A DNA stretch of 64,000 nt. It comes from Candidatus Cloacimonadota bacterium. Its GTDB lineage: Bacteria; Cloacimonadota; Cloacimonadia; G963667145. The translations under genes were made by a program, and so were the position numbers. Numbering within the stretch: position 1 is the first letter of the stretch; each line of letters starts with the position of its first letter. Location of the stretch: assembly GCA_963676615.1 (NCBI GenBank), contig OY781092.1, positions 1,496,545 to 1,560,544 on the forward strand, read 5' to 3'. This document shows positions 1 through 64,000 of this stretch, piece by piece. The notes beneath the pieces are model-generated. The model saw nothing but the letters and a program-made list of their open reading frames with translations. It ran no database searches and was not told the origin of the DNA.

Positions 1-1531
1 CTTTGGCAGCCTCCAGCTCCTTTTCCAGTTCGATAATCGTGCCGTATTTCAGGCGAGAAGCCGTCTCCAAATCTCCGTTGCGCTGGGCAATTCCCATCTC
101 CGACCTCGCCTTGTCCAGCTTGTCGTTGAGCTGCCCAATCTGGTTCAAACTCTGCTTCTCCTGCTTCCATTTATCCATCAGAAGCGAAAATTTTTCCTTG
201 AGATTGGCAATCTCTGCTTTCGCCGCATTCCTCTTCTCGTCCGCCTCATCTTTAAAAGACAGCTCCTCAATCTCCAGCTGCTGAATTTTGCGCTTCATAT
301 CGTCGAGCTCTTGTGGCATAGAATCTATCTGCATCCGCACAGACGCGCACGCCTCGTCCATCAAATCGATGGCTTTGTCGGGCAAAAATCGGTCGTTAAT
401 GTAACGGGCAGAGAGCTTTCCCGCAGCAATCAGAGCGTCGTCGGTAATCTGCAAACCGTGATGCACCTGGTATTTGTCCTTGATGCCTCGCAAAATGGAA
501 ATCGTGTCGGCAACGCTCGGCTCGCCAACCATCACAGGCTGAAAACGGCGTTCCAGAGCGGCGTCCTTTTCGATATACTTTTTGTATTCGCTCAGCGTTG
601 TTGCGCCGATACAACGCAGCTCGCCCCTTGCCAAAGCTGGCTTGAGCATATTCGACGCGTCGCTCTGACCCTCTGCTGCGCCCGCTCCGACGATGGTGTG
701 CAGCTCGTCGATGAACAAAATAATCTCGCCGTTGGAACTCTCCACCTCCTTCAAAACCGCTTTGAGTCGCTCCTCGAACTCGCCTCGATACTTCGCTCCT
801 GCCAGTAAAAGCGCCATATCTAGCTCCAGAACTGTTTTGTTCTTCAGATTTTCGGGAACATCTCGCTCGATAATCCGCTTGGCTAGCCCCTCGATAATCG
901 CCGTCTTTCCGACACCTGGCTCGCCGATGAGCACGGGATTATTCTTCCTGCGCCGAGACAAAATCTGGATCGTGCGGCGAATTTCGTCGTCTCGCCCGAT
1001 GACAGGGTCGAGCTTCTCCTTCCGCGCCAAATCGGTCAGATTGCGGGTATATTTCTCCAGCACCTGATACTTCGCCTCGGGATTTTCGCTGTCAACTTTG
1101 TGATTTCCGCGAACCTCCTGAATCGCCTTGAGCAAATCTTTCTCCTTAATGCTGGGCAAAACCGCCTGAATGTCGCCGCTGCTCTTGAGCAAAGCCAGCA
1201 AAATATGCTCCAAACTGACGAAATCGTCCTGAAACTGCCCAGCAATCTTGTCCGCCAGCAGCAGCGCCTTGTTCGCCTTTGCGCTCAAATATGCGGGCGA
1301 GCTGCCCTCGACTCTCGGAAAGTCGCCCAGCTTCGCCTCAATATTCTGTCGCAGCAGACTCGGCTTGACCTCCACCTTCTGCAAAAGAGTCGGCACCAGC
1401 GAATCTTCCACCAGCAAAGCCGCCAGCAAAAGATGCAACTCCCCAATCTCCTGATGTCCGTATTCGCTCGCCAAATCGGATGCCTTCTGCAGGCACTCCT
1501 TCGACTTAATCGTGTATTTATTAAAGTTCAT
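1..1531 (-). CDS. clpB: ATP-dependent chaperone ClpB (5' part; continues beyond the left window edge)
   Basis: Minus-strand translation from ATG 1531 gives [12 protein letters not shown]..., [45 protein letters not shown] (Walker A), [14 protein letters not shown] and the coiled-coil M-domain ([22 protein letters not shown]...[12 protein letters not shown]). Absent from the ORF track because it has no stop inside the window. Confidence 0.96.
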
Positions 1532-1563
1532 TTTTTCCTCCAAAAATGTTTGGCGCCAAAAAA

Positions 1564-1590
1564 CTGGCACTCTTAAGGCGAGACTGCCAA
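1564..1590. promoter_or_regulatory. CIRCE-like (HrcA) operator upstream of clpB
   Basis: CTGGCACTC-N9-GACTGCCAA versus consensus TTAGCACTC-N9-GAGTGCTAA. It lies 33 bp upstream of the clpB start and just downstream of a minus-strand TTGACA (1603-1608). Confidence 0.8.
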
Positions 1591-1713
1591 TAGCTGAAAA
1601 TCTGTCAACTTTTTTTGTCCAATTTCGCTTGCAGAGCGGATTTTGCTTGACATCAAAAAAATAGATGGTTCAATTTACTTGTTAAAATCGTTTTTCGATA
1701 AAAAGGGGGAAAA

Positions 1714-2994
1714 ATGTCAGAAAAAAGAGGAATGTTTGCTTGGTATTTTCAGTCTAATTTGCTCATAAGGATTTTGCTCGGTCTGGTTTTGGGCGCAATT
1801 GTGGGGCTTCTCGCAGGAGACAGCATCGCGTGGCTAAAACCTTTTGGCGATGTTTTTGTAAGGCTTCTAAAGATGATCGTGATGCCTGTTGTCCTGAGCA
1901 CTCTGGTGGTCGGCGCAGCGAGCATTAGTCCCGCAAAATTGGGCAAAATCGGGATAAAAGCGGTCGCATTTTATATGGCGACAAGCGCTTTCGCCGTTGC
2001 CGTGGGCTTGCTGATGGGCAATTTGTTCAAGCCTGGACTCGGGCTAGATCTTGGCAATGTTGGCTCTGCTGCGGGCAAAGTGGTCAACGCTCCGAGTCTT
2101 GCCAACACTTTTTTGAACATCATCCCCAAAAATCCGCTGGGCGATATGGTCTCTGGCAAAATTTTGCCATCCATCTTTTTCGCAATTGTTTTCGGCATAG
2201 CGTTGTCCTACCTCAAAATCAGCAAAGTCGAGCGAATAAAAAAAGCAGGCGACACGCTTTTTAACATTTTTGACGCCTGCGCAGAAGTGATGTATCTGGT
2301 CGTGCGCTGGGTGATGCAATATGCGCCAATCGGCGTGTTTGCGCTGATAGCGGTGGTTTTTGGCAAACAAGGGCTGAAAGCTATCGGACCTCTGGGAATG
2401 GTCACGATGGGGGCGTTCGTCGGCTACATTTTGCAAGTTTTGGTCGTTTATATGTTGATCGCCAAATTCAGCGGACTAAAGCCGTTTCAGCTTCTGAACA
2501 AAATCAAATCGCCGATGATAACCGCTTTTGTAACCCGTAGCAGCAGCGGAACTTTGCCCGTTTCGATGAGAACTGCCGACGAGGAGCTGGGCATCCACAA
2601 AGATGTCTATTCGTTCTCTTTGCCGCTGGGAGCGACGATCAATATGGACGGAACCGCGATATACCAAGGCGTTTGCGCGATGTTCATCGGTTTTGCCGTT
2701 GGGATGCCGCTCTCGTTCAGCGCTCAGATTACGGTGATTTTGACAGCAGTTTTGGCGTCGATAGGCACGGCTGGCGTTCCGGGAGCAGGCGCGATTATGC
2801 TGATGCTCGTTTTGGATAGCGTCGGGATGCCGCTAGAGGCGGGCTCTCCCGTGGCTGCGGCGTATGCGATGATTTTGGGAATAGACGCCATTTTGGATAT
2901 GGGCAGAACCTGCATCAATGTGGCAGGAGATATGACTTGCTCGACCGTCATCGCCAAGAGCGAGGGACTTTTGGATATGAAAAAATGGGCATAA
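1714..2994 (+). CDS. Dicarboxylate/amino acid:cation symporter (DAACS, GltPh-like aspartate/glutamate transporter)
   Basis: Motifs FVRLLKMIVMP, AFVTRSSSGTLPV, LPLGATINMDGTAIYQG, ASIGTAGVPGAG and DAILDMGRTCINVAGD. Confidence 0.95.
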   Translation: MSEKRGMFAWYFQSNLLIRILLGLVLGAIVGLLAGDSIAWLKPFGDVFVRLLKMIVMPVVLSTLVVGAASISPAKLGKIGIKAVAFYMATSAFAVAVGLLMGNLFKPGLGLDLGNVGSAAGKVVNAPSLANTFLNIIPKNPLGDMVSGKILPSIFFAIVFGIALSYLKISKVERIKKAGDTLFNIFDACAEVMYLVVRWVMQYAPIGVFALIAVVFGKQGLKAIGPLGMVTMGAFVGYILQVLVVYMLIAKFSGLKPFQLLNKIKSPMITAFVTRSSSGTLPVSMRTADEELGIHKDVYSFSLPLGATINMDGTAIYQGVCAMFIGFAVGMPLSFSAQITVILTAVLASIGTAGVPGAGAIMLMLVLDSVGMPLEAGSPVAAAYAMILGIDAILDMGRTCINVAGDMTCSTVIAKSEGLLDMKKWA

Positions 2995-3074
2995 TTTGCG
3001 CAGATTTTTAATGGAAAAAGGGCGCTGTTTTGTTAAAGACGGCGTCCTTTTTTGCAAAAACAAGGGGTGCTAAA

Positions 3075-3785
3075 ATGAGCAAAATCGTAGGCATAATCGG
3101 CGGCGTAGGACCTTATGCTGGGCTGGATTTTCACAAAAAAATATTGGACTGCACGCCCGCAAAATCAGACCAAGAGCACTTGGAGATTTACCATATTTCT
3201 GCCTCCGCCAAGATTGAGGACAGAAGCAAGTTCTTGCAGGGCAAAAGTTTAGCTAACCCAGCCGAAGGACTGATTTACGCCGCAGAAAAGCTCGTCGCTA
3301 TCGGCGCAGAAATTTTGGTAATTCCCTGTAACACCGCACATTCCGACCCGATTTTGTCGCCATTTTTGGAATTTATCGCCAAAAAGAACGCGCTGTTTCT
3401 GAATTTGCTAGAAGAAACTTGCCGCTATATTCGTTCCAAGGGCTTGCAAAAAGTGGGGCTGCTGGCGACACTGGGCACCTACCAGAGCGGAGTGTATCAG
3501 TTTTATTTTCGCCAAATCGGTTGCGGCGAGTTGATTTGCCCAACTGAAAGCCAAAAGCAGATTGTCAGCGATGCGATTTACAACCCCGAAAAAGGGATAA
3601 AAAGTGGCGCGCAAACTGGCTGGGCAAGCTCGCAGCTGGATTTGGTCGTGCAAAGCTTGCAAAATCAGGGAGCGCAAGCGGTTATAATGGGTTGCACCGA
3701 AATTCCGCTGGCGCTTGGCAACTCCGATTTTTTGCTCGATCCCGGGCAAATTTTGGCGAAGCGGGTTGTGCAAGCGGCGCTGTAG
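3075..3785 (+). CDS. Aspartate/glutamate racemase family protein
   Basis: IGIIGGVGPYAG N-terminus and two catalytic Cys motifs (IPCNTAH, GCTEIPL). ATG 3075 follows AAGGGG. Confidence 0.92.
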   Translation: MSKIVGIIGGVGPYAGLDFHKKILDCTPAKSDQEHLEIYHISASAKIEDRSKFLQGKSLANPAEGLIYAAEKLVAIGAEILVIPCNTAHSDPILSPFLEFIAKKNALFLNLLEETCRYIRSKGLQKVGLLATLGTYQSGVYQFYFRQIGCGELICPTESQKQIVSDAIYNPEKGIKSGAQTGWASSQLDLVVQSLQNQGAQAVIMGCTEIPLALGNSDFLLDPGQILAKRVVQAAL

Positions 3786-3866
3786 CGGCAATCTTTTCTC
3801 GCCATTTTCTTGACAGAAATTCCGCCTGTTTGAGTTCCGATGAGAAAAAAGTTTTGAGGACAAAAA

Positions 3867-5510
3867 ATGAACACAATTTTCAAACCGAAATTTTTCACTT
3901 TGCTAAAAGCGGGAATTTCCAAAAAGCAAATCTCAGCCGACATAATGTCGGGTGTGGTCGTGGGTATCGTGGCGCTTCCTCTGGCGATAGCTTTCGCCGT
4001 TGCCTCGGGAGTCTCCCCCGAAAAAGGCCTAATCACGGCGGTTGTAGCGGGATTTCTCATCTCGTTTTTGGGCGGCAGTCGCGTGCAAATTGGCGGTCCC
4101 ACGGGCGCATTCATCGTTATCGTCTATGGAATTGTGCAAAAATACGGGCTGCATGGGCTGCTCATTTCGACAGTTTTGGCAGGCGTGATAATGATAATTT
4201 TCGGGCTTTTGCGACTGGGCACGGTGCTCAAATATTTTCCGCATCCGCTGATCGTCGGCTTCACGGGCGGCATCGCGCTGGTCATATTTTCCACACAAAT
4301 TCCCGATGCGCTCGGACTCTCGCTGCCCAAAGTGCCCTCGGGATTTTTGCAAAAATGGAGTCTCTACCTGCAAAACCTGCACAGCATCAACTGGACTGCA
4401 CTTTCGCTGACCCTGCTGACGATAATCGTCGTCGTCTTTTCCTCGAAAATTTTCCGCAAAATTCCTGGCTCGTTCATCGCCATTGTGCTGGTCACTTTTC
4501 TGGTCAACTTTTTCGATTTGCAAGTGACGACAATTCAGACATTTTTCGGCACAATTCCGCAAAAAATCGGCTTCCATTTTCCGCAATTTAGCTTTAGTGA
4601 TTTGGGAATTTATCTGATGCCGGCGCTGACGATTGCCCTTTTGGGAAGCATCGAATCGCTACTCTCGGCGGTCGTTGCCGATGGAATGATCGGCGGCAAA
4701 CATCGCTCCAACACCGAGCTCGTAGCGCAAGGGATTGCTAATGTGCTGACTCCGTTTTTTGGCGGAATACCAGCCACGGGGGCGATTGCTCGCACGGCGA
4801 CAAATGTCAAAAACGGCGGCCGCACGCCAATCTCTGGAATGGTGCACGCCTTGGCGCTGCTGGCGATTATGCTCTTTTTGGGAGAATGGGCAAAGCTGAT
4901 TCCGATGTGCTGCCTTGCGGGAATTTTGATCGTCGTCTCCTACAATATGAGCCAGTGGCGGTCTTTTGCCTCGATTCTGAAAGGCTCGTATTTCGACATC
5001 ATTGTCCTGCTGACCACCTTTTTCATCACCGTAATCTACGACCTGACTCTCGCCATAGAAATCGGCGTGATGCTCTCGGCAATCCTCTTTATGAAACGGA
5101 TGACCGACATCAGCGAAAAGCAAATCAGCGACGGCGTGGATCGCGATATTATCGACAACTACACCGATTTGCCCGACGGACTGCTCATCTACGAAATCAG
5201 CGGACCGCTCTTTTTTGCCTCCGCCAGAAGATACTGCCAGGCGTTGCACGAAGCGGGTTTACGCTGCAAAGTGCTGGTAATCCGAATGCGCCATGTCTCG
5301 TTCATCGACCAAACTGGGCTTGCGATTTTGCAAAATGTGCTCGCTATCCTCAAGCGTGAACACATACGAGTTCTGCTCTCGGGCGTCCGAGGCGAAGTTC
5401 GCCAAGATCTGACCAAATTCGGTGTCCAAAACACCTTGACGCACGACTCGATTTTTGATAGTTTTGACGCCTCGATCGAAAAAGCGAAAAAGATTTTGCA
5501 GCACAGCTAA
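3867..5510 (+). CDS. SulP family inorganic anion/dicarboxylate transporter with STAS domain
   Basis: Motifs GIVALPLAIAFA, GGSRVQIGGPTGAF, ESLLSAVVADGM and GAIARTATNVKNGGRTP, plus a C-terminal STAS domain (YEISGPLFFA...IDQTG). Confidence 0.95.
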   Translation: MNTIFKPKFFTLLKAGISKKQISADIMSGVVVGIVALPLAIAFAVASGVSPEKGLITAVVAGFLISFLGGSRVQIGGPTGAFIVIVYGIVQKYGLHGLLISTVLAGVIMIIFGLLRLGTVLKYFPHPLIVGFTGGIALVIFSTQIPDALGLSLPKVPSGFLQKWSLYLQNLHSINWTALSLTLLTIIVVVFSSKIFRKIPGSFIAIVLVTFLVNFFDLQVTTIQTFFGTIPQKIGFHFPQFSFSDLGIYLMPALTIALLGSIESLLSAVVADGMIGGKHRSNTELVAQGIANVLTPFFGGIPATGAIARTATNVKNGGRTPISGMVHALALLAIMLFLGEWAKLIPMCCLAGILIVVSYNMSQWRSFASILKGSYFDIIVLLTTFFITVIYDLTLAIEIGVMLSAILFMKRMTDISEKQISDGVDRDIIDNYTDLPDGLLIYEISGPLFFASARRYCQALHEAGLRCKVLVIRMRHVSFIDQTGLAILQNVLAILKREHIRVLLSGVRGEVRQDLTKFGVQNTLTHDSIFDSFDASIEKAKKILQHS

Positions 5511-5747
5511 TCGCAAAAAATCGCCGAACTCGCAGAAAGCCAGAAAGTTATAAAATTTTTGGGGCAAATTGCAAAAAATCGGCAATTTTATTTTTGGCAA
5601 ATTCAGCCGATTTCTGCTCAAAATCTGCTAAATGCTTAATATTCCGCAAGTAACAAAACATCGAGTTAGACACAGTGTGAGTAAGTGCCTCAAAAGCAGT
5701 AATTAACGGGCAGCGCCAAATCGTAACTGTCTTGAAAACCAATAACT

Positions 5748-5797
5748 TGTGAATTGTGGACAACTGGGATGTAAATGTGCATAAAGAATGTGCATAA
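5748..5797 (-). promoter_or_regulatory. Cluster of DnaA-box-like 9-mers
   Basis: TGTGCATAA at 5776 and 5789 (= TTATGCACA, matching TTATNCACA), TGTGGACAA at 5755 (1 mismatch) and TGTGAATTG at 5748 (2 mismatches), all in the same orientation in a 410-bp intergenic gap. Confidence 0.5.
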
Positions 5798-5922
5798 TCT
5801 TCTATCTCTCGCTTTTTGAGTAAAAAATGAAAAGCAAAACCGTTTTTTTCTCTCCGAAAAATCTTGTCAAAAAAACTGGCGAAAAAATGTTTTTTGCAAT
5901 CGAAAATTAAAGGGGAATTTTT

Positions 5923-6591
5923 ATGGGAAACGAACTTTTATGGTGCATTTTTATGCTGGTAAATTTTGGGCTGATTTTGGGATTTTATCGCTGTTTTGGC
6001 AAAGCTGGGCTTTACGCTTGGATTCCGATGGCGACGATTTTGGCGAATATACAGGTGCTGAAAACCGTTGAGATTTTTGGGCTTGTGGCGACTTTGGGTA
6101 ACATTATGTATGCCACCAGCTTTTTGGCGACGGATGTTTTGAGCGAAAATTACGGCAAAAAAGCGGCAGCCAAGGGGATGTTTTTGGGTTTCGGCTCGAT
6201 GCTGGTGATGCTGATTGTGATGCAGATTGCGCTTGTGTTTATTCCGCACGAGAGCGACTTTATCCAAGGCAGCCTGCAGCAAGTTTTCGGCGTTATGCCT
6301 CGGATTGTCGCTGGGTCGATTATCGCTTATCTCATCAGCCAGGCTCACGATATTTGGGCGTATAGTTTCTGGAAAAAAAAGAGCGGCAAGATTTGGATTG
6401 CGAACAATTTTTCCACAATGATCAGCCAGCTGATCGACACTTTTGTGTTTGCGTTTATCGCTTTTTTTGGCGTTTTTCCGCTGGATGTTTGGTGGCAAAT
6501 CGTTCTGACGACCTATGTTTTCAAATGGCTTACGGCGTTGGTGGACACGCCTTTCCTTTACTTTGCCAAAAAAATAGGACAAAAGGTTTGA
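5923..6591 (+). CDS. Queuosine precursor transporter (YhhQ/VUT family)
   Basis: Hydrophobic 222 aa with ANIQVLKTV, LGNIMYATSFLATDVLSENYG, PRIVAGSIIAYLISQAHD, NNFSTMISQLIDT and DTPFLY. Confidence 0.9.
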   Translation: MGNELLWCIFMLVNFGLILGFYRCFGKAGLYAWIPMATILANIQVLKTVEIFGLVATLGNIMYATSFLATDVLSENYGKKAAAKGMFLGFGSMLVMLIVMQIALVFIPHESDFIQGSLQQVFGVMPRIVAGSIIAYLISQAHDIWAYSFWKKKSGKIWIANNFSTMISQLIDTFVFAFIAFFGVFPLDVWWQIVLTTYVFKWLTALVDTPFLYFAKKIGQKV

Positions 6592-6673
6592 CACAGAACC
6601 TGTTAGATAAGGGTATTGAACGGTAATCCTCAATTCGAGAGATTGAAAAATTTATTTTTTATCAAGGAGATTT

Positions 6674-7897
6674 ATGATGAGCGTAGCAAAGCAAATCATG
6701 GAATTGGCAGAGAAGTATAGAGATTATACTGCTAAAAATCTTGCCAAATTGGTGAACATTCCTTCTGAGAGTATGCAAGAAGAGGGCGTGCAAAAAGAAC
6801 TCAAAAGACAAATGGAAGAGGCTGGTTTCGACGAAGTTGTAATCGACGGTCTTGGCAATGTTTTGGGTCGTGTTGGTAATGGTCCAATCGTTTTGGCTGT
6901 GGACGGACATATGGACACAGTAGGCGTTGGAAATATGGACAACTGGGATTTCGATCCTTATTGCGGAACTATCAAAGACGGCAAAATCTTTGGTCGTGGC
7001 ACAGTTGACCAAGAAGGCGGACCTGCTGCAGCGGTTACCTCTGGTCGCATCCTCAAAGAGCTCGGACTTGGCGAAAAAGTTACTTTCTGGGTTGTTGGTT
7101 CTGTAATGGAAGAAGACTGCGATGGTCTTTGCTGGAACTATATCGTAGAGGAGCACGGCTTGAAGCCAGACTTCGCTATCTCGACAGAGCCTACAAATAT
7201 GAACATCTATCGTGGACATCGCGGCAGAATGGAAATTGGCGTATCTTTCCGTGGAATTTCTTGTCACGGATCTGCTCCAGAGCGCGGCAAAAACGCGATT
7301 TATATGGCGTCTAAAGTTCTTGTCGAAATCGAAAAATTGAACGAGAACTTGCAACCAGACGAGGGCAACTTCTTGGGCAAAGGAACTGTAACCGTTTCGC
7401 ACATCGAGTCTGGTTCTCCATCGCTTTGCGCCGTTGCCGACTACGCTTACTTCCACTTGGATCGCCGTCTTACTTGGGGCGAGACAGAGCAATCTGCTTG
7501 CAAAGAAATCCAAGACATTATCGACAGACTCGGCTTCACCAAAGAGGCAAAAGTTGAAGTTTTGGAATACAAAGAAAAAGCTTGGACTGGTCTTGAGTAT
7601 GGAATGAAAAAATATTTCCCAACTTGGAAGTTGGAGGAGTCTGAGCCAGTTGTGCAAGTTGGCGTAAACTCTTTCAAAGATTTGTTCGGCAAAGATCCTA
7701 AAGTTGACAAGTGGACTTTCTCTACCAACGGTGTAACCATCAACGGTAAGCACAAAATCCCGATGATCGGCTTTGGACCAGGTAACGAGGTTCTTGCGCA
7801 CGCTCCAAATGAGTGGTGCCCAGTCGAAGACCTTGTAATGGCTTCCGCTTTCTACGCTATGTATGCAGTTAAATTGGGTGAAACCGTTAAAAAGTAA
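6674..7897 (+). CDS. ygeY: YgeY-family M20 metallohydrolase
   Basis: Motifs DGHMDTVG, GRGTVDQEGG, GSVMEEDCDGLCW, YRGHRGRMEI, SCHGSAPERG, KWTFSTNGV and GFGPGNEVLAHAPNE. AAGGAG RBS. Confidence 0.88.
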   Translation: MMSVAKQIMELAEKYRDYTAKNLAKLVNIPSESMQEEGVQKELKRQMEEAGFDEVVIDGLGNVLGRVGNGPIVLAVDGHMDTVGVGNMDNWDFDPYCGTIKDGKIFGRGTVDQEGGPAAAVTSGRILKELGLGEKVTFWVVGSVMEEDCDGLCWNYIVEEHGLKPDFAISTEPTNMNIYRGHRGRMEIGVSFRGISCHGSAPERGKNAIYMASKVLVEIEKLNENLQPDEGNFLGKGTVTVSHIESGSPSLCAVADYAYFHLDRRLTWGETEQSACKEIQDIIDRLGFTKEAKVEVLEYKEKAWTGLEYGMKKYFPTWKLEESEPVVQVGVNSFKDLFGKDPKVDKWTFSTNGVTINGKHKIPMIGFGPGNEVLAHAPNEWCPVEDLVMASAFYAMYAVKLGETVKK

Positions 7898-7923
7898 TTT
7901 TCGCTTTTAGCAAAAAAATACCA

Positions 7924-7950
7924 AGGAGAGCTTTAGGGCTCTCCTTTTTT
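7924..7950 (+). terminator. Rho-independent terminator after ygeY
   Basis: AGGAGAGC-TTTAGG-GCTCTCCT followed by a T-run. Confidence 0.88.
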
Positions 7951-8026
7951 GTGCGAAAATTTGGCGATTATGATTTGACAAAAAATCACTGAAATCAACT
8001 TTTTTACTCGATAGATGGGAGGACAA

Positions 8027-8224
8027 ATGTGCTTTTCAACATTCATACAAAATAAACCAAGTTTCTTTTCGGGAATGATGAGGATTTTTGATTTAGGGGC
8101 AACTTTTTCGCATTATGGTTCAGAGAAAAACCCAGAAGAGCTAGATAAAAAAGCTATCTATTCTGATTTTTGTGCTGTCGACGAGGATTTGAGAAAATTT
8201 GTGGAAAACTTTGAAGAAAGGTAA
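8027..8224 (+). CDS. Small hypothetical protein (65 aa)
   Basis: GGAGG RBS before ATG 8027 and an upstream TTGACA (7975). The sequence PSFFSGMMRIFDLGATF...PEELDKKAIYSDF..V.EDL resembles small proteins I recall from mobile or accessory regions (unverified). Confidence 0.6.
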   Translation: MCFSTFIQNKPSFFSGMMRIFDLGATFSHYGSEKNPEELDKKAIYSDFCAVDEDLRKFVENFEER

Positions 8225-8252
8225 TTTTTAGCAAAGTTGTTCTTTTAATGTA

Positions 8253-9485
8253 ATGAAAAATTTTTATGATAATTTAACTCCAACACAAATTCTCTTCAAT
8301 CAAGAAGTAGAATTACTTTCTTCTGTAACTGAGTTGTTTGAGTTAGAAATGGCTTATCTTGAATATAAGATGGTTTTGCCTAGTGAATATATTGAGAGAA
8401 CGGCATACGCAAAAAGTTACAAAAATCAAGATAGCTTACATTTTTTAAGATATTCTGAAATTTCAGCTACAGTTTCGGAAAATCGTTCTTCAATAACCAA
8501 TTCATATTTTAAAAATGGGTTGTTTTCAACAGGATATGCAACTCATAGTTTATTTCCATATAGAGGAAAGTTTCATCCTCAATTAATAAAAGGATTAATA
8601 AATATTCTTGGAATTAAAAAAGGAGAAACAATTTTAGACCCAATGGCAGGAAGTGGAACAACTAATGTAGAAGCAGCTTTGATGGGAATAAATTCTTATG
8701 CAATTGATATTAGTCCATTTTGCCAATTGATGACAAAAACCAAATACGAAGCATTAAGTATTAACTTAAAATTATTGCAAGAAGCAGAATTAAACTCTAA
8801 TGAACTATTTGATTTTTTTAGTAAAAGTGATGTTTTAAATAAATTAAACAAGGTTGATACAGAGAAACAAAAGCTATATAATCTTGCTCTATTGGCATTT
8901 TTAGATGCTTTGGGGTATTCAAAACGTGTTGTTCGTTCAAATCACAATCAATTGTTTGATAAAGTATTGAATAGATATGTTGGAACCGTTAAATCTCTTT
9001 TACAGAATAAACATTTCAATGGAGAGATTGGAAATGTAAAAGTTTTACCTAATTCTGATGCTTTAAATATTGAATTAGAGAACAATTCAATTGATGGAAT
9101 AATTACTTCTCCGCCTTACTCTTTTGCAATTGATTATGTCGAAAATGACAAAGACCAATTAGAATATTTAGGGTATGATACAAAAGAACTAAAAAGTAAA
9201 CTAATAGGTTTAAAAGGGAAAGGTAAAAAAGAAAAACTTGAAACATATTTTAATGATATGGACAAGTTTTTAAGTGAAGCTTCAAGAGTATTAAAGACAA
9301 ATAAATATCTTGTTATAATAATTGGTTCAAATACTAACCAGACAGGAGGGATAAGACTTGAAGAAACAGTAATTAATTCTGCGAAAACATATGGGATGGA
9401 ATTAGTAAAAAGTATTTTAAAACCAATTAAAGGGATGAGAAATACAATGAAAGAAGAATATGTCTTAATTTTTGAGAAGAAATAA
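8253..9485 (+). CDS. DNA methyltransferase, probably N4-cytosine (motif I before SPPY)
   Basis: Motifs THSLFPYRGKFHPQL, ILDPMAGSGTT (SAM binding) and IITSPPY (catalytic). Confidence 0.88.
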   Translation: MKNFYDNLTPTQILFNQEVELLSSVTELFELEMAYLEYKMVLPSEYIERTAYAKSYKNQDSLHFLRYSEISATVSENRSSITNSYFKNGLFSTGYATHSLFPYRGKFHPQLIKGLINILGIKKGETILDPMAGSGTTNVEAALMGINSYAIDISPFCQLMTKTKYEALSINLKLLQEAELNSNELFDFFSKSDVLNKLNKVDTEKQKLYNLALLAFLDALGYSKRVVRSNHNQLFDKVLNRYVGTVKSLLQNKHFNGEIGNVKVLPNSDALNIELENNSIDGIITSPPYSFAIDYVENDKDQLEYLGYDTKELKSKLIGLKGKGKKEKLETYFNDMDKFLSEASRVLKTNKYLVIIIGSNTNQTGGIRLEETVINSAKTYGMELVKSILKPIKGMRNTMKEEYVLIFEKK

Positions 9486-9486
9486 T

Positions 9487-10461
9487 ATGAATAGAAGCAC
9501 AGAAAATAAATTCCAAACGGTAATAGATAAAAACACCTTCTACTTTTTTAATCCAAAGTTTGAAGAAGACTATGAAGGTTATATAAACTCACTGAAAGAA
9601 ACATTACTAAATGTTAAAAACAGAGTTGAAACAGAAGGACTGAAAAAAGAAATTTTTGAAGAATTAATTTCTGAAAAAGAAAATGGATTACGTGCATTGT
9701 TAGCATTATCCGGTTTTTCCAATGAATACCTAAAACGACTTACAACAATAATCAGAATTGTAAATTATCCAGAGCTTAATAAATTGGTTTATAAGGATAA
9801 ATGGTATGATGAAAAAAAACCAGACAATATTCAAGAATGGTCAGATAGCACAATTCTGAAAAAAATTAAAGAAAATGAATTCTTTAAAAAAGGTATTGTA
9901 AATATATTTTTTGAAGGTGCAACAATTCCATTTTTAGCTGATACAATTCCCTTGTTTGAATTGAAAAAACTGAGTATTTCAAAGTTAAAATTTGAAATAC
10001 CAGAAATGATAGACAGTCTGATTAGATACAAGGAGAAAGGAAGTTATTCTGGTAAGAAAGGTAATAATCCAGAAATAATAGTTGAAGAAATTTTAAATAG
10101 ATTAGGTATTCCTTTTGAAACAGGAGATTTAACTGAACTTATAGATAATGCTCCTGATAACAAAAGAACTATGGATTTTATTATCCCGAATAAACACAAT
10201 CCTTTGATTATAGCGGAAAGCTCATTTCTTGCTACTACTTCATCCGGGCAAGGAGACAAATCAAAAACAGAAATTTCAATTGACAGTTTAATTAAGGAGC
10301 ATTATCCAACTGCTTCGTTTATTGGTTTTGTTGATGGTATTGGTTGGTATGTGAGAAAAGGAGATTTGAAAAGAATGGTTACTGCTTATGAGGATGTTTT
10401 CACATTCCACCCTGATGAACTCCAAAGATTTGAAAAACTATTAATCGAAAAGCTAAAATAA
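9487..10461 (+). CDS. Type II restriction endonuclease (PD-(D/E)XK fold, DpnII-family-like C-terminus)
   Basis: Lies between methyltransferases. Motifs KRTMDFIIP...IIAESSFLATTSSGQGDK and FIGFVDGIGW. ATG 9487 sits right after the MTase stop. Confidence 0.8.
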   Translation: MNRSTENKFQTVIDKNTFYFFNPKFEEDYEGYINSLKETLLNVKNRVETEGLKKEIFEELISEKENGLRALLALSGFSNEYLKRLTTIIRIVNYPELNKLVYKDKWYDEKKPDNIQEWSDSTILKKIKENEFFKKGIVNIFFEGATIPFLADTIPLFELKKLSISKLKFEIPEMIDSLIRYKEKGSYSGKKGNNPEIIVEEILNRLGIPFETGDLTELIDNAPDNKRTMDFIIPNKHNPLIIAESSFLATTSSGQGDKSKTEISIDSLIKEHYPTASFIGFVDGIGWYVRKGDLKRMVTAYEDVFTFHPDELQRFEKLLIEKLK

Positions 10462-12116
10462 TGAGTGAAATAAAATACGAATTTTCAGGTATTGGGTCTA
10501 TTATAAAAAACAAAGATTTAAAGGTGCCTATTCATCAAAGGCCTTATTCATGGGAACAGGACAATGTTGAAGCGTTGTTGAATGATATAAAGTTAAATTT
10601 TAATGAGGATGAGTATTTTCTCGGAACAATAGTTTTAACAGAAAATGGTTCTATTAATGAGATCGTTGATGGGCAGCAAAGAATTACCACAGTTTCATTA
10701 TTATATGCTTGTATTCGTGACCTTTTTAGCGAAGATAAGGATTCCGAGGATATTCAAACAAAATATTTAAGTTCATATGATATAAGAACGAAAGACTACT
10801 TACCTAAACTTGAATTAAGTCAACAAGACAATGATTTTTATAGGGAACTTGTCATAAACAAAAATAATAGTGTAAAAACACAAAGAGGATCTAACGAAAA
10901 AATTCAAAGTGCATATAACTTCATAAATGATTATATTAAAAGGGTTTTATCTAATAATAACGATGATGAAAATGTACTAATAGACTGGAAAGATTTTATT
11001 GATGAGAAATTAAAAGTCGTAACAATATCTGTTCCAACTGATACAAACGCTTTTACAATATTTGAGACTCTTAACGATAGAGGTTTAGCATTAGCACAAA
11101 TTGATTTATTAAAAAATTATTTATATAGTAAAGCTAATAATAGATTGGATGAGGTTCAAAAATCATGGCTTGAATTAATGTCAAAAATTGAATCAGAAGA
11201 TGAAGGATTATTATTGACTTATATCAAACATTACTGGTTTACTAATTATTATTTTGTTCGGGAAAGAAATAATGAGCTCTTTAAAAGTATAAAATCAGAT
11301 ATTAAAACATCAACAGCAGTTACAACATTTGTTAATAATCTAAAAAATGATGTTGACTTATATCTGGCAATTATAAATCATAATAGCTCATTATGGGATG
11401 GTTATGACAATGTATGCAAACAACACATTGAAACACTTAATTATTTTAACTTAGAGCAATACAGACCATTAGTATTTTCTATTTTAAAAAAATTCACACC
11501 GGAAGAAGTAAAAAAGTCACTAAAATTAATAGTGTCATGGTTAGTAAGAAACCTAATTGTTGGAGCTATGGGAGGTGGAACATTAGAAAAAGCTTATGCG
11601 GAAAAAGCAAAAGCAATTTTTGATGAAAATATTAAATCTGCATCAGATTTAAGAGATTCTCTTTCTTCGATTATACCACAAGATAAAGGGTTTAAAGAAC
11701 AATTTAAAATTGCCAATGTTAGTAAAGCAAAGAATGCAAGGTATTACCTGGCTGCAATCGAAAACTTCAAACGTGGAGAGAATAATCCGGAATTATTAGT
11801 GAACTTAAATCCTGATTCTGTTAATTTAGAACATATTCTTCCTCAAAACCCAGAGAATAACTACCCAGAGTTTACAAAAGAACAACATTCTTCATATTAT
11901 AAAAAAATAGGGAATTTGACATTAATGAAAACAAAAGAAAACAATGAATTTAAAAGCTCAAAGTTTAATGATAAAAAATTAAAATTTAAAGAATCGGAAC
12001 TATGGATAACTAATTCTTTATCTGAACTTTCAAAATGGGATATTGAAGAAATTGAAAAAAGACAAAATGAATTGGCAGAATTAGCAATAGAAACTTGGAG
12101 TTTAAAATTTAATTAA
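10461..12116 (+). CDS. DUF262 + DUF1524 (HNH) protein, GmrSD-like type IV restriction enzyme
   Basis: DUF262 motifs HQRPYSWE, IVDGQQRITT and IFETLNDRG. C-terminal NLEHILPQ...IGNLTLM...N HNH-like motif. Start overlaps the REase stop (TAATG). Confidence 0.9.
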   Translation: MSEIKYEFSGIGSIIKNKDLKVPIHQRPYSWEQDNVEALLNDIKLNFNEDEYFLGTIVLTENGSINEIVDGQQRITTVSLLYACIRDLFSEDKDSEDIQTKYLSSYDIRTKDYLPKLELSQQDNDFYRELVINKNNSVKTQRGSNEKIQSAYNFINDYIKRVLSNNNDDENVLIDWKDFIDEKLKVVTISVPTDTNAFTIFETLNDRGLALAQIDLLKNYLYSKANNRLDEVQKSWLELMSKIESEDEGLLLTYIKHYWFTNYYFVRERNNELFKSIKSDIKTSTAVTTFVNNLKNDVDLYLAIINHNSSLWDGYDNVCKQHIETLNYFNLEQYRPLVFSILKKFTPEEVKKSLKLIVSWLVRNLIVGAMGGGTLEKAYAEKAKAIFDENIKSASDLRDSLSSIIPQDKGFKEQFKIANVSKAKNARYYLAAIENFKRGENNPELLVNLNPDSVNLEHILPQNPENNYPEFTKEQHSSYYKKIGNLTLMKTKENNEFKSSKFNDKKLKFKESELWITNSLSELSKWDIEEIEKRQNELAELAIETWSLKFN

Positions 12117-12117
12117 A

Positions 12118-13107
12118 ATGATTGAAAATTATATAAATAGAATAATACTAGGGGATTGTTTGGAAACATTCAAAAAAATTCCCGATAATTCGGTAGATAT
12201 GACATTTGCTGACCCTCCGTTTAATCTCAAAAAGAGTTATCGCTCTTACAAAGACAGATTAGAGTTTCAGGAATACTTGAATTGGAGTGAAAAATGGATT
12301 TCCGAAATGGTAAGAGTTACAAAGCCAACAGGTTCTATTTTTGTTCATAATATTCCTAAATGGTTAACTTATTATGCTACATTCCTAAATGAATTCGCTC
12401 ATTTCAAACATTGGATTTCATGGGATGCTCCAACTGCTCCGATGGGTAAATCATTACAACCAGCAAATTATGGTATTTTGTTTTATGGGAAAGAAGAAAA
12501 GGGAACAAAAATTAATGAATTAAGATACCCACACAAAAGAGATAGGAAACAAGGTTATTTGTTAAAAGATTATGGAGGAAAAAAAGATAAATTACATCCT
12601 TTTGGACCCTTGATTTCTGATGTTTGGACTGATATCCATAGAATAAAGCACAACAAAAAAAGAGACCCACATCCTTGTCAATTACCAATCCACCTTTTGG
12701 ATAGATTAATATTACTTTCAACAGATGAAAATGATATTGTTCTTGACCCATTTTCTGGAACAGGAACAACTGCAATATCTGCAAAACGACTTGGTCGAAA
12801 ATATATTGGTTTAGAATTAGACCCTGATTATGTAAGAATATCGCAAGAGAAACTAGATTATGTAGAACCTAATTATAAACTTGGTGACAGCTATGTGAGT
12901 TTTTATTTAAAAGATATTGTAACAATTAGGAATAAAGATTGGGAACAACTTATTGAATATTTTGATATTCCTGAACCTATGAAAACAATCGACTATGCAA
13001 AAACAAAATTGAAGGATAAAAGATTGCTACCAAAAGCTGAAGAAATTGTTTATAAGGTTAGAAAATACAGTTCAGAAATGGCTATTGAAAATACGGTCAT
13101 TCTATGA
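12118..13107 (+). CDS. Site-specific DNA methyltransferase, beta class (N6-adenine or N4-cytosine)
   Basis: IILGDCLE, TFADPPFN (motif IV first), HPCQLP and IVLDPFSGTGTT (motif I). Confidence 0.92.
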   Translation: MIENYINRIILGDCLETFKKIPDNSVDMTFADPPFNLKKSYRSYKDRLEFQEYLNWSEKWISEMVRVTKPTGSIFVHNIPKWLTYYATFLNEFAHFKHWISWDAPTAPMGKSLQPANYGILFYGKEEKGTKINELRYPHKRDRKQGYLLKDYGGKKDKLHPFGPLISDVWTDIHRIKHNKKRDPHPCQLPIHLLDRLILLSTDENDIVLDPFSGTGTTAISAKRLGRKYIGLELDPDYVRISQEKLDYVEPNYKLGDSYVSFYLKDIVTIRNKDWEQLIEYFDIPEPMKTIDYAKTKLKDKRLLPKAEEIVYKVRKYSSEMAIENTVIL

Positions 13108-13158
13108 TTTGTTAATTTTTGCCACATTATAAATGAAACAAAATTAAAGGAGAATTTT

Positions 13159-13863
13159 ATGCAACAAAATGCAGTTTATACAAATCAAGCGGCGGAGCAG
13201 TCGCTGGTGGCTCGCTTTATGTACGCCACATATCTGTGGATGGGCATCGGGCTTTTCATCACGGGGCTTGTGGCGATGATTGTCGCTTCCAGCCAAACTT
13301 TGCTCTCGTTTTTCTACTACAACCGCTTCTTGCTTTTTGGCGTGATGATCGCAGAGTTGGCGCTGGTATTTTACCTGGCGTCTCGCATAATGAAAATGGA
13401 ATACAGCAAAGCCCGCAACCTGTTTTTGGTTTATGCGGCTCTCAACGGAATCTCGATGGCAGGCATCTTTATCGTTTACACCGGCTCGACCATCGCCTCG
13501 GCATTCTTCGTAACGGCTGGCACTTTTGGCGCGATGTGCCTCTACGGCTATATCACCAAAACCGACCTTTCCAGATTTGGCAACATCTTATTTATGGGGC
13601 TCATCGGCATCGTAATCGCCTCAATCGTGAATATGTTCGTCGCCTCCAGCGCCCTGAGCAAAGCTATCTCTTACCTCGGCGTGCTGCTATTTTGCGCAAT
13701 CACCGCCTACGACACACAATATTTGAAGCGAATCGCGCTCTCCACAGACGACGAAAGCTCGCTCCTCAAGCTCTCGCTCTTTGGGGCGTTGAAGCTGTAT
13801 CTGGACTTCATCAATATGTTTATTTTTATTTTGCGCATAATGGGTATGGGCAATCGAGACTAA
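13159..13863 (+). CDS. Bax inhibitor-1/YccA family membrane protein
   Basis: 7-TM pattern with YGYITKTDLS, TAYDTQ and GALKLYLDFINMF. Confidence 0.92.
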   Translation: MQQNAVYTNQAAEQSLVARFMYATYLWMGIGLFITGLVAMIVASSQTLLSFFYYNRFLLFGVMIAELALVFYLASRIMKMEYSKARNLFLVYAALNGISMAGIFIVYTGSTIASAFFVTAGTFGAMCLYGYITKTDLSRFGNILFMGLIGIVIASIVNMFVASSALSKAISYLGVLLFCAITAYDTQYLKRIALSTDDESSLLKLSLFGALKLYLDFINMFIFILRIMGMGNRD

Positions 13864-13885
13864 AAAATCTTTTTAAGGAGAAATT

Positions 13886-14263
13886 ATGAAAGAGTTGATC
13901 AAAACAGACAAAGCCCCTGCGGCTATCGGACCTTACTCGCAAGCGGCGAAAGTTGGGAACTTGCTATTCGTTTCGGGACAGTTGCCGCTGGATCCAGCCA
14001 CGATGGAATTTGCAGGAGACGACATCGCCAGCCAAACCGAGCAATCGCTAAAAAATCTTGTGGCAATCGTTGAGGCAGCAGGCTCTTCTATCGAAAAAAT
14101 CGTGAAAGTGAACATCTTTTTGGCAGACATCAAAGAGTTCGCCGCAATGAACGAGGTTTACGCAAAATTTTTCACAACAAATCCGCCAGCTCGTGCAGCG
14201 GTGGAGGTTGCGAACTTGCCAAAATACGCCAAAGTTGAGATTGAGGCTGTGGCTGAGTGTTAA
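13886..14263 (+). CDS. ridA: RidA/YjgF enamine-imine deaminase
   Basis: Motifs APAAIGPYSQA, SGQLPLDP, NEVYAKFF, PPARAAVEV and KVEIEAVA. Confidence 0.93.
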   Translation: MKELIKTDKAPAAIGPYSQAAKVGNLLFVSGQLPLDPATMEFAGDDIASQTEQSLKNLVAIVEAAGSSIEKIVKVNIFLADIKEFAAMNEVYAKFFTTNPPARAAVEVANLPKYAKVEIEAVAEC

Positions 14264-15033
14264 CATATCCAAAATTCGACCCCACTATCATCCGCATCGG
14301 CTTTTTGCAGGTGCGTTGGTATGGGGTTTGTTATTTGGTCAGCATAATTTTTGGCTACTTTTTCTATCGGAAAACTTTGCTCTCTCGCGGCGTTGAAATC
14401 AGCAAAAAAGATTACGAAGACCTAATCTTCTTCGTCGTTTTGGGCATAATCTTCGGCGGGCGCTTCGGCTATGTTTTGTTTTATAACCTCTCGTATTACC
14501 TCAAAAATCCGTTGGAAATTTTGGCAGTTTGGCACGGAGGAATGAGCTTCCACGGCGGCGCTCTGGGCGTAATGATTTTTGGTGGCTACTTCGCCTACAA
14601 ACATCGCTACAGCTTTAGCAAATTGGCAGACGCCATAACGCCATATTTGGCAGTCGGACTAGGAATGGGACGCCTTGGCAATTTCATCAACGGCGAGCTT
14701 TTCGGCAGAATCTCTGATGTCCCCTGGGCGATGGTTTTTCCCACAGGCGGCGTGCTGCCTCGTCATCCCTCGCAGCTATATGAGCTCTTTTTGGAAGGAA
14801 TCGTCTTAGGGCTGATTTGCTGGTTCGCCCTCAAAAAAATCAAGACAGACGGCGTCGTCTTTTGGCTGTTCATCGGTCTCTACGGCGTCTTTCGAATGTT
14901 TGTCGAAAACTTCCGCCAGCCAGATGCACAGCTGGGCTTCATCCTCTTTGGTTGGCTCACAATGGGGCAACTTTTGAGCTTCCTGATGATTTTCGTGGCG
15001 GTTGTTATGATTGTCCAAAAATATCGACGCTAG
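14257..15033 (+). CDS. lgt: Prolipoprotein diacylglyceryl transferase
   Basis: Motifs VRWYG, GGRFGYVLFY, WHGGMSFHGG, GRLGNFINGEL, RHPSQLYE and FRQPD. Confidence 0.96.
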   Translation: MLTYPKFDPTIIRIGFLQVRWYGVCYLVSIIFGYFFYRKTLLSRGVEISKKDYEDLIFFVVLGIIFGGRFGYVLFYNLSYYLKNPLEILAVWHGGMSFHGGALGVMIFGGYFAYKHRYSFSKLADAITPYLAVGLGMGRLGNFINGELFGRISDVPWAMVFPTGGVLPRHPSQLYELFLEGIVLGLICWFALKKIKTDGVVFWLFIGLYGVFRMFVENFRQPDAQLGFILFGWLTMGQLLSFLMIFVAVVMIVQKYRR

Positions 15034-15040
15034 GCAAAAA

Positions 15041-15616
15041 ATGCGGGCAAAAACTTTCTGGAAAGCGCTGATTTGCAGTGCTTTCCTTTTTTTCTGTGGA
15101 TGTAGCGTGAGTGTCAGCCAGTTTGCGCCGCAAGAGCTGCAAAACCAAGCAGAAAAATGGCAATCTATCACCCTTAGAGGCGATGCCACGCTCTGGGAAG
15201 ACGGCAAAAAGCTGCGCCAAAAATTTTTCCTTAAAAAGCAAGACAGTTCGCTACAGATGCTTTGCTATGGCGGCGGAGTCGCAGGATTTACGCCCACGCC
15301 GACTTTGTCTGTGCAGGTCACTGGCTCGCAAGTCAGCTATCGCACCAAAACCGTAAACGGGCAGTTGACGCCCGACGACAAGCAAACCAAGTCGCTCTAC
15401 GCGTTGATTTATGCTCTGGCGAACTTGCAACAAATTTATCAAACTCGGCAAATGTCTATCGGCAAAGCGGCGATAACTCTGGACAATCTGGGCAATCCCA
15501 GCAAAATCTCCTGCGGCGGTGTCGTTTTGCAGCTGCAATACAACGATAGCCAGCTAAGCGGGTTGGAGATGTTTTTTGGCTTTCGGAAAGTTTTGCAGGC
15601 GAGCTTCCCCAATTAA
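15041..15616 (+). CDS. Hypothetical lipoprotein
   Basis: Basic N-terminus, hydrophobic stretch and lipobox FFCG-C. Starts 7 bp after the lgt stop. Mature part looks beta-strand rich. Confidence 0.7.
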   Translation: MRAKTFWKALICSAFLFFCGCSVSVSQFAPQELQNQAEKWQSITLRGDATLWEDGKKLRQKFFLKKQDSSLQMLCYGGGVAGFTPTPTLSVQVTGSQVSYRTKTVNGQLTPDDKQTKSLYALIYALANLQQIYQTRQMSIGKAAITLDNLGNPSKISCGGVVLQLQYNDSQLSGLEMFFGFRKVLQASFPN

Positions 15617-15703
15617 GAGTTGACAGACGAGCAAAATGCTTCTTTTTGGCTTTCAAAAGAGTGAAAATTTTTGAAAAAAATTAACAAATTTAATTAGGAA
15701 TTT

Positions 15704-17329
15704 ATGAACAGAAAATCTTATGAACAGGGTCTGAGTTCGACACCTCTGCTGGGACAGACGATAACCCAAAATCTGAAGAAGACAGTTGAAAAATTTCCCG
15801 ACAATCAGGCGCTGGTGGTGCCGTATCAAAATTATCGGGCGACTTACAAAGAGTTTTGGTTGCAGATAAACGAGGTGGCAAAGGGGCTTGTGGCTTATGG
15901 CGTCAAAAAGGGTGATCGAGTCGGAATTTGGTCGGCGAACCGTTTCGAGTGGGTGATTATTCAATACGCCACGGCTCGCATCGGCGCGATTATGGTCAAT
16001 GTTAATCCAGCCTACAGGGCGCAGGAGCTGAAGTTCGCTCTCAAGCAGTCCGAGGTCAAACTTTTGGTGATGTCAAAAGGTTTTCGCAAGACTAACTATC
16101 TGGAGATTTTGAGCGAGGTGCGCTCTTCGTGCGTTTTTCTGAAAGATATTTTGGTAATCGATCACGATTGGCAGAAGCTGATTGACGAGGGCAGAGCCAT
16201 TTCCGACGATCAGATCGAGGCGATCGAGGCAGATTTGGAGTTTGATGAGCCGATAAATATTCAATATACGAGCGGCACGACGGGCTTTCCAAAAGGGACG
16301 ACGCTTTCGCATCACAATATTTTGAACAACGGATTTTTCATCGGCGAACGGCTGGAATATACCGAAAACGACCGCGTGTGCTTGCCCGTTCCGCTGTATC
16401 ACTGCTTTGGAATGGTTTTGGGGAATTTGGCTTGCACGACTCACGGCTGCTGTATGATTCTCACAGGAGAGGCTTTTGATCCGCAAACGGTTGTGGAGAC
16501 TGTGCAAGCGGAGAAGGCGACTTCGCTCTATGGCGTGCCGGCGATGTTTATTGCCGAGCTGAATTTGCCGGATATCGACAAATATGATTTTTCGAGTTTG
16601 CGCACGGGGATTATGGCTGGCTCGCAATGTCCCGAGTCCACGATGCGTGATATTCGCACCAAGATGAATATGAAAGAGGTCGGCATTTGCTATGGGATGA
16701 CCGAAACTTCGCCTGTCAGCACGCAAACTTTTTTGGACGATAACGAGCAGCGAAGGTGCGCCACTGTGGGCAAAGTGCATCCGCATTTGGAGATAAAGAT
16801 TATCAATCCAAAGACGAAAAAAGTGGTGCATCGGAACATTCCAGGTGAGCTTTGCACGCGTGGATATTCGGTGATGCTCAAATATTGGAACGACCCCGAG
16901 GCGACGGCTAGGGTAATCGACGAGGGAAGATGGATGCACACGGGCGATATGGCGGAGATGGATGAGGACGGCTACATCAAGATTGTCGGCAGAATTAAAG
17001 ACCTGATTATCCGCGGCGGCGAGAACATTTCGCCACACGAGATTGAGGAGTATTTGCGAAACCACGACAAGATTTACGATGTGCAGGTTATCGGCGTGCC
17101 AGATGATAAATACGGCGAGCGCGTGATGGCGTGGATTATCCTCAAGGGTGATTGCACGGTCACCGAAGAGGAGCTGCGGGCGTATTGCAAAGGGCAAATC
17201 GCCAGCTACAAAATTCCGCATTATTGGAAGTTTGTCGACGATTTCCCGATGACCGTAACGGGCAAAATCCGCAAAGTCGAGATGCGCGAGATTTCCGCAA
17301 GAGAGCTGGGGCTGATACAGCGGCACTAG
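15704..17329 (+). CDS. AMP-binding acyl-CoA synthetase
   Basis: Motifs IQYTSGTTGFPKG, PLYHCFG, YGMTETSP, WMHTGD, GRIKDLIIRGGENI and PMTVTGKIRK. Confidence 0.95.
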   Translation: MNRKSYEQGLSSTPLLGQTITQNLKKTVEKFPDNQALVVPYQNYRATYKEFWLQINEVAKGLVAYGVKKGDRVGIWSANRFEWVIIQYATARIGAIMVNVNPAYRAQELKFALKQSEVKLLVMSKGFRKTNYLEILSEVRSSCVFLKDILVIDHDWQKLIDEGRAISDDQIEAIEADLEFDEPINIQYTSGTTGFPKGTTLSHHNILNNGFFIGERLEYTENDRVCLPVPLYHCFGMVLGNLACTTHGCCMILTGEAFDPQTVVETVQAEKATSLYGVPAMFIAELNLPDIDKYDFSSLRTGIMAGSQCPESTMRDIRTKMNMKEVGICYGMTETSPVSTQTFLDDNEQRRCATVGKVHPHLEIKIINPKTKKVVHRNIPGELCTRGYSVMLKYWNDPEATARVIDEGRWMHTGDMAEMDEDGYIKIVGRIKDLIIRGGENISPHEIEEYLRNHDKIYDVQVIGVPDDKYGERVMAWIILKGDCTVTEEELRAYCKGQIASYKIPHYWKFVDDFPMTVTGKIRKVEMREISARELGLIQRH

Positions 17330-17400
17330 CCTTTGGCGGCAAATAAAAGTTGACAGAGCAAGGCGCAGGCGTTCTCTTGTCTTCATAATTATAAAGAAAA

Positions 17401-17534
17401 AACTTCAGGGCAGGGTGAAATTCCCGACCGGCGGTGACAGTCCGCGAGTTTTGTTTTTTTTACCTAAAAAAGAAAAGCGAAGCTGACTTGGTGCAAATCC
17501 AAGACCGATAGTTAAAGTCTAGATGAGAGAAGTT
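17401..17534 (+). ncRNA. FMN riboswitch (RFN element)
   Basis: CTTCAGGGCAGGGTGAAATTCCCGACCGGCGGT...AGTCCGCGAG...GCTGACTTGGTGCAAATCCAAGACCGATAGTTAAAGTCTAGATGAGAGAAG, with P1 AACTTC/GAAGTT, upstream of ribD. Confidence 0.96.
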
Positions 17535-17552
17535 GGCTAAAAATTTTTTTGG

Positions 17553-17591
17553 AAGCACTTGCCTTGGAGAAACCAGGGTGAGTGTTTTTTT
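17553..17591 (+). terminator. Attenuator terminator of the FMN riboswitch expression platform
   Basis: AAGCACTTGCCTTGG-loop-CCAGGGTGAGTGTTT plus a T-run, just before the ribD start. Confidence 0.8.
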
Positions 17592-17602
17592 GTGGGAAAA
17601 AG

Positions 17603-18724
17603 ATGAGTTACGACGAAAAATTTATGCTGCGAGCGCTAGAGATTGCTGAGCTTGGGAAAGGGTGCACCAATCCAAATCCGATGGTCGGAGCGGTGATTGT
17701 CTACCAGGGCAAAATCGTGGCAGAGGGCTATCATCAGGCGTATGGACAGCCGCATGCCGAGGTGAACGCTTTGCGGGTTGCGGGCAAGCGGAGTAAGGGC
17801 GCAGAGCTTTATGTGACGCTGGAGCCTTGCTCGCATTATGGCAAAACGCCGCCTTGCGCACTGGCGATCATCGAGGCGGGCATCCGCAAAGTTTATATCG
17901 GCGCCACTGACCCCAATCCGTTGGTTGCGGGAGCGGGCATCGACCTTTTGCAAAAGGCGGGAATCGCCGTGCAGAGCGATTTGATGACCAGCAAAGTGCA
18001 GCGGCAGAACGAGTTTTTTTGGCATTACATCACGAAGAAAAAGCCGTTTGTTATCTTTAAATCGGCAGCGTCGCTGGACGGCAAAACGGCAACGGCGACG
18101 GGCGAATCGCAGTGGATTACTTGCCCAGAATCTCGTGCTTTGGTGCATCGTTTGCGGCAGTCTGTTGCGGCGGTGCTGGTCGGAGCTGGCACAGTTTTGG
18201 CGGACGATCCGTCGCTCACGGCACGGCAAAACGGAGCGATTGTCGGCGAGCCGTATCGCATCGTGATGGACGCATTTGGTTCAGCGCCGCTCTCGTCAAA
18301 GATTTTTGCACAACCAACGCCGTCTAAGACGATTATGGTGTGCAGTCAGGCGCTCGATTTTGCGAAAAAAAAAGCTTACGAAAAACTGGGAGCGACGGTG
18401 CTGCAGGTTGCAGAGCAGCAGGGCAAACTTTCGATTTGGCAGACCTTGGAGCTTTTGGGCAAAATGAAAATCGACTCTCTGCTTTTGGAAGGCGGCGCAA
18501 CTCTAGCCAGCTCGTTTTTGCATAGTGGAGCGATCAACAAGTTTTGCTTTTTCTTTGCTCCCAAAATTTTGGCAGGTCATCAGCCGCTGTCGATTTTTGC
18601 AGGAAAGGGAGTCGAGTCGCTTTCTGCGGCGCCAGATTTGTCGATAGATTCGGTCGAAAAAGTGGGCTGCGATTTGCTGGTTACGGCGTATGCAAAAAAG
18701 GAGTGCGGATGTTCACAGGGATAG
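17603..18724 (+). CDS. ribD: Bifunctional riboflavin deaminase/reductase RibD
   Basis: Motifs TNPNPMVGAV, HAEVNAL, TLEPCSHYGKTPPC, SLDGKTA, DDPSLTAR and LLEGG. Confidence 0.96.
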   Translation: MSYDEKFMLRALEIAELGKGCTNPNPMVGAVIVYQGKIVAEGYHQAYGQPHAEVNALRVAGKRSKGAELYVTLEPCSHYGKTPPCALAIIEAGIRKVYIGATDPNPLVAGAGIDLLQKAGIAVQSDLMTSKVQRQNEFFWHYITKKKPFVIFKSAASLDGKTATATGESQWITCPESRALVHRLRQSVAAVLVGAGTVLADDPSLTARQNGAIVGEPYRIVMDAFGSAPLSSKIFAQPTPSKTIMVCSQALDFAKKKAYEKLGATVLQVAEQQGKLSIWQTLELLGKMKIDSLLLEGGATLASSFLHSGAINKFCFFFAPKILAGHQPLSIFAGKGVESLSAAPDLSIDSVEKVGCDLLVTAYAKKECGCSQG

Positions 18725-19353
18725 TCGAAGATTTGGGCAAGGTCGTCGGATTCGACAAGCGGGGCGATTTCGGCAGTTTGGAGTTGGTCAGCGCAAAAAT
18801 CCGCGAGGGTTTGCAACTTGGGGATAGCGTCGCCACAGACGGCGTTTGCCTCACGGTTCGCCAGCTGCTAGCGGAAAGTTTCGTGATGGATGTGATGCCA
18901 GTTTCGTGGCAAGTCACGACGCTGGGCGATTTGCAGCAGGGGCAGAGCGTCAATCTGGAGCGAGCTTTGCGCGCCGACGGTCGCTTGGGCGGACATTTCG
19001 TCACTGGGCATGTCGATGGTGTGGGTGTTGTGCAAAAAGTTACCGAGCAGGGGAACGCCAAGCTCATCGAGATTTCGGCGGAAGCGGAGCTTCTCGGGGC
19101 GTTGGTGCTCAAGGGTTCAATCACTGTCAGCGGCGTCAGCCTTACGGTGCAGACTCTCTCGCAAAGCAGTTTCGGCGTGTCGATAATTCCGCACACGGCG
19201 CAAAACACGATTTTGGAGAAGGCAACTTTGGGGCAGCGGCTAAATCTGGAGACGGACATTTTGGGGAAATATTGTGTGGCTTTGTTGTCGCACAACTCTT
19301 TGCAAAAGCAGGAGATAACTCCGCAGTTTTTGCAAAATAATGGCTTTTTTTGA
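18709..19353 (+). CDS. ribE: Riboflavin synthase (alpha chain)
   Basis: MFTGIVE N-terminus, GDSVATDGVCLTV, VNLERAL, GGHFVTGHVDG and IIPHT. Confidence 0.96.
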   Translation: MFTGIVEDLGKVVGFDKRGDFGSLELVSAKIREGLQLGDSVATDGVCLTVRQLLAESFVMDVMPVSWQVTTLGDLQQGQSVNLERALRADGRLGGHFVTGHVDGVGVVQKVTEQGNAKLIEISAEAELLGALVLKGSITVSGVSLTVQTLSQSSFGVSIIPHTAQNTILEKATLGQRLNLETDILGKYCVALLSHNSLQKQEITPQFLQNNGFF

Positions 19354-19388
19354 AACAGTTTGGAACGCAAAAATAAAAGGAGGAACGG

Positions 19389-20585
19389 TTGAAATTTAAC
19401 GAGATAGAAGAGGCGATAGCCGAGCTCAAGCGGGGGAAAATGGTGGTGGTGGTGGACGACGAAAACCGCGAGAACGAGGGCGATCTTTTGGTTTGTGCGC
19501 AGCACGCAACGCCGCAGGTTATCAACTTTATGGTCACACACGCCAAAGGGCTGGTTTGTGTGCCGATGACTCAGGGCAAGCTCGATAGTCTGGGGCTTCA
19601 GCCGATGGTCGCCAAAAATACCGACGCCAAAGGCACGGCGTTCACCGTTTCGGTCGATCACAAAGATTGCGCCACGGGAATTTCTGCGTTCGAGCGTTCT
19701 GGCACGATTCAGGCGCTTTTGGACAACAACAGCAAAAATCAAGACTTCACGCAGCCGGGACACATTTTTCCGCTGGCTGCCAAAGAGAATGGAGTTTTGC
19801 AGCGAGCAGGACACACCGAAGCGGCGGTGGATTTGGCGAGGCTTGCGGGGTGCAAACCTGCGGGAGTTATCTGCGAGATTATCTCTGCCGACGGCTCAAT
19901 GGCGCGGGTTCCCGAGCTGATGGAGTTCGCCAAAAAGCACGCCCTAAAGATTATTACCATCGAAGATTTGATCGCCTATCGCAAAAAGCGGGAAAAGCTG
20001 GTCGAGGCGGTGGCTTCCGCAGAATTGCCGACGAAATTTGGCAATTTTCGGATGGTTGGCTATCGCGAAATTCACACCGGCAAGCACCACATCGCGCTGG
20101 TCAAGGGTAGCCCCGAAAAGCGCACGCCGTGCTTGGTGCGGGTGCATTCCGAATGCCTAACGGGCGACACTTTCGGCTCGCTTCGTTGCGATTGCGGCAG
20201 TCAGCTGGCTCTCTCGCTCCAGCAAATCGAAAAGGCTGGCACGGGCGTTTTTTTGTATATGACCCAAGAAGGCCGTGGCATCGGCATTTTGAACAAAATA
20301 AAAGCTTATGAGCTGCAAGACAGCGGAATGGACACCGTGCAGGCGAATTTGGCGCTTGGTTTTCCCGACGATTTGCGGGAATATAGCACTGGCGCGCAGA
20401 TTCTCAGCGATTTGGGCGTCGGCAAAATGCGGCTGCTGACCAACAATCCCCAAAAAATTTCGGGACTTGCCAAATACGACTTGGAAATCGTGGAGCGAGT
20501 CCACATTCAGATAAATCACAACCAAAAAAACGAGCACTATCTCAAAACGAAAAAAGAGAAAATGGGGCATTTGTTAAAATTTTAA
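19389..20585 (+). CDS. ribBA: Bifunctional DHBP synthase / GTP cyclohydrolase II
   Basis: Motifs [40 protein letters not shown] and [11 protein letters not shown] start after AGGAGG. Confidence 0.96.
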
Positions 20586-20604
20586 AAAAATTTGGAGAAA
20601 AATT

Positions 20605-21066
20605 ATGAAAATTTACGAAGGAAATTTGGCTGGCACAGGCGGAAAATTCGCCATTGTTGTCAGCAGGTTCAACGATTTTATCGGCGCAAGGCTTGTTGAT
20701 GGAGCCGTTGACGCCCTTGTGCGGCATCAGGTTGAGCCAGACGACATCGAAATCGTGAAAGTTCCCGGAGCTTTCGAGATTCCTCTTGCGGCGCAAAAAT
20801 TGGCACTCAGCAAAAAATACGAAGCGATTATCTGTTTGGGCGCTGTGATAAAAGGGCAGACCAGCCACTACGAATTTGTCGGCGCCGAGGTCAGCAAAGG
20901 CATCGCCAATGTGATGCTGCAGACGGGAACGCCCGTGGTTTTTGGCGTGATTACGACCTTGACGCTGGAGCAAGCCATCGAGCGAGCTGGCTCAAAAGCG
21001 GGCAACAAAGGCGCAGAAGCGGCAATTTGTGCGCTGGAGATGGCTAACCTTCTTCGGCAAATCTAG
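20605..21066 (+). CDS. ribH: 6,7-dimethyl-8-ribityllumazine synthase
   Basis: Motifs [27 protein letters not shown] and [11 protein letters not shown]. Confidence 0.96.
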
Positions 21067-21087
21067 GGCAAAACTAAGGAGAGCAAA

Positions 21088-22035
21088 GTGAACAAAAAAA
21101 ATCTGCAGTTGATAATCGGCTGTTTGGCTGTGGGGCTTGCGGCGTCGATGTGGAGCGCCGACGGGCTGTTTATCCGTCCGCAATTTTACAAATTTCCGCC
21201 AGCGTTGGTCGTTTTTTGGGAGCATTTTTTCGGAGCCGTAATTATGCTGCCTTTCGCCATAAAATATTTTGGAGACATCAAGAGCCTGCAAAAAAAAGAT
21301 TGGCTGGCAATCGGCTGGATTTGCTTGCTAGGCGGATTTTTGGGAACTTTGTTCATCACCAAGGCGTTTTTTGCCGCCGTTCACGGAGATGTCACTTTTG
21401 CCACCGTCGTCGTCCTGCAAAAACTTCAACCGATATTCGCGATTTTGATCGCTCGGCTCTTGCTCGGCGAAAAAATGGGCAAAACCTTCTACCTCTGGGC
21501 AGCCGTCGCCGTCGTTGCGACCTACTTCATCGCTTTCGGCAAATACGGACTAAACTTGCAGGAGATCGACTTCACGCACAGCGCCGCATTTTTCGCAGTT
21601 GTGGCTGCCTTCAGCTTCGGCTCTTCGACAGTCTTCGGCAAAAGAGTCGTCAGCGATTTGGACTTCAAAGCCGCAACCTCCTTGCGCTTCAGCTTCACCG
21701 CCATAATTGCGCTGCTCTACACCAGCTTTTCGGGACAAATCGCTCAAACTGCGGACTTTGCACCAACGCATTGGCTCTTCTTCGGCTTAATCCTTTGCAC
21801 CAGCGGAGCGGGAGCGATTTTCCTCTACTATTTCGGACTAAAAAAAATTCCCGCGTCAATCGCTACGCTTTTTGAGCTCTTTTGGCCACTCACGGCAATT
21901 CTTTTGGACTACATCGTCTATGGACACACCCTCACTGCAACCCAGCTGGCTGGTTGTGCTGTGTTGATTTTGGCGCTGTTTTTCATCGTGCGAGACAGAG
22001 AAAAGGCTTTGTCGCTGGCGCTCCAAAGCAATTGA
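21088..22035 (+). CDS. EamA/DMT family transporter, ImpX-like (candidate riboflavin transporter)
   Basis: 10-TM DMT pattern. Motifs AASMWSADG, GGFLGTLFITKAFF and VVLQKLQPIFAILIARLLLGEK resemble ImpX as I recall it. Starts 21 bp after ribH. Confidence 0.8.
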   Translation: MNKKNLQLIIGCLAVGLAASMWSADGLFIRPQFYKFPPALVVFWEHFFGAVIMLPFAIKYFGDIKSLQKKDWLAIGWICLLGGFLGTLFITKAFFAAVHGDVTFATVVVLQKLQPIFAILIARLLLGEKMGKTFYLWAAVAVVATYFIAFGKYGLNLQEIDFTHSAAFFAVVAAFSFGSSTVFGKRVVSDLDFKAATSLRFSFTAIIALLYTSFSGQIAQTADFAPTHWLFFGLILCTSGAGAIFLYYFGLKKIPASIATLFELFWPLTAILLDYIVYGHTLTATQLAGCAVLILALFFIVRDREKALSLALQSN

Positions 22036-22077
22036 AAAGTTACAATTGATAGTTGATAATTCTGCGCCAACCAGTCC

Positions 22078-22550
22078 CATTTCTCAGAACGCTGTTAGAG
22101 ATGATGTCTTACCAGACGGGTCTCCATCTTTTCTTTGACCGCTCAAAGAAAATATAGAGGAGAAAAGAAAACCGCTCCGCTTCAATGCCAAAAGACGCTC
22201 CGAGTCACCAGAAAGAATAAAGTGTGGTCGTTCCCGTGTATTTTTCGCAAGATTTTGGATTTCTTTGGTTAGCGTTGCAGGCTCAAAAGGCAACAGTTCG
22301 TGTCTTTAGTCTTTCCTGAAGCGGAGGTTTCCGCCCCATCGCCAGTCTAGGCGAGCAAGCGGGTGGGACGGGTTAGCAATCATTCAAGTCTCAATTCGTC
22401 AAACTTGCTCAAACGACTGAAGTTAGCTGGCTGTCCAAAGGATTTAATCTCTTACGAAAGGACTGCCCGACTTGATCTTAAAGCCTTTGCTACAGCCACA
22501 ACGAACGAGTTTTGCAAGTTAGAATTTAGGCTTATGATTTGATTTTTTTT
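22078..22550 (+). repeat. Highly structured non-coding element (nested long imperfect hairpins), interrupted by IS256
   Basis: Hairpin TTTTCTTTGA-CCGC-TCAAAGAAAA, long-range pairing AAACCGCTCCGCTTCA / TGAAGCGGAGGTTT, and a ~170-nt imperfect stem at 22377-22545. No credible ORF. Confidence 0.6.
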
Positions 22551-23866
22551 GGCACCGTCCAAAAAAGTGTGTCTAATCTCCAATTTGGTTTCCATTTTCT
22601 TAACTTTCTGGGAACAAAATTTTGTCAAATTTAAATTGATAAATCGGATAATTCAGATATTTATCGACCTTGTCCATCGCGACCTTGCTCAGCAGCAGTA
22701 GCACAGACTCATCGCTGGGCATCGAGTTCCTGATTTTCAAAACTTTCCGAAACTGTTTATTCAAATTTTCGATCCAATTTGTGGTGTAAATCAGCCGCTG
22801 AATTCTGTGGTCAAACTCCAAAAAAGTGAAATAATAAACGACATCTTCTCTATTTGATAAGTTCCTGATAAATCGATACTTATCGCCCCATTTTTTTGCA
22901 AAATTATCCAGATTTTTTAAAGCAATTTCTTTCGTATAGCGTTCTTGTTCGACGCAAAAAATTTCCTTCAAATCGTCGCTAATTTCGCTTTTATCACTAT
23001 TCCTGACCTTAGCTAACAGACTCCTTTTAAAGTGAGTTACGCACTTTTGAAATTTCGCATTTTCAAAAACTTTGCTCACAACATTTTCCAGCCCAGCAAG
23101 ACCGTCAGCCACGACCAATTTTGTCGTTTGCAAGCCTCGCGACTTTAGGCGATTAAACAAGAATTCCCAGCCAGCAGCGCTCTCGGTCGGGATATTTTCG
23201 AGCGCCAAAATGTCTCTGCTTTTGTCCTCTCGGACGCCGACAACCACGCAAAAAGCCTCCGTTTCAACGCTGTCGAGCCGCCTCAATTTGGAATGTATGG
23301 CGTCAATCATAATAATCGGATAGTTTTTTTCTAGCGGCCTATTTCGCCAATTTGTCAACAATTCTTTGAATTCTTGGCTGATATTGCTGATGGTCGATTT
23401 TTTGTAATTCGTGCCAAAAACATTTGCGAAAACATTCTCTATGTCTCTGGTAGACAAGCCTTTAGCATACAGCTGAAACGCCAATTCTCGTACTTCTTGC
23501 TCCTGCTTTTTCAAAATTTCCAAGATAAATGGATAAAATTGACCGAATCTGTCGCGCGGAATTTTGAATTGAATTTTGCCGCTGAGAGATGAAAAACACC
23601 TGCTGCGATAGCCGTTGCCTTTGTTGTTTGAGCTTTTGTTTTCCGCCATAAAAGCCTGTCTTTCCAGCTTCATAAGGCTGTTAAAAACGAACTCGATCAA
23701 TTTATTCGCGCCATAATCATTGACATTTTCGTCTAAAATTTTTTGTAGTTGACTTGCGTTAAATCGCATAAGAATCTCCTTTTTTGTTCTTTTTTTTATA
23801 AAAATTGGAGATTCTTTTTTTGTGTCTAGTTTTTTTTGCTGCAGACACACTTTTTTGGACAGTGCC
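22551..23866 (-). mobile_element. IS256-family insertion sequence, apparently intact
   Basis: 24-bp terminal inverted repeats GGCACCGTCCAAAAAAGTGTGTCT / AGACACACTTTTTTGGACAGTGCC (1 mismatch), and an 8-bp T8 target-site duplication (22543-22550 and 23867-23874). Confidence 0.93.
22600..23769 (-). CDS. IS256-family (Mutator) DDE transposase
   Basis: Motifs NKGNGYRSR, IPRDRFGQF, LYAKGLSTRDI, YPIIMIDA, VADGLAGL, QKCVTHF and IYTTNWIENLN. Confidence 0.95.
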   Translation of the reverse strand: MRFNASQLQKILDENVNDYGANKLIEFVFNSLMKLERQAFMAENKSSNNKGNGYRSRCFSSLSGKIQFKIPRDRFGQFYPFILEILKKQEQEVRELAFQLYAKGLSTRDIENVFANVFGTNYKKSTISNISQEFKELLTNWRNRPLEKNYPIIMIDAIHSKLRRLDSVETEAFCVVVGVREDKSRDILALENIPTESAAGWEFLFNRLKSRGLQTTKLVVADGLAGLENVVSKVFENAKFQKCVTHFKRSLLAKVRNSDKSEISDDLKEIFCVEQERYTKEIALKNLDNFAKKWGDKYRFIRNLSNREDVVYYFTFLEFDHRIQRLIYTTNWIENLNKQFRKVLKIRNSMPSDESVLLLLSKVAMDKVDKYLNYPIYQFKFDKILFPES

Positions 23867-23874
23867 TTTTTTTT

Positions 23875-24226
23875 GGTGTTACCTTATTTTTGTTCAGACA
23901 AAAAAAGGTAACGAATAAGCCCTCTGATAAGAGAAAAACTCTGCGACTCTTGTAAAGATTGCGGGTCGCCGCCCGCAATGACGAAGGGTTGGTAGTCGCC
24001 TCCTAGCCTCATTTTTCAGAATGCTGTTAGAGATGGATTCCCTCTTTCGATGGAATGAGGGAGAAGTTCAAGAAGCCCAAGGCACGCCTTGGCGTCTTGG
24101 GAAAACACAAGCCCCAAGCCCCCCTCATTCCTGCGCAGGCAGGAATCCAGACACTTCTTGCTTTGCACGGACAAAAAAAAGGGAGCAATCCCTTTCATTT
24201 CTGCTTATGCTTCGACTACGCTCAGC
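23875..24226. repeat. Cluster of REP-like palindromes, including an inverted REP doublet
   Basis: GTTACC...GGTAAC hairpin (23878-23912), GATTGCGGGTCGCCGCCCGCAATGAC (23957-23982), inverted pair GGATTCC...GGAATGAG (24035-24059) and CTCATTCCTGCGCAGGCAGGAATCC (24124-24148), and GCTTCGACTACGCTCAGC (24209-24226). Confidence 0.75.
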
Positions 24227-24844
24227 AAACGCTCGTTTTACCAGAAAGAAAACCACAAAATCTCCCAATTTCCTCAAAAAATCGTCAAATTTTCACAAAA
24301 TTTACAAATTGCAAAAAAATAAAAATTTCCCTAAAAAACCAAAAAATCGTTACTTCTTATTTATAAGAATTTAAGAAAAATCAAAAAATTGGCTAAAAAA
24401 TAAAAAATAGCTGTAACTATCAGAAAAGAAAGGAAATAGCTGTCTTGAAAAAATTTTACTGAAAATCGCAAAATTTGCTTTTTTTCAGTGGTTTTTCTTT
24501 GTCGATTTTGTTTCTTATCTCTTTGTTTTTGTGTTTTTTATGGGTTTTTGTTGTGGACAACTTGTTTTTTTGTGTGCATTTTTGTGTTTTTGGTGAAGCT
24601 ATGTTGTTGTTTTATAATAAAATATAAAATGTGCTTAAAAGAGCAAAAAAAGTTTGACAAAAACTACACGGCATACCAGCTTGGATAGTATCGGGGAAAT
24701 GTGTATGCCCGAATTTTGATAAAAAGGTTGATAGAAAGTTGGTAACTATATTGTTTTTTAAGCAGATAGAAAAAAATAGAAAAAAGATAAGATTGTTAAA
24801 AATGACATCTAACTTATGCGATTTTATAAAGAAGGAGACACTGT

Positions 24845-27800
24845 ATGGGTGCGTATAGTAGGCAGAGAAAAATGAAAAAGATTCTACTAGCTTTATTTTT
24901 GTTTATATCCATTTTTGTGGGTTGTACGATGAATCCAGAAAAGGATATATCTAGTCCGAATGCTTCTGCATCCAGAGGGCTGTATGACGACAAGATTGTT
25001 GTGCAGTGGGAGGGTGTTTCTGGTGTTTCGCAATATGAGGTTTGTCGTTCAGCGGTAAACTCCAACAATTTCTATGACGATTATGACGCCATAGGGACTG
25101 TTACAGGGACTCGCTACGAAGACGCTAGTCCGAACTTAATCCCAGGCAAGCTCTACTATTACAAAGTTCGCTCTATCAGCGGCGACACGAAGTCACTCCC
25201 TCGCAGAACTCCAGCGATTGGACAGCTGAAGGTGCCAGACCTTGAGAATGTGGAGGTTTCCAAAGGGACTTTTGACAATCAAATTGGCGTCACCTGGACT
25301 GTTCCTCGAAAAATCATAAGAGGAGCGTCGGAAGGACTGCTGGGCTATGCGTTGATCAACTATTCTGATAATGAGAAAAATGTGACCACCAACAGTGTTA
25401 GAATTCCGTTTTCCGAGCTAAAAGGAAGCGAAGGACAAAGCTTTGAAGATCAAATAATTCGAGGGAAAGTTTACTATTTCAAGACTCAAATAGTTGTGAT
25501 CGACGGAGAAGAGACAGGCTCGGAAGGAACAGCTATCGATTCTGGCTGGACGACAGTTTCGTCGCCAGCGATGGTGTATGCGACCAAGGGCGAATTCAGC
25601 AACAAAATCCAAATCACATGGGACGAAGTGTTCGGGATACAAGGTTATGAAATTTTGTATAGTGACGATGATGGGGCGAGCTATGAACACCTAGTGGACA
25701 TCTCAACTGTGATGGCAGAGTTTGATGAACAAGAGTATGTCTGGGATGGCCCAATCAAGGGTAAAGAGTATCGCTTTAGAGTTATTTGCGTTGACCGCAA
25801 TGGCGAGGCAACAGGTCCGAACAGCGGAGAAGACACGAAAAATAAAGAGGGTGTTTACAACAACTTGGGTTACACTCAATACGCTCAGCCGATAATCAAC
25901 GAAGTGACCAAAGATTCGGTAGATTATGTCCGAATTAAGGTTACTACGGAAAAACCTGAAGCTGGCGAAAGATTGGTGGTGCAACTTTATCGCAGGGCGC
26001 TTGGTTCTGAGGTTGTCGAAAAATTGCAAGACGCCACGGCGATGGTTACCACAACCGCAGGTAATGGAACGGCGACTCTTGAGGATAATACCTTTACGGG
26101 CAACATTCCAGGAAGAAAATATTACTACTCGGTTACTGTTTACAAAGATGACGGCGGAAAAGTTGTGGGCGAGTCTAAACGCTCGGTTGATCAGGACGGA
26201 TGGTCGGCGATAGAGCCTCCGTTCAATATTAGCGCCACCAGAGGCAAAGATAGCGTTGTGGTTCGCTGGACAAAAGTGCAGTATGCGAAGTCTTATATCG
26301 TGCTTCGTCAAGATTTCAACACGAAAGAGTGGACAGAGCTGCCTCCAATCGAGACAAATCCGAATGTGGACGAGATGAGTTTGGTGGAGGATAAATACGA
26401 CATTGAGTCGGGCGTGAAGTATATCTACAAGGTGCGTTCGAAAAACGATGTTGAGTCTGCCGATTCAAAATTCGATTCTGGCTGGATTAAGATTTTGCCT
26501 CCTACGCAATTTAGGTCTGTGGGCGTTTATCTAAACTATGTTCAACTGGAGTGGGAGCTTGTTAATCACGCAAGGCGCTATATGTTGTATCGCAAAGTGA
26601 AAGACGATCCAGGCGCTTTTGTGGCTATCGATACCGTCTCTGGCGAAACAGGGAGCTATCAAGACACAGGATTGGCTGAGGCGACAGAGTTCCTCTATCA
26701 AATTCAAACAGAGAGCGAGATACCATCTCTTTTGGCTGGTCAAGAGTATGAGATGTCGGACAGAGCTTTGATTGAGTCTAGCGCGAAAACATTGCTGCCG
26801 GCTCCTGTTTTAGACTCCGCTTCTCATAATCTGAAAGACGAGATTGTTCTCTACTGGCGCACGAAACCAGGACAGCTGTATAATGTTTACTACGAAGACG
26901 AAACTGGCGGATGGGTGGATGTTGCCACTGGTATTAGCGACTCCACAGTGACATTGCAACCAGGTATCATCGATTTAACTTTTGGTAGAGTCTATAATTT
27001 TGTGCTGACCACAACCAAAGGCGACGCATGGGGAGAGTCCGACAGAAGCAACAAGGTTGAAAGTTATATGAGGCTTGATTCTGCTTTCAATCTAGAAGCA
27101 GGAAAAGACAACGAGACCAAAATCACCCTTACTTGGGAAGTGATTCCAAATAGTGGCGCAGAGTATTATCAAGTGTATAAAACTACCACTGAAGATTCGC
27201 TGAACTTTACACCTCTTGCGGCTGTAAAAAAAGGCACACAAATAAGATACACATATAACGACGAGAGCAAATCGCTAAACAGCAAATACAAGTATCTCTA
27301 TAAAATTAAATCTTTCCGCTCCGACTACGCAAGGGTTGAGCCAGAAGACCTGCGATTTTCTAATGTTGACACAGGTTGGGTAACAATTCAGCCGCCGTAT
27401 TTCGATCGGGCGAGTTTGGCGATAGATAACGACACCATCAAGATTTACTTTAAGGAAAACAGCAGTGGAACTTACAGGATTTACTATAGGGAATCGAGAG
27501 ACGGCGAAGATTTGTTCTTTAAGCAGATAGAAACCGAAGACGCAACAAATCTGGGCAATAGCAACTACAGCTATACAATCGCCACATACAAAGGAGCTTC
27601 TGTTACAGGAGGCATAGATTGCGATTCGGGGCAAGTTTTGTATTTCGCGATGTCGTCTTATGGATTGGGCAGGGAGTCGAAAAAAACAGAGTTCAAGCCT
27701 GGCTTCACGATAATTCCTACACCAGAGTTTAATCCTGGAGCTACCAAGGGCGAGGCAAACAAAATCGAGGTTAAGTGGAATCCGCTAAAGATAGCAGACA

Positions 27801-30800
27801 ACACTATCAGGTATCAGGTTTTTAGAATCAACACCCAAAACGACGAAGAACTTTACACTGTTGAAAATAACAACGGAATATTTTTGGACCAAGGTGAAGA
27901 TCTCAGAGAAGGATTCAAATACACTTATCGGGTAAGAGCGATAAACACCACCGCAGAGATAGCAGTGCAAACGGCGTATCCAGAGGAGTCTTTGGAGAGC
28001 ACGCAGTCGAATTTCTCGGATACCACCACTGGATACAGCAAGTTGATGCCAGTGTTGGATTTGCGCGCTACAGGTCCCGAAGGCACAGCGATAAATGAAA
28101 AAGTTGATGTGACTTGGGATCCAAAAGGCGATAGAGTCAGCTATGTGATTGCTCGCTCTTTGCAATCTCCGATTAAGTGGGACACGATTTTTAGCGGAAG
28201 TTCTGCGACAGGAGAGTTCGAAGATCTTACCGCCGAAGGCAACAAAATTTACTACTACAAAGTTGCAGTTTCGACCGAAGATTATCCGAAAATTGTTGCC
28301 GTCTGTGATAGCGTTGTGGGTTATGTCAGACCACTTCCGCCAGCAAATGTGGAAGCTTCAAAAGCAAAATATGCAGACAAGATTGAAGTAACCTGGAAAA
28401 AGCCTTTGCTGGTAACGGCGTATCAGATTTGCAGATATAACGAACTTGGCGACTCCACCATAATGAGCAGAGACACAGCTGAGGTAATAACTCGCAACGA
28501 TTCTGTGTTCTTCGGCGATAGCCAGGTGGAAAAAGGATACTCATACACCTATAAAGTTAAAGCGATTTCTGGCGATATGGGAGAAACCGATTACAGCGAT
28601 ATTAGTGATGATTACAAGAGAAAAAAAGCTACTGGTTATACAAAAATGCCGACGGTGGAAAACATTGTTGCCACAAAAGGCGAGTATGAGGACAGCATCG
28701 TTATCACTTGGGACGACATTCCTGTTGCGAACAACTATTTGGTGCAAAGGTCTAGAGTGGGCGCAACGAGCTCTTCGGACACTATTCAAAAATCGACGAC
28801 AAACAATAGGTGGGTTGCCCTCAAAGGCGAAGGGCTTGTTGATGGGCAAAAATACGAGTATCGAGTAGCAGCTCAAAAAGGAACGAACCTTTCTCACAAC
28901 TGGCAGGCAGATTTTGATGAAGGTTGGTTGATGCTGGCTGGACCTACAAATGTGAAAGCGAGCAAAGGTCTTCCAGATTCGATAATCGTTACTTGGGACA
29001 CTTTGCGGACAGTGACCGATGTGCAGGAGTATCAAGTTTGGAAAAAGGCAAAAGCAAATGCAGGCGAGCAAGATCAAGAGCTTGCTAGCGGTTTGTCGCC
29101 ACAGACAAAGAGTTGGGTTTTTCACGCATCGGAAGACGAAAAAGGCGCAAGCATCGGATTTTATATCAAAGCCGTTAGTGCCGAATTTGGGACAAGCGCC
29201 AACAGTGAGGTTGCCAAAGGATATACAGAGCTAGAGCCAGTGACCGAGTTCAAAGCTTCTCCATGTGCGCCAGATAGTGTGCTGGGCAACTCTATCATCC
29301 TCACTTGGTCAACTTCCAAAACTTCCGACAGCACCATAATTGAAAAAATGGTTGGAAATCAGTGGCAACTTCTAAAAACTTTTGACGCAACAGTTCTCGA
29401 TTATAAAGACTTGGGATTAACCGAGGGAAGAGAGTATCGGTATAGAGCGCAAGCCAAAAAAAGACACGAAGACGGGAACGAACTGTATTCGGATTATGTG
29501 TATGCCGATGCGACCATCAGCATTCCTCTTATCAGTTTTGACACAATCACAAAATCGAAATATCTTTCGGATGTGGAGCTTACTTGGAAAGGGCTACAAT
29601 CTGGCAAAGAGCTTAGATTTGAGATTTTTGTGTTCCAAAACGAGGCGGACTATAGCACAAATAGCAATGTTTACGACACTTTAAAGGTCGAAGAAAACAG
29701 CAAGTCATACTACAGATTTAAGCATAACACGGTATCTGCTTCTCCAGGCAAATTTATGTCGGGAACAAAATACTATTACAAAATCAGAACTCAAACGACT
29801 CCAGGCGGAATTTGGTCTGAATTGACTCAACCAGAAGACGGCAAGCCAAGCTACGGTTGGGCAAAGACACCGGCACCATCGATGTCGCTCGTGAGCAAAG
29901 ACTCTATTGCGGCGATATATCTGGAGTGGAATCCGAACAGTGCTGCGAAAAAATTTGAGATTGAGAGATACTTCAAATACCCAGACAAAGAGGCTGTTAA
30001 AACCTACCTTGTAAACGAGAATAGCTTTAAAGATGTCCAAAATCTTTTCACAGGACACGAGTATGGCTACAAGCTCAGAGCGATTAACGAAAATTGCGAA
30101 AACGACACATCTGCTTGGACGGTAGAGCTTGTCGGAATGGCGAGATTGCTGCCTCCGATAGGTGTGACGGCGAGCGACGGAACGCTAGAGGACACAATCT
30201 TGGTTACTTGGGATACGCCGAAAAACGCCTCTAACCCAAGCTATGGCGCAACGATATACAAGGTGTATCGCAGTCAGATAAAAGATCCTGAAAAGATGTC
30301 GCTATTGGGTGACACCATTTTGACAAACTGGGATTCAAATTCGAGCAAAACGATCACTTTTGTGGACGAGTTGACGACCAAAGAGCTCGGAAAGATGTAT
30401 TATTATGGATTGAAGTCGCAAGTTGGAGCGGAAGTCTCGGAGATGAGCATTATCGATTCTGGCTGGGCAAAAATTCCTGCACCTATCTTTACAAAGATTA
30501 CAGCTCGCGATGGAGGATTTAAGCTAGAGGACGATAGCATCAGAGTGCAGTGGCAAGATCCGAGTGTGCTTAGCCTAGGCAGCATAACTTATGAGATCGA
30601 ATACAGAATAGGCGAAGCGACGGCTGTTTCTATGAGCGGAATTGCCGAGGGCTCCACCGAAAAAGCTCTGTATATCGCTCCCGACGAGAGGTTCAACAAA
30701 ATTTATGTCAGAATCAGATCAGACAGAGAGACTTTTGGCAAGTCGATGTGGTCGCAGTGGGTAGAAACTTACACAAATATGCCTAAACCTGTGATTAGAG

Positions 30801-33800
30801 ATGTGATAGTTAGTTTGACTACAGTGGGCAGAAGCGTGCGTGTGAACTATATTTGTCCAAACGACTGGGTCGATTCGGTCTATTTCTATCGAGAAAAAGC
30901 TGGCGAACCAGATGCGGCGTATTTGGTGAAAGTAATACCTAACGCCGGAGCAAATGTTCCAGCGGAGTTTTATGACGAAAAAGGTTTGACGATGTATCAA
31001 AAGTATGCATACAGAGTTAAATTTTACAAAGGGTTGACTGGATTTTCTGAGGCTAGCGACACAATTTGTGTTACCACGCCAGTTTTGCCTCCAGACAATC
31101 TGGACGCAACAGAAGGCGAATATGAGGATATGGTCCTCCTTACTTGGGATGGAGTCTCTGGCAACACGGTAGAAAAACTGAGCTATAATGTTTATGTGGA
31201 CTCCACGCTGACAGGGAGTTTCCCAAATTGGAAAAACAACAATGCGAAAACTGCAAAACGAATCTCGCTACCGGGATCTCCTGCGCAAATTCCAGAGTTT
31301 GAAGTTCAGTATGGGGTTAAATATCCAACAAATATTGGTGTTTCAGGAGGAGAATGGTTTAGCCTAGAGAGAGGAAGAAATTACGCTTTTGCCGTAAGCA
31401 CCAATCCTAATTTTAATAATTTTGACGAAGTCAATGTCTCTGATGTGTCAGAGATAGCCATCGGTTATGCCAGAATTTCTACGCCTGAGATGATTTCGGC
31501 GAGCAAAGGCGAGTATTCGGACAAAATTGTGATAAAGTGGAAAGCGTCTAATGCGTATAAGCACAACGAGCTGGTCGATTATCAAATCTACAGAACCAAC
31601 TTAACAACTGGAGTGGTGGACTCTTCGCTCGTGATGAAAGCCTCTGATTTGAACATTTCCAACGACACCGTCACCATAGAGCAAGAGGCGCAAGTTTACG
31701 ATTTGAGTCCAAAAGTTAAATACTCCTATACTGTTAAAGCGTTGATGGGCGTTGACGGCAACAGAACGGTTGCGCACGCATCTCTTATGAGTCCTGTGCC
31801 GTATTCTGGTTGGCTAGCGATGCCTGCTCCAGAGGAGTTTAGAGCCAGCGACGGAATTTCCACAGACTCTATCTATTTGCAGTGGAGCAACGACGACAAA
31901 TTTATCACGCAACTCTATGCAAGCTATGACTTGGCGACTTTGTGGAGCAACCAAATTTCTACAACGCAAGATTCGCATTATACGGTGCAAATCCTCAAAA
32001 AAGAAGACCAAGGACGCTACAGGCATTTTGGGGCTAAATTTTACGATCCAGCTTTTGGCTCGTCGAAGCCGTCTTCTACTTGCCAAGATTCTGGTTTTGC
32101 TCTTTTTGATGGCGTGCAAATAACCTCGGTAAGCAAAGGCGAGTATTTGGATACGATCAAAATCGTTTGGCCAGAAACTCCAAATGCGGCTTACTACGAT
32201 GTTCAATATTTGGAGAAAGGAACTTCTAACTGGTCAACAGAGATAAATGTACCAGTCCAAGAGTATAAAATAAAAAGCTTTAATGGAACAAACAGAGGTA
32301 AAGCTTTTTATGTTCGAGTCAGAGCGACTAACGATATTGTCAGGTTCCTCGCAGATGAGGGGTATGGACCAACAGACTCTGGCTTTACGCAATTGGATAC
32401 GGTCTTTGGTTTTTCTGCTACAAAAGGGGAAATCCCAGACACAATCGCTCTTGCTTGGTCGGAGATAACTAACGCTACCTCCTACAAAATTTACAGATCT
32501 ACCGCTATTGATGGTGAATTTATTCAAAAAAATGCGACAAGTGATTTGAAATACGAAGATCACGAGTTGAGCTTGAACTATGGCGAGGTATATTTCTATA
32601 AAGTGCTGGCAGTTAACGAGTTAACCGAGACTTTGCCAGAAGCTTATCAAAACTATTCTCGGGTAGATTCTGGCTGGATAGACATCCCACAACCACAAAA
32701 TGTTACGGCGACAAAAGGGACGTATAAAAACAGGATTAAACTGACATGGGATGTGCTTCAGAGAGTTGAAGGGTATATCGTTGATACAGCGCAAGAGAAC
32801 GATGTCGATGAATATGGCGTGCTAGATACAATCCGCCCAGCCAGCCAAGGAGAGCTTAACGCTTATGTGGACGAATTGCCAGGTGGCAAATTTAAGCGCG
32901 GAGTCAGATATTTCTTCAAGGTCAGAGCGTTCTATGAGAATGTTGCCAGCAGTTTGATTTATGCAAATCAAGATAACGGCTATATTCCGCTGAACATTCC
33001 AACAAATGTAAAAGCGTCTAAGGGGACGAGCGACAGCACAATTTTTGTTTCGTTCTTGGCGTCAGACGGACTTTTGGGAATAGACAACTATGTCATTCAG
33101 CGCAGGTCTAAACTTTCTGGCGACACCACAGAAGTCAGCTTGAGCTCAAACACTTTCGGTTATTCTACCAACGAAGATACAATCAAAATAGAAGATAGAA
33201 ACAGCTTGCAGCCAAGCAAAGGATATGTTTACGATTATAGAGTTCGGAGCAGAATTGGCAGCATCACATCTGACTGGAGTGCATGGAGTGACTACGGTTG
33301 GCTGAACCTAAGACCGCTTGAAATACGAGTTGCAAACGAAGAAGACTCTTTGATGACCGATTCGATCAAGGTCGCTTGGGACACAGAAGCGTCACAATTT
33401 AAAGCTGTTAACAGGTTAGACATTTACTACGACACAGTTGCTTTGAGTGCAGATGGAGACTGGAAAGACAAGCTGGTCGTGGACGATATGGACGAGCTGG
33501 ACAAAGGCTACATAATGATTACGACGCAAAACAACGCGAACTTCTTGCCTGCAACGATGTATTGCTTCAGAGCAAAAAGTTGTCGTTTTGAGGACGCTAT
33601 CGAAATCTCGTCTGCTTTTAGTGCGCTAGATTCTGGCTGGTATAAATTGCGTGCGCCAAAGATAACCTACGCTTCTATTGGCGAGAGCGCCGACACGATT
33701 ACAATTCGCTGGGAAAGACAAGCAGATTTGCCTCACGGCAGCGCCGCAGAAATGGAGTATGTCATCTCCAGAGGTTCGACCAAAGAGTTCAAGAGGCTCG

Positions 33801-36800
33801 TCAATGTTGACTTCTATAACGACACGCTGGAGATTGAGCCAGGAGTGAGCCATATCTATACTGTCACGGCGGTTCATCCGCGCTATCTCAGTTCTGTGGC
33901 TAGTGCTCCAAAAAGAGGTTACGCGAAACTTTTGCCGCCTATTTTGACAGAGGTGAAAGCCGACAACCAAGCGAGCCAGATGAAGATTGAATGGGTTTAT
34001 CCGCTAGAAGATTTGGACGAAATTGACAGCTTCTATTTGTATCGCAAGACAGCTTATGACGATCCAGAGAACACTCCTGTTTACAGCACAAACGCTGTCG
34101 CTGGAACTGAAACATACACTTGGGTTGACGACGATTGCACTTTGGGACAAGAGTATTTTTATTACCTTAGGGCTTTTAAAGCGGGGATGATAATTTCAGA
34201 CACCTCAAATGTTATGAGCGATGTCCTAAAGTTGATTGTGCCATCTATCACAAGCGCCAGCAGAGGCGAATATACAAACAAGATAGATATTGCTTGGACG
34301 GGAACAAAAGACGCAAAAGAGTATGTAATCTACAGAAGCCAAACTCCGTCGTTTGATGTCATTGACACTGTGGACACGGTTGCGGCTTTGCCAACAAGCT
34401 ACCTTGATGATAATAACGGCGTGGGGCTTGCTGACGGAGAGATTTACTACTACAAAGTCGCCTCAAAAAGAGACAAAAACATTTCAGAGAAGAGTGGATA
34501 TTATGGCGGATACACAAAACTGATAACGCCAGAGATTACCGAGCTTTCTCAAAATACCGAAAAGATTAAGCTGAAATGGAGCAAAGAGGGTGGAAACGCA
34601 AACTCGTCTGGCGAGGTTTTTGTTGGCGAAGATCTTGAGGTGTTGAGTCCAGAAGATTCCACAACTTTGCAACAAGATTCTACGACAGACCTTATCTCGG
34701 CATTTGCTTCTGGAGCACTTTGGTTTGTGAAAGGCAAAGAGTATTACGCCAAAGTTCGGGCAAGTATCACAAAAACCAACATCGTTATGATCTCTGGCGG
34801 CAGTCAAGAGAGCTTTGAGATTGTTTCCGATTTCTCTGGCACCAAAAAATTCTTTAGCAAGCTGGAAAACCCAGTGCTCACTGTTCACAGCGGGAAGTTG
34901 GACACTTTGCTGATTGAATGGAACAGAATGGACGGCGATGTTGTGAGCAATATTGATGTAGAGTGGACGGAAAAAGATAATCCTGCGCCAGACACATTGA
35001 GGACGACATTTATAAACGACGGCACAGACTCTACTGGCAGAATAAAAGTCGCTTATACGGGAGCAGACAAATTGCTGCCAGCGGTTGTTTATAACTTTAG
35101 GATTAAGTTCAAAAGAGGGCTTGTAACATCCGACTGGAGCGAAACAGAAGAGGGCTGGACGAAGCTTCCTGCCCCAGAGAATTTGGTCGTTTCCAAAGGT
35201 GATTACGAAGATTCGCTAAGGTTCCGCTGGGAGAACTATCGCGGCAACACCGACACTTTGCAAGACTCCACCTATAAATACCAAATCCAGTTTTACGACG
35301 GCAGCAACTTCGTGAATTTGGAAGGAGGTGCTATCACAGACAAAGCCGACTTCTACGATGTTACTTTGTCGATGAAAAATATTTTAACCAGAGGTGTGAT
35401 GACGCAGTTCCGCATCAAAGGCGATGTTGATCCAGCTTCCTCAGTTCTCGCACAAAGCAATAATTTGAGCCAAGATTCTGGTTTCACAAGGTTGATGACG
35501 CCTATCAGCTCTGGAACTCTAAGCAAAGGGCTTGAGGGCAAAATAGAGATAGAATGGGAGACGAACCTTGTAGATAATGCCACAATTCAGGCTTACAAAA
35601 ATTTGGGTGTTGAGTATCAGATAGAGCGGAGAAAGTCTGGCGATGAGTTTATGGACTATATTTTGGCAAGCGTGGACTCTTTGACCAAAATCACATACGA
35701 CGACAAAGCAGGGCTAGACCCAAGAGATATTTACTACTATCGGATGAGATTTTTCAGCCAAGTCTATTATGACAGATATAGCGATGTGAAAAAAGCGACA
35801 TCTCCTTGGGTTGTAATCGACGATAGCGGAAGCGTTAAGATGAATCCGCCAAAGCTGAAAGTGAACGAAGAAGGGGAGTTCTTTACCGACAAGGTTGAGC
35901 TAAAAATAGAAAGAGCTTTGGGCTCCGATAGCGCCTATCTGTATCGTGATCTGAACAACGACAAGAACTTCGAGATAATCGATACGATAAAATATGGAAG
36001 CTCTGTTGCGCAAGGCGGCTATCTTTTCTACAAAGACGAAAAAGATATAGAGTCTGGAAATTGCTACACTTACTATGCGGTGGCTCTTTCTGGCTCACGG
36101 AAATCTTCTGATGGTCAAAAACTGCAAACTTTCACCAGATTGGAAGCCCCAGAAAATGTAAGAGCCAGCGAGGGCGAGTTCGATAACAAAATCGTCGTTA
36201 AGTGGGACACTGTGTCCAGAGCAGAGGGCTATAAAATCAGATTCTACGAAGTTTTGACAGACAAGCTGGTAGATTCTGCAGAGGTGAACAACCAAGATAG
36301 CGTTAAAATTTTAAAAGCCGTCCTACTCAAAAACATAAAAGTTGGGCAAGTTTATCGGTTCTCTGTTGCGGCGTGGAACAATATCAGCGTTTACCAAGGC
36401 AAAAAAATCTATTCCGAGTCGAATTCAGCAGAAGGATTTTTGAAGTTTACTCTTCCTGAATATGTAACGCTTTCGCAAGATTCGGTCGGATTTATCAAGT
36501 TGCAGATTGGCTATCCAGAGCCAGGTTTCGATTTGTTTATATATCGGAGTGCCAACAAAGCGACAAAAGCTGGAGAGTTGGAGAAATGGAGCGATTACAC
36601 GAAAATTTCGGTAAATTTAACCTACAATGACGCAGAAAAAGAGTATGTTTGCCGAGACATTTTGTCCACAACTGGCGGAGTAGAGGGCGTGCAATACGCC
36701 TATATGGTGCAGGCGTATAAGAGCGGAATGCTTAATGCGATTTCGGACACATTTAAGACATATATAGAAAACGAGACAGGCGAAAAAACTGGCTGGTCTA

Positions 36801-39800
36801 AAGCGGGTGTCTATCGTGGAGCGATCACGGCGACGCAAGGGATTTATCAAGATTCAATCGTTGTTGTTTGGGACGACTCCGAAGACAAAGAGTTTGTCGA
36901 TAGCGTTCAATACGAATGGGTCGAGTATAACAGAGAGACAGGAAAAGCGCAAGACTCTAGCATAACTGCCGACACAACTGTAACTCGTCGGTCTCAATCT
37001 CTTTTGCCAGAAAGCAAAGTCAAGAACGGCTACAAATATCAGTATAAGTTGCGCAAGAAATTTTACGATGCAGATGATAATCTCTATACGACTTCGGAAA
37101 TTTCGACAATTAACGCTGTCGGCTGGGCAACGATGGAGAAGCCGACAATCAGGCTGACCAAAAATGCAGCGGGCGATCTTGTTGTTGAGCAACAAAAGAA
37201 CAACAATAAGTTCCAAGTTTACAAGAGCGTAAACGGTGCAGAGAGTGTTTTGGCGGCAACCATTGAGCAAGGCGGACAATATGTAGATTCTGTCGTTTAC
37301 GACAAGCACAACATCGGTAAAGCTGTAGAATACAAAATCAAGACGATTAACACTTACACTGGCTTGGAGTCGGCGTTCTCAGACGCTGTGGACACATTCT
37401 ATATGATCTACAGCCCGAAATATGCCGCGGCTAGCCAAGGTGAGTTCACCGACAGAGTGGAGGTCGAGTGGCAATGGGGTTCTGCTAGACCAGCGCTTGT
37501 TGATAGCTTTGTCGTTACACGCTACGATCTGGCTAATGGAGACACGAAGCGGTTCGCTTTTGCGGGCGTTGATGGTGCTCGCCTAGAATACAGAGGCAGC
37601 TTGCCAATGGGCACAGACACTTGTCTTTTTGCCGACAAAGATGTCAAACAAGGCGTATCTTACCAGTATAGCATCAAATCTATGCGGGTAAATCCAGGCA
37701 TTGACACAAGAATTTCCCCAGACAGCGCTACGGCGACAGGCTATGCCAAGTTTGCCGCTCCGACGAACTTGAGCGCAACAGAAAACCAAAAAGAGGTTTT
37801 GATAACTTGGGACTCTATCCGAAATCAAGGGACAGTGGAGAATTTTGTTATTTTCTATAATACCACAGAAGAAGGCACCTATTCGCAACTTCAATCTTTG
37901 GGAACAAATGTTGCTCCAGAAGACACATTCTTTACAGACACAGAGATTCCACAAGGAACAGTTCGTTGGTATAAAGTAGCGGCGTTCAACGAGATAAGCC
38001 AAGAAGGCGCTTTTGCTGGTCCAGTCAGAGGTTATGCTTTGATGGAGCCAATCTCGGGTGTTAAATGCTGGAGAGGCGAGAGCACCGACACGATTAAGGT
38101 CACTTGGAGTACTTTGCCTGTGTATGAAAGCTATTATGTGGAGTGGAGTTTGAGCAAAGAGACGAATGCTGATGGACGCTTTACAAACAGATTGGACAAA
38201 AGAGGTTCTTTCACAAACAGCAACTACAAGGCAGATTCTGTGATTATCCCGATAGTGCCAGACTCCCTGCGAGGCAGAAAAATCTATGTCCAACTTTGGG
38301 CGCAAAACGAATATGGCGGCTCAGAACCAGTTTTGGATAGCGGCTATGCTAGGCTCAGACCGCCAGCGAACTTTAGCGTAAGCAAAGGCACAGAGCTAGA
38401 CTCGATCGAGTTTACTTACGCAAAAAGAATAGGCAGCAATGCAGAAAGCTATAACATCTACGCATCGACCAACAAACAAGAGTCGCAACAACCGACAGCA
38501 GCGGCGATAAAAATTGAAGGTTATAATGGCATAGACACGACAATAGAAGTTGACCCGAACACAGAGGGATACTATTATTACGCAAGCGTTCAGGCTGTCA
38601 GCGATTTAGAAAATGCGTCTTCCGATTTTGCGGTGGATAGCGGATACAGCCAAATTCCTGTTGTTAGCGACTTTGGCATAGAGGCGCTATCTTCTGGCGA
38701 CATTGAGCTTAGCTGGATACCTGTGGATATCGGCGCAGAGACAGATAGCGTTAAATACAATGTTTATCGCTCCAGAAATAATGGAACTTTCTATTTGATA
38801 GCCGACAATTATTATAGCGAGCCAGCTCAGGGGAAAATCAGGTTTGTCGATAACACTTGCGAGCCAGGAGATTTGTTTGAATATTATGTCGTTAGCGAAG
38901 CTAGCCAAAGACCAACAGAGTTTAGGGTAATTTCGGACACTTCTGAGCACAAAAAAACTTCGGCACAAATCGGCTTCGTTAGCGGATTTGAGCAAGACAC
39001 TTCATATTTCTCTAGCGCATTGGTTAACCTGAAATGGAAGCAACGAGGCGACATCGATTCGTATTATATCTATCGGAGCTCGTTTGCAGACACAGCAAAA
39101 GCAACCGAGATAAAAGTAGAGATAGCCAATGGCAACTTCTACTATTCTGACGCTTCATCTGCCGTTAGTGATAGCAGCGGAATGCTGTGGCACTATTGGA
39201 TCAGGGCGCGCAAAAATGGCAATTTTGGTAACTGGACTCCAGTTGACGATCAGCAAGGATTGCTCGCCTACACAAGACCTGCAAAAACGAGCATCGTCGA
39301 GGCGAGCCAAGGCGTTTCGTCCGACACAATCAGAGTCGTGTGGAACAAAGTCGATTTTGTGAGCAATTATGTTTTGCAATATCGGGTTGAAAACAGCACC
39401 GAGTGGAGCGATATCGAAAGTATAGCCGACACTTTCTACACCTTGATGAGAAACAGAGAGAACCTGCAAGATGGCGTAAGATACGACTTTAGGGTTTATT
39501 CCGTGATAGAGAAAGATGCTCAGTCGCCAAAAGGATCTGACAATGGTTATTACGGAAGAGAGATGACCTCAGAGCCTAGCGATATAGAAAAAGGGTTTGT
39601 CAAGTTTGAAAAAATCAAGAATTTCATATTCCAAAGCGCAGACGACAGCATAAAGAGCGACACGATCCAGCTCACTTGGGAGAAATTAGCCGCAACCGAG
39701 ATTGTTTATACGCTATATCGAAACACCATCGAGAATGAAGCAGGAGCTCAAGAGATAGGCAAAGTTAAAGATGTTGGCTCTTATTTGGATATCAGAAATC

Positions 39801-42800
39801 CAGGCGGCACTGTGCCAGAAGGTGGCAAGGAATACTATTATTGGATTACAGCTGGCAAAAACACTTTGGCTGGTTCAACAAGCGACAAGCAAGCTGTTTC
39901 TGTGATGAACGGCGCTAGTCCAGTTGAGGGTAGCTACGCTTGGTGTCTTTTGGAAGAGGCGGAAAATGTTTGGGCTTCTGGTAAAATGAAAGCAACTGGC
40001 GGTGATAACGACGCAAGCGTGACCTACTCCGACTCTATCGTCATCAAATGGGATAGTGTGCCAAACGCAACAACTTACGCTCTCCAAGAAAAACGCAACG
40101 AAGGGAATTGGACAAACATTACAGGAGCGGGAAATGTTGCTGATACGCAATTTGTCTGGAGTAGGACTACTGACGCACAAAAAGGCATTATTTATCAGTT
40201 CAGAGTAGCCGCTCAAAACAATTTGTGCGGAACAAACAACCCCGTATATTCCGAGCCAGTTAACGGCTTTGCCAAACTTTCTACGCCAAGGGAAGTAGAG
40301 GCTTACCAAAAAGAGAACGAAAACGGAATTTTCTTGAGATGGCAGCCGATAGATAACGCTCAAAAATATGTGGTTTATCAGACAGAAGATTTAGCAAAAG
40401 GGTTCAACAAGCTGCTAGAAGTTTTGGACGATGGCACAGACACGAAAATTGACACGGTTGACCTAGAGCCTTTGCCAGGGACAAGAAGATGGTATGTTGT
40501 AAGGGCGTTTAACTCTGCAACTGGCGGCTCGGATACCTCGGAGATTGTGGACACTGTTTGCCCGATATTGCCTCCAGAGAACTTGAACGCAACCAAAGGC
40601 GAGAGCGAAAGCGAAGTAGTGCTGACTTGGAAGCTGAACGACAGAACTGCAGGCGTGAGCGGATTTTATGTTTACAGGACGAAGCCTGGAATGGCTGGTG
40701 GCGCTGCCTTTAGCCAAGTGGATTCGATAGGAGTTGTAACGAACTTTACTCAAACAGCTGGTGTTGCGACATTTAGGGACAAGCTGGGCGACGAAGTGAA
40801 AAATGGAGCGGACACGACTAGAAGCGGCGTTAAGTATTTGTATGCAGTCAAAACATTCAAGAACGACGAGATTTCTGAGTTTACTCCTACAGCAGAACAA
40901 GACACTGGCTGGATTGCGCTGCCGCAGATTAGCGGGTTGAGCGTTCCAGTAGTGAAAGCGGATGATAATTTCGTTCTAAAATGGAATAAAGGTAAAGATG
41001 TTAAAAAAGACATTAACTATGTTTACAAGCGGATAAGGTATAAAGCTGGCAACCTTGACACAGTTTATCAATACGAAGAGAATTATAGCGTTATAAGTGA
41101 CACCACTGCCACAGATGCGCAAGGTCTGGAAAACGGTATGGGGTATCAATATTTCGTCAAAGCGTTCAACTCGGAGTATGTGGACGAGAGCAATCCAGAA
41201 ATCTGGGAAAGCTCTGATAATCGTGGTTTGGTGTCAGAAGAGTGGTCTGAGGGAGTCTTTACTGGCAGGAAGTTTGCCAAACCAGTGATGCAGGTGGAGA
41301 GAAACAAAGACAGCTTGAAGGTGGACTCTATCTATATCGCTTGGGAGCTTAACAAAAATGCAACGAACTTTATTTTCGAGATTGATACTGTGGCTACTTT
41401 TAACTCTCCATCAAAAGATGAAAGAACTCAGGACGATCCAAACGGAGATTTCGAGAGTTTCTATTACACTCTTCAAGGCGGATTGCTGAAAACGCAAGTT
41501 TACTACTTCAGGATGAAGATGGAGAACCAAGAGTTTAATAACGATATTTGGGACTCTCTGACTTCTGTGTGGTCGGAGCCAGACAGCGGTTGGTCGAAAC
41601 TTGTTCCGCCGCTCAATGTAGCAGCCAGCGATGACCTTGTGGACAGCATTTTGGTAACTTGGGATAAATGGAACTGGAAAGATTCTGTTGAGTATCAAGT
41701 CGATTACATTAGTGGCATCGGCATGCCAGGTTTTGAGAAAACATACGGAAGCTCTTTGCAATATCGCTCGCCATATACAGAAGGAGCAAACATAATAACC
41801 GTAACCGCTAAACACGCAAAATTTGGGAACTCTGCACCATCGGAAGCGGTGCAAGGCGTAGGCAAGTTGCCATCACCAGAGTTTACTCCAGGAAAAGAGC
41901 CAACCAAGGGCGACTATTTGGACAGCATCTATTTTGAGATGGACGAAACCAGCGGTGGACTTAGTGAGGTAGATATTCGCTACAGGATTTTTGTTAGCCA
42001 AGACTCCACTTCGGACGAAATCTCTTCTGCTTCGCCAGATGCAGGCAATTATATCGAGTCAACCTCCGAAAAGATTGCCCTGAAACTGGATGACGGTTTC
42101 TATGCGAACCAATATGGCAAAAAGCTATACATACGGATTGCTTGGGCGATAGGAACGGATTCTGAACTGTTTAGCCAAAAGAGTAAACTAGACTCTGGCT
42201 GGACGAAACTGAAAGCGCCGACCGCCTTGAGTGTAAGGGAGCTGGGAGCGCCAGACGACACAACTTCTATCGGAATTAGATGGAACCCTAGCGTTAACGC
42301 AGACAGCACGGTAATCTATCGCAGGCGCTATGAGAGCGGTGACGACTTTGCACCAATAGACACAATAGACAGCGAGACTACAGAGTTTATCGATTATCTG
42401 CCGATGGACGACAGAACGAAAACCTATGAATACAAAGTGCAAGCGGTTAACAGTTTGCCGAACACTCAATCGGCTCTTTCGAAAGGCGTTGCCTCTTATG
42501 TGCCGAGCATTTACGAGCTAGAAAATTTTGTGGCGACTAAGGGTAAAAAAGTTGACACGATCTCGTTCAGCTGGTCTGGCAATTTGGACTCTATCTACAC
42601 TATTCAAGTGTTTGATGAAAATCCAGAGAACAATAGCACGCCTGAGCCAGTAGTGGTCTTGAACGGTTTGAAAGAGAGCGACGCGAACAACTGGGATGTG
42701 ACAGAAGATAATTGTCAAAGTGGAAGATGGTACTATTTCAAGCTTTACCTAAATGGAGACGAGAATAAGCCAGAGAGCTTGCGTTTTTATGTGGTTGACA

Positions 42801-45800
42801 GCGGATACGCCGGTATGGGCGAAATCGACAGAGCTTGGGTAGAGGTGACCAACGACACCAGCGAAATCGACTTGAACATTATGGGCAGTAATGTAGGCGA
42901 CTCGGCTTTCAGCAGGTTCGATGTAACAAATGCGATGGCTTATGATTGGATCAGCAAAGCTTATCTTAGCAGACAAAATAACCAAACAGGAGTATATACG
43001 AGGATTGACACGCTGGACGCTGAAAATTTAATTTACACGGATAGATTTACGACGGGCTTTGGCAAAATCTACGACTATCGCCTTGAGTTTATAAATCAAA
43101 TCGAGCCGGGCAGGACAGTAGATTATAAGACCTTTACGACTTTACGCAAACCGTCGAATGTTGCGTGGCAAGCCTCTACTTTGGCAAAAGACGAGATAGA
43201 AGTAAGAGTAACCAACCCGACGGGAGTCAACGGGACAATCGACTCGATAGTTCTCTATCGTTCTGCGCCAAGCAACGCAGGCGAAATAGACACCTTGATT
43301 TATGCTTACACCGCAGGATTGAACACCAACGCTTTGGTTGACACAAAAATTTTGCAACGAGGACTGTTCTACTTCTACACAGCCGCTTTCTACAGCAAAA
43401 CAACTGGTTTGTCTAGAGTTAGCGATCAAGAGGCTAGAGCTTACGCCAAGTTGACCTCTCCGCAGTTTATATCGGTAAGCGATGGAATAAACAAAGACAC
43501 GATTTTCTTGAAATGGAACAAAATAGAGAACGCTGTGAACGGTTATACGCTTTATCGTGACACTTCCGAAGCGGGAGATTGGGCGACAAGAGAAGTAGTG
43601 GCGACGCTGGATAACAACACTGATACGACTTTTGACGACGAAACAGATTATGAGCAATGCAAAAAGATTTACTATCGAGTGGTGGCTAACGGATACGACA
43701 CGACCTCTGTATTCGATGAATGCGAAACAGGAATAGGTAGCAGGGCGTTTAGGGGCGTTACCGACTTTGCAGGTGTCGGCATACCAAAAGTGGATACGAT
43801 GAGCTTTACCTTTAGCTTGCCACAAGGGGTCGCTCTAGATGGAACAACCTCTTACCCTTACTTCAAAAAAGGCGTTAAGCTGATGCGCTACACAAAGTTT
43901 GACAGCATCAACAGCATTAGCAACGATTTCGCGGTGAAAGAGGATAGCATCTCGGTTGTGCAAAGCGGAAATACCTACACCGTAACCGACAAAAGCAAGC
44001 CAAAACTCAAAGAGCTTTACTATTACCGAGTGATATTGAGGGTCTCTGGAAGCAGCGGCGAGACAGATTTGTCGAACTACGCTTTGGGCTATCTGAAGCC
44101 GCCAGTGGTTGAAAATGTAACCGCAACGGCTGGAACGAAAGTTGACACAGTCTTAATCAAATGGGATAAACTGCCAAAAGAGAGCGTAATAGAAGATACG
44201 GTAACCTCTTACATTTTGGTCAGAAACGACAAAAATGGCGTAGAAATTGACAGAGTTACTCTCGGTGGCAGCGATTCGACTTTCAAAGATTACAACGGCA
44301 ATAGCTTTGCCGAGCCTTTTGAGCCTGGAAAAGATTACACATACTATGTTTTGGCAAATGTTGAGTTCACAAGAGGAGGGACAGCGTATTCTATCAATTC
44401 CGAAAAAAGCGAAGTCGCCGATGGCTGGGCAGAGATGCAACCTTTGAGCGCAGAAGAGATAGAAGTAACCAAAGGAAACATCGACGATATCGACAAAGAG
44501 TTTGCTCCGCAAGTCGGGACAGACACAACCCTGACGATAAAGCTTACGGCGATAAAAGCGTATCAAAAATACATAATCGTCTATAGAAAGGTGGATGACT
44601 CGTCAAACAACTTCCAAAGGATAGACAGCATAGCGGGCGAAAATATCGTCGATTTTACAGACACAATCGTGAAAGCTGGGCAGATTTTGCGCTATCGCTT
44701 TAGGATAGGTAACGACCACTTGTCGAGCAACTATGCAGACACGCTCGCCTATACGAACCTGAGACCTGTGACAAAGCTAGAAAAAGTCTCAACAACCAAA
44801 GATTATGTGCAGATTAAAGTCTTTGCGGCGTCTTCTACCAAAAATGCGAAAGTGGATTCTGTAATGCTTTTGCGCAGCGACGAAACTGGCGTAGTTCTTG
44901 ATACGGCGATACACGAAGGGTTTACGGGAGATTTTGCACTCATAAAAGACTCTGCAGGAAACCAAGGACAAAAATATACATATCAAGCGGCTCTGTTCAA
45001 TAACTCCACAGGTTACTCTCCGTTTGGAACATCCGATGTTAGCCTCGGCAAAGATATCTCCGCTCCAACAATTTTGAATGTTTACGAGGGAGCCAGAGAA
45101 GACACGATCAAGATTACTTGGTCGATGGTCGATGGCGCTGTAAAAGGGTATCGCGTGTATAGAGACAGCACTGGCGGAACGGGGCTAAACGATGGCGACT
45201 ACGACTCGCTCTATCAAACACCAGCGTCGCCTGCGTTTGAGTTTGCAACAGATACTTTCTATTCTGACAAAACAGAGTATCCAGCCGGCAAAAAGATTTA
45301 CTACAAAATCGTTGCGATTGGAAAAGACAAAATGTCTGCCAGATCTGCGGCTGGTTTTGGCTACCTTAAGTATGGCGGCATTAAAGATTTGAAAGCTTTT
45401 GAGTGGCCAAAAAAGGGCAAAATCGACACAATGAGCTTGAGCTGGTCTATCTCGAACAACATTACATACGACTCAATCTTTATGGCGAGACTCAGCGAAG
45501 TTAACTATGTGGACTCTGTGGATACGCTCAATAAGCATCTTATTCCGCAAAGTCAGATGAAAAAGAACATCGGCGAAGGCGAATATGAAAAAATCGGGGA
45601 CTACGACCTTTACACATACAACTCTACCTCCGACGATTTGCTGATAGGGCAGTTGTATTTCTATCGTGCAAAAGTTAGGGTCTCAGGAAGTTGGAGCGAC
45701 TTCTCGAATGTTGCTATCGGCTATCTGGAGATGCCAAAAGTGAACAATGTTAGAGCCACCAGAGGCGTGGGTGATAGCATCGTCGTCACTTGGGACAGTG

Positions 45801-48800
45801 TGCCGCACGCAAAAGAAGACTCTGTGGACTATTACACCGTTTACCGTTACACGAGTGACGGCTCTGCACCTGGAGAAGCTAGAGTCAGCGGAAACACAAA
45901 ACGGTTTGTCGATTACACAGGGGACGAGTCTCCGTTTAACCAAACAGAAAAAGGTAGAGAGTATAATTATGCGGTTATCGCGTTTATGCAAATCGACCAA
46001 GATACTCTTGCTGGCGCTACGACGAGCAATTTCGAGAAATCACTAAAAGGTCCAGAATCCGACAAATATATGGGCTACTCTATTCCAGATTCTGCCTATT
46101 TTGTCGAAATCAGCAAAGGAACAACCGAAGACTCTATCGTGATTACCTATCACTCGCCGGCTTATGTGGACGAAGTGTCGCTCTATCGCAAAGGCTCGGA
46201 AGAAACTTCTTGGAGCGCCGACGCTTATGCAAGCCTAGATATCGGCATGGCTGTAGAAGAGGGCGTGGCTGTTGACAAAAACATAGAGTATGGCAAAAAA
46301 TACGACTACAAAATTTTGGTGAAAAAAGGCGACAATAGTGTTTGGTCGAAGGTCGATAGCGGCTGGAGTAGATTGCGCAGACCAGACAGCGTGAAAATCT
46401 TGGTTAATGGTCGCTATTCAAATGAAATCAAGTTGCAAATATTTACTAGCAACCAAGACATCAATGTTGACTCTATTATTGTTTACAAAGAAGCCGTTTC
46501 TTCTGGGCAAATAGATACGACTGTTTGGGCTAAGCCAAGCATTGTTCAAGGTTCGTATGTACTAGGAGATACTGTTGATATCCAGCAAGGATTGTTCTAT
46601 CAATACAGTGTCGCCTTCAAGAACGAAATTGGAACTTCTTTGACCAGGAAGGAAAAAACTGGCAAAGCGTTTGCGAAGTTGGACATTCCAGAGTGGAACT
46701 CTATCAGCAGGAACGAGTATGTGGACAAAATAGAGCTAAACTGGAGCATGAACAAAGACGCATACAGAGGATACAGAGTTTGGGTGGATACAGTTAGTGG
46801 CACAAATGGCACAAACCCAGAAAATTATGAGATTCGTTACGAAAACAGTCAAACAAACGATTGCAGTCAGGACACTACTTTCTCTGATGACAGGGTTTAT
46901 GTCCCAGGCAAAATGATTTACTATAAAATTCAGGCAATGGGATATGACACTGTTTCAGAGATGTCAGATTTCGACTTTGGAACTTGCAAATATGAAGGTG
47001 TTAAAAACTTGAGTTTTGATGGACCAAAAGTGGATAGTTTGCGCTTTACTTGGAGCGTGCCGACAACTATCGCTAACCCATCGTTTGTGTTCTACAAGTT
47101 TGACTCTGTGGAGACTGTGGACAGCCTGAACGACAAATACAAAGCAGATATTATGCCATATGGCGCAAACGGCAGTTACTACTTCGTGGAGACTCCTGCA
47201 CAAGAAGACCTTTTGATTGGTAACTTGTATTTCTATCGTTGCATCGTGACGGTGAGCGGAGTCGAGAGCAATCCGAGCAATGTCGCCTTTGGATATTTGG
47301 ATATGCCAGAGGTCGAGGGACTGAGCGCAACCAAAGGTGGAGTGTATGCCGAGGGCAACACTTTGACGCCTTACAAAGACAGCATCGTGCTCACTTGGAG
47401 CAGGATGAATCATGTCGTGAACGACTCTGTCAGCTACTACCAAATCACCAGATTTGCAGGCGACAAAGAGACAGGTCTGTCAATGCAGCTAGACAACGGC
47501 AAAGACACTTCGTTTGTGGACAAAGTGGGCGCAATGAAATTTGGCGAAAAAACAGAAAGAGGACAGTTGTATCGATATGTCATTCAAGCCTATTACGATA
47601 TCAGCGAAGACACAAGCTCTGCAGCCACAGCTCCGCCTTTTGAGACCAAACTCGTTTCTCCAGCGATAGACACCGTGCTTGGATACACCTATCCAGACAG
47701 CGTTAATTTGGTGTCAGCTAGCAAAGGAACTTATGAAGACACTATCCGAGTTAGCTACACCAGCGGCAAACACGCAGACTCTATCGTTATGCAAAGAAAA
47801 GGCTCTAACGGAATTTGGACTCGCATTGGCACTTTGGACGAGATGGAATCGAGGACGAACCCAAGAACTTTTGTGGATAAGAGTGTTGCGCTAAGAGCTG
47901 GCGAGAACTACGATTACAAAGCGACTGTCTATGTGCAAGGGCTAAAGAGAGAGAGCAATATCGTCTCTGGATATACCAGACTTGGCTCGCCAAAGAATTT
48001 GGAATTTGTGCGCACGAGCCAATACAGCTATGTAGCAGGCAAAGAAGACACTTCGGGCATAAATATCCGCTGGAACAAAGAGCCAGACGGAGACGGTTAT
48101 ATCGTTTATTTCGATACCGTAAATCCAGTAAGGTTGGCAGAGGCAGACTCTGTAACGATTACAAGCGATGCGGACACGACTTACTTCTGGACACCGAGCG
48201 AGTTCAAAAACTCACAAGATTCGATCTTGCAATACTATATCGTCGCCAAAACTTATATGAACGACGCCAGCGGCGGCAAGCAATATTCTGAGTTGTCAAA
48301 TGTTGCCGAGGGTGCTGTGGTGAGCAAATCGGTCAGAGGGCTGTCTGCAGCGTATAATCCTGCAGTGGGTGTTGAGCAAATTCAAGTTCAATGGGATAGC
48401 CTGCCCAAAGGCTACGAAACTAGCGAGGTGCAAAGATACGATGTTTATCAAGCAATGAACTCGAAAGTAAACAGTGCGTTTAGTCTGGTAACCTCACAAA
48501 ACTCACGAGTAGCCAAAAAAGTCGGCGTTGACACAAGCTTGACACCAGCAGGCAATGTTTTCTACTACAAAGTAATGGTGCGCTATAACAACGCCAAAGA
48601 CTCTTCGGTCTATTCTGCAATGAGCGAACCTGTCTATCCTCCGCTGGGAGATTTGGGCTTAGAGGTGAGCAAAGACAGCGCACAAATGTTTGTTTACTTC
48701 AACGAAATTGCAAATGTTAATGAGTATCGGATTTACAAAGCTGTGGACACACTGCCAGAGCTACGCAACCCTGTGGCTACGCTTACGGATATTAGCGGCA

Positions 48801-51800
48801 TCGTAACCGACGGCAGAGCCAAATGGACAGATGCAGCAGCTGAAGAAGGTAAGATTTACTATTATGCGATAGAGGTGCGCAAAACATTCCCTGTAGATGA
48901 AGTTGATTTCACCATATCCACAACGACAGGATTCGATTTGAATAGCGCAAAATATGGCTACATCAAGAGCGAGATAACGGTTGTCGACTTCAACTTCTGC
49001 GCAGGCGGCATAGAGATTTCTTGGCCGAGTTCAGAGGCGAACTTCCCAATCGGGCTAAATCCGAGAAACTACACTTTGTCTCGTAGGGAGAAAGGGGCGT
49101 CTTCTTCTGCTAGTGTAGACATAAGCTCGAAGATTGTCAGAACTCAAATCGGCGCAACACAAGACTCGCTGTGCACGGTGCAAGACACTACGGGGCTTTA
49201 TGGAACACCTTTGACAGATGGCAAAGCGTATGAATATGTCTTAAAATCAGAGATTAAGAGCAAGATAGAAGGCAACTCTATGTATATCAAATCTCCAAAG
49301 ATGACGATGAGCTACTTCTACGATTGGAACAGGGACTCTGTGAGCACCAACAGGAACTATGTCGGCTCGCCAGGAACATACGAAGACAGATTGGAGCTGA
49401 AGTTTAGCAAATTCTTGCCAAGCAGACCTAGCCAAGACTACGACACAATCGGCATCACTCCAGACACAGTTAGCTACTACAAAATCACCAGATATCCGCA
49501 AAGTGGCGATATTGAAGAAGGGAGTGAGGCGAATATTACCGTTAGCCAACTGGGCGAAGAAGAGGATGTTGAGACGGGAGAAGTGGTTTATGTCTTCAGC
49601 GACGACGCTACAAGCAGTGTGTTTGGAAATCCTGTGTCAGGAGAGTCTTATAGCTACGCAGTGCAAGCGGTTTTGGACTACACCAAAGGCACAGAGTTTG
49701 AGTCTGCAATCCTCAACAATGCTGACTCTTCGGCATCGTATATAAAGATAGCGGCGATGACTTTGATTAAAGCAGAAGAGTATAAAGAAAACGACAGAAT
49801 AGAAGGTGCGAAGATTGTTTGGGAGGCTACGACAGGAGCAGACGCATATGTGATAAGCCGTGACACTTCAAGCAGCTTTAACTCTCCAGAAGTAGCTACT
49901 GTCAGTGGTGGTGCTCTTCTTCAGGGCGACACGATGTTTATCGACTACAACTTGCCAAAAGTAAATAACACAGGAAACAATAGTCCTCTTGGCAAATTGA
50001 AGATGGGCTACACCTATTACTATAGTGTCCAAAAGCAAATGGGAGATCCAGCTGCTCCAGTTACTAGTGACCGAAGTAACTATAAGAGTTACACACACGG
50101 CATTAAAAATGGCGAGTATATCGTCTCGAACTGGGTAGATTTCAACGACTTGGCAGAGCAATATAACGACGGCGAAATTACGGGAAGCATCACCGTGAAG
50201 CTGCTGAACGACCTTACATTTAGTAGTAACACAGATAGCTTGTTGCCGCTGGGTAACCAGGCTTATCCGTTCCAAGGCACCTTCGATGGGCAAGGACACA
50301 CGATAAACATAGAGGCTATCGAAGACAATCACGCTAATGTTGGTGTGTTCGGCAAGATCAAGGACGCTTCGGTAAGTAATCTTATCGTAAATTATAATGT
50401 TGGCATCGCTGGGGCTGCAGATTACGCAGGTGGTTTGGTTGGACAAATAGAGGGCATCTCCAAAATCAACAATGTGAAGATGAATATAGCTGCAGACTTC
50501 ACAGCCGATATAGCTGTGGGCGGAATGATTGGTGGCGGCGACGGAGCGATTAACGCTAGCGGCGACACAGTGTCGATCAACGGAACGATGAGCGCTGGGG
50601 TTTATGCAGGCGGTTTTGCGGGTAAAGTTGTCGGAACGACCGAAATCGATAGCTGTCAGGTTACCGCTAATAGCGTTTCGGTAACTGGTGGAAGTGAAAG
50701 TTTCGTGGCAGTGGGCGGAATGTTCGGTCAGTTCCATGGCAGAATTGAGAACTCTGCAGTTGAAGTTGCAACCCAGATAGCAGCTGGAGTTAATTCAAAA
50801 AAATGCTACGCTGGTGGATTAGTTGGTTACGAAGAGCAAACAGGAAGCGTTTACAAAACTTCGACTGTCGGCGTTATCTCTAGCGGCGTGTCTGCAGGAA
50901 ATGCGTCATCGACAAGAGCGGCAGCTGGCTATTTTATCGGTTATTCGAGAGCGGCTCTCATCGACGAGATCAACATAACGGCAGTTCTGCCGGTAGCGGC
51001 TGTTGCCAGCGGAGAGGCTTGTGCAGGTGGCTTGGTCGGTAAATTCGAGAATATCGCTGGCTCGATAGATGCAGTTTCGCTAACTTTGGCTGGTGATATT
51101 TCGGCGAACTCCGCTAGCGGAGACGCTTATGCTGGTATGGTCGTCGGTAAAGCCGAAAAAATCTCGCAAAACAGCATCGGCAAAGATGGAGTGACGAGCG
51201 TGTTTAGTGGTGGCAGTAAAAACCTAAAAGCTACAGCGAATAATGGAAACGCCTATTTGGGTGGAGTTGTCGGAAGCATCTCGGCGACCTCGTTCAAAGG
51301 GCTGAAAGTGGAAGATGTGAACTTCCTCACAGAGGGAGCGCAAAAAGCTTATGTGGGCGGTATCGCTGGTAAAGAAGAGCAAGCAGGAAGCGCCTATGAC
51401 AGCGTTGTGGTTGCGGTGACGGTTACATTTGGCGAAAGCTTAAATAACGCCGACACTTTGGTTGTGGGAGCTTTGGCTGGTTCGAGCAAAATGGCGAGCC
51501 TGGCAAGAACGCACATATTGGCGAATATCGAGCTGAATACTGGCTTCTCTGGCAAGAGCGTTATTGCGGGCGGATTGTGTGGCGAGATAGACAACATCGC
51601 GTTTGCTATCCCGAACACCGACTTGACTCTTAACTCGTTTGCGATAAAAGCTGGAGCGAAATCGAAGATTGGCGCTATCGCTGGCAAGGCAAATGTCAGC
51701 AACTTCCTCACAGACGAAAACACACTTGCGGACATTAACTTTACGGAGATGGAAGTTGGAGAAGGCTCGTATGTCGGCGGACTGTATGGCGACTTGTCGC

Positions 51801-54800
51801 TTGTTGGCGGAGCAACGCCGTTTGACTACAAAGCGCCAGTAGAGATAACTCTCACAGCCAATGGTTACAACTCACAAAGAAGCTATGTGGGTGGTTTGAT
51901 CGGTAGATTTGAATCGACACTGTCCAAAAGCTTGGCAGACACCAGCAATGCAGGCGTGAACTTGACGCTCTCTGGCGACGGAATAACTGCGGGCGGTTTG
52001 GTCGGTCTTAGCCAAGATGCTACCCTAACTGGCTGCAGAGTAAAAGCGGCATTAAGCGGCAGCGAAGACGATGTAACCCTCGGCGGAATTATCGGAGAGA
52101 TGAGCGGCAATAGCTACCTTAGAAAATCTTCTGCAAGAGAGGGGGTAACCTTGGTTGATGCACAAAAAGCGGGAAGTTTGGTCGGTAAGATGAATGTGTC
52201 AACTTTGGCTGGCATCAAAAATAGCTTCAGCTACAATATTGCGGCAAACAACATCGACACCCTCGGACTTTTGGTTGGAGAGATGACCAGCGGAAAGATA
52301 GAAGCTTCGTATTCTCTAAATTGCAAGGCTGTAAACGCAACTGTTGTCGGAGACTTTGTCGGTGTGATGAATGGCGGCACGATTGCCAACTCCTATGCCG
52401 CAAAAGCAAATCAAGAAAATGTCTGTGGGAAGTATGTCGCAGGCGATACAGCAGGCGCAGTGACTGCCGAGAACCAAATCTTCTTGTCTGATATTATCTT
52501 GAGCAAAGCGGAGTGGGCGCTGGATAGCACTTTCTCTTATCCTTATTTGGTAGAGAACAAATATGAAGTGAGCACTTTGTATAACGATTTAAAGATGAAT
52601 AAAAATGCACAGAATCAGTATGAGATAACCAAACCTATTCAACTGGACGCTATTGGAGATGTGCGTTTGAAGGGCGGAGATTATACAAAACTCGGCGACT
52701 TGTCCGAAGGGCTTCGCTTAAACAACAACTATATCATCAAGAATAATCTAGACTTTAGTGGATATACAGGTTACACTCCAGTGGGCTATGACGCTACCAA
52801 TCCATTTGTAGGAGATCTAGACGGTAACTTCAAAAATGTGAGAAACATCGAGATAACTGGCACTCAAAATACAGGTATCTTTGGCTACTCTACTGGAAAT
52901 GTGAGCAAGCTGAGAGTTGTAGGCGCTACAGTTGATGCTGTCGACAAATCTGCTGTGGTTTGCGGAGAGATGGCAGGTGGAAGCTTCGACAGAATCGAAC
53001 TAGATAGCTCCACAATCAATATTAACACAGGCTCTGGTGCAGGAGTAGTTGGACTTATCTCTGGCGGCACATTGAGCAATGTTCTGACACGCTTTAACAA
53101 AATCGAGGCGTTGAGCAATGTGGGCGTGATAAGTGGTAAGATGACTGGCGGAAGAGTGCTAAAGGCTGTAAGCGTCGTGGACAGTGCCGGCTCTAGCGTG
53201 GGCAACGCAGGTGGCGTCGCAAGTCAAGCCAGCGGAAACGCCACGATTGACAGCTGCTTTATGGTAACCAAGGTGTTGTCGGGCAAAGAGGTATATAAAG
53301 TTGCAGAAAAAGGCTCCAGCACGACTTTCCGCGGAAACTACTCTGTGGCAGAGACAAAAATGGTGGAAAACGGCAACGACAGATGGTATATGGGGATAGA
53401 CCCGACCAGCGATCAAGGCGGCAATGTGTTCTTTAGCATGTTTAAAGAGTTCTTCGATAGCGATAGCCATGGGTTTAATGCGCCAGACTGGCAATGCGAC
53501 GATTATGCTCGCGTATATCCATTTTTGCTAGATTTTGAAGGCGCTGAAATGCAGCAATTGCCTGTGGATGCGCTAGAAAGCCCCGCAAAAATCGAAAATC
53601 GAGTTATGACGATTAACTCCTTAGAGGGTCTTGCGTTTATCGAAGGTTCTTTGTCTGAAGTGGACACAATAAAATTGGCGGCGAACCTTGAGTTTACCGA
53701 AGACGACGACTTTAGCTTGGGTGAAGGCAACTTTGATCCGATTACAAAATTTGAGGGTATCGAGTTTAATGGACAAGGGCATTACATCAAGGGAATGAAA
53801 ATCAACGCCAATAAAGTAAATATGGGCTTTGTGCAAGTTATGGAAAACAGCACGATCAAAAACTTGGGACTTATCGAATGCGAAGTAATCGGCGGAAGCA
53901 GCACACAATCTCTAGGCGGATTGGCAGGAAAGACAGGACTGGGAACAAACACGATTGTCGATGTGTATGTCGGTTCGGGCAGATTTGTGGCAACTAATGC
54001 GCAAAATGTTGGTGCTCTTTTGGGTCAACTTGGCGCCGGTGGAGATGTCTCGTGGATTATCGCTCTGAACAACACCGTAAAAGCAAAAACAAACGCAGGT
54101 GGATTGATAGGTTATGCTACAGAAGGCAGCGTGAGCAACAGCGTAGTAGCCGCAGACACCCTCTCTGCCACAAATACAAGCAGAGTGGTTAACAGTGCTG
54201 GTGCGACTTTGAGCGACAACTACGGATGGAACGGCAACGAGAAAGGCAATGATCCTGGATTGGCAAACGAAAATGGGGCAACCTTTACATTCTCTGAGCT
54301 TCTGAGGAAAGAGTTCTACAGCAGTAAGTTAGACTTCATCGGCAGAACCGCTTGGAGCTGGGACGACGCAGATATACAAAATTGGCGCTGTATGCCGAAC
54401 TTGAGCCAGATGACTGCTGCAGATTGTGAGCCAGCAGTGGTAAGGTTTACCAAAGGCACCCAAGGGACGGAGTCTATCCCTTATGGAATAGAGAGCTTGA
54501 ACCAGCTAGAGCTTTTGCAAGCGTTCCCGAAAGGTCTGTTCTTTGAACTGAAAGAGAATTTGAACTTCCAAACAGCAGACTACGATGTGGACGACGACGA
54601 AGACAACGGCAACTGGCTGCCGATAACCCAGTTCGAGAGTAATGGTGACTGTTTTGACGGACATCTAGACGGTAACGGCTACTCTATCAAAGGGATGAAG
54701 GTTCACGACCAAAACAATCCTGTTGCTGGTACCTACGGTGTTGGTCTGTTCGGTCAATGTGATCCAGGAGTAGATATCCAGAACTTAAGTCTCTACGATT

Positions 54801-57800
54801 TCGAAGTCAGCGCGAAATATTCATCCTATGCTCGCTGTGCGGCACTTGTGGGGAAAATCTCAACGCTCAGCAGCTCAGAAAAATCTGTCTTCAAAAACAT
54901 TTTGGTAAAAAACAGCACGATAAGATCGACTGGCTCTGCTGCGGCAATTGTTTGCTATGTAGCCACAAATATTGAAATAGACGCAAGCTTGTTGTTCGCC
55001 ATCCAAAACAGCGTATCTTCGAGTAGCGGTAATAGAGCTTCGGGAATAGCGTTCACAGTCAATATAAGTAGCACAAAACCCTATAGCATCTCTAGCAGTA
55101 TCGCGATTAACGACTCTGTCGCTTCGCAATCGGGTGTAGCAAAAAGAATATCTGCTAACCAATATGTCACTTTCTCGAATAACTATGCGTTCCGCAGAAC
55201 ATATGTAGATGGCACTCAGCTACCGACCGAAGGCACTTCTACCGACCAAAACGGCAAGCCGACCTCGCTGCTGGCACTCAATAAGAGCTTCTATCCTACC
55301 AAATTGGGCATAACTTACGATGAGAACTTCAGATGGCCAGATGTCGCAGACCAAAAGAAGGTGTATCACCCAGTGGGCAAAAATGTGCCAAACACGATAG
55401 ACTCGGGATACTTGAACTTAGCGAACTTTGAAATTGATAGCGATCCAAACACATTTAGCGATGGAACAGGAATTAGCGGAGACCCGTATATCGTGAGAAC
55501 GGAGACCGACCTGAACAATATGCGCTATGGTGTGGAGATGGATTATCAGCTCGGCAATAACATCGAAATTACTTCTACCCTCACAGAGCCGATTGGAACG
55601 GCAGCTTTACCGTTCCAAGGCAATTTCGATGGAAATGGCTACGCTATCGATGGATTTAGTTATGATGTTCAAGAAAACGGCGTGTCTGGGCTATTTGGTG
55701 TCATAAAATCAGAAGTGGGTAGCAGCATCAGAAACTTGGCTCTTACGAACTTCACGATGAGCGCTAGTGGTAAAAATAACATCGGTATATTGGCGGGTGT
55801 AGATAGCACAGAGGAGGCAGTAGCGAACACCTACAGCAACATTTTGATTTACAACGGCAAAGTAACAGGCGCCACCAGTGGAGTCGGTGGACTTTTTGGC
55901 GACGCTCCAAGTGCGATTATCGAAAATGTGATTGTCGCTGGTGAAGGTTACTACAGCTCTAACTATGCTGGCGGCATCGTGGGTAAAGACGCAAAAAGCA
56001 TAAAGAATTCGGTCGTTATTGTTGATACGATCAGAGCTACCGCAAGCAACGCTGGCAGGATTACAGGGGAGAAATTAAATATTTGCGAAAATGTTTACAG
56101 CTGGTATTTCACAGAAGCGTGGGAAGGCGGCACGCTGTATGACCCAAGAAATCCAAATACAGGCATATACGGGGACAACGCCTTTGTCACAGACTTTGTC
56201 GATACAACTTGGTGGGAAGATCTCGGCTTCAAGTTTAGCGGAGACAACAGTATGTGGAAGCTGGAGCATATCGACGACCAACAAGTGGTGCCGGCGCTCA
56301 AACATATGACAGACGACACCCTCACTGTGCCGGGACTGAAGCTGGGCATCATTGCAGCTGGGCAAAAGGTCATTACGAAGCCTTCACACTTAAACATATT
56401 GCATGTAGGAATATCTGATTCATTTTTATATTACCCCAATGAATCTATTGATTTAAGAGACTGGGAGGATGATTGGCGATTAGATTTAAATGGGGACGAT
56501 GCAGGTAACTGGAATCCTATTGCTACTTTTAAGGGGAACATAAATTCATATGGGTGCGGCATTATTGGTTTGGATGTGCAAAAAACAGTAGAAGGGAAAC
56601 AAGGATTTATCGCAAAGCTTGAAGGCAATGTGGGTAAAATAGGGATTTACAAATCCACCTTTACAACGACCGAACCTAATGTAACACAAGGCGCGATAGC
56701 CGCAGTTGTCAATTATACAGACGATTTCATAAGAAACTTGTGGTCTGTGGGCAACACCTTTAGCGGTGGAACTACCGTAGGTGGCGTTATAGGCGAAGCG
56801 GAAAATACAAGAACGGGATCTGCCGATAGATTGAGATGGCTATCTGCCAAAAACACAATCAAAGACGGCACCACAATCGGTGGCGTGGTTGGGAAAACTA
56901 ATACAAATCTTTACGGATTGGCGTGTATGGGCAACACCATAGAACCTACAAGCACACCAACTATCAACGCTATCCGAGGAGAAGGTTCAACAAATGTGTC
57001 TCTCTCAGACGCTGGCTTCACCACCATCGGAGGGGCAACTCTGCCAGAAGGAGGTCTAGATACGGACCCAAATGGCCAGGTTTTCCCTGTAGATGATCTT
57101 GATCAAACTGTGTGGCAAGATTTCTTTGATATGTCAAACGCCTCTTCTTTTACAAACCAAGTGGCAGACGGCCGCCACTATCCTACCCTGAAGAATGTCT
57201 CACTGGAGATAGACAACGGCAAGCTCGAATACTTCTCTGGCGGATCAGGAGCCCAAGGCGATCCATACCTAATCGCTACTCCAGCCGACCTGAAAGCTAT
57301 CGGCAAGGAGCAGTTTGTGAGAAAAAGCTATTATTTCGAGCAGACACAAGACATCGATATGAGCGGCGAGGAAGACTTCTGGCCAATCGGGCTTTCTACT
57401 ACAACTAATCCTGACAATCCTGGTAATTTGAGCGTTGGATTTGTGGGGAGCTACAACGGCAATATGTATCAGATCTACGGATTGCACAACTGCGTGGATT
57501 CAAAAAGTGGTCTGGCAAATATAGGTCTATTTGCTAAGGGAGGTGGGAGCTTTAAAATTGAAAATATAGTTTTGGACTCGGCAACATTTGTGGGAACCAG
57601 CTCTAATGTCGGCACAATTATGGGCTATGCTCTCCCTGCAACTATAAAGAACTGCCGCGTAACTAAATCTAGTGTTACCGGCACGAACAATGTTGGCGGG
57701 GTTGTTGGCTTGGGAGAAGGAACGAATGGTAGACTAGAACAATGTTTGGTTATCGGCACGACGATCAATTTGAACGCTAACGGCAACACAAACGCTGCTG

Positions 57801-57973
57801 GCGGGCTTATCGGAAGTGCAACCGTAGGAACGATTGAAAAAAATGTGGTGATAGATTGCACTATCAAAGCGAAAACAGGCACAACCAACTGCGACAAAAT
57901 CGCAGGGGTTGTTGGGGCTGCCACTCTCTCCGAGAACTATTTTAATTCGACAGAGCTCGAGATTACGCCATAA
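24845..57973 (+). CDS. Giant (11,042 aa) lipoprotein: about 80 fibronectin type III-like repeats plus C-terminal GLUG-motif modules
   Basis: Single 33.1-kb open frame with an AAGGAG RBS and a lipoprotein signal ending FVG-C27 (alternative start ATG 24872). Recurrent FN3 pattern P..V.ASKG...D.I.(V/L)TW...Y.IYR...D......G..Y.Y.V.A...S....GW to about aa 8400, then GGLVG/GLUG repeats with F.G.FDG.G..I motifs. Confidence 0.92.
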   Translation: MGAYSRQRKMKKILLALFLFISIFVGCTMNPEKDISSPNASASRGLYDDKIVVQWEGVSGVSQYEVCRSAVNSNNFYDDYDAIGTVTGTRYEDASPNLIPGKLYYYKVRSISGDTKSLPRRTPAIGQLKVPDLENVEVSKGTFDNQIGVTWTVPRKIIRGASEGLLGYALINYSDNEKNVTTNSVRIPFSELKGSEGQSFEDQIIRGKVYYFKTQIVVIDGEETGSEGTAIDSGWTTVSSPAMVYATKGEFSNKIQITWDEVFGIQGYEILYSDDDGASYEHLVDISTVMAEFDEQEYVWDGPIKGKEYRFRVICVDRNGEATGPNSGEDTKNKEGVYNNLGYTQYAQPIINEVTKDSVDYVRIKVTTEKPEAGERLVVQLYRRALGSEVVEKLQDATAMVTTTAGNGTATLEDNTFTGNIPGRKYYYSVTVYKDDGGKVVGESKRSVDQDGWSAIEPPFNISATRGKDSVVVRWTKVQYAKSYIVLRQDFNTKEWTELPPIETNPNVDEMSLVEDKYDIESGVKYIYKVRSKNDVESADSKFDSGWIKILPPTQFRSVGVYLNYVQLEWELVNHARRYMLYRKVKDDPGAFVAIDTVSGETGSYQDTGLAEATEFLYQIQTESEIPSLLAGQEYEMSDRALIESSAKTLLPAPVLDSASHNLKDEIVLYWRTKPGQLYNVYYEDETGGWVDVATGISDSTVTLQPGIIDLTFGRVYNFVLTTTKGDAWGESDRSNKVESYMRLDSAFNLEAGKDNETKITLTWEVIPNSGAEYYQVYKTTTEDSLNFTPLAAVKKGTQIRYTYNDESKSLNSKYKYLYKIKSFRSDYARVEPEDLRFSNVDTGWVTIQPPYFDRASLAIDNDTIKIYFKENSSGTYRIYYRESRDGEDLFFKQIETEDATNLGNSNYSYTIATYKGASVTGGIDCDSGQVLYFAMSSYGLGRESKKTEFKPGFTIIPTPEFNPGATKGEANKIEVKWNPLKIADNTIRYQVFRINTQNDEELYTVENNNGIFLDQGEDLREGFKYTYRVRAINTTAEIAVQTAYPEESLESTQSNFSDTTTGYSKLMPVLDLRATGPEGTAINEKVDVTWDPKGDRVSYVIARSLQSPIKWDTIFSGSSATGEFEDLTAEGNKIYYYKVAVSTEDYPKIVAVCDSVVGYVRPLPPANVEASKAKYADKIEVTWKKPLLVTAYQICRYNELGDSTIMSRDTAEVITRNDSVFFGDSQVEKGYSYTYKVKAISGDMGETDYSDISDDYKRKKATGYTKMPTVENIVATKGEYEDSIVITWDDIPVANNYLVQRSRVGATSSSDTIQKSTTNNRWVALKGEGLVDGQKYEYRVAAQKGTNLSHNWQADFDEGWLMLAGPTNVKASKGLPDSIIVTWDTLRTVTDVQEYQVWKKAKANAGEQDQELASGLSPQTKSWVFHASEDEKGASIGFYIKAVSAEFGTSANSEVAKGYTELEPVTEFKASPCAPDSVLGNSIILTWSTSKTSDSTIIEKMVGNQWQLLKTFDATVLDYKDLGLTEGREYRYRAQAKKRHEDGNELYSDYVYADATISIPLISFDTITKSKYLSDVELTWKGLQSGKELRFEIFVFQNEADYSTNSNVYDTLKVEENSKSYYRFKHNTVSASPGKFMSGTKYYYKIRTQTTPGGIWSELTQPEDGKPSYGWAKTPAPSMSLVSKDSIAAIYLEWNPNSAAKKFEIERYFKYPDKEAVKTYLVNENSFKDVQNLFTGHEYGYKLRAINENCENDTSAWTVELVGMARLLPPIGVTASDGTLEDTILVTWDTPKNASNPSYGATIYKVYRSQIKDPEKMSLLGDTILTNWDSNSSKTITFVDELTTKELGKMYYYGLKSQVGAEVSEMSIIDSGWAKIPAPIFTKITARDGGFKLEDDSIRVQWQDPSVLSLGSITYEIEYRIGEATAVSMSGIAEGSTEKALYIAPDERFNKIYVRIRSDRETFGKSMWSQWVETYTNMPKPVIRDVIVSLTTVGRSVRVNYICPNDWVDSVYFYREKAGEPDAAYLVKVIPNAGANVPAEFYDEKGLTMYQKYAYRVKFYKGLTGFSEASDTICVTTPVLPPDNLDATEGEYEDMVLLTWDGVSGNTVEKLSYNVYVDSTLTGSFPNWKNNNAKTAKRISLPGSPAQIPEFEVQYGVKYPTNIGVSGGEWFSLERGRNYAFAVSTNPNFNNFDEVNVSDVSEIAIGYARISTPEMISASKGEYSDKIVIKWKASNAYKHNELVDYQIYRTNLTTGVVDSSLVMKASDLNISNDTVTIEQEAQVYDLSPKVKYSYTVKALMGVDGNRTVAHASLMSPVPYSGWLAMPAPEEFRASDGISTDSIYLQWSNDDKFITQLYASYDLATLWSNQISTTQDSHYTVQILKKEDQGRYRHFGAKFYDPAFGSSKPSSTCQDSGFALFDGVQITSVSKGEYLDTIKIVWPETPNAAYYDVQYLEKGTSNWSTEINVPVQEYKIKSFNGTNRGKAFYVRVRATNDIVRFLADEGYGPTDSGFTQLDTVFGFSATKGEIPDTIALAWSEITNATSYKIYRSTAIDGEFIQKNATSDLKYEDHELSLNYGEVYFYKVLAVNELTETLPEAYQNYSRVDSGWIDIPQPQNVTATKGTYKNRIKLTWDVLQRVEGYIVDTAQENDVDEYGVLDTIRPASQGELNAYVDELPGGKFKRGVRYFFKVRAFYENVASSLIYANQDNGYIPLNIPTNVKASKGTSDSTIFVSFLASDGLLGIDNYVIQRRSKLSGDTTEVSLSSNTFGYSTNEDTIKIEDRNSLQPSKGYVYDYRVRSRIGSITSDWSAWSDYGWLNLRPLEIRVANEEDSLMTDSIKVAWDTEASQFKAVNRLDIYYDTVALSADGDWKDKLVVDDMDELDKGYIMITTQNNANFLPATMYCFRAKSCRFEDAIEISSAFSALDSGWYKLRAPKITYASIGESADTITIRWERQADLPHGSAAEMEYVISRGSTKEFKRLVNVDFYNDTLEIEPGVSHIYTVTAVHPRYLSSVASAPKRGYAKLLPPILTEVKADNQASQMKIEWVYPLEDLDEIDSFYLYRKTAYDDPENTPVYSTNAVAGTETYTWVDDDCTLGQEYFYYLRAFKAGMIISDTSNVMSDVLKLIVPSITSASRGEYTNKIDIAWTGTKDAKEYVIYRSQTPSFDVIDTVDTVAALPTSYLDDNNGVGLADGEIYYYKVASKRDKNISEKSGYYGGYTKLITPEITELSQNTEKIKLKWSKEGGNANSSGEVFVGEDLEVLSPEDSTTLQQDSTTDLISAFASGALWFVKGKEYYAKVRASITKTNIVMISGGSQESFEIVSDFSGTKKFFSKLENPVLTVHSGKLDTLLIEWNRMDGDVVSNIDVEWTEKDNPAPDTLRTTFINDGTDSTGRIKVAYTGADKLLPAVVYNFRIKFKRGLVTSDWSETEEGWTKLPAPENLVVSKGDYEDSLRFRWENYRGNTDTLQDSTYKYQIQFYDGSNFVNLEGGAITDKADFYDVTLSMKNILTRGVMTQFRIKGDVDPASSVLAQSNNLSQDSGFTRLMTPISSGTLSKGLEGKIEIEWETNLVDNATIQAYKNLGVEYQIERRKSGDEFMDYILASVDSLTKITYDDKAGLDPRDIYYYRMRFFSQVYYDRYSDVKKATSPWVVIDDSGSVKMNPPKLKVNEEGEFFTDKVELKIERALGSDSAYLYRDLNNDKNFEIIDTIKYGSSVAQGGYLFYKDEKDIESGNCYTYYAVALSGSRKSSDGQKLQTFTRLEAPENVRASEGEFDNKIVVKWDTVSRAEGYKIRFYEVLTDKLVDSAEVNNQDSVKILKAVLLKNIKVGQVYRFSVAAWNNISVYQGKKIYSESNSAEGFLKFTLPEYVTLSQDSVGFIKLQIGYPEPGFDLFIYRSANKATKAGELEKWSDYTKISVNLTYNDAEKEYVCRDILSTTGGVEGVQYAYMVQAYKSGMLNAISDTFKTYIENETGEKTGWSKAGVYRGAITATQGIYQDSIVVVWDDSEDKEFVDSVQYEWVEYNRETGKAQDSSITADTTVTRRSQSLLPESKVKNGYKYQYKLRKKFYDADDNLYTTSEISTINAVGWATMEKPTIRLTKNAAGDLVVEQQKNNNKFQVYKSVNGAESVLAATIEQGGQYVDSVVYDKHNIGKAVEYKIKTINTYTGLESAFSDAVDTFYMIYSPKYAAASQGEFTDRVEVEWQWGSARPALVDSFVVTRYDLANGDTKRFAFAGVDGARLEYRGSLPMGTDTCLFADKDVKQGVSYQYSIKSMRVNPGIDTRISPDSATATGYAKFAAPTNLSATENQKEVLITWDSIRNQGTVENFVIFYNTTEEGTYSQLQSLGTNVAPEDTFFTDTEIPQGTVRWYKVAAFNEISQEGAFAGPVRGYALMEPISGVKCWRGESTDTIKVTWSTLPVYESYYVEWSLSKETNADGRFTNRLDKRGSFTNSNYKADSVIIPIVPDSLRGRKIYVQLWAQNEYGGSEPVLDSGYARLRPPANFSVSKGTELDSIEFTYAKRIGSNAESYNIYASTNKQESQQPTAAAIKIEGYNGIDTTIEVDPNTEGYYYYASVQAVSDLENASSDFAVDSGYSQIPVVSDFGIEALSSGDIELSWIPVDIGAETDSVKYNVYRSRNNGTFYLIADNYYSEPAQGKIRFVDNTCEPGDLFEYYVVSEASQRPTEFRVISDTSEHKKTSAQIGFVSGFEQDTSYFSSALVNLKWKQRGDIDSYYIYRSSFADTAKATEIKVEIANGNFYYSDASSAVSDSSGMLWHYWIRARKNGNFGNWTPVDDQQGLLAYTRPAKTSIVEASQGVSSDTIRVVWNKVDFVSNYVLQYRVENSTEWSDIESIADTFYTLMRNRENLQDGVRYDFRVYSVIEKDAQSPKGSDNGYYGREMTSEPSDIEKGFVKFEKIKNFIFQSADDSIKSDTIQLTWEKLAATEIVYTLYRNTIENEAGAQEIGKVKDVGSYLDIRNPGGTVPEGGKEYYYWITAGKNTLAGSTSDKQAVSVMNGASPVEGSYAWCLLEEAENVWASGKMKATGGDNDASVTYSDSIVIKWDSVPNATTYALQEKRNEGNWTNITGAGNVADTQFVWSRTTDAQKGIIYQFRVAAQNNLCGTNNPVYSEPVNGFAKLSTPREVEAYQKENENGIFLRWQPIDNAQKYVVYQTEDLAKGFNKLLEVLDDGTDTKIDTVDLEPLPGTRRWYVVRAFNSATGGSDTSEIVDTVCPILPPENLNATKGESESEVVLTWKLNDRTAGVSGFYVYRTKPGMAGGAAFSQVDSIGVVTNFTQTAGVATFRDKLGDEVKNGADTTRSGVKYLYAVKTFKNDEISEFTPTAEQDTGWIALPQISGLSVPVVKADDNFVLKWNKGKDVKKDINYVYKRIRYKAGNLDTVYQYEENYSVISDTTATDAQGLENGMGYQYFVKAFNSEYVDESNPEIWESSDNRGLVSEEWSEGVFTGRKFAKPVMQVERNKDSLKVDSIYIAWELNKNATNFIFEIDTVATFNSPSKDERTQDDPNGDFESFYYTLQGGLLKTQVYYFRMKMENQEFNNDIWDSLTSVWSEPDSGWSKLVPPLNVAASDDLVDSILVTWDKWNWKDSVEYQVDYISGIGMPGFEKTYGSSLQYRSPYTEGANIITVTAKHAKFGNSAPSEAVQGVGKLPSPEFTPGKEPTKGDYLDSIYFEMDETSGGLSEVDIRYRIFVSQDSTSDEISSASPDAGNYIESTSEKIALKLDDGFYANQYGKKLYIRIAWAIGTDSELFSQKSKLDSGWTKLKAPTALSVRELGAPDDTTSIGIRWNPSVNADSTVIYRRRYESGDDFAPIDTIDSETTEFIDYLPMDDRTKTYEYKVQAVNSLPNTQSALSKGVASYVPSIYELENFVATKGKKVDTISFSWSGNLDSIYTIQVFDENPENNSTPEPVVVLNGLKESDANNWDVTEDNCQSGRWYYFKLYLNGDENKPESLRFYVVDSGYAGMGEIDRAWVEVTNDTSEIDLNIMGSNVGDSAFSRFDVTNAMAYDWISKAYLSRQNNQTGVYTRIDTLDAENLIYTDRFTTGFGKIYDYRLEFINQIEPGRTVDYKTFTTLRKPSNVAWQASTLAKDEIEVRVTNPTGVNGTIDSIVLYRSAPSNAGEIDTLIYAYTAGLNTNALVDTKILQRGLFYFYTAAFYSKTTGLSRVSDQEARAYAKLTSPQFISVSDGINKDTIFLKWNKIENAVNGYTLYRDTSEAGDWATREVVATLDNNTDTTFDDETDYEQCKKIYYRVVANGYDTTSVFDECETGIGSRAFRGVTDFAGVGIPKVDTMSFTFSLPQGVALDGTTSYPYFKKGVKLMRYTKFDSINSISNDFAVKEDSISVVQSGNTYTVTDKSKPKLKELYYYRVILRVSGSSGETDLSNYALGYLKPPVVENVTATAGTKVDTVLIKWDKLPKESVIEDTVTSYILVRNDKNGVEIDRVTLGGSDSTFKDYNGNSFAEPFEPGKDYTYYVLANVEFTRGGTAYSINSEKSEVADGWAEMQPLSAEEIEVTKGNIDDIDKEFAPQVGTDTTLTIKLTAIKAYQKYIIVYRKVDDSSNNFQRIDSIAGENIVDFTDTIVKAGQILRYRFRIGNDHLSSNYADTLAYTNLRPVTKLEKVSTTKDYVQIKVFAASSTKNAKVDSVMLLRSDETGVVLDTAIHEGFTGDFALIKDSAGNQGQKYTYQAALFNNSTGYSPFGTSDVSLGKDISAPTILNVYEGAREDTIKITWSMVDGAVKGYRVYRDSTGGTGLNDGDYDSLYQTPASPAFEFATDTFYSDKTEYPAGKKIYYKIVAIGKDKMSARSAAGFGYLKYGGIKDLKAFEWPKKGKIDTMSLSWSISNNITYDSIFMARLSEVNYVDSVDTLNKHLIPQSQMKKNIGEGEYEKIGDYDLYTYNSTSDDLLIGQLYFYRAKVRVSGSWSDFSNVAIGYLEMPKVNNVRATRGVGDSIVVTWDSVPHAKEDSVDYYTVYRYTSDGSAPGEARVSGNTKRFVDYTGDESPFNQTEKGREYNYAVIAFMQIDQDTLAGATTSNFEKSLKGPESDKYMGYSIPDSAYFVEISKGTTEDSIVITYHSPAYVDEVSLYRKGSEETSWSADAYASLDIGMAVEEGVAVDKNIEYGKKYDYKILVKKGDNSVWSKVDSGWSRLRRPDSVKILVNGRYSNEIKLQIFTSNQDINVDSIIVYKEAVSSGQIDTTVWAKPSIVQGSYVLGDTVDIQQGLFYQYSVAFKNEIGTSLTRKEKTGKAFAKLDIPEWNSISRNEYVDKIELNWSMNKDAYRGYRVWVDTVSGTNGTNPENYEIRYENSQTNDCSQDTTFSDDRVYVPGKMIYYKIQAMGYDTVSEMSDFDFGTCKYEGVKNLSFDGPKVDSLRFTWSVPTTIANPSFVFYKFDSVETVDSLNDKYKADIMPYGANGSYYFVETPAQEDLLIGNLYFYRCIVTVSGVESNPSNVAFGYLDMPEVEGLSATKGGVYAEGNTLTPYKDSIVLTWSRMNHVVNDSVSYYQITRFAGDKETGLSMQLDNGKDTSFVDKVGAMKFGEKTERGQLYRYVIQAYYDISEDTSSAATAPPFETKLVSPAIDTVLGYTYPDSVNLVSASKGTYEDTIRVSYTSGKHADSIVMQRKGSNGIWTRIGTLDEMESRTNPRTFVDKSVALRAGENYDYKATVYVQGLKRESNIVSGYTRLGSPKNLEFVRTSQYSYVAGKEDTSGINIRWNKEPDGDGYIVYFDTVNPVRLAEADSVTITSDADTTYFWTPSEFKNSQDSILQYYIVAKTYMNDASGGKQYSELSNVAEGAVVSKSVRGLSAAYNPAVGVEQIQVQWDSLPKGYETSEVQRYDVYQAMNSKVNSAFSLVTSQNSRVAKKVGVDTSLTPAGNVFYYKVMVRYNNAKDSSVYSAMSEPVYPPLGDLGLEVSKDSAQMFVYFNEIANVNEYRIYKAVDTLPELRNPVATLTDISGIVTDGRAKWTDAAAEEGKIYYYAIEVRKTFPVDEVDFTISTTTGFDLNSAKYGYIKSEITVVDFNFCAGGIEISWPSSEANFPIGLNPRNYTLSRREKGASSSASVDISSKIVRTQIGATQDSLCTVQDTTGLYGTPLTDGKAYEYVLKSEIKSKIEGNSMYIKSPKMTMSYFYDWNRDSVSTNRNYVGSPGTYEDRLELKFSKFLPSRPSQDYDTIGITPDTVSYYKITRYPQSGDIEEGSEANITVSQLGEEEDVETGEVVYVFSDDATSSVFGNPVSGESYSYAVQAVLDYTKGTEFESAILNNADSSASYIKIAAMTLIKAEEYKENDRIEGAKIVWEATTGADAYVISRDTSSSFNSPEVATVSGGALLQGDTMFIDYNLPKVNNTGNNSPLGKLKMGYTYYYSVQKQMGDPAAPVTSDRSNYKSYTHGIKNGEYIVSNWVDFNDLAEQYNDGEITGSITVKLLNDLTFSSNTDSLLPLGNQAYPFQGTFDGQGHTINIEAIEDNHANVGVFGKIKDASVSNLIVNYNVGIAGAADYAGGLVGQIEGISKINNVKMNIAADFTADIAVGGMIGGGDGAINASGDTVSINGTMSAGVYAGGFAGKVVGTTEIDSCQVTANSVSVTGGSESFVAVGGMFGQFHGRIENSAVEVATQIAAGVNSKKCYAGGLVGYEEQTGSVYKTSTVGVISSGVSAGNASSTRAAAGYFIGYSRAALIDEINITAVLPVAAVASGEACAGGLVGKFENIAGSIDAVSLTLAGDISANSASGDAYAGMVVGKAEKISQNSIGKDGVTSVFSGGSKNLKATANNGNAYLGGVVGSISATSFKGLKVEDVNFLTEGAQKAYVGGIAGKEEQAGSAYDSVVVAVTVTFGESLNNADTLVVGALAGSSKMASLARTHILANIELNTGFSGKSVIAGGLCGEIDNIAFAIPNTDLTLNSFAIKAGAKSKIGAIAGKANVSNFLTDENTLADINFTEMEVGEGSYVGGLYGDLSLVGGATPFDYKAPVEITLTANGYNSQRSYVGGLIGRFESTLSKSLADTSNAGVNLTLSGDGITAGGLVGLSQDATLTGCRVKAALSGSEDDVTLGGIIGEMSGNSYLRKSSAREGVTLVDAQKAGSLVGKMNVSTLAGIKNSFSYNIAANNIDTLGLLVGEMTSGKIEASYSLNCKAVNATVVGDFVGVMNGGTIANSYAAKANQENVCGKYVAGDTAGAVTAENQIFLSDIILSKAEWALDSTFSYPYLVENKYEVSTLYNDLKMNKNAQNQYEITKPIQLDAIGDVRLKGGDYTKLGDLSEGLRLNNNYIIKNNLDFSGYTGYTPVGYDATNPFVGDLDGNFKNVRNIEITGTQNTGIFGYSTGNVSKLRVVGATVDAVDKSAVVCGEMAGGSFDRIELDSSTININTGSGAGVVGLISGGTLSNVLTRFNKIEALSNVGVISGKMTGGRVLKAVSVVDSAGSSVGNAGGVASQASGNATIDSCFMVTKVLSGKEVYKVAEKGSSTTFRGNYSVAETKMVENGNDRWYMGIDPTSDQGGNVFFSMFKEFFDSDSHGFNAPDWQCDDYARVYPFLLDFEGAEMQQLPVDALESPAKIENRVMTINSLEGLAFIEGSLSEVDTIKLAANLEFTEDDDFSLGEGNFDPITKFEGIEFNGQGHYIKGMKINANKVNMGFVQVMENSTIKNLGLIECEVIGGSSTQSLGGLAGKTGLGTNTIVDVYVGSGRFVATNAQNVGALLGQLGAGGDVSWIIALNNTVKAKTNAGGLIGYATEGSVSNSVVAADTLSATNTSRVVNSAGATLSDNYGWNGNEKGNDPGLANENGATFTFSELLRKEFYSSKLDFIGRTAWSWDDADIQNWRCMPNLSQMTAADCEPAVVRFTKGTQGTESIPYGIESLNQLELLQAFPKGLFFELKENLNFQTADYDVDDDEDNGNWLPITQFESNGDCFDGHLDGNGYSIKGMKVHDQNNPVAGTYGVGLFGQCDPGVDIQNLSLYDFEVSAKYSSYARCAALVGKISTLSSSEKSVFKNILVKNSTIRSTGSAAAIVCYVATNIEIDASLLFAIQNSVSSSSGNRASGIAFTVNISSTKPYSISSSIAINDSVASQSGVAKRISANQYVTFSNNYAFRRTYVDGTQLPTEGTSTDQNGKPTSLLALNKSFYPTKLGITYDENFRWPDVADQKKVYHPVGKNVPNTIDSGYLNLANFEIDSDPNTFSDGTGISGDPYIVRTETDLNNMRYGVEMDYQLGNNIEITSTLTEPIGTAALPFQGNFDGNGYAIDGFSYDVQENGVSGLFGVIKSEVGSSIRNLALTNFTMSASGKNNIGILAGVDSTEEAVANTYSNILIYNGKVTGATSGVGGLFGDAPSAIIENVIVAGEGYYSSNYAGGIVGKDAKSIKNSVVIVDTIRATASNAGRITGEKLNICENVYSWYFTEAWEGGTLYDPRNPNTGIYGDNAFVTDFVDTTWWEDLGFKFSGDNSMWKLEHIDDQQVVPALKHMTDDTLTVPGLKLGIIAAGQKVITKPSHLNILHVGISDSFLYYPNESIDLRDWEDDWRLDLNGDDAGNWNPIATFKGNINSYGCGIIGLDVQKTVEGKQGFIAKLEGNVGKIGIYKSTFTTTEPNVTQGAIAAVVNYTDDFIRNLWSVGNTFSGGTTVGGVIGEAENTRTGSADRLRWLSAKNTIKDGTTIGGVVGKTNTNLYGLACMGNTIEPTSTPTINAIRGEGSTNVSLSDAGFTTIGGATLPEGGLDTDPNGQVFPVDDLDQTVWQDFFDMSNASSFTNQVADGRHYPTLKNVSLEIDNGKLEYFSGGSGAQGDPYLIATPADLKAIGKEQFVRKSYYFEQTQDIDMSGEEDFWPIGLSTTTNPDNPGNLSVGFVGSYNGNMYQIYGLHNCVDSKSGLANIGLFAKGGGSFKIENIVLDSATFVGTSSNVGTIMGYALPATIKNCRVTKSSVTGTNNVGGVVGLGEGTNGRLEQCLVIGTTINLNANGNTNAAGGLIGSATVGTIEKNVVIDCTIKAKTGTTNCDKIAGVVGAATLSENYFNSTELEITP
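43142..47980 (+). repeat. Three tandem copies of a ~538-aa five-FN3 super-repeat inside the giant gene
   Basis: Equivalent Leu codons at 43142, 44759, 46373 and 47981 (periods 1617, 1614 and 1608 bp). Shared motifs KKIYY.(V/I).A.G.D, (K/P)K(V/I)D(T/S)(M/L), LY(F/Y)YR...VSG....SN.A.GYL..P.V and V..Y...R. Confidence 0.8.
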
Positions 57974-57994
57974 AAATTTCTAGGCTAAGTAAGC

Positions 57995-58025
57995 AGGGAG
58001 CAGCGAAAGTTGCTCCCTTTTTTTT
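57995..58025 (+). terminator. Rho-independent terminator after the giant gene
   Basis: AGGGAGCAGC-GAAA-GTTGCTCCCT followed by T7. Confidence 0.9.
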
Positions 58026-58289
58026 GTGCAAAAATTGTGCAAAAGTCGTTTATTTTTGTGTTTTTGCCAAACCTAACTGTCTATTTTTGAGTAAAAAAAG
58101 ATTTGTGGGCAATTTTTGGGAAAATTTGTTGACAAAGTTCGTTGCCTTCATCACTTTACTGCAGATAGGGTTATATTGGGATGTTTGTAGATATGTTTAG
58201 CGCTCTATTTTATAACTGTTTGATTTTGAGTAATTTGCCTGCATCCAGCAGGCAGCAATATAAAATTTTTTTGAAGTTTAGGAGACACT

Positions 58290-61200
58290 GTGAAAAAAAA
58301 TGCAGGAAGTCGATTTAGGGTAGGCAGATTTTTCGGTTTGTCGCTTGCTTTCTTGTTTTTGCTTTTGGGCTGTAACGATATGATCACCCAAAACGATGTG
58401 GCGCCAAATCCGTCGGATATGTCTGCTTCCACAGACAACGAAGATTATGTGACTGTCACTTGGAACTGCTCTGGCGATGTAAACACTTTCGTTGTTTATC
58501 GGGCAGAAGAGTACGAAGCGCTCAGCACAGAGTATCTGAAGCTCGCCACTGTCGAGGGCAAAATCTACAACGACAACAGCAGCTCGCTCATTCCCGGCAA
58601 AAGCTATTACTACAATGTGGCGACTGTCGGCGGGATGATCGCCTCGGAGTCGAAAAGGCCGACGATGGGCTGCCTAAAGGTGCCGACTCTGGAAGATTTG
58701 AGCGCCAGCCAAGATTTGGAAGACAAAATCAGACTCTCTTGGACTGTGCCCAGCTCGATTATGAACAAAGAGCTAGACGGCTATGTAACGATCAAATATG
58801 CAGAAAATGGAGACAACGCCAGCATAAACAACGGCTACCAAGAGGTTATCGTGCTTGACGATCTGGTCAACAGCTACGACCTCACCAATGTGGTTATCGG
58901 GCAGTCTTATTACATCAAAGCGACAGTCTCTGTCAAAGCCAAAGGCGCCAGCGATTTGGAGCTGCGGCATTCGGCGTCCAGCAACATCGTTATCGGCAAC
59001 ACCAAAGTCACTTCTCCAAAAACTGTAACAGCCAGCAAGGGCAACTATTCAGATGGTATTCGGGTCACTTGGAGCGAAGTTGTGGGAATCGACGGTGTTG
59101 TCATCAAAAGGTCGGATGAGTCTAGGGGCTTTACGATGTATGACCAGATTGTAGGTGATTTTTATGATGGAGAAGCTGAATTTAAGGAGCGAAAATTCAA
59201 CGACACGACCTCCAGCGTCAAGATGGGCTCTCCATATCGCTATGCGGTGTATGGTCTTATCAATAACGGCTTGGGCGCTTACGACACTTTGGCGATAAAT
59301 AGCGCAGGACTTGACCAAAAAGATACTACGGGGCAGTTCCTAAACCTCGGTTACAAAAATTACGAGCAAGCAGAAAATTTGAGCGTATCGCAAGACAGCA
59401 TCGGCAAAATCGTGCTGAATTACCAAACGAACGCCGACGAATTTGATAACCTCTATGCGCAACTATATCGCAGAGACTATTTCGGCTCTAGCACTTCAGA
59501 CACGGCTGCGTGCGGCGCCGCTTTGCTTTTGACCGATCCGCTGTTCTCTTTTGTGGACGAAGATGTCGTCCCTGGCAAAAAATATTTCTACTCTGTAAAT
59601 ATCTACCGACTGGACGGCGGCATAAAAGAGGGAGCTTCTGGGCTTTCCGAGCCAGTTGTCGGTGTCAGCAGATTGGCGGCTCCAGAGAACCTCGTGGCTA
59701 CCGACGGCACCAGCAACGACGCCGTGATCTTGACTTGGAACAGCGTTACGGGCGCAAACAAATACGACATCTATATGGGCACAGACACCGCAAAGCTCGG
59801 CTATGTGGGCAGCAGTTTGGACACGACCTACTCTGTCAGCAGAGCCTACTACGAAACAGGCAAAGTCTTCTATTTCCGTGTGAGCGCTCTCGGCGACATC
59901 TATTCGCAAAAATCGAACCTCGACTCTGGCTGGATACGGATTAACGCTCCACTAGACTTTAGGCTGATTAGCACTAAAACAGATGGCTTCGAGCTTGGCT
60001 GGGTAGCCGTTCAAAACGCTAGAGAGTATGTGTTGTATCGCCGCAACTATCTTCCAGATTCGGTTTATGCTGTGGTGGACACGCTGGACAAAAATTTGAC
60101 AACTTTCATCGACTCTGGTCTTGAATCTGGCTTCCAATACGCCTACAAAATCGTTACCGTTAGTAACCAAGAGATAGCTCCAGACACTTATCAGATGTCT
60201 GACAGCTCCAACGAGGTGATGTCCCGCACAACGCTGCGCTCGCCGATTTTGGACTCTGTCAGCATCAACGAAGACGGACAAATAAGGCTCTGGTGGACGG
60301 GCATTCCGGGCATCGTCGATTTGCAATACAGAATCTACAAAGAGGTTGGTGGCGGCTATGAGTCGTTTGCTCAGACGAGCAGCTCCGAGTACACTTTCAG
60401 GGGAGATTCGCTGGTCCCAGGTAAGGTTTACAGGTTTGGCGTTAGTGCGTTCACCACCACCGAGTTTAACGAAGAGTCGAAGTTAAGTAACACTCGCAAA
60501 GGGTATAGCAGACTGGATTCCGCCTACGATTTAACCGCAACTTTCGGAACAGTCACCGACACGATCAAACTCACTTGGAAATCGCTCAAAAATAGCGGCG
60601 TGACGGAGTTCAGACTCTTTCGGGCTAACAGCGGCACGACGGACTTTGTGGAAGTGGGCAAGGTGCTAGACACCAGCTTCGACACGATTATGGCAGATTA
60701 CAAAGAGTATAGCTTCGACGATTACAAAAATCTGGAGGGCGGCCGCCAATATGACTACAAGGTGTTCTCCTATCGCGAAGATTATTGCACGCAAACAGTG
60801 AAAGACGACATTTGGAGCAATATCGCCATAGGCAAGATAAAGATTTTGCCGCCAAAATTTTATGCGGTAGATTGCGGCGCACAAGTGGACACGATTGGCA
60901 TCTATTTTGCAGAGGACGACGGTGTCGAGAGCTATTTGTGCTACTACAGCAATCAGCCAGATATCAGCACAGCCGATTCTGTGGAGTTTTTGCCGATAGA
61001 GGCTTCAACATACAACTACAAAAGGCTAAAGTATAAGCTAGATTTGCAAGCTCATGGCTTGAAAAACGGAAAGCTCTATTACTTCTGGATTGCTTGCCGC
61101 AAAGCGGGCGAGCTGTCTGCCGCAAGCGAGTGGAAGCCTGGATTTTCGCAGTTTGCCAAACCGACGATAGCCTCGCCAGCGACCAAAGGCACACAAGATT

Positions 61201-64000
61201 ATATCGGCTTTGCTTGGGACGGACAAGACATCTCCGATTCCATAATCTACGAAATTCGCAGAACCAAACACAGCAACAGCATAACCCAAGAGCTTGCCAC
61301 CACAGACACTTTCTACCACGATGCGTCGGTCGATCCTGGCTTTAAGTATATCTACAAATATCGGATCAAAAACCAAACAGCTTTTGAGGTTTGCAACTCT
61401 TTCTACGAGGGTTTCGATGAAAATTTGACGCGGTCTTTCTATTCCGACACGACCGCAGGCTATGTGATGATAGAAAAGGTGCAGGGGCTGCAGGCGACAA
61501 CAGACGAGAAAAATTTTGTGCTGGTCACTTGGGACGATCTCGCAGGTGATGTGCTTTACGACATTTTGCGAAAAAGAGTGGACAAGACCGATTGGACAAA
61601 GGTCGATAGCAGCTTGGACACTTCCAGATTTAAGGACAACGCAAACTTCGGCAACGAAAGAGGTTACGCCTACTACTACAAAATCCGCTCTTACACCAAT
61701 GACTATCCAAATCTTAGCCAATTTTCCGACAGCGTGCGTGGGAATATGCTCTTTCCTGCTCCAGCGGGTGTGGTAGCGAGCAAAGGCGTTTACGCCGACA
61801 CGATCAAGGTGAGCTGGGACTCCATCTCGCTGGTGGACGAGTACGAGGTTTTGCGGATTGATCCCGACGGAACGCAGTTGTCGCGGTCGCCAAAGCTGAA
61901 AAAGAGCGGAAACGAGTTCTATTTTTACGACGACAGTTCTTTGGTGCGTGGCAATGGTTATCTATATATGATACGGGCGAAATTGCGTCACAATCTCGGG
62001 TTTACGGAGTATAGCGACACGACAGACGCTTACAAAAAAGAGCAAGCCACTGGCTACACCAAATTGCCAAAAGTGACAGGAGTAACGGCGACAGAGGGCG
62101 AATTTATGGACAGCGTGGTGGTCACTTGGGATCCAGTGAGCGTGGCAAATTCGTATATGGTTTTCCGTTACGACAGCGACAGGAATTTGGTGACGACCGA
62201 GGTTACAGAAAATAGGTTCTCCGACCGTCGAGCCGCAGGAATAAAGGGCGGCAAATTCTATTACTATGCGATAGTTGCCAAAAAAGGACCGCTGGAGTCT
62301 GTGAGTCCGAGCAAAGAAGCCCGCGGATATTTGGCGCTCTATGGACCAACGGGAGTCAGGGCGAGTCAAGGCTTGCTGGACAGCATCGTCATCGAATGGG
62401 ACACGCTGACCACGGCGAAAACTGTTAAATACTACATCTATCGTGGCGACGACCCAGCTGTGCCGATAGACAGCGTCGATCAGCCTTTGCACAGATACGC
62501 CTATCCTGTGCCGACACCAGAAAAAGGTGCAAATATAGATTTCTTCGTGGAAGCGCAAAGTTACTATTTTGGCAGAACGGGGCAGAGCGATACTGTTACT
62601 GGCTATTGTCAGCTGGACACGCTTGTGGGCTTTGCTCTGGCGGAGATAGACGAAGGCACAGAAAATCCAAAAATCCAGATAACTTGGACTTCGGCGGAAA
62701 GCTCGGATAGCACCAGATTGCAGATAAAAAATGGCGCAATTTGGGAAGATTTGGTAACATTGCCCAAAGAGGTTGGTGTCTATTTGGATAGCGGCAGAAT
62801 GGTCGGCAAAAGGTTGCAATATCGAGGGCAAAGCATCAAATATGACCGTGACAACATCAAATATTCTTCGTATGTAGAAGACGAAATCTTTTTGCTGATT
62901 CCAACCGTTGAGTTCGATACGATAACCCAAGCCGTCTTTGGTTACAAAGTGTTTTTGCGTTGGCCAGGATTGCCGACTAACGACGGGAAGTTTTATCAAA
63001 TTTTCGTTTATAATAACGAAGGAAATTATCTGAGCGAGACTGCGGACGATACGCTAAGATTGATAGAGTCGGGCAAAAGCTCCTACACCTTTGATCACAG
63101 CATCGTCTCCGACCCTAAATTCGTTCGAGGCAGGAAATATTTTTATCGCCTGCGGACAAGGACTATGCCCGAAGGACCAGACGGAGTGTGGTCGGATCTT
63201 ACTCCGCAATCTCCAACGCCTGCACACTATTATGGCTGGGCAAAAACTCCCGCTCCTGTGTTCGACAGTGTCAGCAAAGATTTAGTCAGCGAAATAAAAC
63301 TGAAATGGATATTCAATAGCGACGCTGTGGACGCTCAGCTAAGGATAATTGGTGTAACCGAAGATCGGCTAGTGAATTTGCTGAACAAAACAGAAGATAC
63401 TCGACCAGATGTCTATGGCGGACACGATTATAAGTTTATCATACGAGCTATCAACACCGATTTGGGAGATACATCGGATTGGTCGGACACCGCCTATGGA
63501 ATGGCTCTTTTGGGACCGCCGCCTGCCGTCGTTGCGACAAAAGGCACCGAAAGCGGCAAAGTAGAAGTTTCGTGGAATGTAAGCAGCAGCACCGACAACT
63601 ATGGCGCCGAGAAATATATGATCGAAAGGGGCAGCGATACCCTCAACTATATAGAACTGGCGACAATAGATGATAACAGCTGGAACACAAATCCATATAC
63701 CAATAGTTTCACTTACGACGATGTGATGTCTGCCTCGGAGATGGGCAAAGTTTACTTCTATCGAGTAACATCTGTCGGAACTCCAGGCAACATCTCTGAT
63801 CCGAGCGCATACGACTCTGGCTGGGCGAGAATTCCTGCGCCAGTGATTACGGCGTTTACAGGGCAAAACGGCAGATTGGCTATCGAAAACGACAGCATCA
63901 GAATAGAGTGGGAAGACCCCTGCAATTTGGAGCTAGACTCGGTAACCTATACCGTTACTGTCTCTGGCGATAATGGATTTTCTGCAACAGCAACTATGTC
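58290..64000 (+). CDS. Second giant FN3-repeat lipoprotein, paralogue of 24845-57973 (partial; runs off the right edge, >1900 aa)
   Basis: GTG start after AGGAG gives MKKNAGSRFRVGRFFGLSLAFLFLLLG-C28-NDMITQ... The same frame is still open at the window end (...VTYTVTVSGDNGFSATATM). FN3 repeats are collinear with the first giant protein. Confidence 0.9.
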   Translation, partial: MKKNAGSRFRVGRFFGLSLAFLFLLLGCNDMITQNDVAPNPSDMSASTDNEDYVTVTWNCSGDVNTFVVYRAEEYEALSTEYLKLATVEGKIYNDNSSSLIPGKSYYYNVATVGGMIASESKRPTMGCLKVPTLEDLSASQDLEDKIRLSWTVPSSIMNKELDGYVTIKYAENGDNASINNGYQEVIVLDDLVNSYDLTNVVIGQSYYIKATVSVKAKGASDLELRHSASSNIVIGNTKVTSPKTVTASKGNYSDGIRVTWSEVVGIDGVVIKRSDESRGFTMYDQIVGDFYDGEAEFKERKFNDTTSSVKMGSPYRYAVYGLINNGLGAYDTLAINSAGLDQKDTTGQFLNLGYKNYEQAENLSVSQDSIGKIVLNYQTNADEFDNLYAQLYRRDYFGSSTSDTAACGAALLLTDPLFSFVDEDVVPGKKYFYSVNIYRLDGGIKEGASGLSEPVVGVSRLAAPENLVATDGTSNDAVILTWNSVTGANKYDIYMGTDTAKLGYVGSSLDTTYSVSRAYYETGKVFYFRVSALGDIYSQKSNLDSGWIRINAPLDFRLISTKTDGFELGWVAVQNAREYVLYRRNYLPDSVYAVVDTLDKNLTTFIDSGLESGFQYAYKIVTVSNQEIAPDTYQMSDSSNEVMSRTTLRSPILDSVSINEDGQIRLWWTGIPGIVDLQYRIYKEVGGGYESFAQTSSSEYTFRGDSLVPGKVYRFGVSAFTTTEFNEESKLSNTRKGYSRLDSAYDLTATFGTVTDTIKLTWKSLKNSGVTEFRLFRANSGTTDFVEVGKVLDTSFDTIMADYKEYSFDDYKNLEGGRQYDYKVFSYREDYCTQTVKDDIWSNIAIGKIKILPPKFYAVDCGAQVDTIGIYFAEDDGVESYLCYYSNQPDISTADSVEFLPIEASTYNYKRLKYKLDLQAHGLKNGKLYYFWIACRKAGELSAASEWKPGFSQFAKPTIASPATKGTQDYIGFAWDGQDISDSIIYEIRRTKHSNSITQELATTDTFYHDASVDPGFKYIYKYRIKNQTAFEVCNSFYEGFDENLTRSFYSDTTAGYVMIEKVQGLQATTDEKNFVLVTWDDLAGDVLYDILRKRVDKTDWTKVDSSLDTSRFKDNANFGNERGYAYYYKIRSYTNDYPNLSQFSDSVRGNMLFPAPAGVVASKGVYADTIKVSWDSISLVDEYEVLRIDPDGTQLSRSPKLKKSGNEFYFYDDSSLVRGNGYLYMIRAKLRHNLGFTEYSDTTDAYKKEQATGYTKLPKVTGVTATEGEFMDSVVVTWDPVSVANSYMVFRYDSDRNLVTTEVTENRFSDRRAAGIKGGKFYYYAIVAKKGPLESVSPSKEARGYLALYGPTGVRASQGLLDSIVIEWDTLTTAKTVKYYIYRGDDPAVPIDSVDQPLHRYAYPVPTPEKGANIDFFVEAQSYYFGRTGQSDTVTGYCQLDTLVGFALAEIDEGTENPKIQITWTSAESSDSTRLQIKNGAIWEDLVTLPKEVGVYLDSGRMVGKRLQYRGQSIKYDRDNIKYSSYVEDEIFLLIPTVEFDTITQAVFGYKVFLRWPGLPTNDGKFYQIFVYNNEGNYLSETADDTLRLIESGKSSYTFDHSIVSDPKFVRGRKYFYRLRTRTMPEGPDGVWSDLTPQSPTPAHYYGWAKTPAPVFDSVSKDLVSEIKLKWIFNSDAVDAQLRIIGVTEDRLVNLLNKTEDTRPDVYGGHDYKFIIRAINTDLGDTSDWSDTAYGMALLGPPPAVVATKGTESGKVEVSWNVSSSTDNYGAEKYMIERGSDTLNYIELATIDDNSWNTNPYTNSFTYDDVMSASEMGKVYFYRVTSVGTPGNISDPSAYDSGWARIPAPVITAFTGQNGRLAIENDSIRIEWEDPCNLELDSVTYTVTVSGDNGFSATATM

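Follow-up and report, generated by a model that had tools for sequence, protein, structure and literature searches.

Within the window, by which we mean the entire 64,000-nt stretch of Cloacimonadota DNA analysed here, positions 24845..57973 of the + strand are occupied by a single uninterrupted open reading frame, hereafter gene A, that begins with ATG, contains 0 internal stop codons and encodes a protein of 11,042 aa. As read from the sequence, an AGGAGA ribosome-binding site (24833..24838, +) lies 7 nt upstream of this ATG, and its context, AGGAGACACTGT, is also found ahead of a paralogous gene, B. The stop codon of gene A (57971..57973, +) is followed after 22 nt by an intrinsic terminator (57995..58025, +) made up of a 10-bp stem with 6 G-C pairs and then a run of T. 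The GC content of gene A equals the genome average. The mature product has a computed mass of 1.214 MDa, in agreement with the ~1.2 MDa proposed in the initial annotation, and a computed pI of 4.74.

The N-terminus of the encoded protein, MGAYSRQRKMKKILLALFLFISIFVGC followed by T, bears the features of a lipoprotein (type II) signal peptide (residues 1-26 and a predicted lipidated Cys27; 24845..24925, +), namely a basic n-region, a hydrophobic h-region and the lipobox F-V-G-C. Alignment of five sequences reveals no variation at F24, V25, G26, C27 or T28; beyond Cys27 and T28, invariance among these five is limited to the glutamate at +5 (in this genome, the residues after Cys27 read T-M-N-P-E-K-D). 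No second hydrophobic segment was found in the protein. Lgt is encoded in the same window at 14257-15033 (PF01790, 245 bits), and LspA is encoded in the genome (Peptidase_A8, 117.8 bits). Given an SPII-type signal with a lipobox and the presence of both Lgt and LspA, the product of gene A is, as judged from sequence, a predicted lipoprotein, and the earlier description of a single 33-kb reading frame with a type II signal peptide holds throughout.

A reading frame of this length in a metagenome-derived genome invites suspicion of misassembly or of a pseudogene in decay, all the more as paralogue B carries a frame shift at a contig junction in this genome and is split in one relative. Against such an origin, Tandem Repeats Finder detects no tandem repeats in gene A, and the longest direct DNA repeat spans 51 nt at 69-71% identity. 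Across window positions 44001-64000 (20 kb), contigs assembled in a second study show the identical sequence, and 0.99 of the sampled words from positions 24001-34000 are present in the same second-study run. Finally, ~33 kb have been kept open in six species despite saturated synonymous sites. Gene A is a real gene and not an assembly artefact; the probability that we leave to an artefact or a pseudogene is negligible.

FN3 stalk and C-terminal beta-helix modules

Residues 34-8396 (24944..50032, +) comprise a stalk of ~79 diverged FN3 domains with a period of ~105 aa, delineated by a self-profile and by Pfam. The profile, built from the protein's own repeats, detects 73-74 of these domains, and five gaps of ~120-160 aa each leave room for one extra FN3 domain per gap, giving the total of ~79. 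Pfam fn3 (PF00041) matches the protein as a tandem array with 138.6 and 53.9 bits (cut-off 25). A self-profile count of 74, five one-repeat gaps and an fn3 score of this size bear out the initial estimate of ~8,400 aa of diverged FN3-like repeats (~80 at ~105 aa each). Mean pairwise identity among the repeats is 19%, and no super-repeat is apparent, repeat identity being independent of lag over lags 1 to 15. The self-profile of A recovers 69-72 FN3 repeats in each of five orthologues. A homologue search among proteins of 1,226-3,500 aa returned four generic FN3-array proteins with 20-26% identity.

The C-terminal region of A (residues 8400-11042, ~2,640 aa, ending ...ELEITP) consists of one beta-helix of ~790 aa and six modules of ~250-330 aa. 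The first is an elongated beta-helix with GGLVG-type (GLUG-like) turns at residues ~8419-9208 (50102..52474, +), assigned from an AlphaFold2 model and its PDB match: the model of residues 8400-9260 is all-beta, with a pLDDT of 84.7 and a pTM of 0.84, and its top PDB fold match is 3n6z (E 8.6e-3). A PDB sequence search with a profile of residues 8400-9260 gave 0 matches. The six GLUG / Peptidase_M26_N-type beta-helix modules (52607..57970, +) occupy residues 9255-9584, 9585-9889, 9890-10194, 10195-10520, 10521-10789 and 10790-11042, as delimited by self-similarity in windowed phmmer searches, modelling and relatives; blastp of the C-terminus against itself returned the self match only. The predicted model of module 10195-10520 (pLDDT 91.8, pTM 0.91) matches 3n6z, a GLUG domain, with an E of 1.8e-8 and a TM of 0.64/0.62, and IgA1-protease N-domains rank below it. 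Beta-helix repeats extend to ~8 residues from the C-terminus of A.

Relatives of the module found by phmmer reach E values of 1e-35 to 1e-120, and at E<=1e-3 (phmmer) the family is present in 6,530 representative proteins, being widespread among large multi-module proteins. Among seven relatives scanned, Glug exceeds its cut-off in five and so does Peptidase_M26_N. On the gene A protein itself, Pfam Glug (PF07581) is sub-threshold (16.7, 16.8 and 13.2 bits versus 20.5, in three of seven segments), and Pfam together with NCBIfam reports only sub-threshold Glug and noise over the C-terminus. By homology and by shared predicted fold, we assign the C-terminal modules to the GLUG / Peptidase_M26_N-type beta-helices. 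The initial annotation had proposed ~2,600 aa of GLUG modules running to ...ELEITP; this extent is confirmed, and the 3n6z fold and the Glug matches of relatives agree with it, but the Pfam Glug model stays below cut-off on A itself.

The same beta-helices might be enzymes, polysaccharide lyase/hydrolase-like or protease-associated, displayed on the stalk as a tethered degradative array and not as an adhesin. Fold matches of the C-terminal models that rank below 3n6z do include lyases of pectate, alginate and fucoidan as well as phage tailspikes, peptidase domains occur in distant FN3-array relatives, and Peptidase_M26_N accompanies IgA1 proteases. These enzyme fold matches are weak, however (E at least 0.02, TM at most 0.25), the gene A protein contains neither an HExxH motif nor a match to Peptidase_M26_C or any other catalytic Pfam domain, and the only invariant or near-invariant residues across 34 aligned module sequences are Gly, Pro and Tyr, all structural. 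An enzymatic array consequently appears unlikely. Lacking both HExxH and the M26 catalytic domain, A is not assigned to the IgA1-specific metalloproteases (M26).

Orthologues and whole-length paralogues

Collinear orthologues of A are encoded in all five other species of the genus (11,057-11,099 aa, 46-54% identity); neighbouring housekeeping genes show 73-90% identity between the genomes compared. Across the six orthologues, A included (11,042-11,099 aa), no indel exceeds 26 aa and no domain has been gained or lost. Identity among orthologues amounts to 50-60% in the stalk versus 34-42% in the distal modules, and A evolves fastest over its final 1,000 residues. Over the whole length, the two closest pairs display a pN of 0.17-0.19 against a pS of 0.64-0.68; with dS saturated in the closest pairs (1.4-1.7) and undefined for the G000 pairs, only the relation pN << pS is used here, not dN/dS.

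Two whole-length paralogues of A exist in this genome, B directly downstream and C elsewhere. The start of B (58290..64000, +) encodes the lipobox LLGC and the same FN3 stalk; the gene continues past the window and across the contig end into G000:C1:2-16519, for ~10.7k aa in all. Together, A, B and C account for 6% of the 1.57-Mb genome, and seven of the nine stop-to-stop frames of at least 1,500 aa carry or belong to lipobox proteins. Equivalent stalk positions are 31-54% alike across paralogues and orthologues, in contrast to 19% between repeats within A, and the stalk offers an unusually clear example of position-specific constraint within a repeat protein. We infer that A, B and C arose by ancient duplication of the whole gene and have been held at about the same length. 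That each of ~80 stalk positions has preserved its own character from paralogue to paralogue hints that the stalks may pack side by side in register, or that individual positions have their own partners. A complex prediction pairing A 29-335 with B 30-340 scored 0.00 and, run without control pairs, speaks neither for nor against in-register pairing.

Cellular location and export route

As a rule, the giant adhesins of bacteria depend on T1SS, T5SS, T9SS or sortase. Motif and Pfam scans agree with the initial annotation that the hallmarks of these routes are absent from A: there are no RTX nonapeptides and no LPxTG, no Pfam match to autotransporter, SLH or Por_Secre_tail families (above cut-off, Pfam lists fn3-type families only), and no Por_Secre_tail over the final 253 aa at a limit as loose as E<=10. 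Nor do T1SS or other transporter genes occur in the regions flanking the six loci compared, as had been claimed for T1SS genes in the immediate neighbourhood, and neither dedicated export genes nor conserved accessory genes lie beside gene A in these six genomes.

We rejected four identities on these grounds. A T1SS RTX adhesin conflicts with the Sec/SPII signal, the missing RTX motif and the lack of transporter genes in the six flanks; a T5SS autotransporter or two-partner secretion substrate conflicts with a protein on which Pfam finds only fn3-type families. Sortase or SLH anchoring is discarded on the missing LPxTG and SLH and on the organism being a diderm that makes LPS (BamA, LpxC). T9SS cargo status is discarded on the missing Por_Secre_tail and on the distribution of SprA_N, found in 0/6 genomes of this genus versus 25/25 other-genus relatives, a comparison that uses a single T9SS marker; the GldM_1st model is silent even in SprA-positive relatives.

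Components of a T1SS, T5SS, T9SS or T2SS encoded elsewhere in the genome could in principle still secrete A. Two TolC-like OEP proteins are indeed encoded, and the searches of the genome with the Por_Secre_tail profile and with SLAM (PF04575), neither of which gave a match, used models without a positive control. Nevertheless, a Sec/SPII signal with an invariant lipobox and no RTX repeats argues against T1SS, and a protein with no barrel and no Por_Secre_tail, whose beta-helices run nearly to its C-terminus, argues against T5SS and T9SS. The pattern of SprA_N points away from T9SS as well, and no secretin was found in the genome for a T2SS, in a search whose controls were positive. We consider secretion by any of these systems highly improbable.

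Bacteroidota is the sister phylum of Cloacimonadota within the same FCB superphylum. In October 2026, according to the available text of two preprints, surface-lipoprotein export in Bacteroidota was assigned to the LPS translocon, with LptP also retained by seven other FCB phyla and LptT by six (bioRxiv 10.64898/2026.10.03.756453; PMC13692018). The genome studied here encodes a Bacteroidota-type LptD (PF19838 LptD_2, 140.6-142 bits, in an 821-aa ORF; among the PF19838 controls, B. thetaiotaomicron alone was positive), and the LptD model PF04453, which misses B. thetaiotaomicron too, has no match in it. LolA, BamA and LpxC are also encoded. Because surface-lipoprotein export has been assigned to the LPS translocon in Bacteroidota and a Bacteroidota-type LptD is encoded here, the export route is no longer without a candidate. 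The unknown route of the initial annotation thus persists only in part: neither linked export genes nor features of T1SS, T5SS, sortase or T9SS were found, but a candidate route now exists.

The canonical Bacteroidota export signal after the cysteine is given as C-X-K-(D/E)2, SDDDD or SDDFE in the available text of its description (PMC5080379). This consensus, which is that of Bacteroidota and is applied here to a Cloacimonadota host, does not occur in A (C-T-M-N-P-E-K-D), B (C-N-D-M) or C (C-T-D-V). A crude regex survey of 64 candidate lipoproteins revealed no clear export-signal class; in the same survey, acidic residues rise weakly with protein size.

The missing signal favours a reading in which A is a lipoprotein kept in the envelope, either held in the inner membrane or exposed to the periplasm, where it would act as a scaffold of the envelope and would form no fibre at the surface; with LolA present, it could be sorted by default to the outer membrane's inner leaflet. 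Set against this, a ~0.3-um stalk comprising 79 FN3 domains and followed by seven beta-helix modules would far exceed the periplasm, solved relatives of the GLUG / M26_N modules sit in extracellular proteins, and the distal end evolves fastest, as expected of an exposed binding tip. Retention in the envelope therefore strikes us as quite improbable.

The product of gene A is most likely a cell-surface adhesion fibre, whose surface exposure, expression, filament length and ligand we infer. In the mechanism that we propose, Sec would export A, Lgt would lipidate Cys27 and LspA would cleave the precursor, and the N-terminal lipid would then hold the protein in the outer membrane with its polypeptide outside the cell. 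The ~79 FN3 domains would form a thin stalk, ~0.3 um long if extended, presenting a distal head; the GLUG-type beta-helix modules of this head, one long and six short, may bind a ligand on partner cells or particles. By analogy with Bacteroidota, the outer membrane would most likely be crossed by the LPS-translocon route for surface lipoproteins, and A, B and C would probably constitute a fibrillar adhesive coat of a genome-reduced genus in which SprA was not found.

Taken as a whole, this explanation, a lipid-anchored outer-membrane fibre with an FN3 stalk and a distal ligand-binding head, is one that we hold to be probable. It is less sure because the canonical export signal does not follow Cys27, because the published LPS-translocon substrates are small next to 1.2 MDa, because Glug is sub-threshold and because T9SS was assessed on one marker. 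A bolder version, in which three collinear lipoproteins of ~10-11 thousand residues, maintained at equal length, form a fibrillar coat with a set thickness of ~0.3 um by which the cell adheres to a host or to a syntrophic partner, are the largest known lipoproteins and pass through an Lpt-type translocon, is speculative and in our estimate rather doubtful. The surface-appendage system envisaged in the initial annotation was not recovered as such; the locus encodes a fibre protein specified by one gene, which has two whole-length paralogues and lacks conserved accessory genes.

Comparison with known systems

The adhesion fibre proposed here would follow a known design, that of a giant stalk adhesin with distal binding modules, and would be new in using a plain lipid anchor. 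A 1.2-MDa adhesin-like fibre on such an anchor would widen the picture of how giant adhesins are anchored and exported. Cloacimonadota are common in anaerobic digesters, and the proposed giant fibres point to cell-cell attachment as a probable major investment of this reduced lineage. Whether surface-lipoprotein cargo crosses the outer membrane folded or unfolded is debated. Since 79 FN3 domains and the beta-helices could hardly cross folded, the family may serve as a natural stress test of LPS-translocon export; Lpt-type export of such giants, if true, would be an extreme natural test of the pathway's cargo handling.

Very long genes with a proposed role in cell contact have been described from metagenome-derived genomes of Omnitrophota and other uncultured bacteria, in reports whose available text makes no mention of Cloacimonadota or of lipoproteins (bioRxiv 10.1101/2023.11.21.568195; PMC11573180). 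According to the same text, the Omnitrophota giants carry peptidase domains at the N-terminus and have type II/IV secretion genes linked to them, neither of which is seen with A (bioRxiv 10.1101/2023.11.21.568195; PMC11573180). We found no description of the family of A in the literature on giant or fibronectin type III proteins of Cloacimonadota or on giant lipoprotein genes.

The giant repeat adhesins include Marinomonas MpIBP, Pseudomonas LapA and Salmonella SiiE, which depend on T1SS, and Flavobacterium SprB, which depends on T9SS. Like A in the form proposed here, they are megadalton proteins with tens of Ig-like or FN3-like extender domains, an N-terminus at the outer membrane and distal, C-terminal ligand-binding modules. 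Unlike A, for which an N-terminal lipid is predicted, they are held by a retention plug (T1SS), a C-terminal domain (T9SS) or a sortase motif; A has no RTX, and SprA was not found in its genus. The repeats of A, moreover, are not homogenised (19%), and each position is conserved across orthologues and paralogues. With the surface lipoproteins of Bacteroidota, A shares an FCB diderm host that makes LPS (LpxC), a Bacteroidota-type LptD, an N-terminal lipobox and extracellular-type domains, whereas it exceeds typical substrates 10- to 100-fold in size, lacks the canonical signal and belongs to another phylum. Finally, the modules of A resemble in fold PDB 3n6z (Bacteroides ovatus BACOVA_03286) and the streptococcal IgA1 protease N-domains 6xja/7uvk; in contrast to these, A is without an M26 catalytic domain and arranges seven modules in tandem, the first of them stretched to ~790 aa.

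An intact giant gene with a lipoprotein signal and an FN3 stalk

Gene A, which encodes the giant lipoprotein, is one open reading frame of 11,042 codons on the forward strand (24845-57973), with an ATG start, a ribosome-binding site (AGGAGA) 7 nt 5' of it, and a strong intrinsic terminator at 57995-58018, 22 nt past the stop. The single frame proposed in the initial annotation is thereby confirmed. Its N-terminus, MGAYSRQRKMKKILLALFLFISIFVGC followed by T, contains all three regions of a lipoprotein signal peptide, and alignment with four orthologues shows no variation at F24, V25, G26, C27 and T28, in keeping with the signal peptide II assigned earlier; Cys27 would be the lipidated residue. 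This signal is the sole hydrophobic segment of transmembrane strength in the protein, whose mature form has a mass of 1.214 MDa and a pI of 4.74.

An iteratively built self-repeat profile detects 74 FN3-like repeats, spaced ~100-105 aa apart, over residues 34-8396. Five gaps in the array each leave room for one repeat, giving ~79 in total and upholding the earlier count of about 80 diverged copies. Pfam fn3 scores 138.6 bits on A against a cut-off of 25; the repeats share a mean identity of only 19% with each other, with no effect of lag. A motif scan of the protein found no RTX nonapeptide, LPxTG or HExxH motif, which bears out the reported absence of the first two.

Collapse or expansion of repeats during assembly is an implausible source of this frame, since Tandem Repeats Finder detects no tandem repeats in the gene and direct DNA repeats reach at most 51 nt (69-71% identity). 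The sequence is present in three public runs from two studies; one of these runs may be the assembly's own source. Contigs of 8,015, 8,952 and 13,036 nt from the other study's run are identical to the window in the parts compared and, with short linking pieces, span 44001-64000. Given the lack of long repeats and the identity of the second-study contigs, gene A is not an assembly artefact.

Orthologues, paralogues and genomic setting

The genome holding the window (G000) is a single contig, C1, of 1.57 Mb (44.5% GC, completeness 97.6%). The homologue search in MAGs that the initial annotation had called for recovered a collinear orthologue of A, of 11,057-11,099 aa and with the same lipobox, in every one of the five further species of the genus, whose genomes are likewise single contigs, of 1.5-1.6 Mb. 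The six proteins are 46-54% identical to the window's copy and 70-71% identical in the two closest pairs; the largest indel block among them is at most 26 columns, and the same self-repeat profile finds 69-73 FN3 repeats in each. Neighbouring housekeeping proteins are much more alike across the genus (RibBA 85-90%, RibH 86-88%, EamA 73-84%), and A is therefore fast-evolving yet has kept its frame and length. Over the whole length, pN is 0.17-0.19 versus a pS of 0.64-0.68 in the two closest pairs, with synonymous sites saturated. The last ~1,000 residues are the least conserved, at 34-42% identity, compared with ~50-60% in the stalk.

G000 encodes two further genes with the architecture of A. 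The first, B, starts at 58290, 317 nt past A, and runs over the contig end to G000:C1:2-16519; it has the lipobox LLGC and spans ~10.7k aa. Here it reads as frames of 5,179 and 5,506 aa, and the reading frame is off by one at the contig junction, an offset that reflects either a true frameshift or an error in circularising the contig. One other genome of the genus has B broken into 4,256 and 6,695 aa. The second, C (G000:C1:1400269-1430106, reverse strand), is a 9,946-aa frame with the lipobox VAGC, 69 FN3 hits and a GLUG-like C-terminus. In a relative whose B is intact (10,918 aa), A and B are collinear from end to end, with 300-aa windows 31-47% identical; A and C are mostly collinear, at 25-37%. 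Owing to this collinearity, each position of A is much nearer to the same position in B, C or an orthologue than to any other position in A. Judged from these alignments, the ~80-domain array predates the duplications, with no shuffling and no change in number since. Together the three genes occupy 95.0 kb, or 6.05% of the genome. G000 has nine stop-to-stop frames of at least 1,500 aa, and seven of these belong to lipobox proteins. One further giant lipoprotein candidate (G000:C1:793666-808767, reverse strand; 5,033 aa from the first start codon, lipobox FFGC) has just four FN3 hits of A's type.

The gene order EamA transporter-A-B is conserved across the genus except in one relative, G004, where B lies elsewhere; riboflavin genes are found upstream. 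An IS256/Mutator-family transposase on the reverse strand (22600-23850) separates the EamA gene from A in G000 and has no counterpart there in the five related genomes. At 8253-13107 lies a low-GC (~28%) stretch, probably an acquired defence island, with genes for two N6/N4 DNA methylases, one DpnII-like endonuclease and one restriction enzyme of the GmrSD type. Proteins of 760-813 aa adjoin giant genes in three related genomes (locus L023:3793-6126, reverse strand, and two counterparts). They are 28-36% identical to each other, and the 813-aa copy weakly resembles A (25-29%). Pfam gave no match on the one scanned, and no such neighbour was found at G000's giant locus.

Beta-helix modules at the C-terminus

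Windowed self-comparison resolves the C-terminal 2,640 residues of A into seven related modules. Pfam Glug stays below threshold on A itself (16.7-16.8 bits versus a cut-off of 20.5). One short module, residues 10195-10520, was searched against 1.84 billion representative proteins and has relatives in 6,530 of them at E<=1e-3, of which 894 reach E<=1e-10. The 150 top-ranking proteins listed typically contain 2-17 copies and are ~550-7,500 aa long; of seven module-bearing relatives scanned, five exceed the Glug cut-off and five that of Peptidase_M26_N. For the same module AlphaFold2, given 34 aligned rows of modules from orthologues and paralogues, confidently predicts (pLDDT 91.8, pTM 0.91) a right-handed beta-helix that bears a small capping subdomain. 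The model's sole strong PDB match is 3n6z (E 1.8e-8, TM 0.64/0.62), deposited from Bacteroides ovatus as a putative IgA1 protease; the N-domains of IgA1 proteases from streptococci and Gemella rank next. Residues 8400-9260 are modelled as one beta-helix of ~790 residues (pLDDT 84.7), again with 3n6z as top match. Neither a catalytic domain nor a zinc site is present in A. Because its module relatives carry Glug and M26_N and its model matches 3n6z, the GLUG label given initially is right in substance, through relatives and fold, and falls short only of Pfam's own threshold. The fast-evolving distal modules may bind ligand.

Four large proteins (P0017, P0025, P0048 and P0053) carry the same GLUG-type module behind prepilin-like N-termini (e.g. 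...FTLIELLA...), and the module appears to be attached to different anchors in different lineages.

These analyses establish A as a conserved, selected giant of the Sec/SPII type, whose stalk is made of FN3 domains and whose head consists of GLUG-type beta-helix modules.

Export and comparison with known systems

The host is an LPS-making diderm in which neither SprA nor a secretin was found. G000 encodes Lgt, LspA, LolA, LpxC, two Omp85 proteins, two TolC-like proteins and an 821-aa Bacteroidota-type LptD (G000:C1:169501-171966, or 949-3414 of stretch L112) that scores 140.6-142 bits with PF19838, a model matched among the control genomes only by B. thetaiotaomicron. The secretin search of G000 was negative, with six controls positive. 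SprA_N, the T9SS translocon and the one marker on which absence of this system is judged (the GldM model being uninformative), was found in 25 of 25 genomes searched from 14 other genera of the class and in none of the six of this genus. Flanks compared across the genus contain no transporter or accessory gene conserved beside the giant genes.

The LPS translocon is the best current candidate for A's passage across the outer membrane. According to Liu et al. (bioRxiv 10.64898/2026.10.03.756453), LptD with extra subunits exports Bacteroidota surface lipoproteins, LptP extends to seven other FCB phyla and LptT to six, and the F. johnsoniae LptD is itself a lipoprotein; the G000 LptD begins MRKVFASFLIVLGC, a possible lipobox. 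Jana et al. (PMC13692018) reach the same pathway via LptZ. Past Cys27 the sequence departs from the Bacteroidota export signal set out in PMC5080379, and A is far larger than any cargo tested in that system, so that simple membership of A among Lpt cargoes is doubtful.

Our literature search found no description of A's family; the main texts of two giant-protein surveys (bioRxiv 10.1101/2023.11.21.568195 and PMC11573180) mention neither Cloacimonadota nor lipoproteins, and their supplementary tables may list such proteins. Lipidated at Cys27, A would probably be anchored in the outer membrane and exposed on the surface, and would measure roughly 0.3 um when extended, taking ~79 domains at ~3.5 nm each plus the helices. 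Megadalton adhesins that combine a stalk and a head include MpIBP, LapA, SiiE and SprB. A resembles them functionally in size and in this stalk-plus-head plan, but fails each defining feature tested of their secretion classes. It is best filed as a giant repeat adhesin with a lipid anchor, one that exists in three copies and keeps its number of domains fixed.

Follow-up and report, generated by a model that had tools for sequence, protein, structure and literature searches.

Giant bacterial surface proteins are usually built from arrays of near-identical repeats whose number changes fast, and near-identical repeats in variable number are also what the giant adhesins SiiE, LapA and Ebh contain. 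The RTX/T1SS giant adhesins carry C-terminal RTX (HemolysinCabind) repeats and a T1SS signal, with no N-terminal signal peptide. Titin is a eukaryotic, intracellular protein that acts as ruler and spring in the sarcomere. The proteins Giant1-5 of the Gram-positive bacterium Apilactobacillus kunkeei have 3,000-8,000 aa and are reported to evolve by recombination and by exchange between genera (Pedersen et al. 2026, PMC12863079). In a preprint on the giant genes of Omnitrophota, the words Cloacimonadota, lipoproteins and paralogues have zero occurrences each (West-Roberts et al. 2023, 10.1101/2023.11.21.568195). In the literature searched, ‘giant genes’ and ‘Cloacimonadota’ co-occur in one paper, which by its title and abstract concerns PVC bacteria, and no description turned up of the protein family reported here or of giant proteins in this phylum.

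The family comprises three giant paralogues, A, B and C, encoded in the genome of a Candidatus Cloacimonadota bacterium, of which a stretch of 64,000 nucleotides, hereafter the window, was analysed (Table 1). The initial annotation had pointed to a giant reading frame hidden at the right end of the window and preceded by a terminator, and both observations hold: from the GTG at 58290, with AGGAGA 6 nt 5′ of it, 1,903 codons are read without a stop up to 64000, and gene A is followed by a stem at 57995-58018 and then a T-run. The TTGACA that had been assigned to B as its own is literally present at 58130, but a consensus scan of the plus strand found no sigma-70-type promoter for the gene. The lipobox motif is [LVI][ASTVI][GAS]C; the lipobox of B reads LLLGC, with its cysteine at residue 28 (LLGC at residues 25-28), and a lipobox-type cysteine occurs in 18 of 18 family members. 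All six motif pairs that had been quoted from the two proteins are real and lie at near-equal positions (126/127, 339/351, 1260/1251, 1670/1648, 1871/1842 and 1895/1866). The claimed collinearity of the in-window part of B with the first ~1,900 aa of A is confirmed by one HSP to A residues 20-1918 (33% identity, 848 bits); off the diagonal, the strongest of 19 HSPs reaches 150 bits at ~21% identity, and the best match of 17 of the 19 in-window 100-aa windows of B is the positional equivalent in A.

Table 1. Features of the window, with positions counted from its first base.
Feature	Position	Strand	Evidence or remarks
lgt (prolipoprotein diacylglyceryl transferase)	14257..15033	+	PF01790 244.8 bits, genome 1,510,825-1,511,559 = window 14,281-15,015
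Mutator-family (IS256-like) transposase upstream of A	22600..23850	-	second copy downstream of B, genome 17,282-18,550 (-)
Giant gene A, 11,042 aa, collinear paralogue of B	24845..57973	+	lipobox FVGC; ~76-80 Fn3-like domains to residue ~8,400; beta-helix tip ~2,650 aa
Intrinsic terminator 3′ of giant gene A	57995..58028	+	10-bp stem, 4-nt loop, T-run
Shine-Dalgarno AGGAGA and GTG start codon of B	58279..58292	+	sequence, ORF start
Lipoprotein signal peptide of B	58290..58373	+	basic n-region, hydrophobic core, lipobox LLGC, Cys28
Giant gene B, first 1,903 codons	58290..64000	+	ORF 3′-open; 17 Fn3-like domains detected, ~104 aa period

The segment 58290-64000 is the 5′ sixth of B. The frame does not end early beyond the window; it stays open for 9.8 kb more, to the contig end at genome position 1,570,356, and resumes from contig base 2 to 16,522, giving ~10,680 aa altogether. 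Because the gene spans the contig ends, it went unseen by ORF callers in this record. Its two halves are open for 5,174 codons (part 1) and 5,506 codons (part 2, from contig base 2), and a single frame break is located at the join of the two ends. Residues 20-5253 of A correspond to residues 21-5172 of B part 1 (35%, 2,882 bits) and residues 5258-10795 to residues 1-5506 of part 2 (36%, 3,160 bits), with only ~4 residues missing from the alignment across the join. The GC skew forms a clean V, unbroken across the contig ends. The last 1.4-2.0 kb of the contig recur, with 0 differences and 0 gaps, in contigs assembled from two public runs belonging to two studies, and these contigs extend 15-16.6 kb beyond its end; a 30-base probe from its very end had no match in a scan of metagenome contigs. 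B forms a single reading frame of 10,911-11,005 aa in four of five sister species, and in the other, G001, one frameshift divides it into 4,256 and 6,719 aa, so that a frame break affects B in two of six species; A and C are unbroken in all 12 cases. The break in the present B is most likely an off-by-one error made when the assembly was circularised. That B is a decaying duplicate (pseudogene) here, or its long frame an assembly artefact of a repetitive gene, is quite improbable, even if the break at the contig join, the frameshift in the B of one sister species, the IS256-like transposase downstream and the loss of the final tip module would fit it: B has no internal DNA repeats to mislead an assembler (0 internal blastn matches), the contigs of two other runs are identical to it up to the contig end and then continue, both halves are open, the B orthologues have a dN/dS of ~0.14-0.19 (rough values, with dS near saturation), and the break sits at the sole spot in 1.57 Mb at which one would expect an artefact of assembly. 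The lost module, of ~285 residues, is present in the four other B genes with aligned tips (G002-G005), and no remnant of it was found downstream of B.

The third paralogue, C, of 9,946 aa, lies across the replication origin from A and B. The three genes flank the origin, are all directed away from it and together make up 6.05% of the 1.57-Mb genome. All of them were found in five of five same-genus sister species searched, and, with the query used, a further 226 genomes from the phylum yielded no member of the family. The distance between A and B is 77 kb in one species and 6.9 kb in another. Two products of neighbouring genes, RibBA and an acyl-CoA-ligase-type enzyme, share 85-89% identity with their counterparts in three sister species, and the giants only 44-53% between this genome and sister species. 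In one protein collection, a 10,000-aa piece of A as query retrieved two relatives among 1,553 candidates, both fragments (6,657 and 6,608 aa). Among 1.84 billion representatives, 3,469 matched at E <= 0.001; among the 150 matches listed, six are collinear from the N-terminus (P0004, P0005, P0006, P0028, P0060 and P0134) and the others are single Fn3 stretches. These two large protein collections hold, among the matches listed, only fragments of the family, of at most 6,657 aa, and a genome-contig collection (own genome left out) returned only an irrelevant 36-residue match from Holdemanella.

When A is plotted against B, the main diagonal dominates the dot-plot throughout. From end to end, the two proteins are 35-36% identical, with off-diagonals at ~20%, and C follows A collinearly across residues 13-10182 (27%, 2,846 bits). 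The best match of a 100-aa window lies at the equivalent position for 98 of 106 windows of B against A and 102 of 110 of A against B; against C, the corresponding counts are 49/106 for B and 57/110 for A. The identity matrix resolves three clean orthologue groups, with 44-72% identity between orthologues and 27-36% between paralogues. In the distal stalk of A, B and C, a window-based self-scan detected a super-repeat of five domains (offsets ~525 and ~1,050 aa), whose units cluster by position, and a tree of 5-domain blocks separates position first and then ((A,B),C) for five of six positions. An old whole-gene duplication in which each repeat kept its position, as had been proposed from the window, is supported by the excess of on-diagonal identity and by the block tree, and it predates the split of the six species. 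The domain array was already complete when C separated from (A,B) and when the A/B tandem pair arose. At the DNA level, the similarity of A and B amounts to seven short stretches of 67-76% identity, all diagonal, on which ground recent A/B gene conversion was rejected; no sign of gene conversion was seen among the giants.

Taken as whole proteins, A, B and C are on balance probably N-terminally lipid-anchored, fixed-length outer-membrane surface fibres or adhesins with distal beta-helix tips, a reading in which we infer the localisation and the ligand. The stalk is formed by Fn3-like domains: Pfam fn3 (PF00041) matches the in-window piece of B (75.2 bits, E 4.8e-21; cut-off 25 bits) and the first 3,000 aa of A (122.7 bits, E 7.2e-36), and 67-76 such domains with a period of ~104 aa were detected per protein, ~80 being estimated. 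They are only ~20% identical to each other. None of the pieces scanned with Pfam showed an anchor domain, NCBIfam gave 0 matches for the A/B tips or the N-terminal piece, and searching the PDB by sequence matched no solved structure.

Over the first ~10,100 residues, no whole-domain indel occurs in the 18 genes of the six species; in alignment columns 60-11,200, the longest gap run is 32 columns and the largest deficit 50 residues per 300-column window, and all module-scale variation lies within the last ~900 residues. The stalks are of equal length among the paralogues, the numbering of A, B and C staying within ~180 residues over 7,300. By NG86, the stalk has a dN/dS of 0.10-0.14 and the tip one of 0.10-0.25, and since dS is near saturation (1.2-3.7), these values are rough; they point to purifying selection on the giants. 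The initial annotation had concluded from collinearity that the repeats are not interchangeable spacers. This is not shown, collinearity being the default after a duplication when, as here, there is no DNA-level repeat on which unequal recombination could act. The absence of whole-domain indels from 18 genes together with a dN/dS of ~0.1 is the stronger argument for constraint.

The three proteins could instead be structural parts of the envelope and not adhesins, forming a fixed-length coat, spacer or ruler, possibly as lateral in-register A/B/C bundles, as the initial annotation had suggested with its filaments pairing in register. The strictly kept domain number, the equal stalk lengths, the retention of three copies by all six species and the large investment for a 1.57-Mb genome agree with such a role, which we nevertheless hold to be unlikely, since the spacing of A and B, 77 kb in one species and 6.9 kb in another, shows that they form no obligate operon and since fast-evolving, binding- or enzyme-like distal beta-helices fit a tip that meets the outside world. 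Highly speculative, and given very little credence here, is the idea that A, B and C join in register as the strands of a single heteromeric cable of fixed length, ~0.3 micrometre, a titin-type extracellular ruler that would keep a partner cell, for instance a hydrogen-consuming syntroph, at a set distance; if true, it would explain why three genes are kept by all six species, with no domain gain or loss and with positional identity.

The distal ~1,900-2,650 aa of A, B and C consist of right-handed beta-helix modules (GLUG / IgA1-protease-N-terminal-type), six or seven of which end a stalk of ~8,400 residues. Two tip models are all-beta, with mean pLDDT of 86.4 and 81.6, and both have their best structural match in 3n6z, a putative IgA1 protease of Bacteroides ovatus (E 1.1e-4 and 1.3e-6; target-normalised TM-score 0.59-0.69), while IgA1 protease entries are matched with probability 0.93-1.00. 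Further structural neighbours include the IgA1-protease N-terminal domain, PL6 lyases, SRRP and Ag43. One tip module passes Pfam Peptidase_M26_N (PF05342, 34.9 bits vs a cut-off of 27.7), and the ESM Atlas neighbours of the tip are Glug/Peptidase_M26_N clusters with scores of 0.96-0.97. An identity as IgA1 protease (M26) was rejected: PF05342 apart, Pfam matched no peptidase family to the tip of B or to the final 1,042 aa of A. Between orthologues, the tip is 31-46% and the stalk 48-60% identical. The earlier suggestion of alternative tips is partly supported: of all parts, the distal tip evolves fastest, and only there are modules gained or lost, but the A and B tips keep a common module order over most of their length.

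The beta-helix fold is common to adhesins, lyases, hydrolases and tailspikes, and the modelled tip may be either binding or catalytic. An ‘enzyme on a stick’, whose lyase/hydrolase- or protease-like beta-helices would degrade polymers or the envelopes of other cells at a distance, a role already proposed for some Omnitrophota giant proteins, is suggested by PL6 alginate lyases, chondroitinase B, fucoidan lyase, polygalacturonases and phage tailspikes among the structural neighbours and by the reported tie of Omnitrophota giant proteins to cell-wall degradation (10.1101/2023.11.21.568195). This is nonetheless improbable in our view: the enzyme-type structural matches are weak (TM-scores <=0.37, E 5.7e-4 to ~6), the only consistent ones are the non-catalytic GLUG beta-helix 3n6z and the IgA1 protease N-terminal domain, no catalytic family was found by Pfam in the distal 2,506 aa of B and the last 1,042 aa of A or by NCBIfam in the whole A/B tips, and there is no sequence match to solved structures.

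As to how such a protein reaches the surface, the window contains lgt, whose product catalyses the first step of the lipoprotein pathway on which A, B and C would depend, and the genome encodes signal peptidase II (LspA; PF01252, 117.8 bits), both enzymes scoring above their cut-offs, as well as two Omp85 genes. Neither the window nor the 3.5 kb that follow B showed any dedicated export gene, and we know of no precedent for an 11,000-residue lipoprotein crossing an outer membrane. A T1SS/RTX giant adhesin of the LapA, SiiE or MpIBP type was rejected, since no such family is found in the C-terminal pieces and an N-terminal lipoprotein signal is present, and a type IX cargo was rejected in the absence of a Por_Secre_tail / TIGR04183 match (Pfam, NCBIfam) in the C-terminal pieces of A and B. 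The giants would be exported by Sec and lipidated on Cys+1 by Lgt and LspA, and the N-terminus would be anchored in the outer membrane of the diderm cell. With Fn3 domains ~3.5-4 nm long, the fibre could protrude by ~0.3-0.35 micrometre, and its distal beta-helix tip would bind, or possibly cleave, a polysaccharide or glycoprotein of partner cells or particles. The three paralogues would present related, diverging tips on stalks of equal fixed length.

The order and number of ~80 domains are identical in three proteins of ~10,000-11,000 residues, while their sequences have drifted to 27-36% identity, and this constitutes strong, testable evidence for selection on fibre length or on the identity of individual domains. 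The system also provides natural experiments on the export and anchoring of a putative 1.1-MDa lipoprotein by a diderm cell, on the arrangement of huge genes, with three giants around the replication origin, and on what an uncultured, genome-reduced lineage needs enough to spend 6% of its DNA on it.

Among known systems, A, B and C differ from SiiE, LapA and Ebh in that their ~80 repeats are all different and fixed in number. They resemble titin and the Ig/Fn3 giants of muscle in their divergent Fn3/Ig arrays, their multi-domain super-repeat and the fact that each position is closer to its counterpart in paralogues and orthologues than to its neighbours; unlike titin, they are bacterial, and the likeness is one of domain arrangement. 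The fold of the tip modules is shared with GLUG / Peptidase_M26_N proteins (BACOVA_03286, PDB 3n6z; streptococcal IgA1 protease N-terminal domain, 6xja and 7uvl), but no M26 catalytic domain was found in the tip pieces of A and B scanned, and their six or seven modules sit on a ~8,400-residue stalk. Like the Omnitrophota giants, the family includes proteins of >10,000 aa, belongs to uncultured bacteria with small genomes and has a proposed role in contact with other cells, whereas the former, as described, are heterogeneous, with dockerin, toxin-like and peptidase domains (10.1101/2023.11.21.568195). The A. kunkeei giants are alike in that a genome of ~1.5 Mb devotes ~6% of its DNA to a few paralogous genes for giant extracellular proteins, and in their elongated shape with a beta-solenoid binding-type domain away from the anchor, a likeness by architecture alone (PMC12863079). 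With their N-terminal beta-solenoid, they stand apart from A, B and C, which have 10,000-11,000 aa, are diderm N-terminal lipoproteins with C-terminal beta-helices and are strictly collinear. A similar plan is that of the fibrillar adhesins as set out in the main text defining them, namely a single chain with a tandem Ig/Fn3-like stalk, a different distal domain and an anchor at the opposite end (Monzon et al. 2021, PMC8286594). The word ‘lipoprotein’ is absent from that main text (PMC8286594); A, B and C have a lipobox as their putative anchor. The tandem stalk is represented here by the 67-76 Fn3-like domains per protein, and the distal adhesive domain would be represented by the C-terminal ~2,400 aa, modelled as beta-helices like those of 3n6z, the IgA1-protease N-terminal domain and SRRP, with a putative binding role. 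Undescribed in the literature searched, the A/B/C family is probably a new form among fibrillar giant adhesins.

The second giant gene of the window, B, starts from a GTG preceded by AGGAGA and, as the initial annotation had recognized, is an ORF whose frame stays open to the window end. Its N-terminus is a signal peptide, basic and then hydrophobic, ending in LLGC. Comparison of this in-window piece with A, the complete giant protein of the window, by BLASTP gave a single diagonal HSP covering A residues 20-1918 (33% identity, 848 bits), whereas the remaining 19 HSPs were off-diagonal, with ~20% identity and scores of no more than 150 bits, so that the likeness of B to A is real and far above chance. 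All six motif pairs originally quoted for the two proteins are found at near-equal positions in A and B. As for the signals proposed upstream of B, the terminator is present as a stem followed by a T-run; the TTGACA also exists, at 58130, but a consensus scan did not place it within a sigma-70-type promoter.

The window (G000:C1:1,496,545-1,560,544) is part of one 1,570,356-bp contig, and the rightward extension called for by the initial annotation revealed no early end of B. Its frame remains open up to the final contig base, over 5,174 codons plus one base, and from contig base 2 another frame is open for 5,506 codons, to position 16,522. The first part matches A residues 20-5253 (35.2% identity, 2,882 bits) and the second A residues 5258-10795 (36.2% identity, 3,160 bits); since these segments of A adjoin, the two parts are successive halves of a single gene, leaving about four residues unaccounted for. 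Assembled contigs of two further public runs (two studies) agree with the contig over its last 1.4-2.0 kb, with 0 differences and 0 gaps, and extend 15-16.6 kb past its end, and the cumulative GC skew forms a clean V that is smooth across the contig ends. Together with the two halves of B, these observations show that the genome is circular through B, its course being verified except for the bases of the join. The terminal 30-mer of the contig had no match among the metagenome contigs scanned. The frame break at the join is interpreted as a probable off-by-one circularization error. Repeated hairpin-like elements lie directly after the B stop.

A third giant gene, C, located outside the window, matches A collinearly across residues 13-10182 (27.1% identity, 2,846 bits). 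A search of 31 genomes covered this one, 5 congeners and 25 members of other families in the class. Each of the five congeners has an A-, a B- and a C-type gene, with open frames of 11,062-11,104 aa (A), 10,911-11,005 aa (B) and 9,942-11,249 aa (C); outside the genus only two genomes gave matches, both weak and single-domain. A phylum-wide search at E <= 1e-25 matched 6 of 232 genomes, all of this genus and with three matches each. Among the genomes covered, the family is thus confined to a single genus; two large protein collections contained it as fragments only. In one congener (G001), one frameshift divides B into 4,256 and 6,719 aa, so that frame breaks, counting that of this genome, affect two of six B genes and none of the 12 A and C genes. 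The G001 site lies at ~4,320-4,350 of the piece L021 (genome ~951,320-951,355) and shows no obvious homopolymer. Three of the five congeners have A and B side by side, while 6.9 kb separate them in another and 77 kb in the last (G004); this varying distance indicates that they are separate transcription units, which fits the terminator after A. G004 also carries additional Fn3-rich ORFs of 3,649, 3,692 and 2,335 aa (genome ~702,000-722,000 and ~1,169,000-1,174,000), two of which sit between its A and B.

A MAFFT alignment of 18 proteins (A, B and C of six species) gave identities of 44-72% inside orthologue groups, 34-38% between A and B, and 26-28% between either and C, with the same species topology in all three groups. 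When 100-aa windows were compared, the best hit was the positional one for 98/106 windows of B against A and 102/110 of A against B, and for 49/106 of B and 57/110 of A against C. DNA similarity between A and B is limited to seven short stretches, all diagonal. B is therefore a genuine giant gene, related to A and C as an ancient, collinear paralogue, which bears out the proposed old duplication with positionally matched repeats and extends it to C. The further proposal that the repeats are not interchangeable is not compelled by collinearity by itself, because no internal DNA repeats were found in B and, without them, there is no shuffling mechanism. Better evidence that length or domain identity matters is the lack of any domain indel in the 18 genes: over alignment columns 60-11,200 (~10,100 residues), gap runs never exceed 32 columns in any sequence, and the deficit per 300-column window is at most 50 residues, under half a domain. 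Module-scale length differences are confined to the last ~900 residues, where B of this genome is without a final tip module of ~285 residues that the four further B genes with aligned tips (G002-G005) possess; no remnant of it was found downstream of B.

B runs from a lipobox through about 80 unique Fn3-like domains to a beta-helix tip. The Pfam fn3 family matches its in-window piece (E 4.8e-21) and the first 3,000 aa of A (7.2e-36), and a profile derived from the family proteins detected 67-76 Fn3-like domains per protein, with a period of ~104 aa, 17 of them within the in-window piece of B; the array stops near residue 8,200-8,400. Windowed self-comparison of A, B and C gave peaks at offsets of ~525 and ~1,050 aa, mostly from residues ~6,000-7,700 (window ~42,800-47,900 in A), where identity is as high as 48%. 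This points to a titin-like super-repeat of five domains with a period of ~525-540 aa, which the three paralogues share in register. When six consecutive 531-residue blocks of each of A, B and C, taken from two species, were placed in a tree, they clustered by position in 5/6 cases and, within a position, as ((A,B),C), implying that the block duplications are older than the gene duplications.

The remaining ~1,900-2,650 residues have a single Pfam match, to Peptidase_M26_N (34.9 bits), and none in NCBIfam or among PDB sequences. AlphaFold2 models of the two halves of the B tip (mean pLDDT 86.4 and 81.6) show an all-beta fold whose strands follow the pattern of parallel beta-helices, and one long and five short modules were counted in their DSSP strings. 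The top Foldseek match of both halves is 3n6z, a putative IgA1 protease of Bacteroides ovatus with a GLUG-type beta-helix (E 1.1e-4 and 1.3e-6), followed by the streptococcal IgA1 protease N-terminal domain, PL6 lyases, an SRRP binding region and Ag43, and in the ESM Atlas the last 617 residues have Glug/Peptidase_M26_N clusters as neighbours. The distal tip would bind, or perhaps cut, a glycan or protein carried by particles or partner cells. The idea of alternative tips fits a distal end that evolves faster and is prone to indels.

The genome encodes LspA, Lgt and two Omp85 proteins and thus belongs to a diderm with a lipoprotein pathway, and a lipobox is present in 18/18 family proteins; T1SS and T9SS sorting domains were not found by Pfam or NCBIfam in the C-terminal pieces of A and B. 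Judging from these sequence features, the giants would be lipid-anchored by their N-terminus at the cell surface, and textbook domain dimensions would give a fibre of ~0.3-0.35 micrometre. A, B and C together occupy 94,998 nt (6.05% of the genome), all within ~120 kb of an origin marked by the GC-skew minimum (~1.46 Mb) and dnaA (1,471,798). As they flank it, C on one side and A and B on the other, and are all oriented away from it, their ~33-kb transcripts are co-directional with replication. Between C and A, this origin-proximal region also contains the lspA and lgt genes. A low-GC island (window 8253-13107, 28-29% GC) holds two DNA methyltransferase genes and a GmrSD-type restriction endonuclease gene.

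Coordinates of the giant genes and associated features
Feature	Numbering	Position	Strand	Remark
Giant gene A	window	24845-57973	+	11,042-codon ORF
Intrinsic terminator of A	window	57995-58018	+	then T-run
Giant gene B, in-window part	window	58290..64000	+	3'-open ORF from GTG, 1,903 codons
Giant gene C	genome	1,400,269-1,430,106	-	ORF of 9,946 aa
Large lipobox-bearing ORF	genome	793,666-808,767	-	5,034 aa; Fn3-like domains, weakly related to A/B/C
Large lipobox-bearing ORF	genome	845,993-851,206	-	1,738 aa; Fn3-like domains, weakly related to A/B/C
Large lipobox-bearing ORF	genome	174,450-182,585	-	2,712 aa
lgt	window	14,281-15,015		inside window
lspA	genome	1,470,747		
Mutator-family (IS256-like) transposase gene	window	22600-23850	-	one side of A-B pair
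Mutator-family (IS256-like) transposase gene	L003 (piece of this genome)	17282-18550	-	other side of A-B pair

In the closest pairs of orthologues, Nei-Gojobori dN/dS amounts to 0.10-0.14 for the stalk and 0.10-0.25 for the tip, with dS of 1.2-3.7, near saturation; orthologue identity is 48-60% in the stalk and 31-46% in the tip. The giants of this genome share 44-53% identity with those of congeners, whereas the neighbouring RibBA and AMP-binding enzyme share 85-89% with three of the congeners (61% for RibBA with the other two). Low identity relative to neighbours, low dN/dS and the lack of indels together indicate fast sequence change under purifying selection within a frozen architecture.

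No description of the A/B/C family was found in the literature searched, and Cloacimonadota are not mentioned in those parts of the giant-protein literature checked for the name, including 10.1101/2023.11.21.568195. The A/B/C proteins probably belong to the general class of fibrillar adhesins, whose defining paper (PMC8286594) has nothing on lipoprotein anchoring in its main text. The nearest described case found, likened by architecture, is the Giant1-5 cluster of Apilactobacillus kunkeei, reported as five paralogous proteins of 3,000-8,000 aa with a distal beta-solenoid that take up 6% of a 1.5-Mb genome (PMC12863079).
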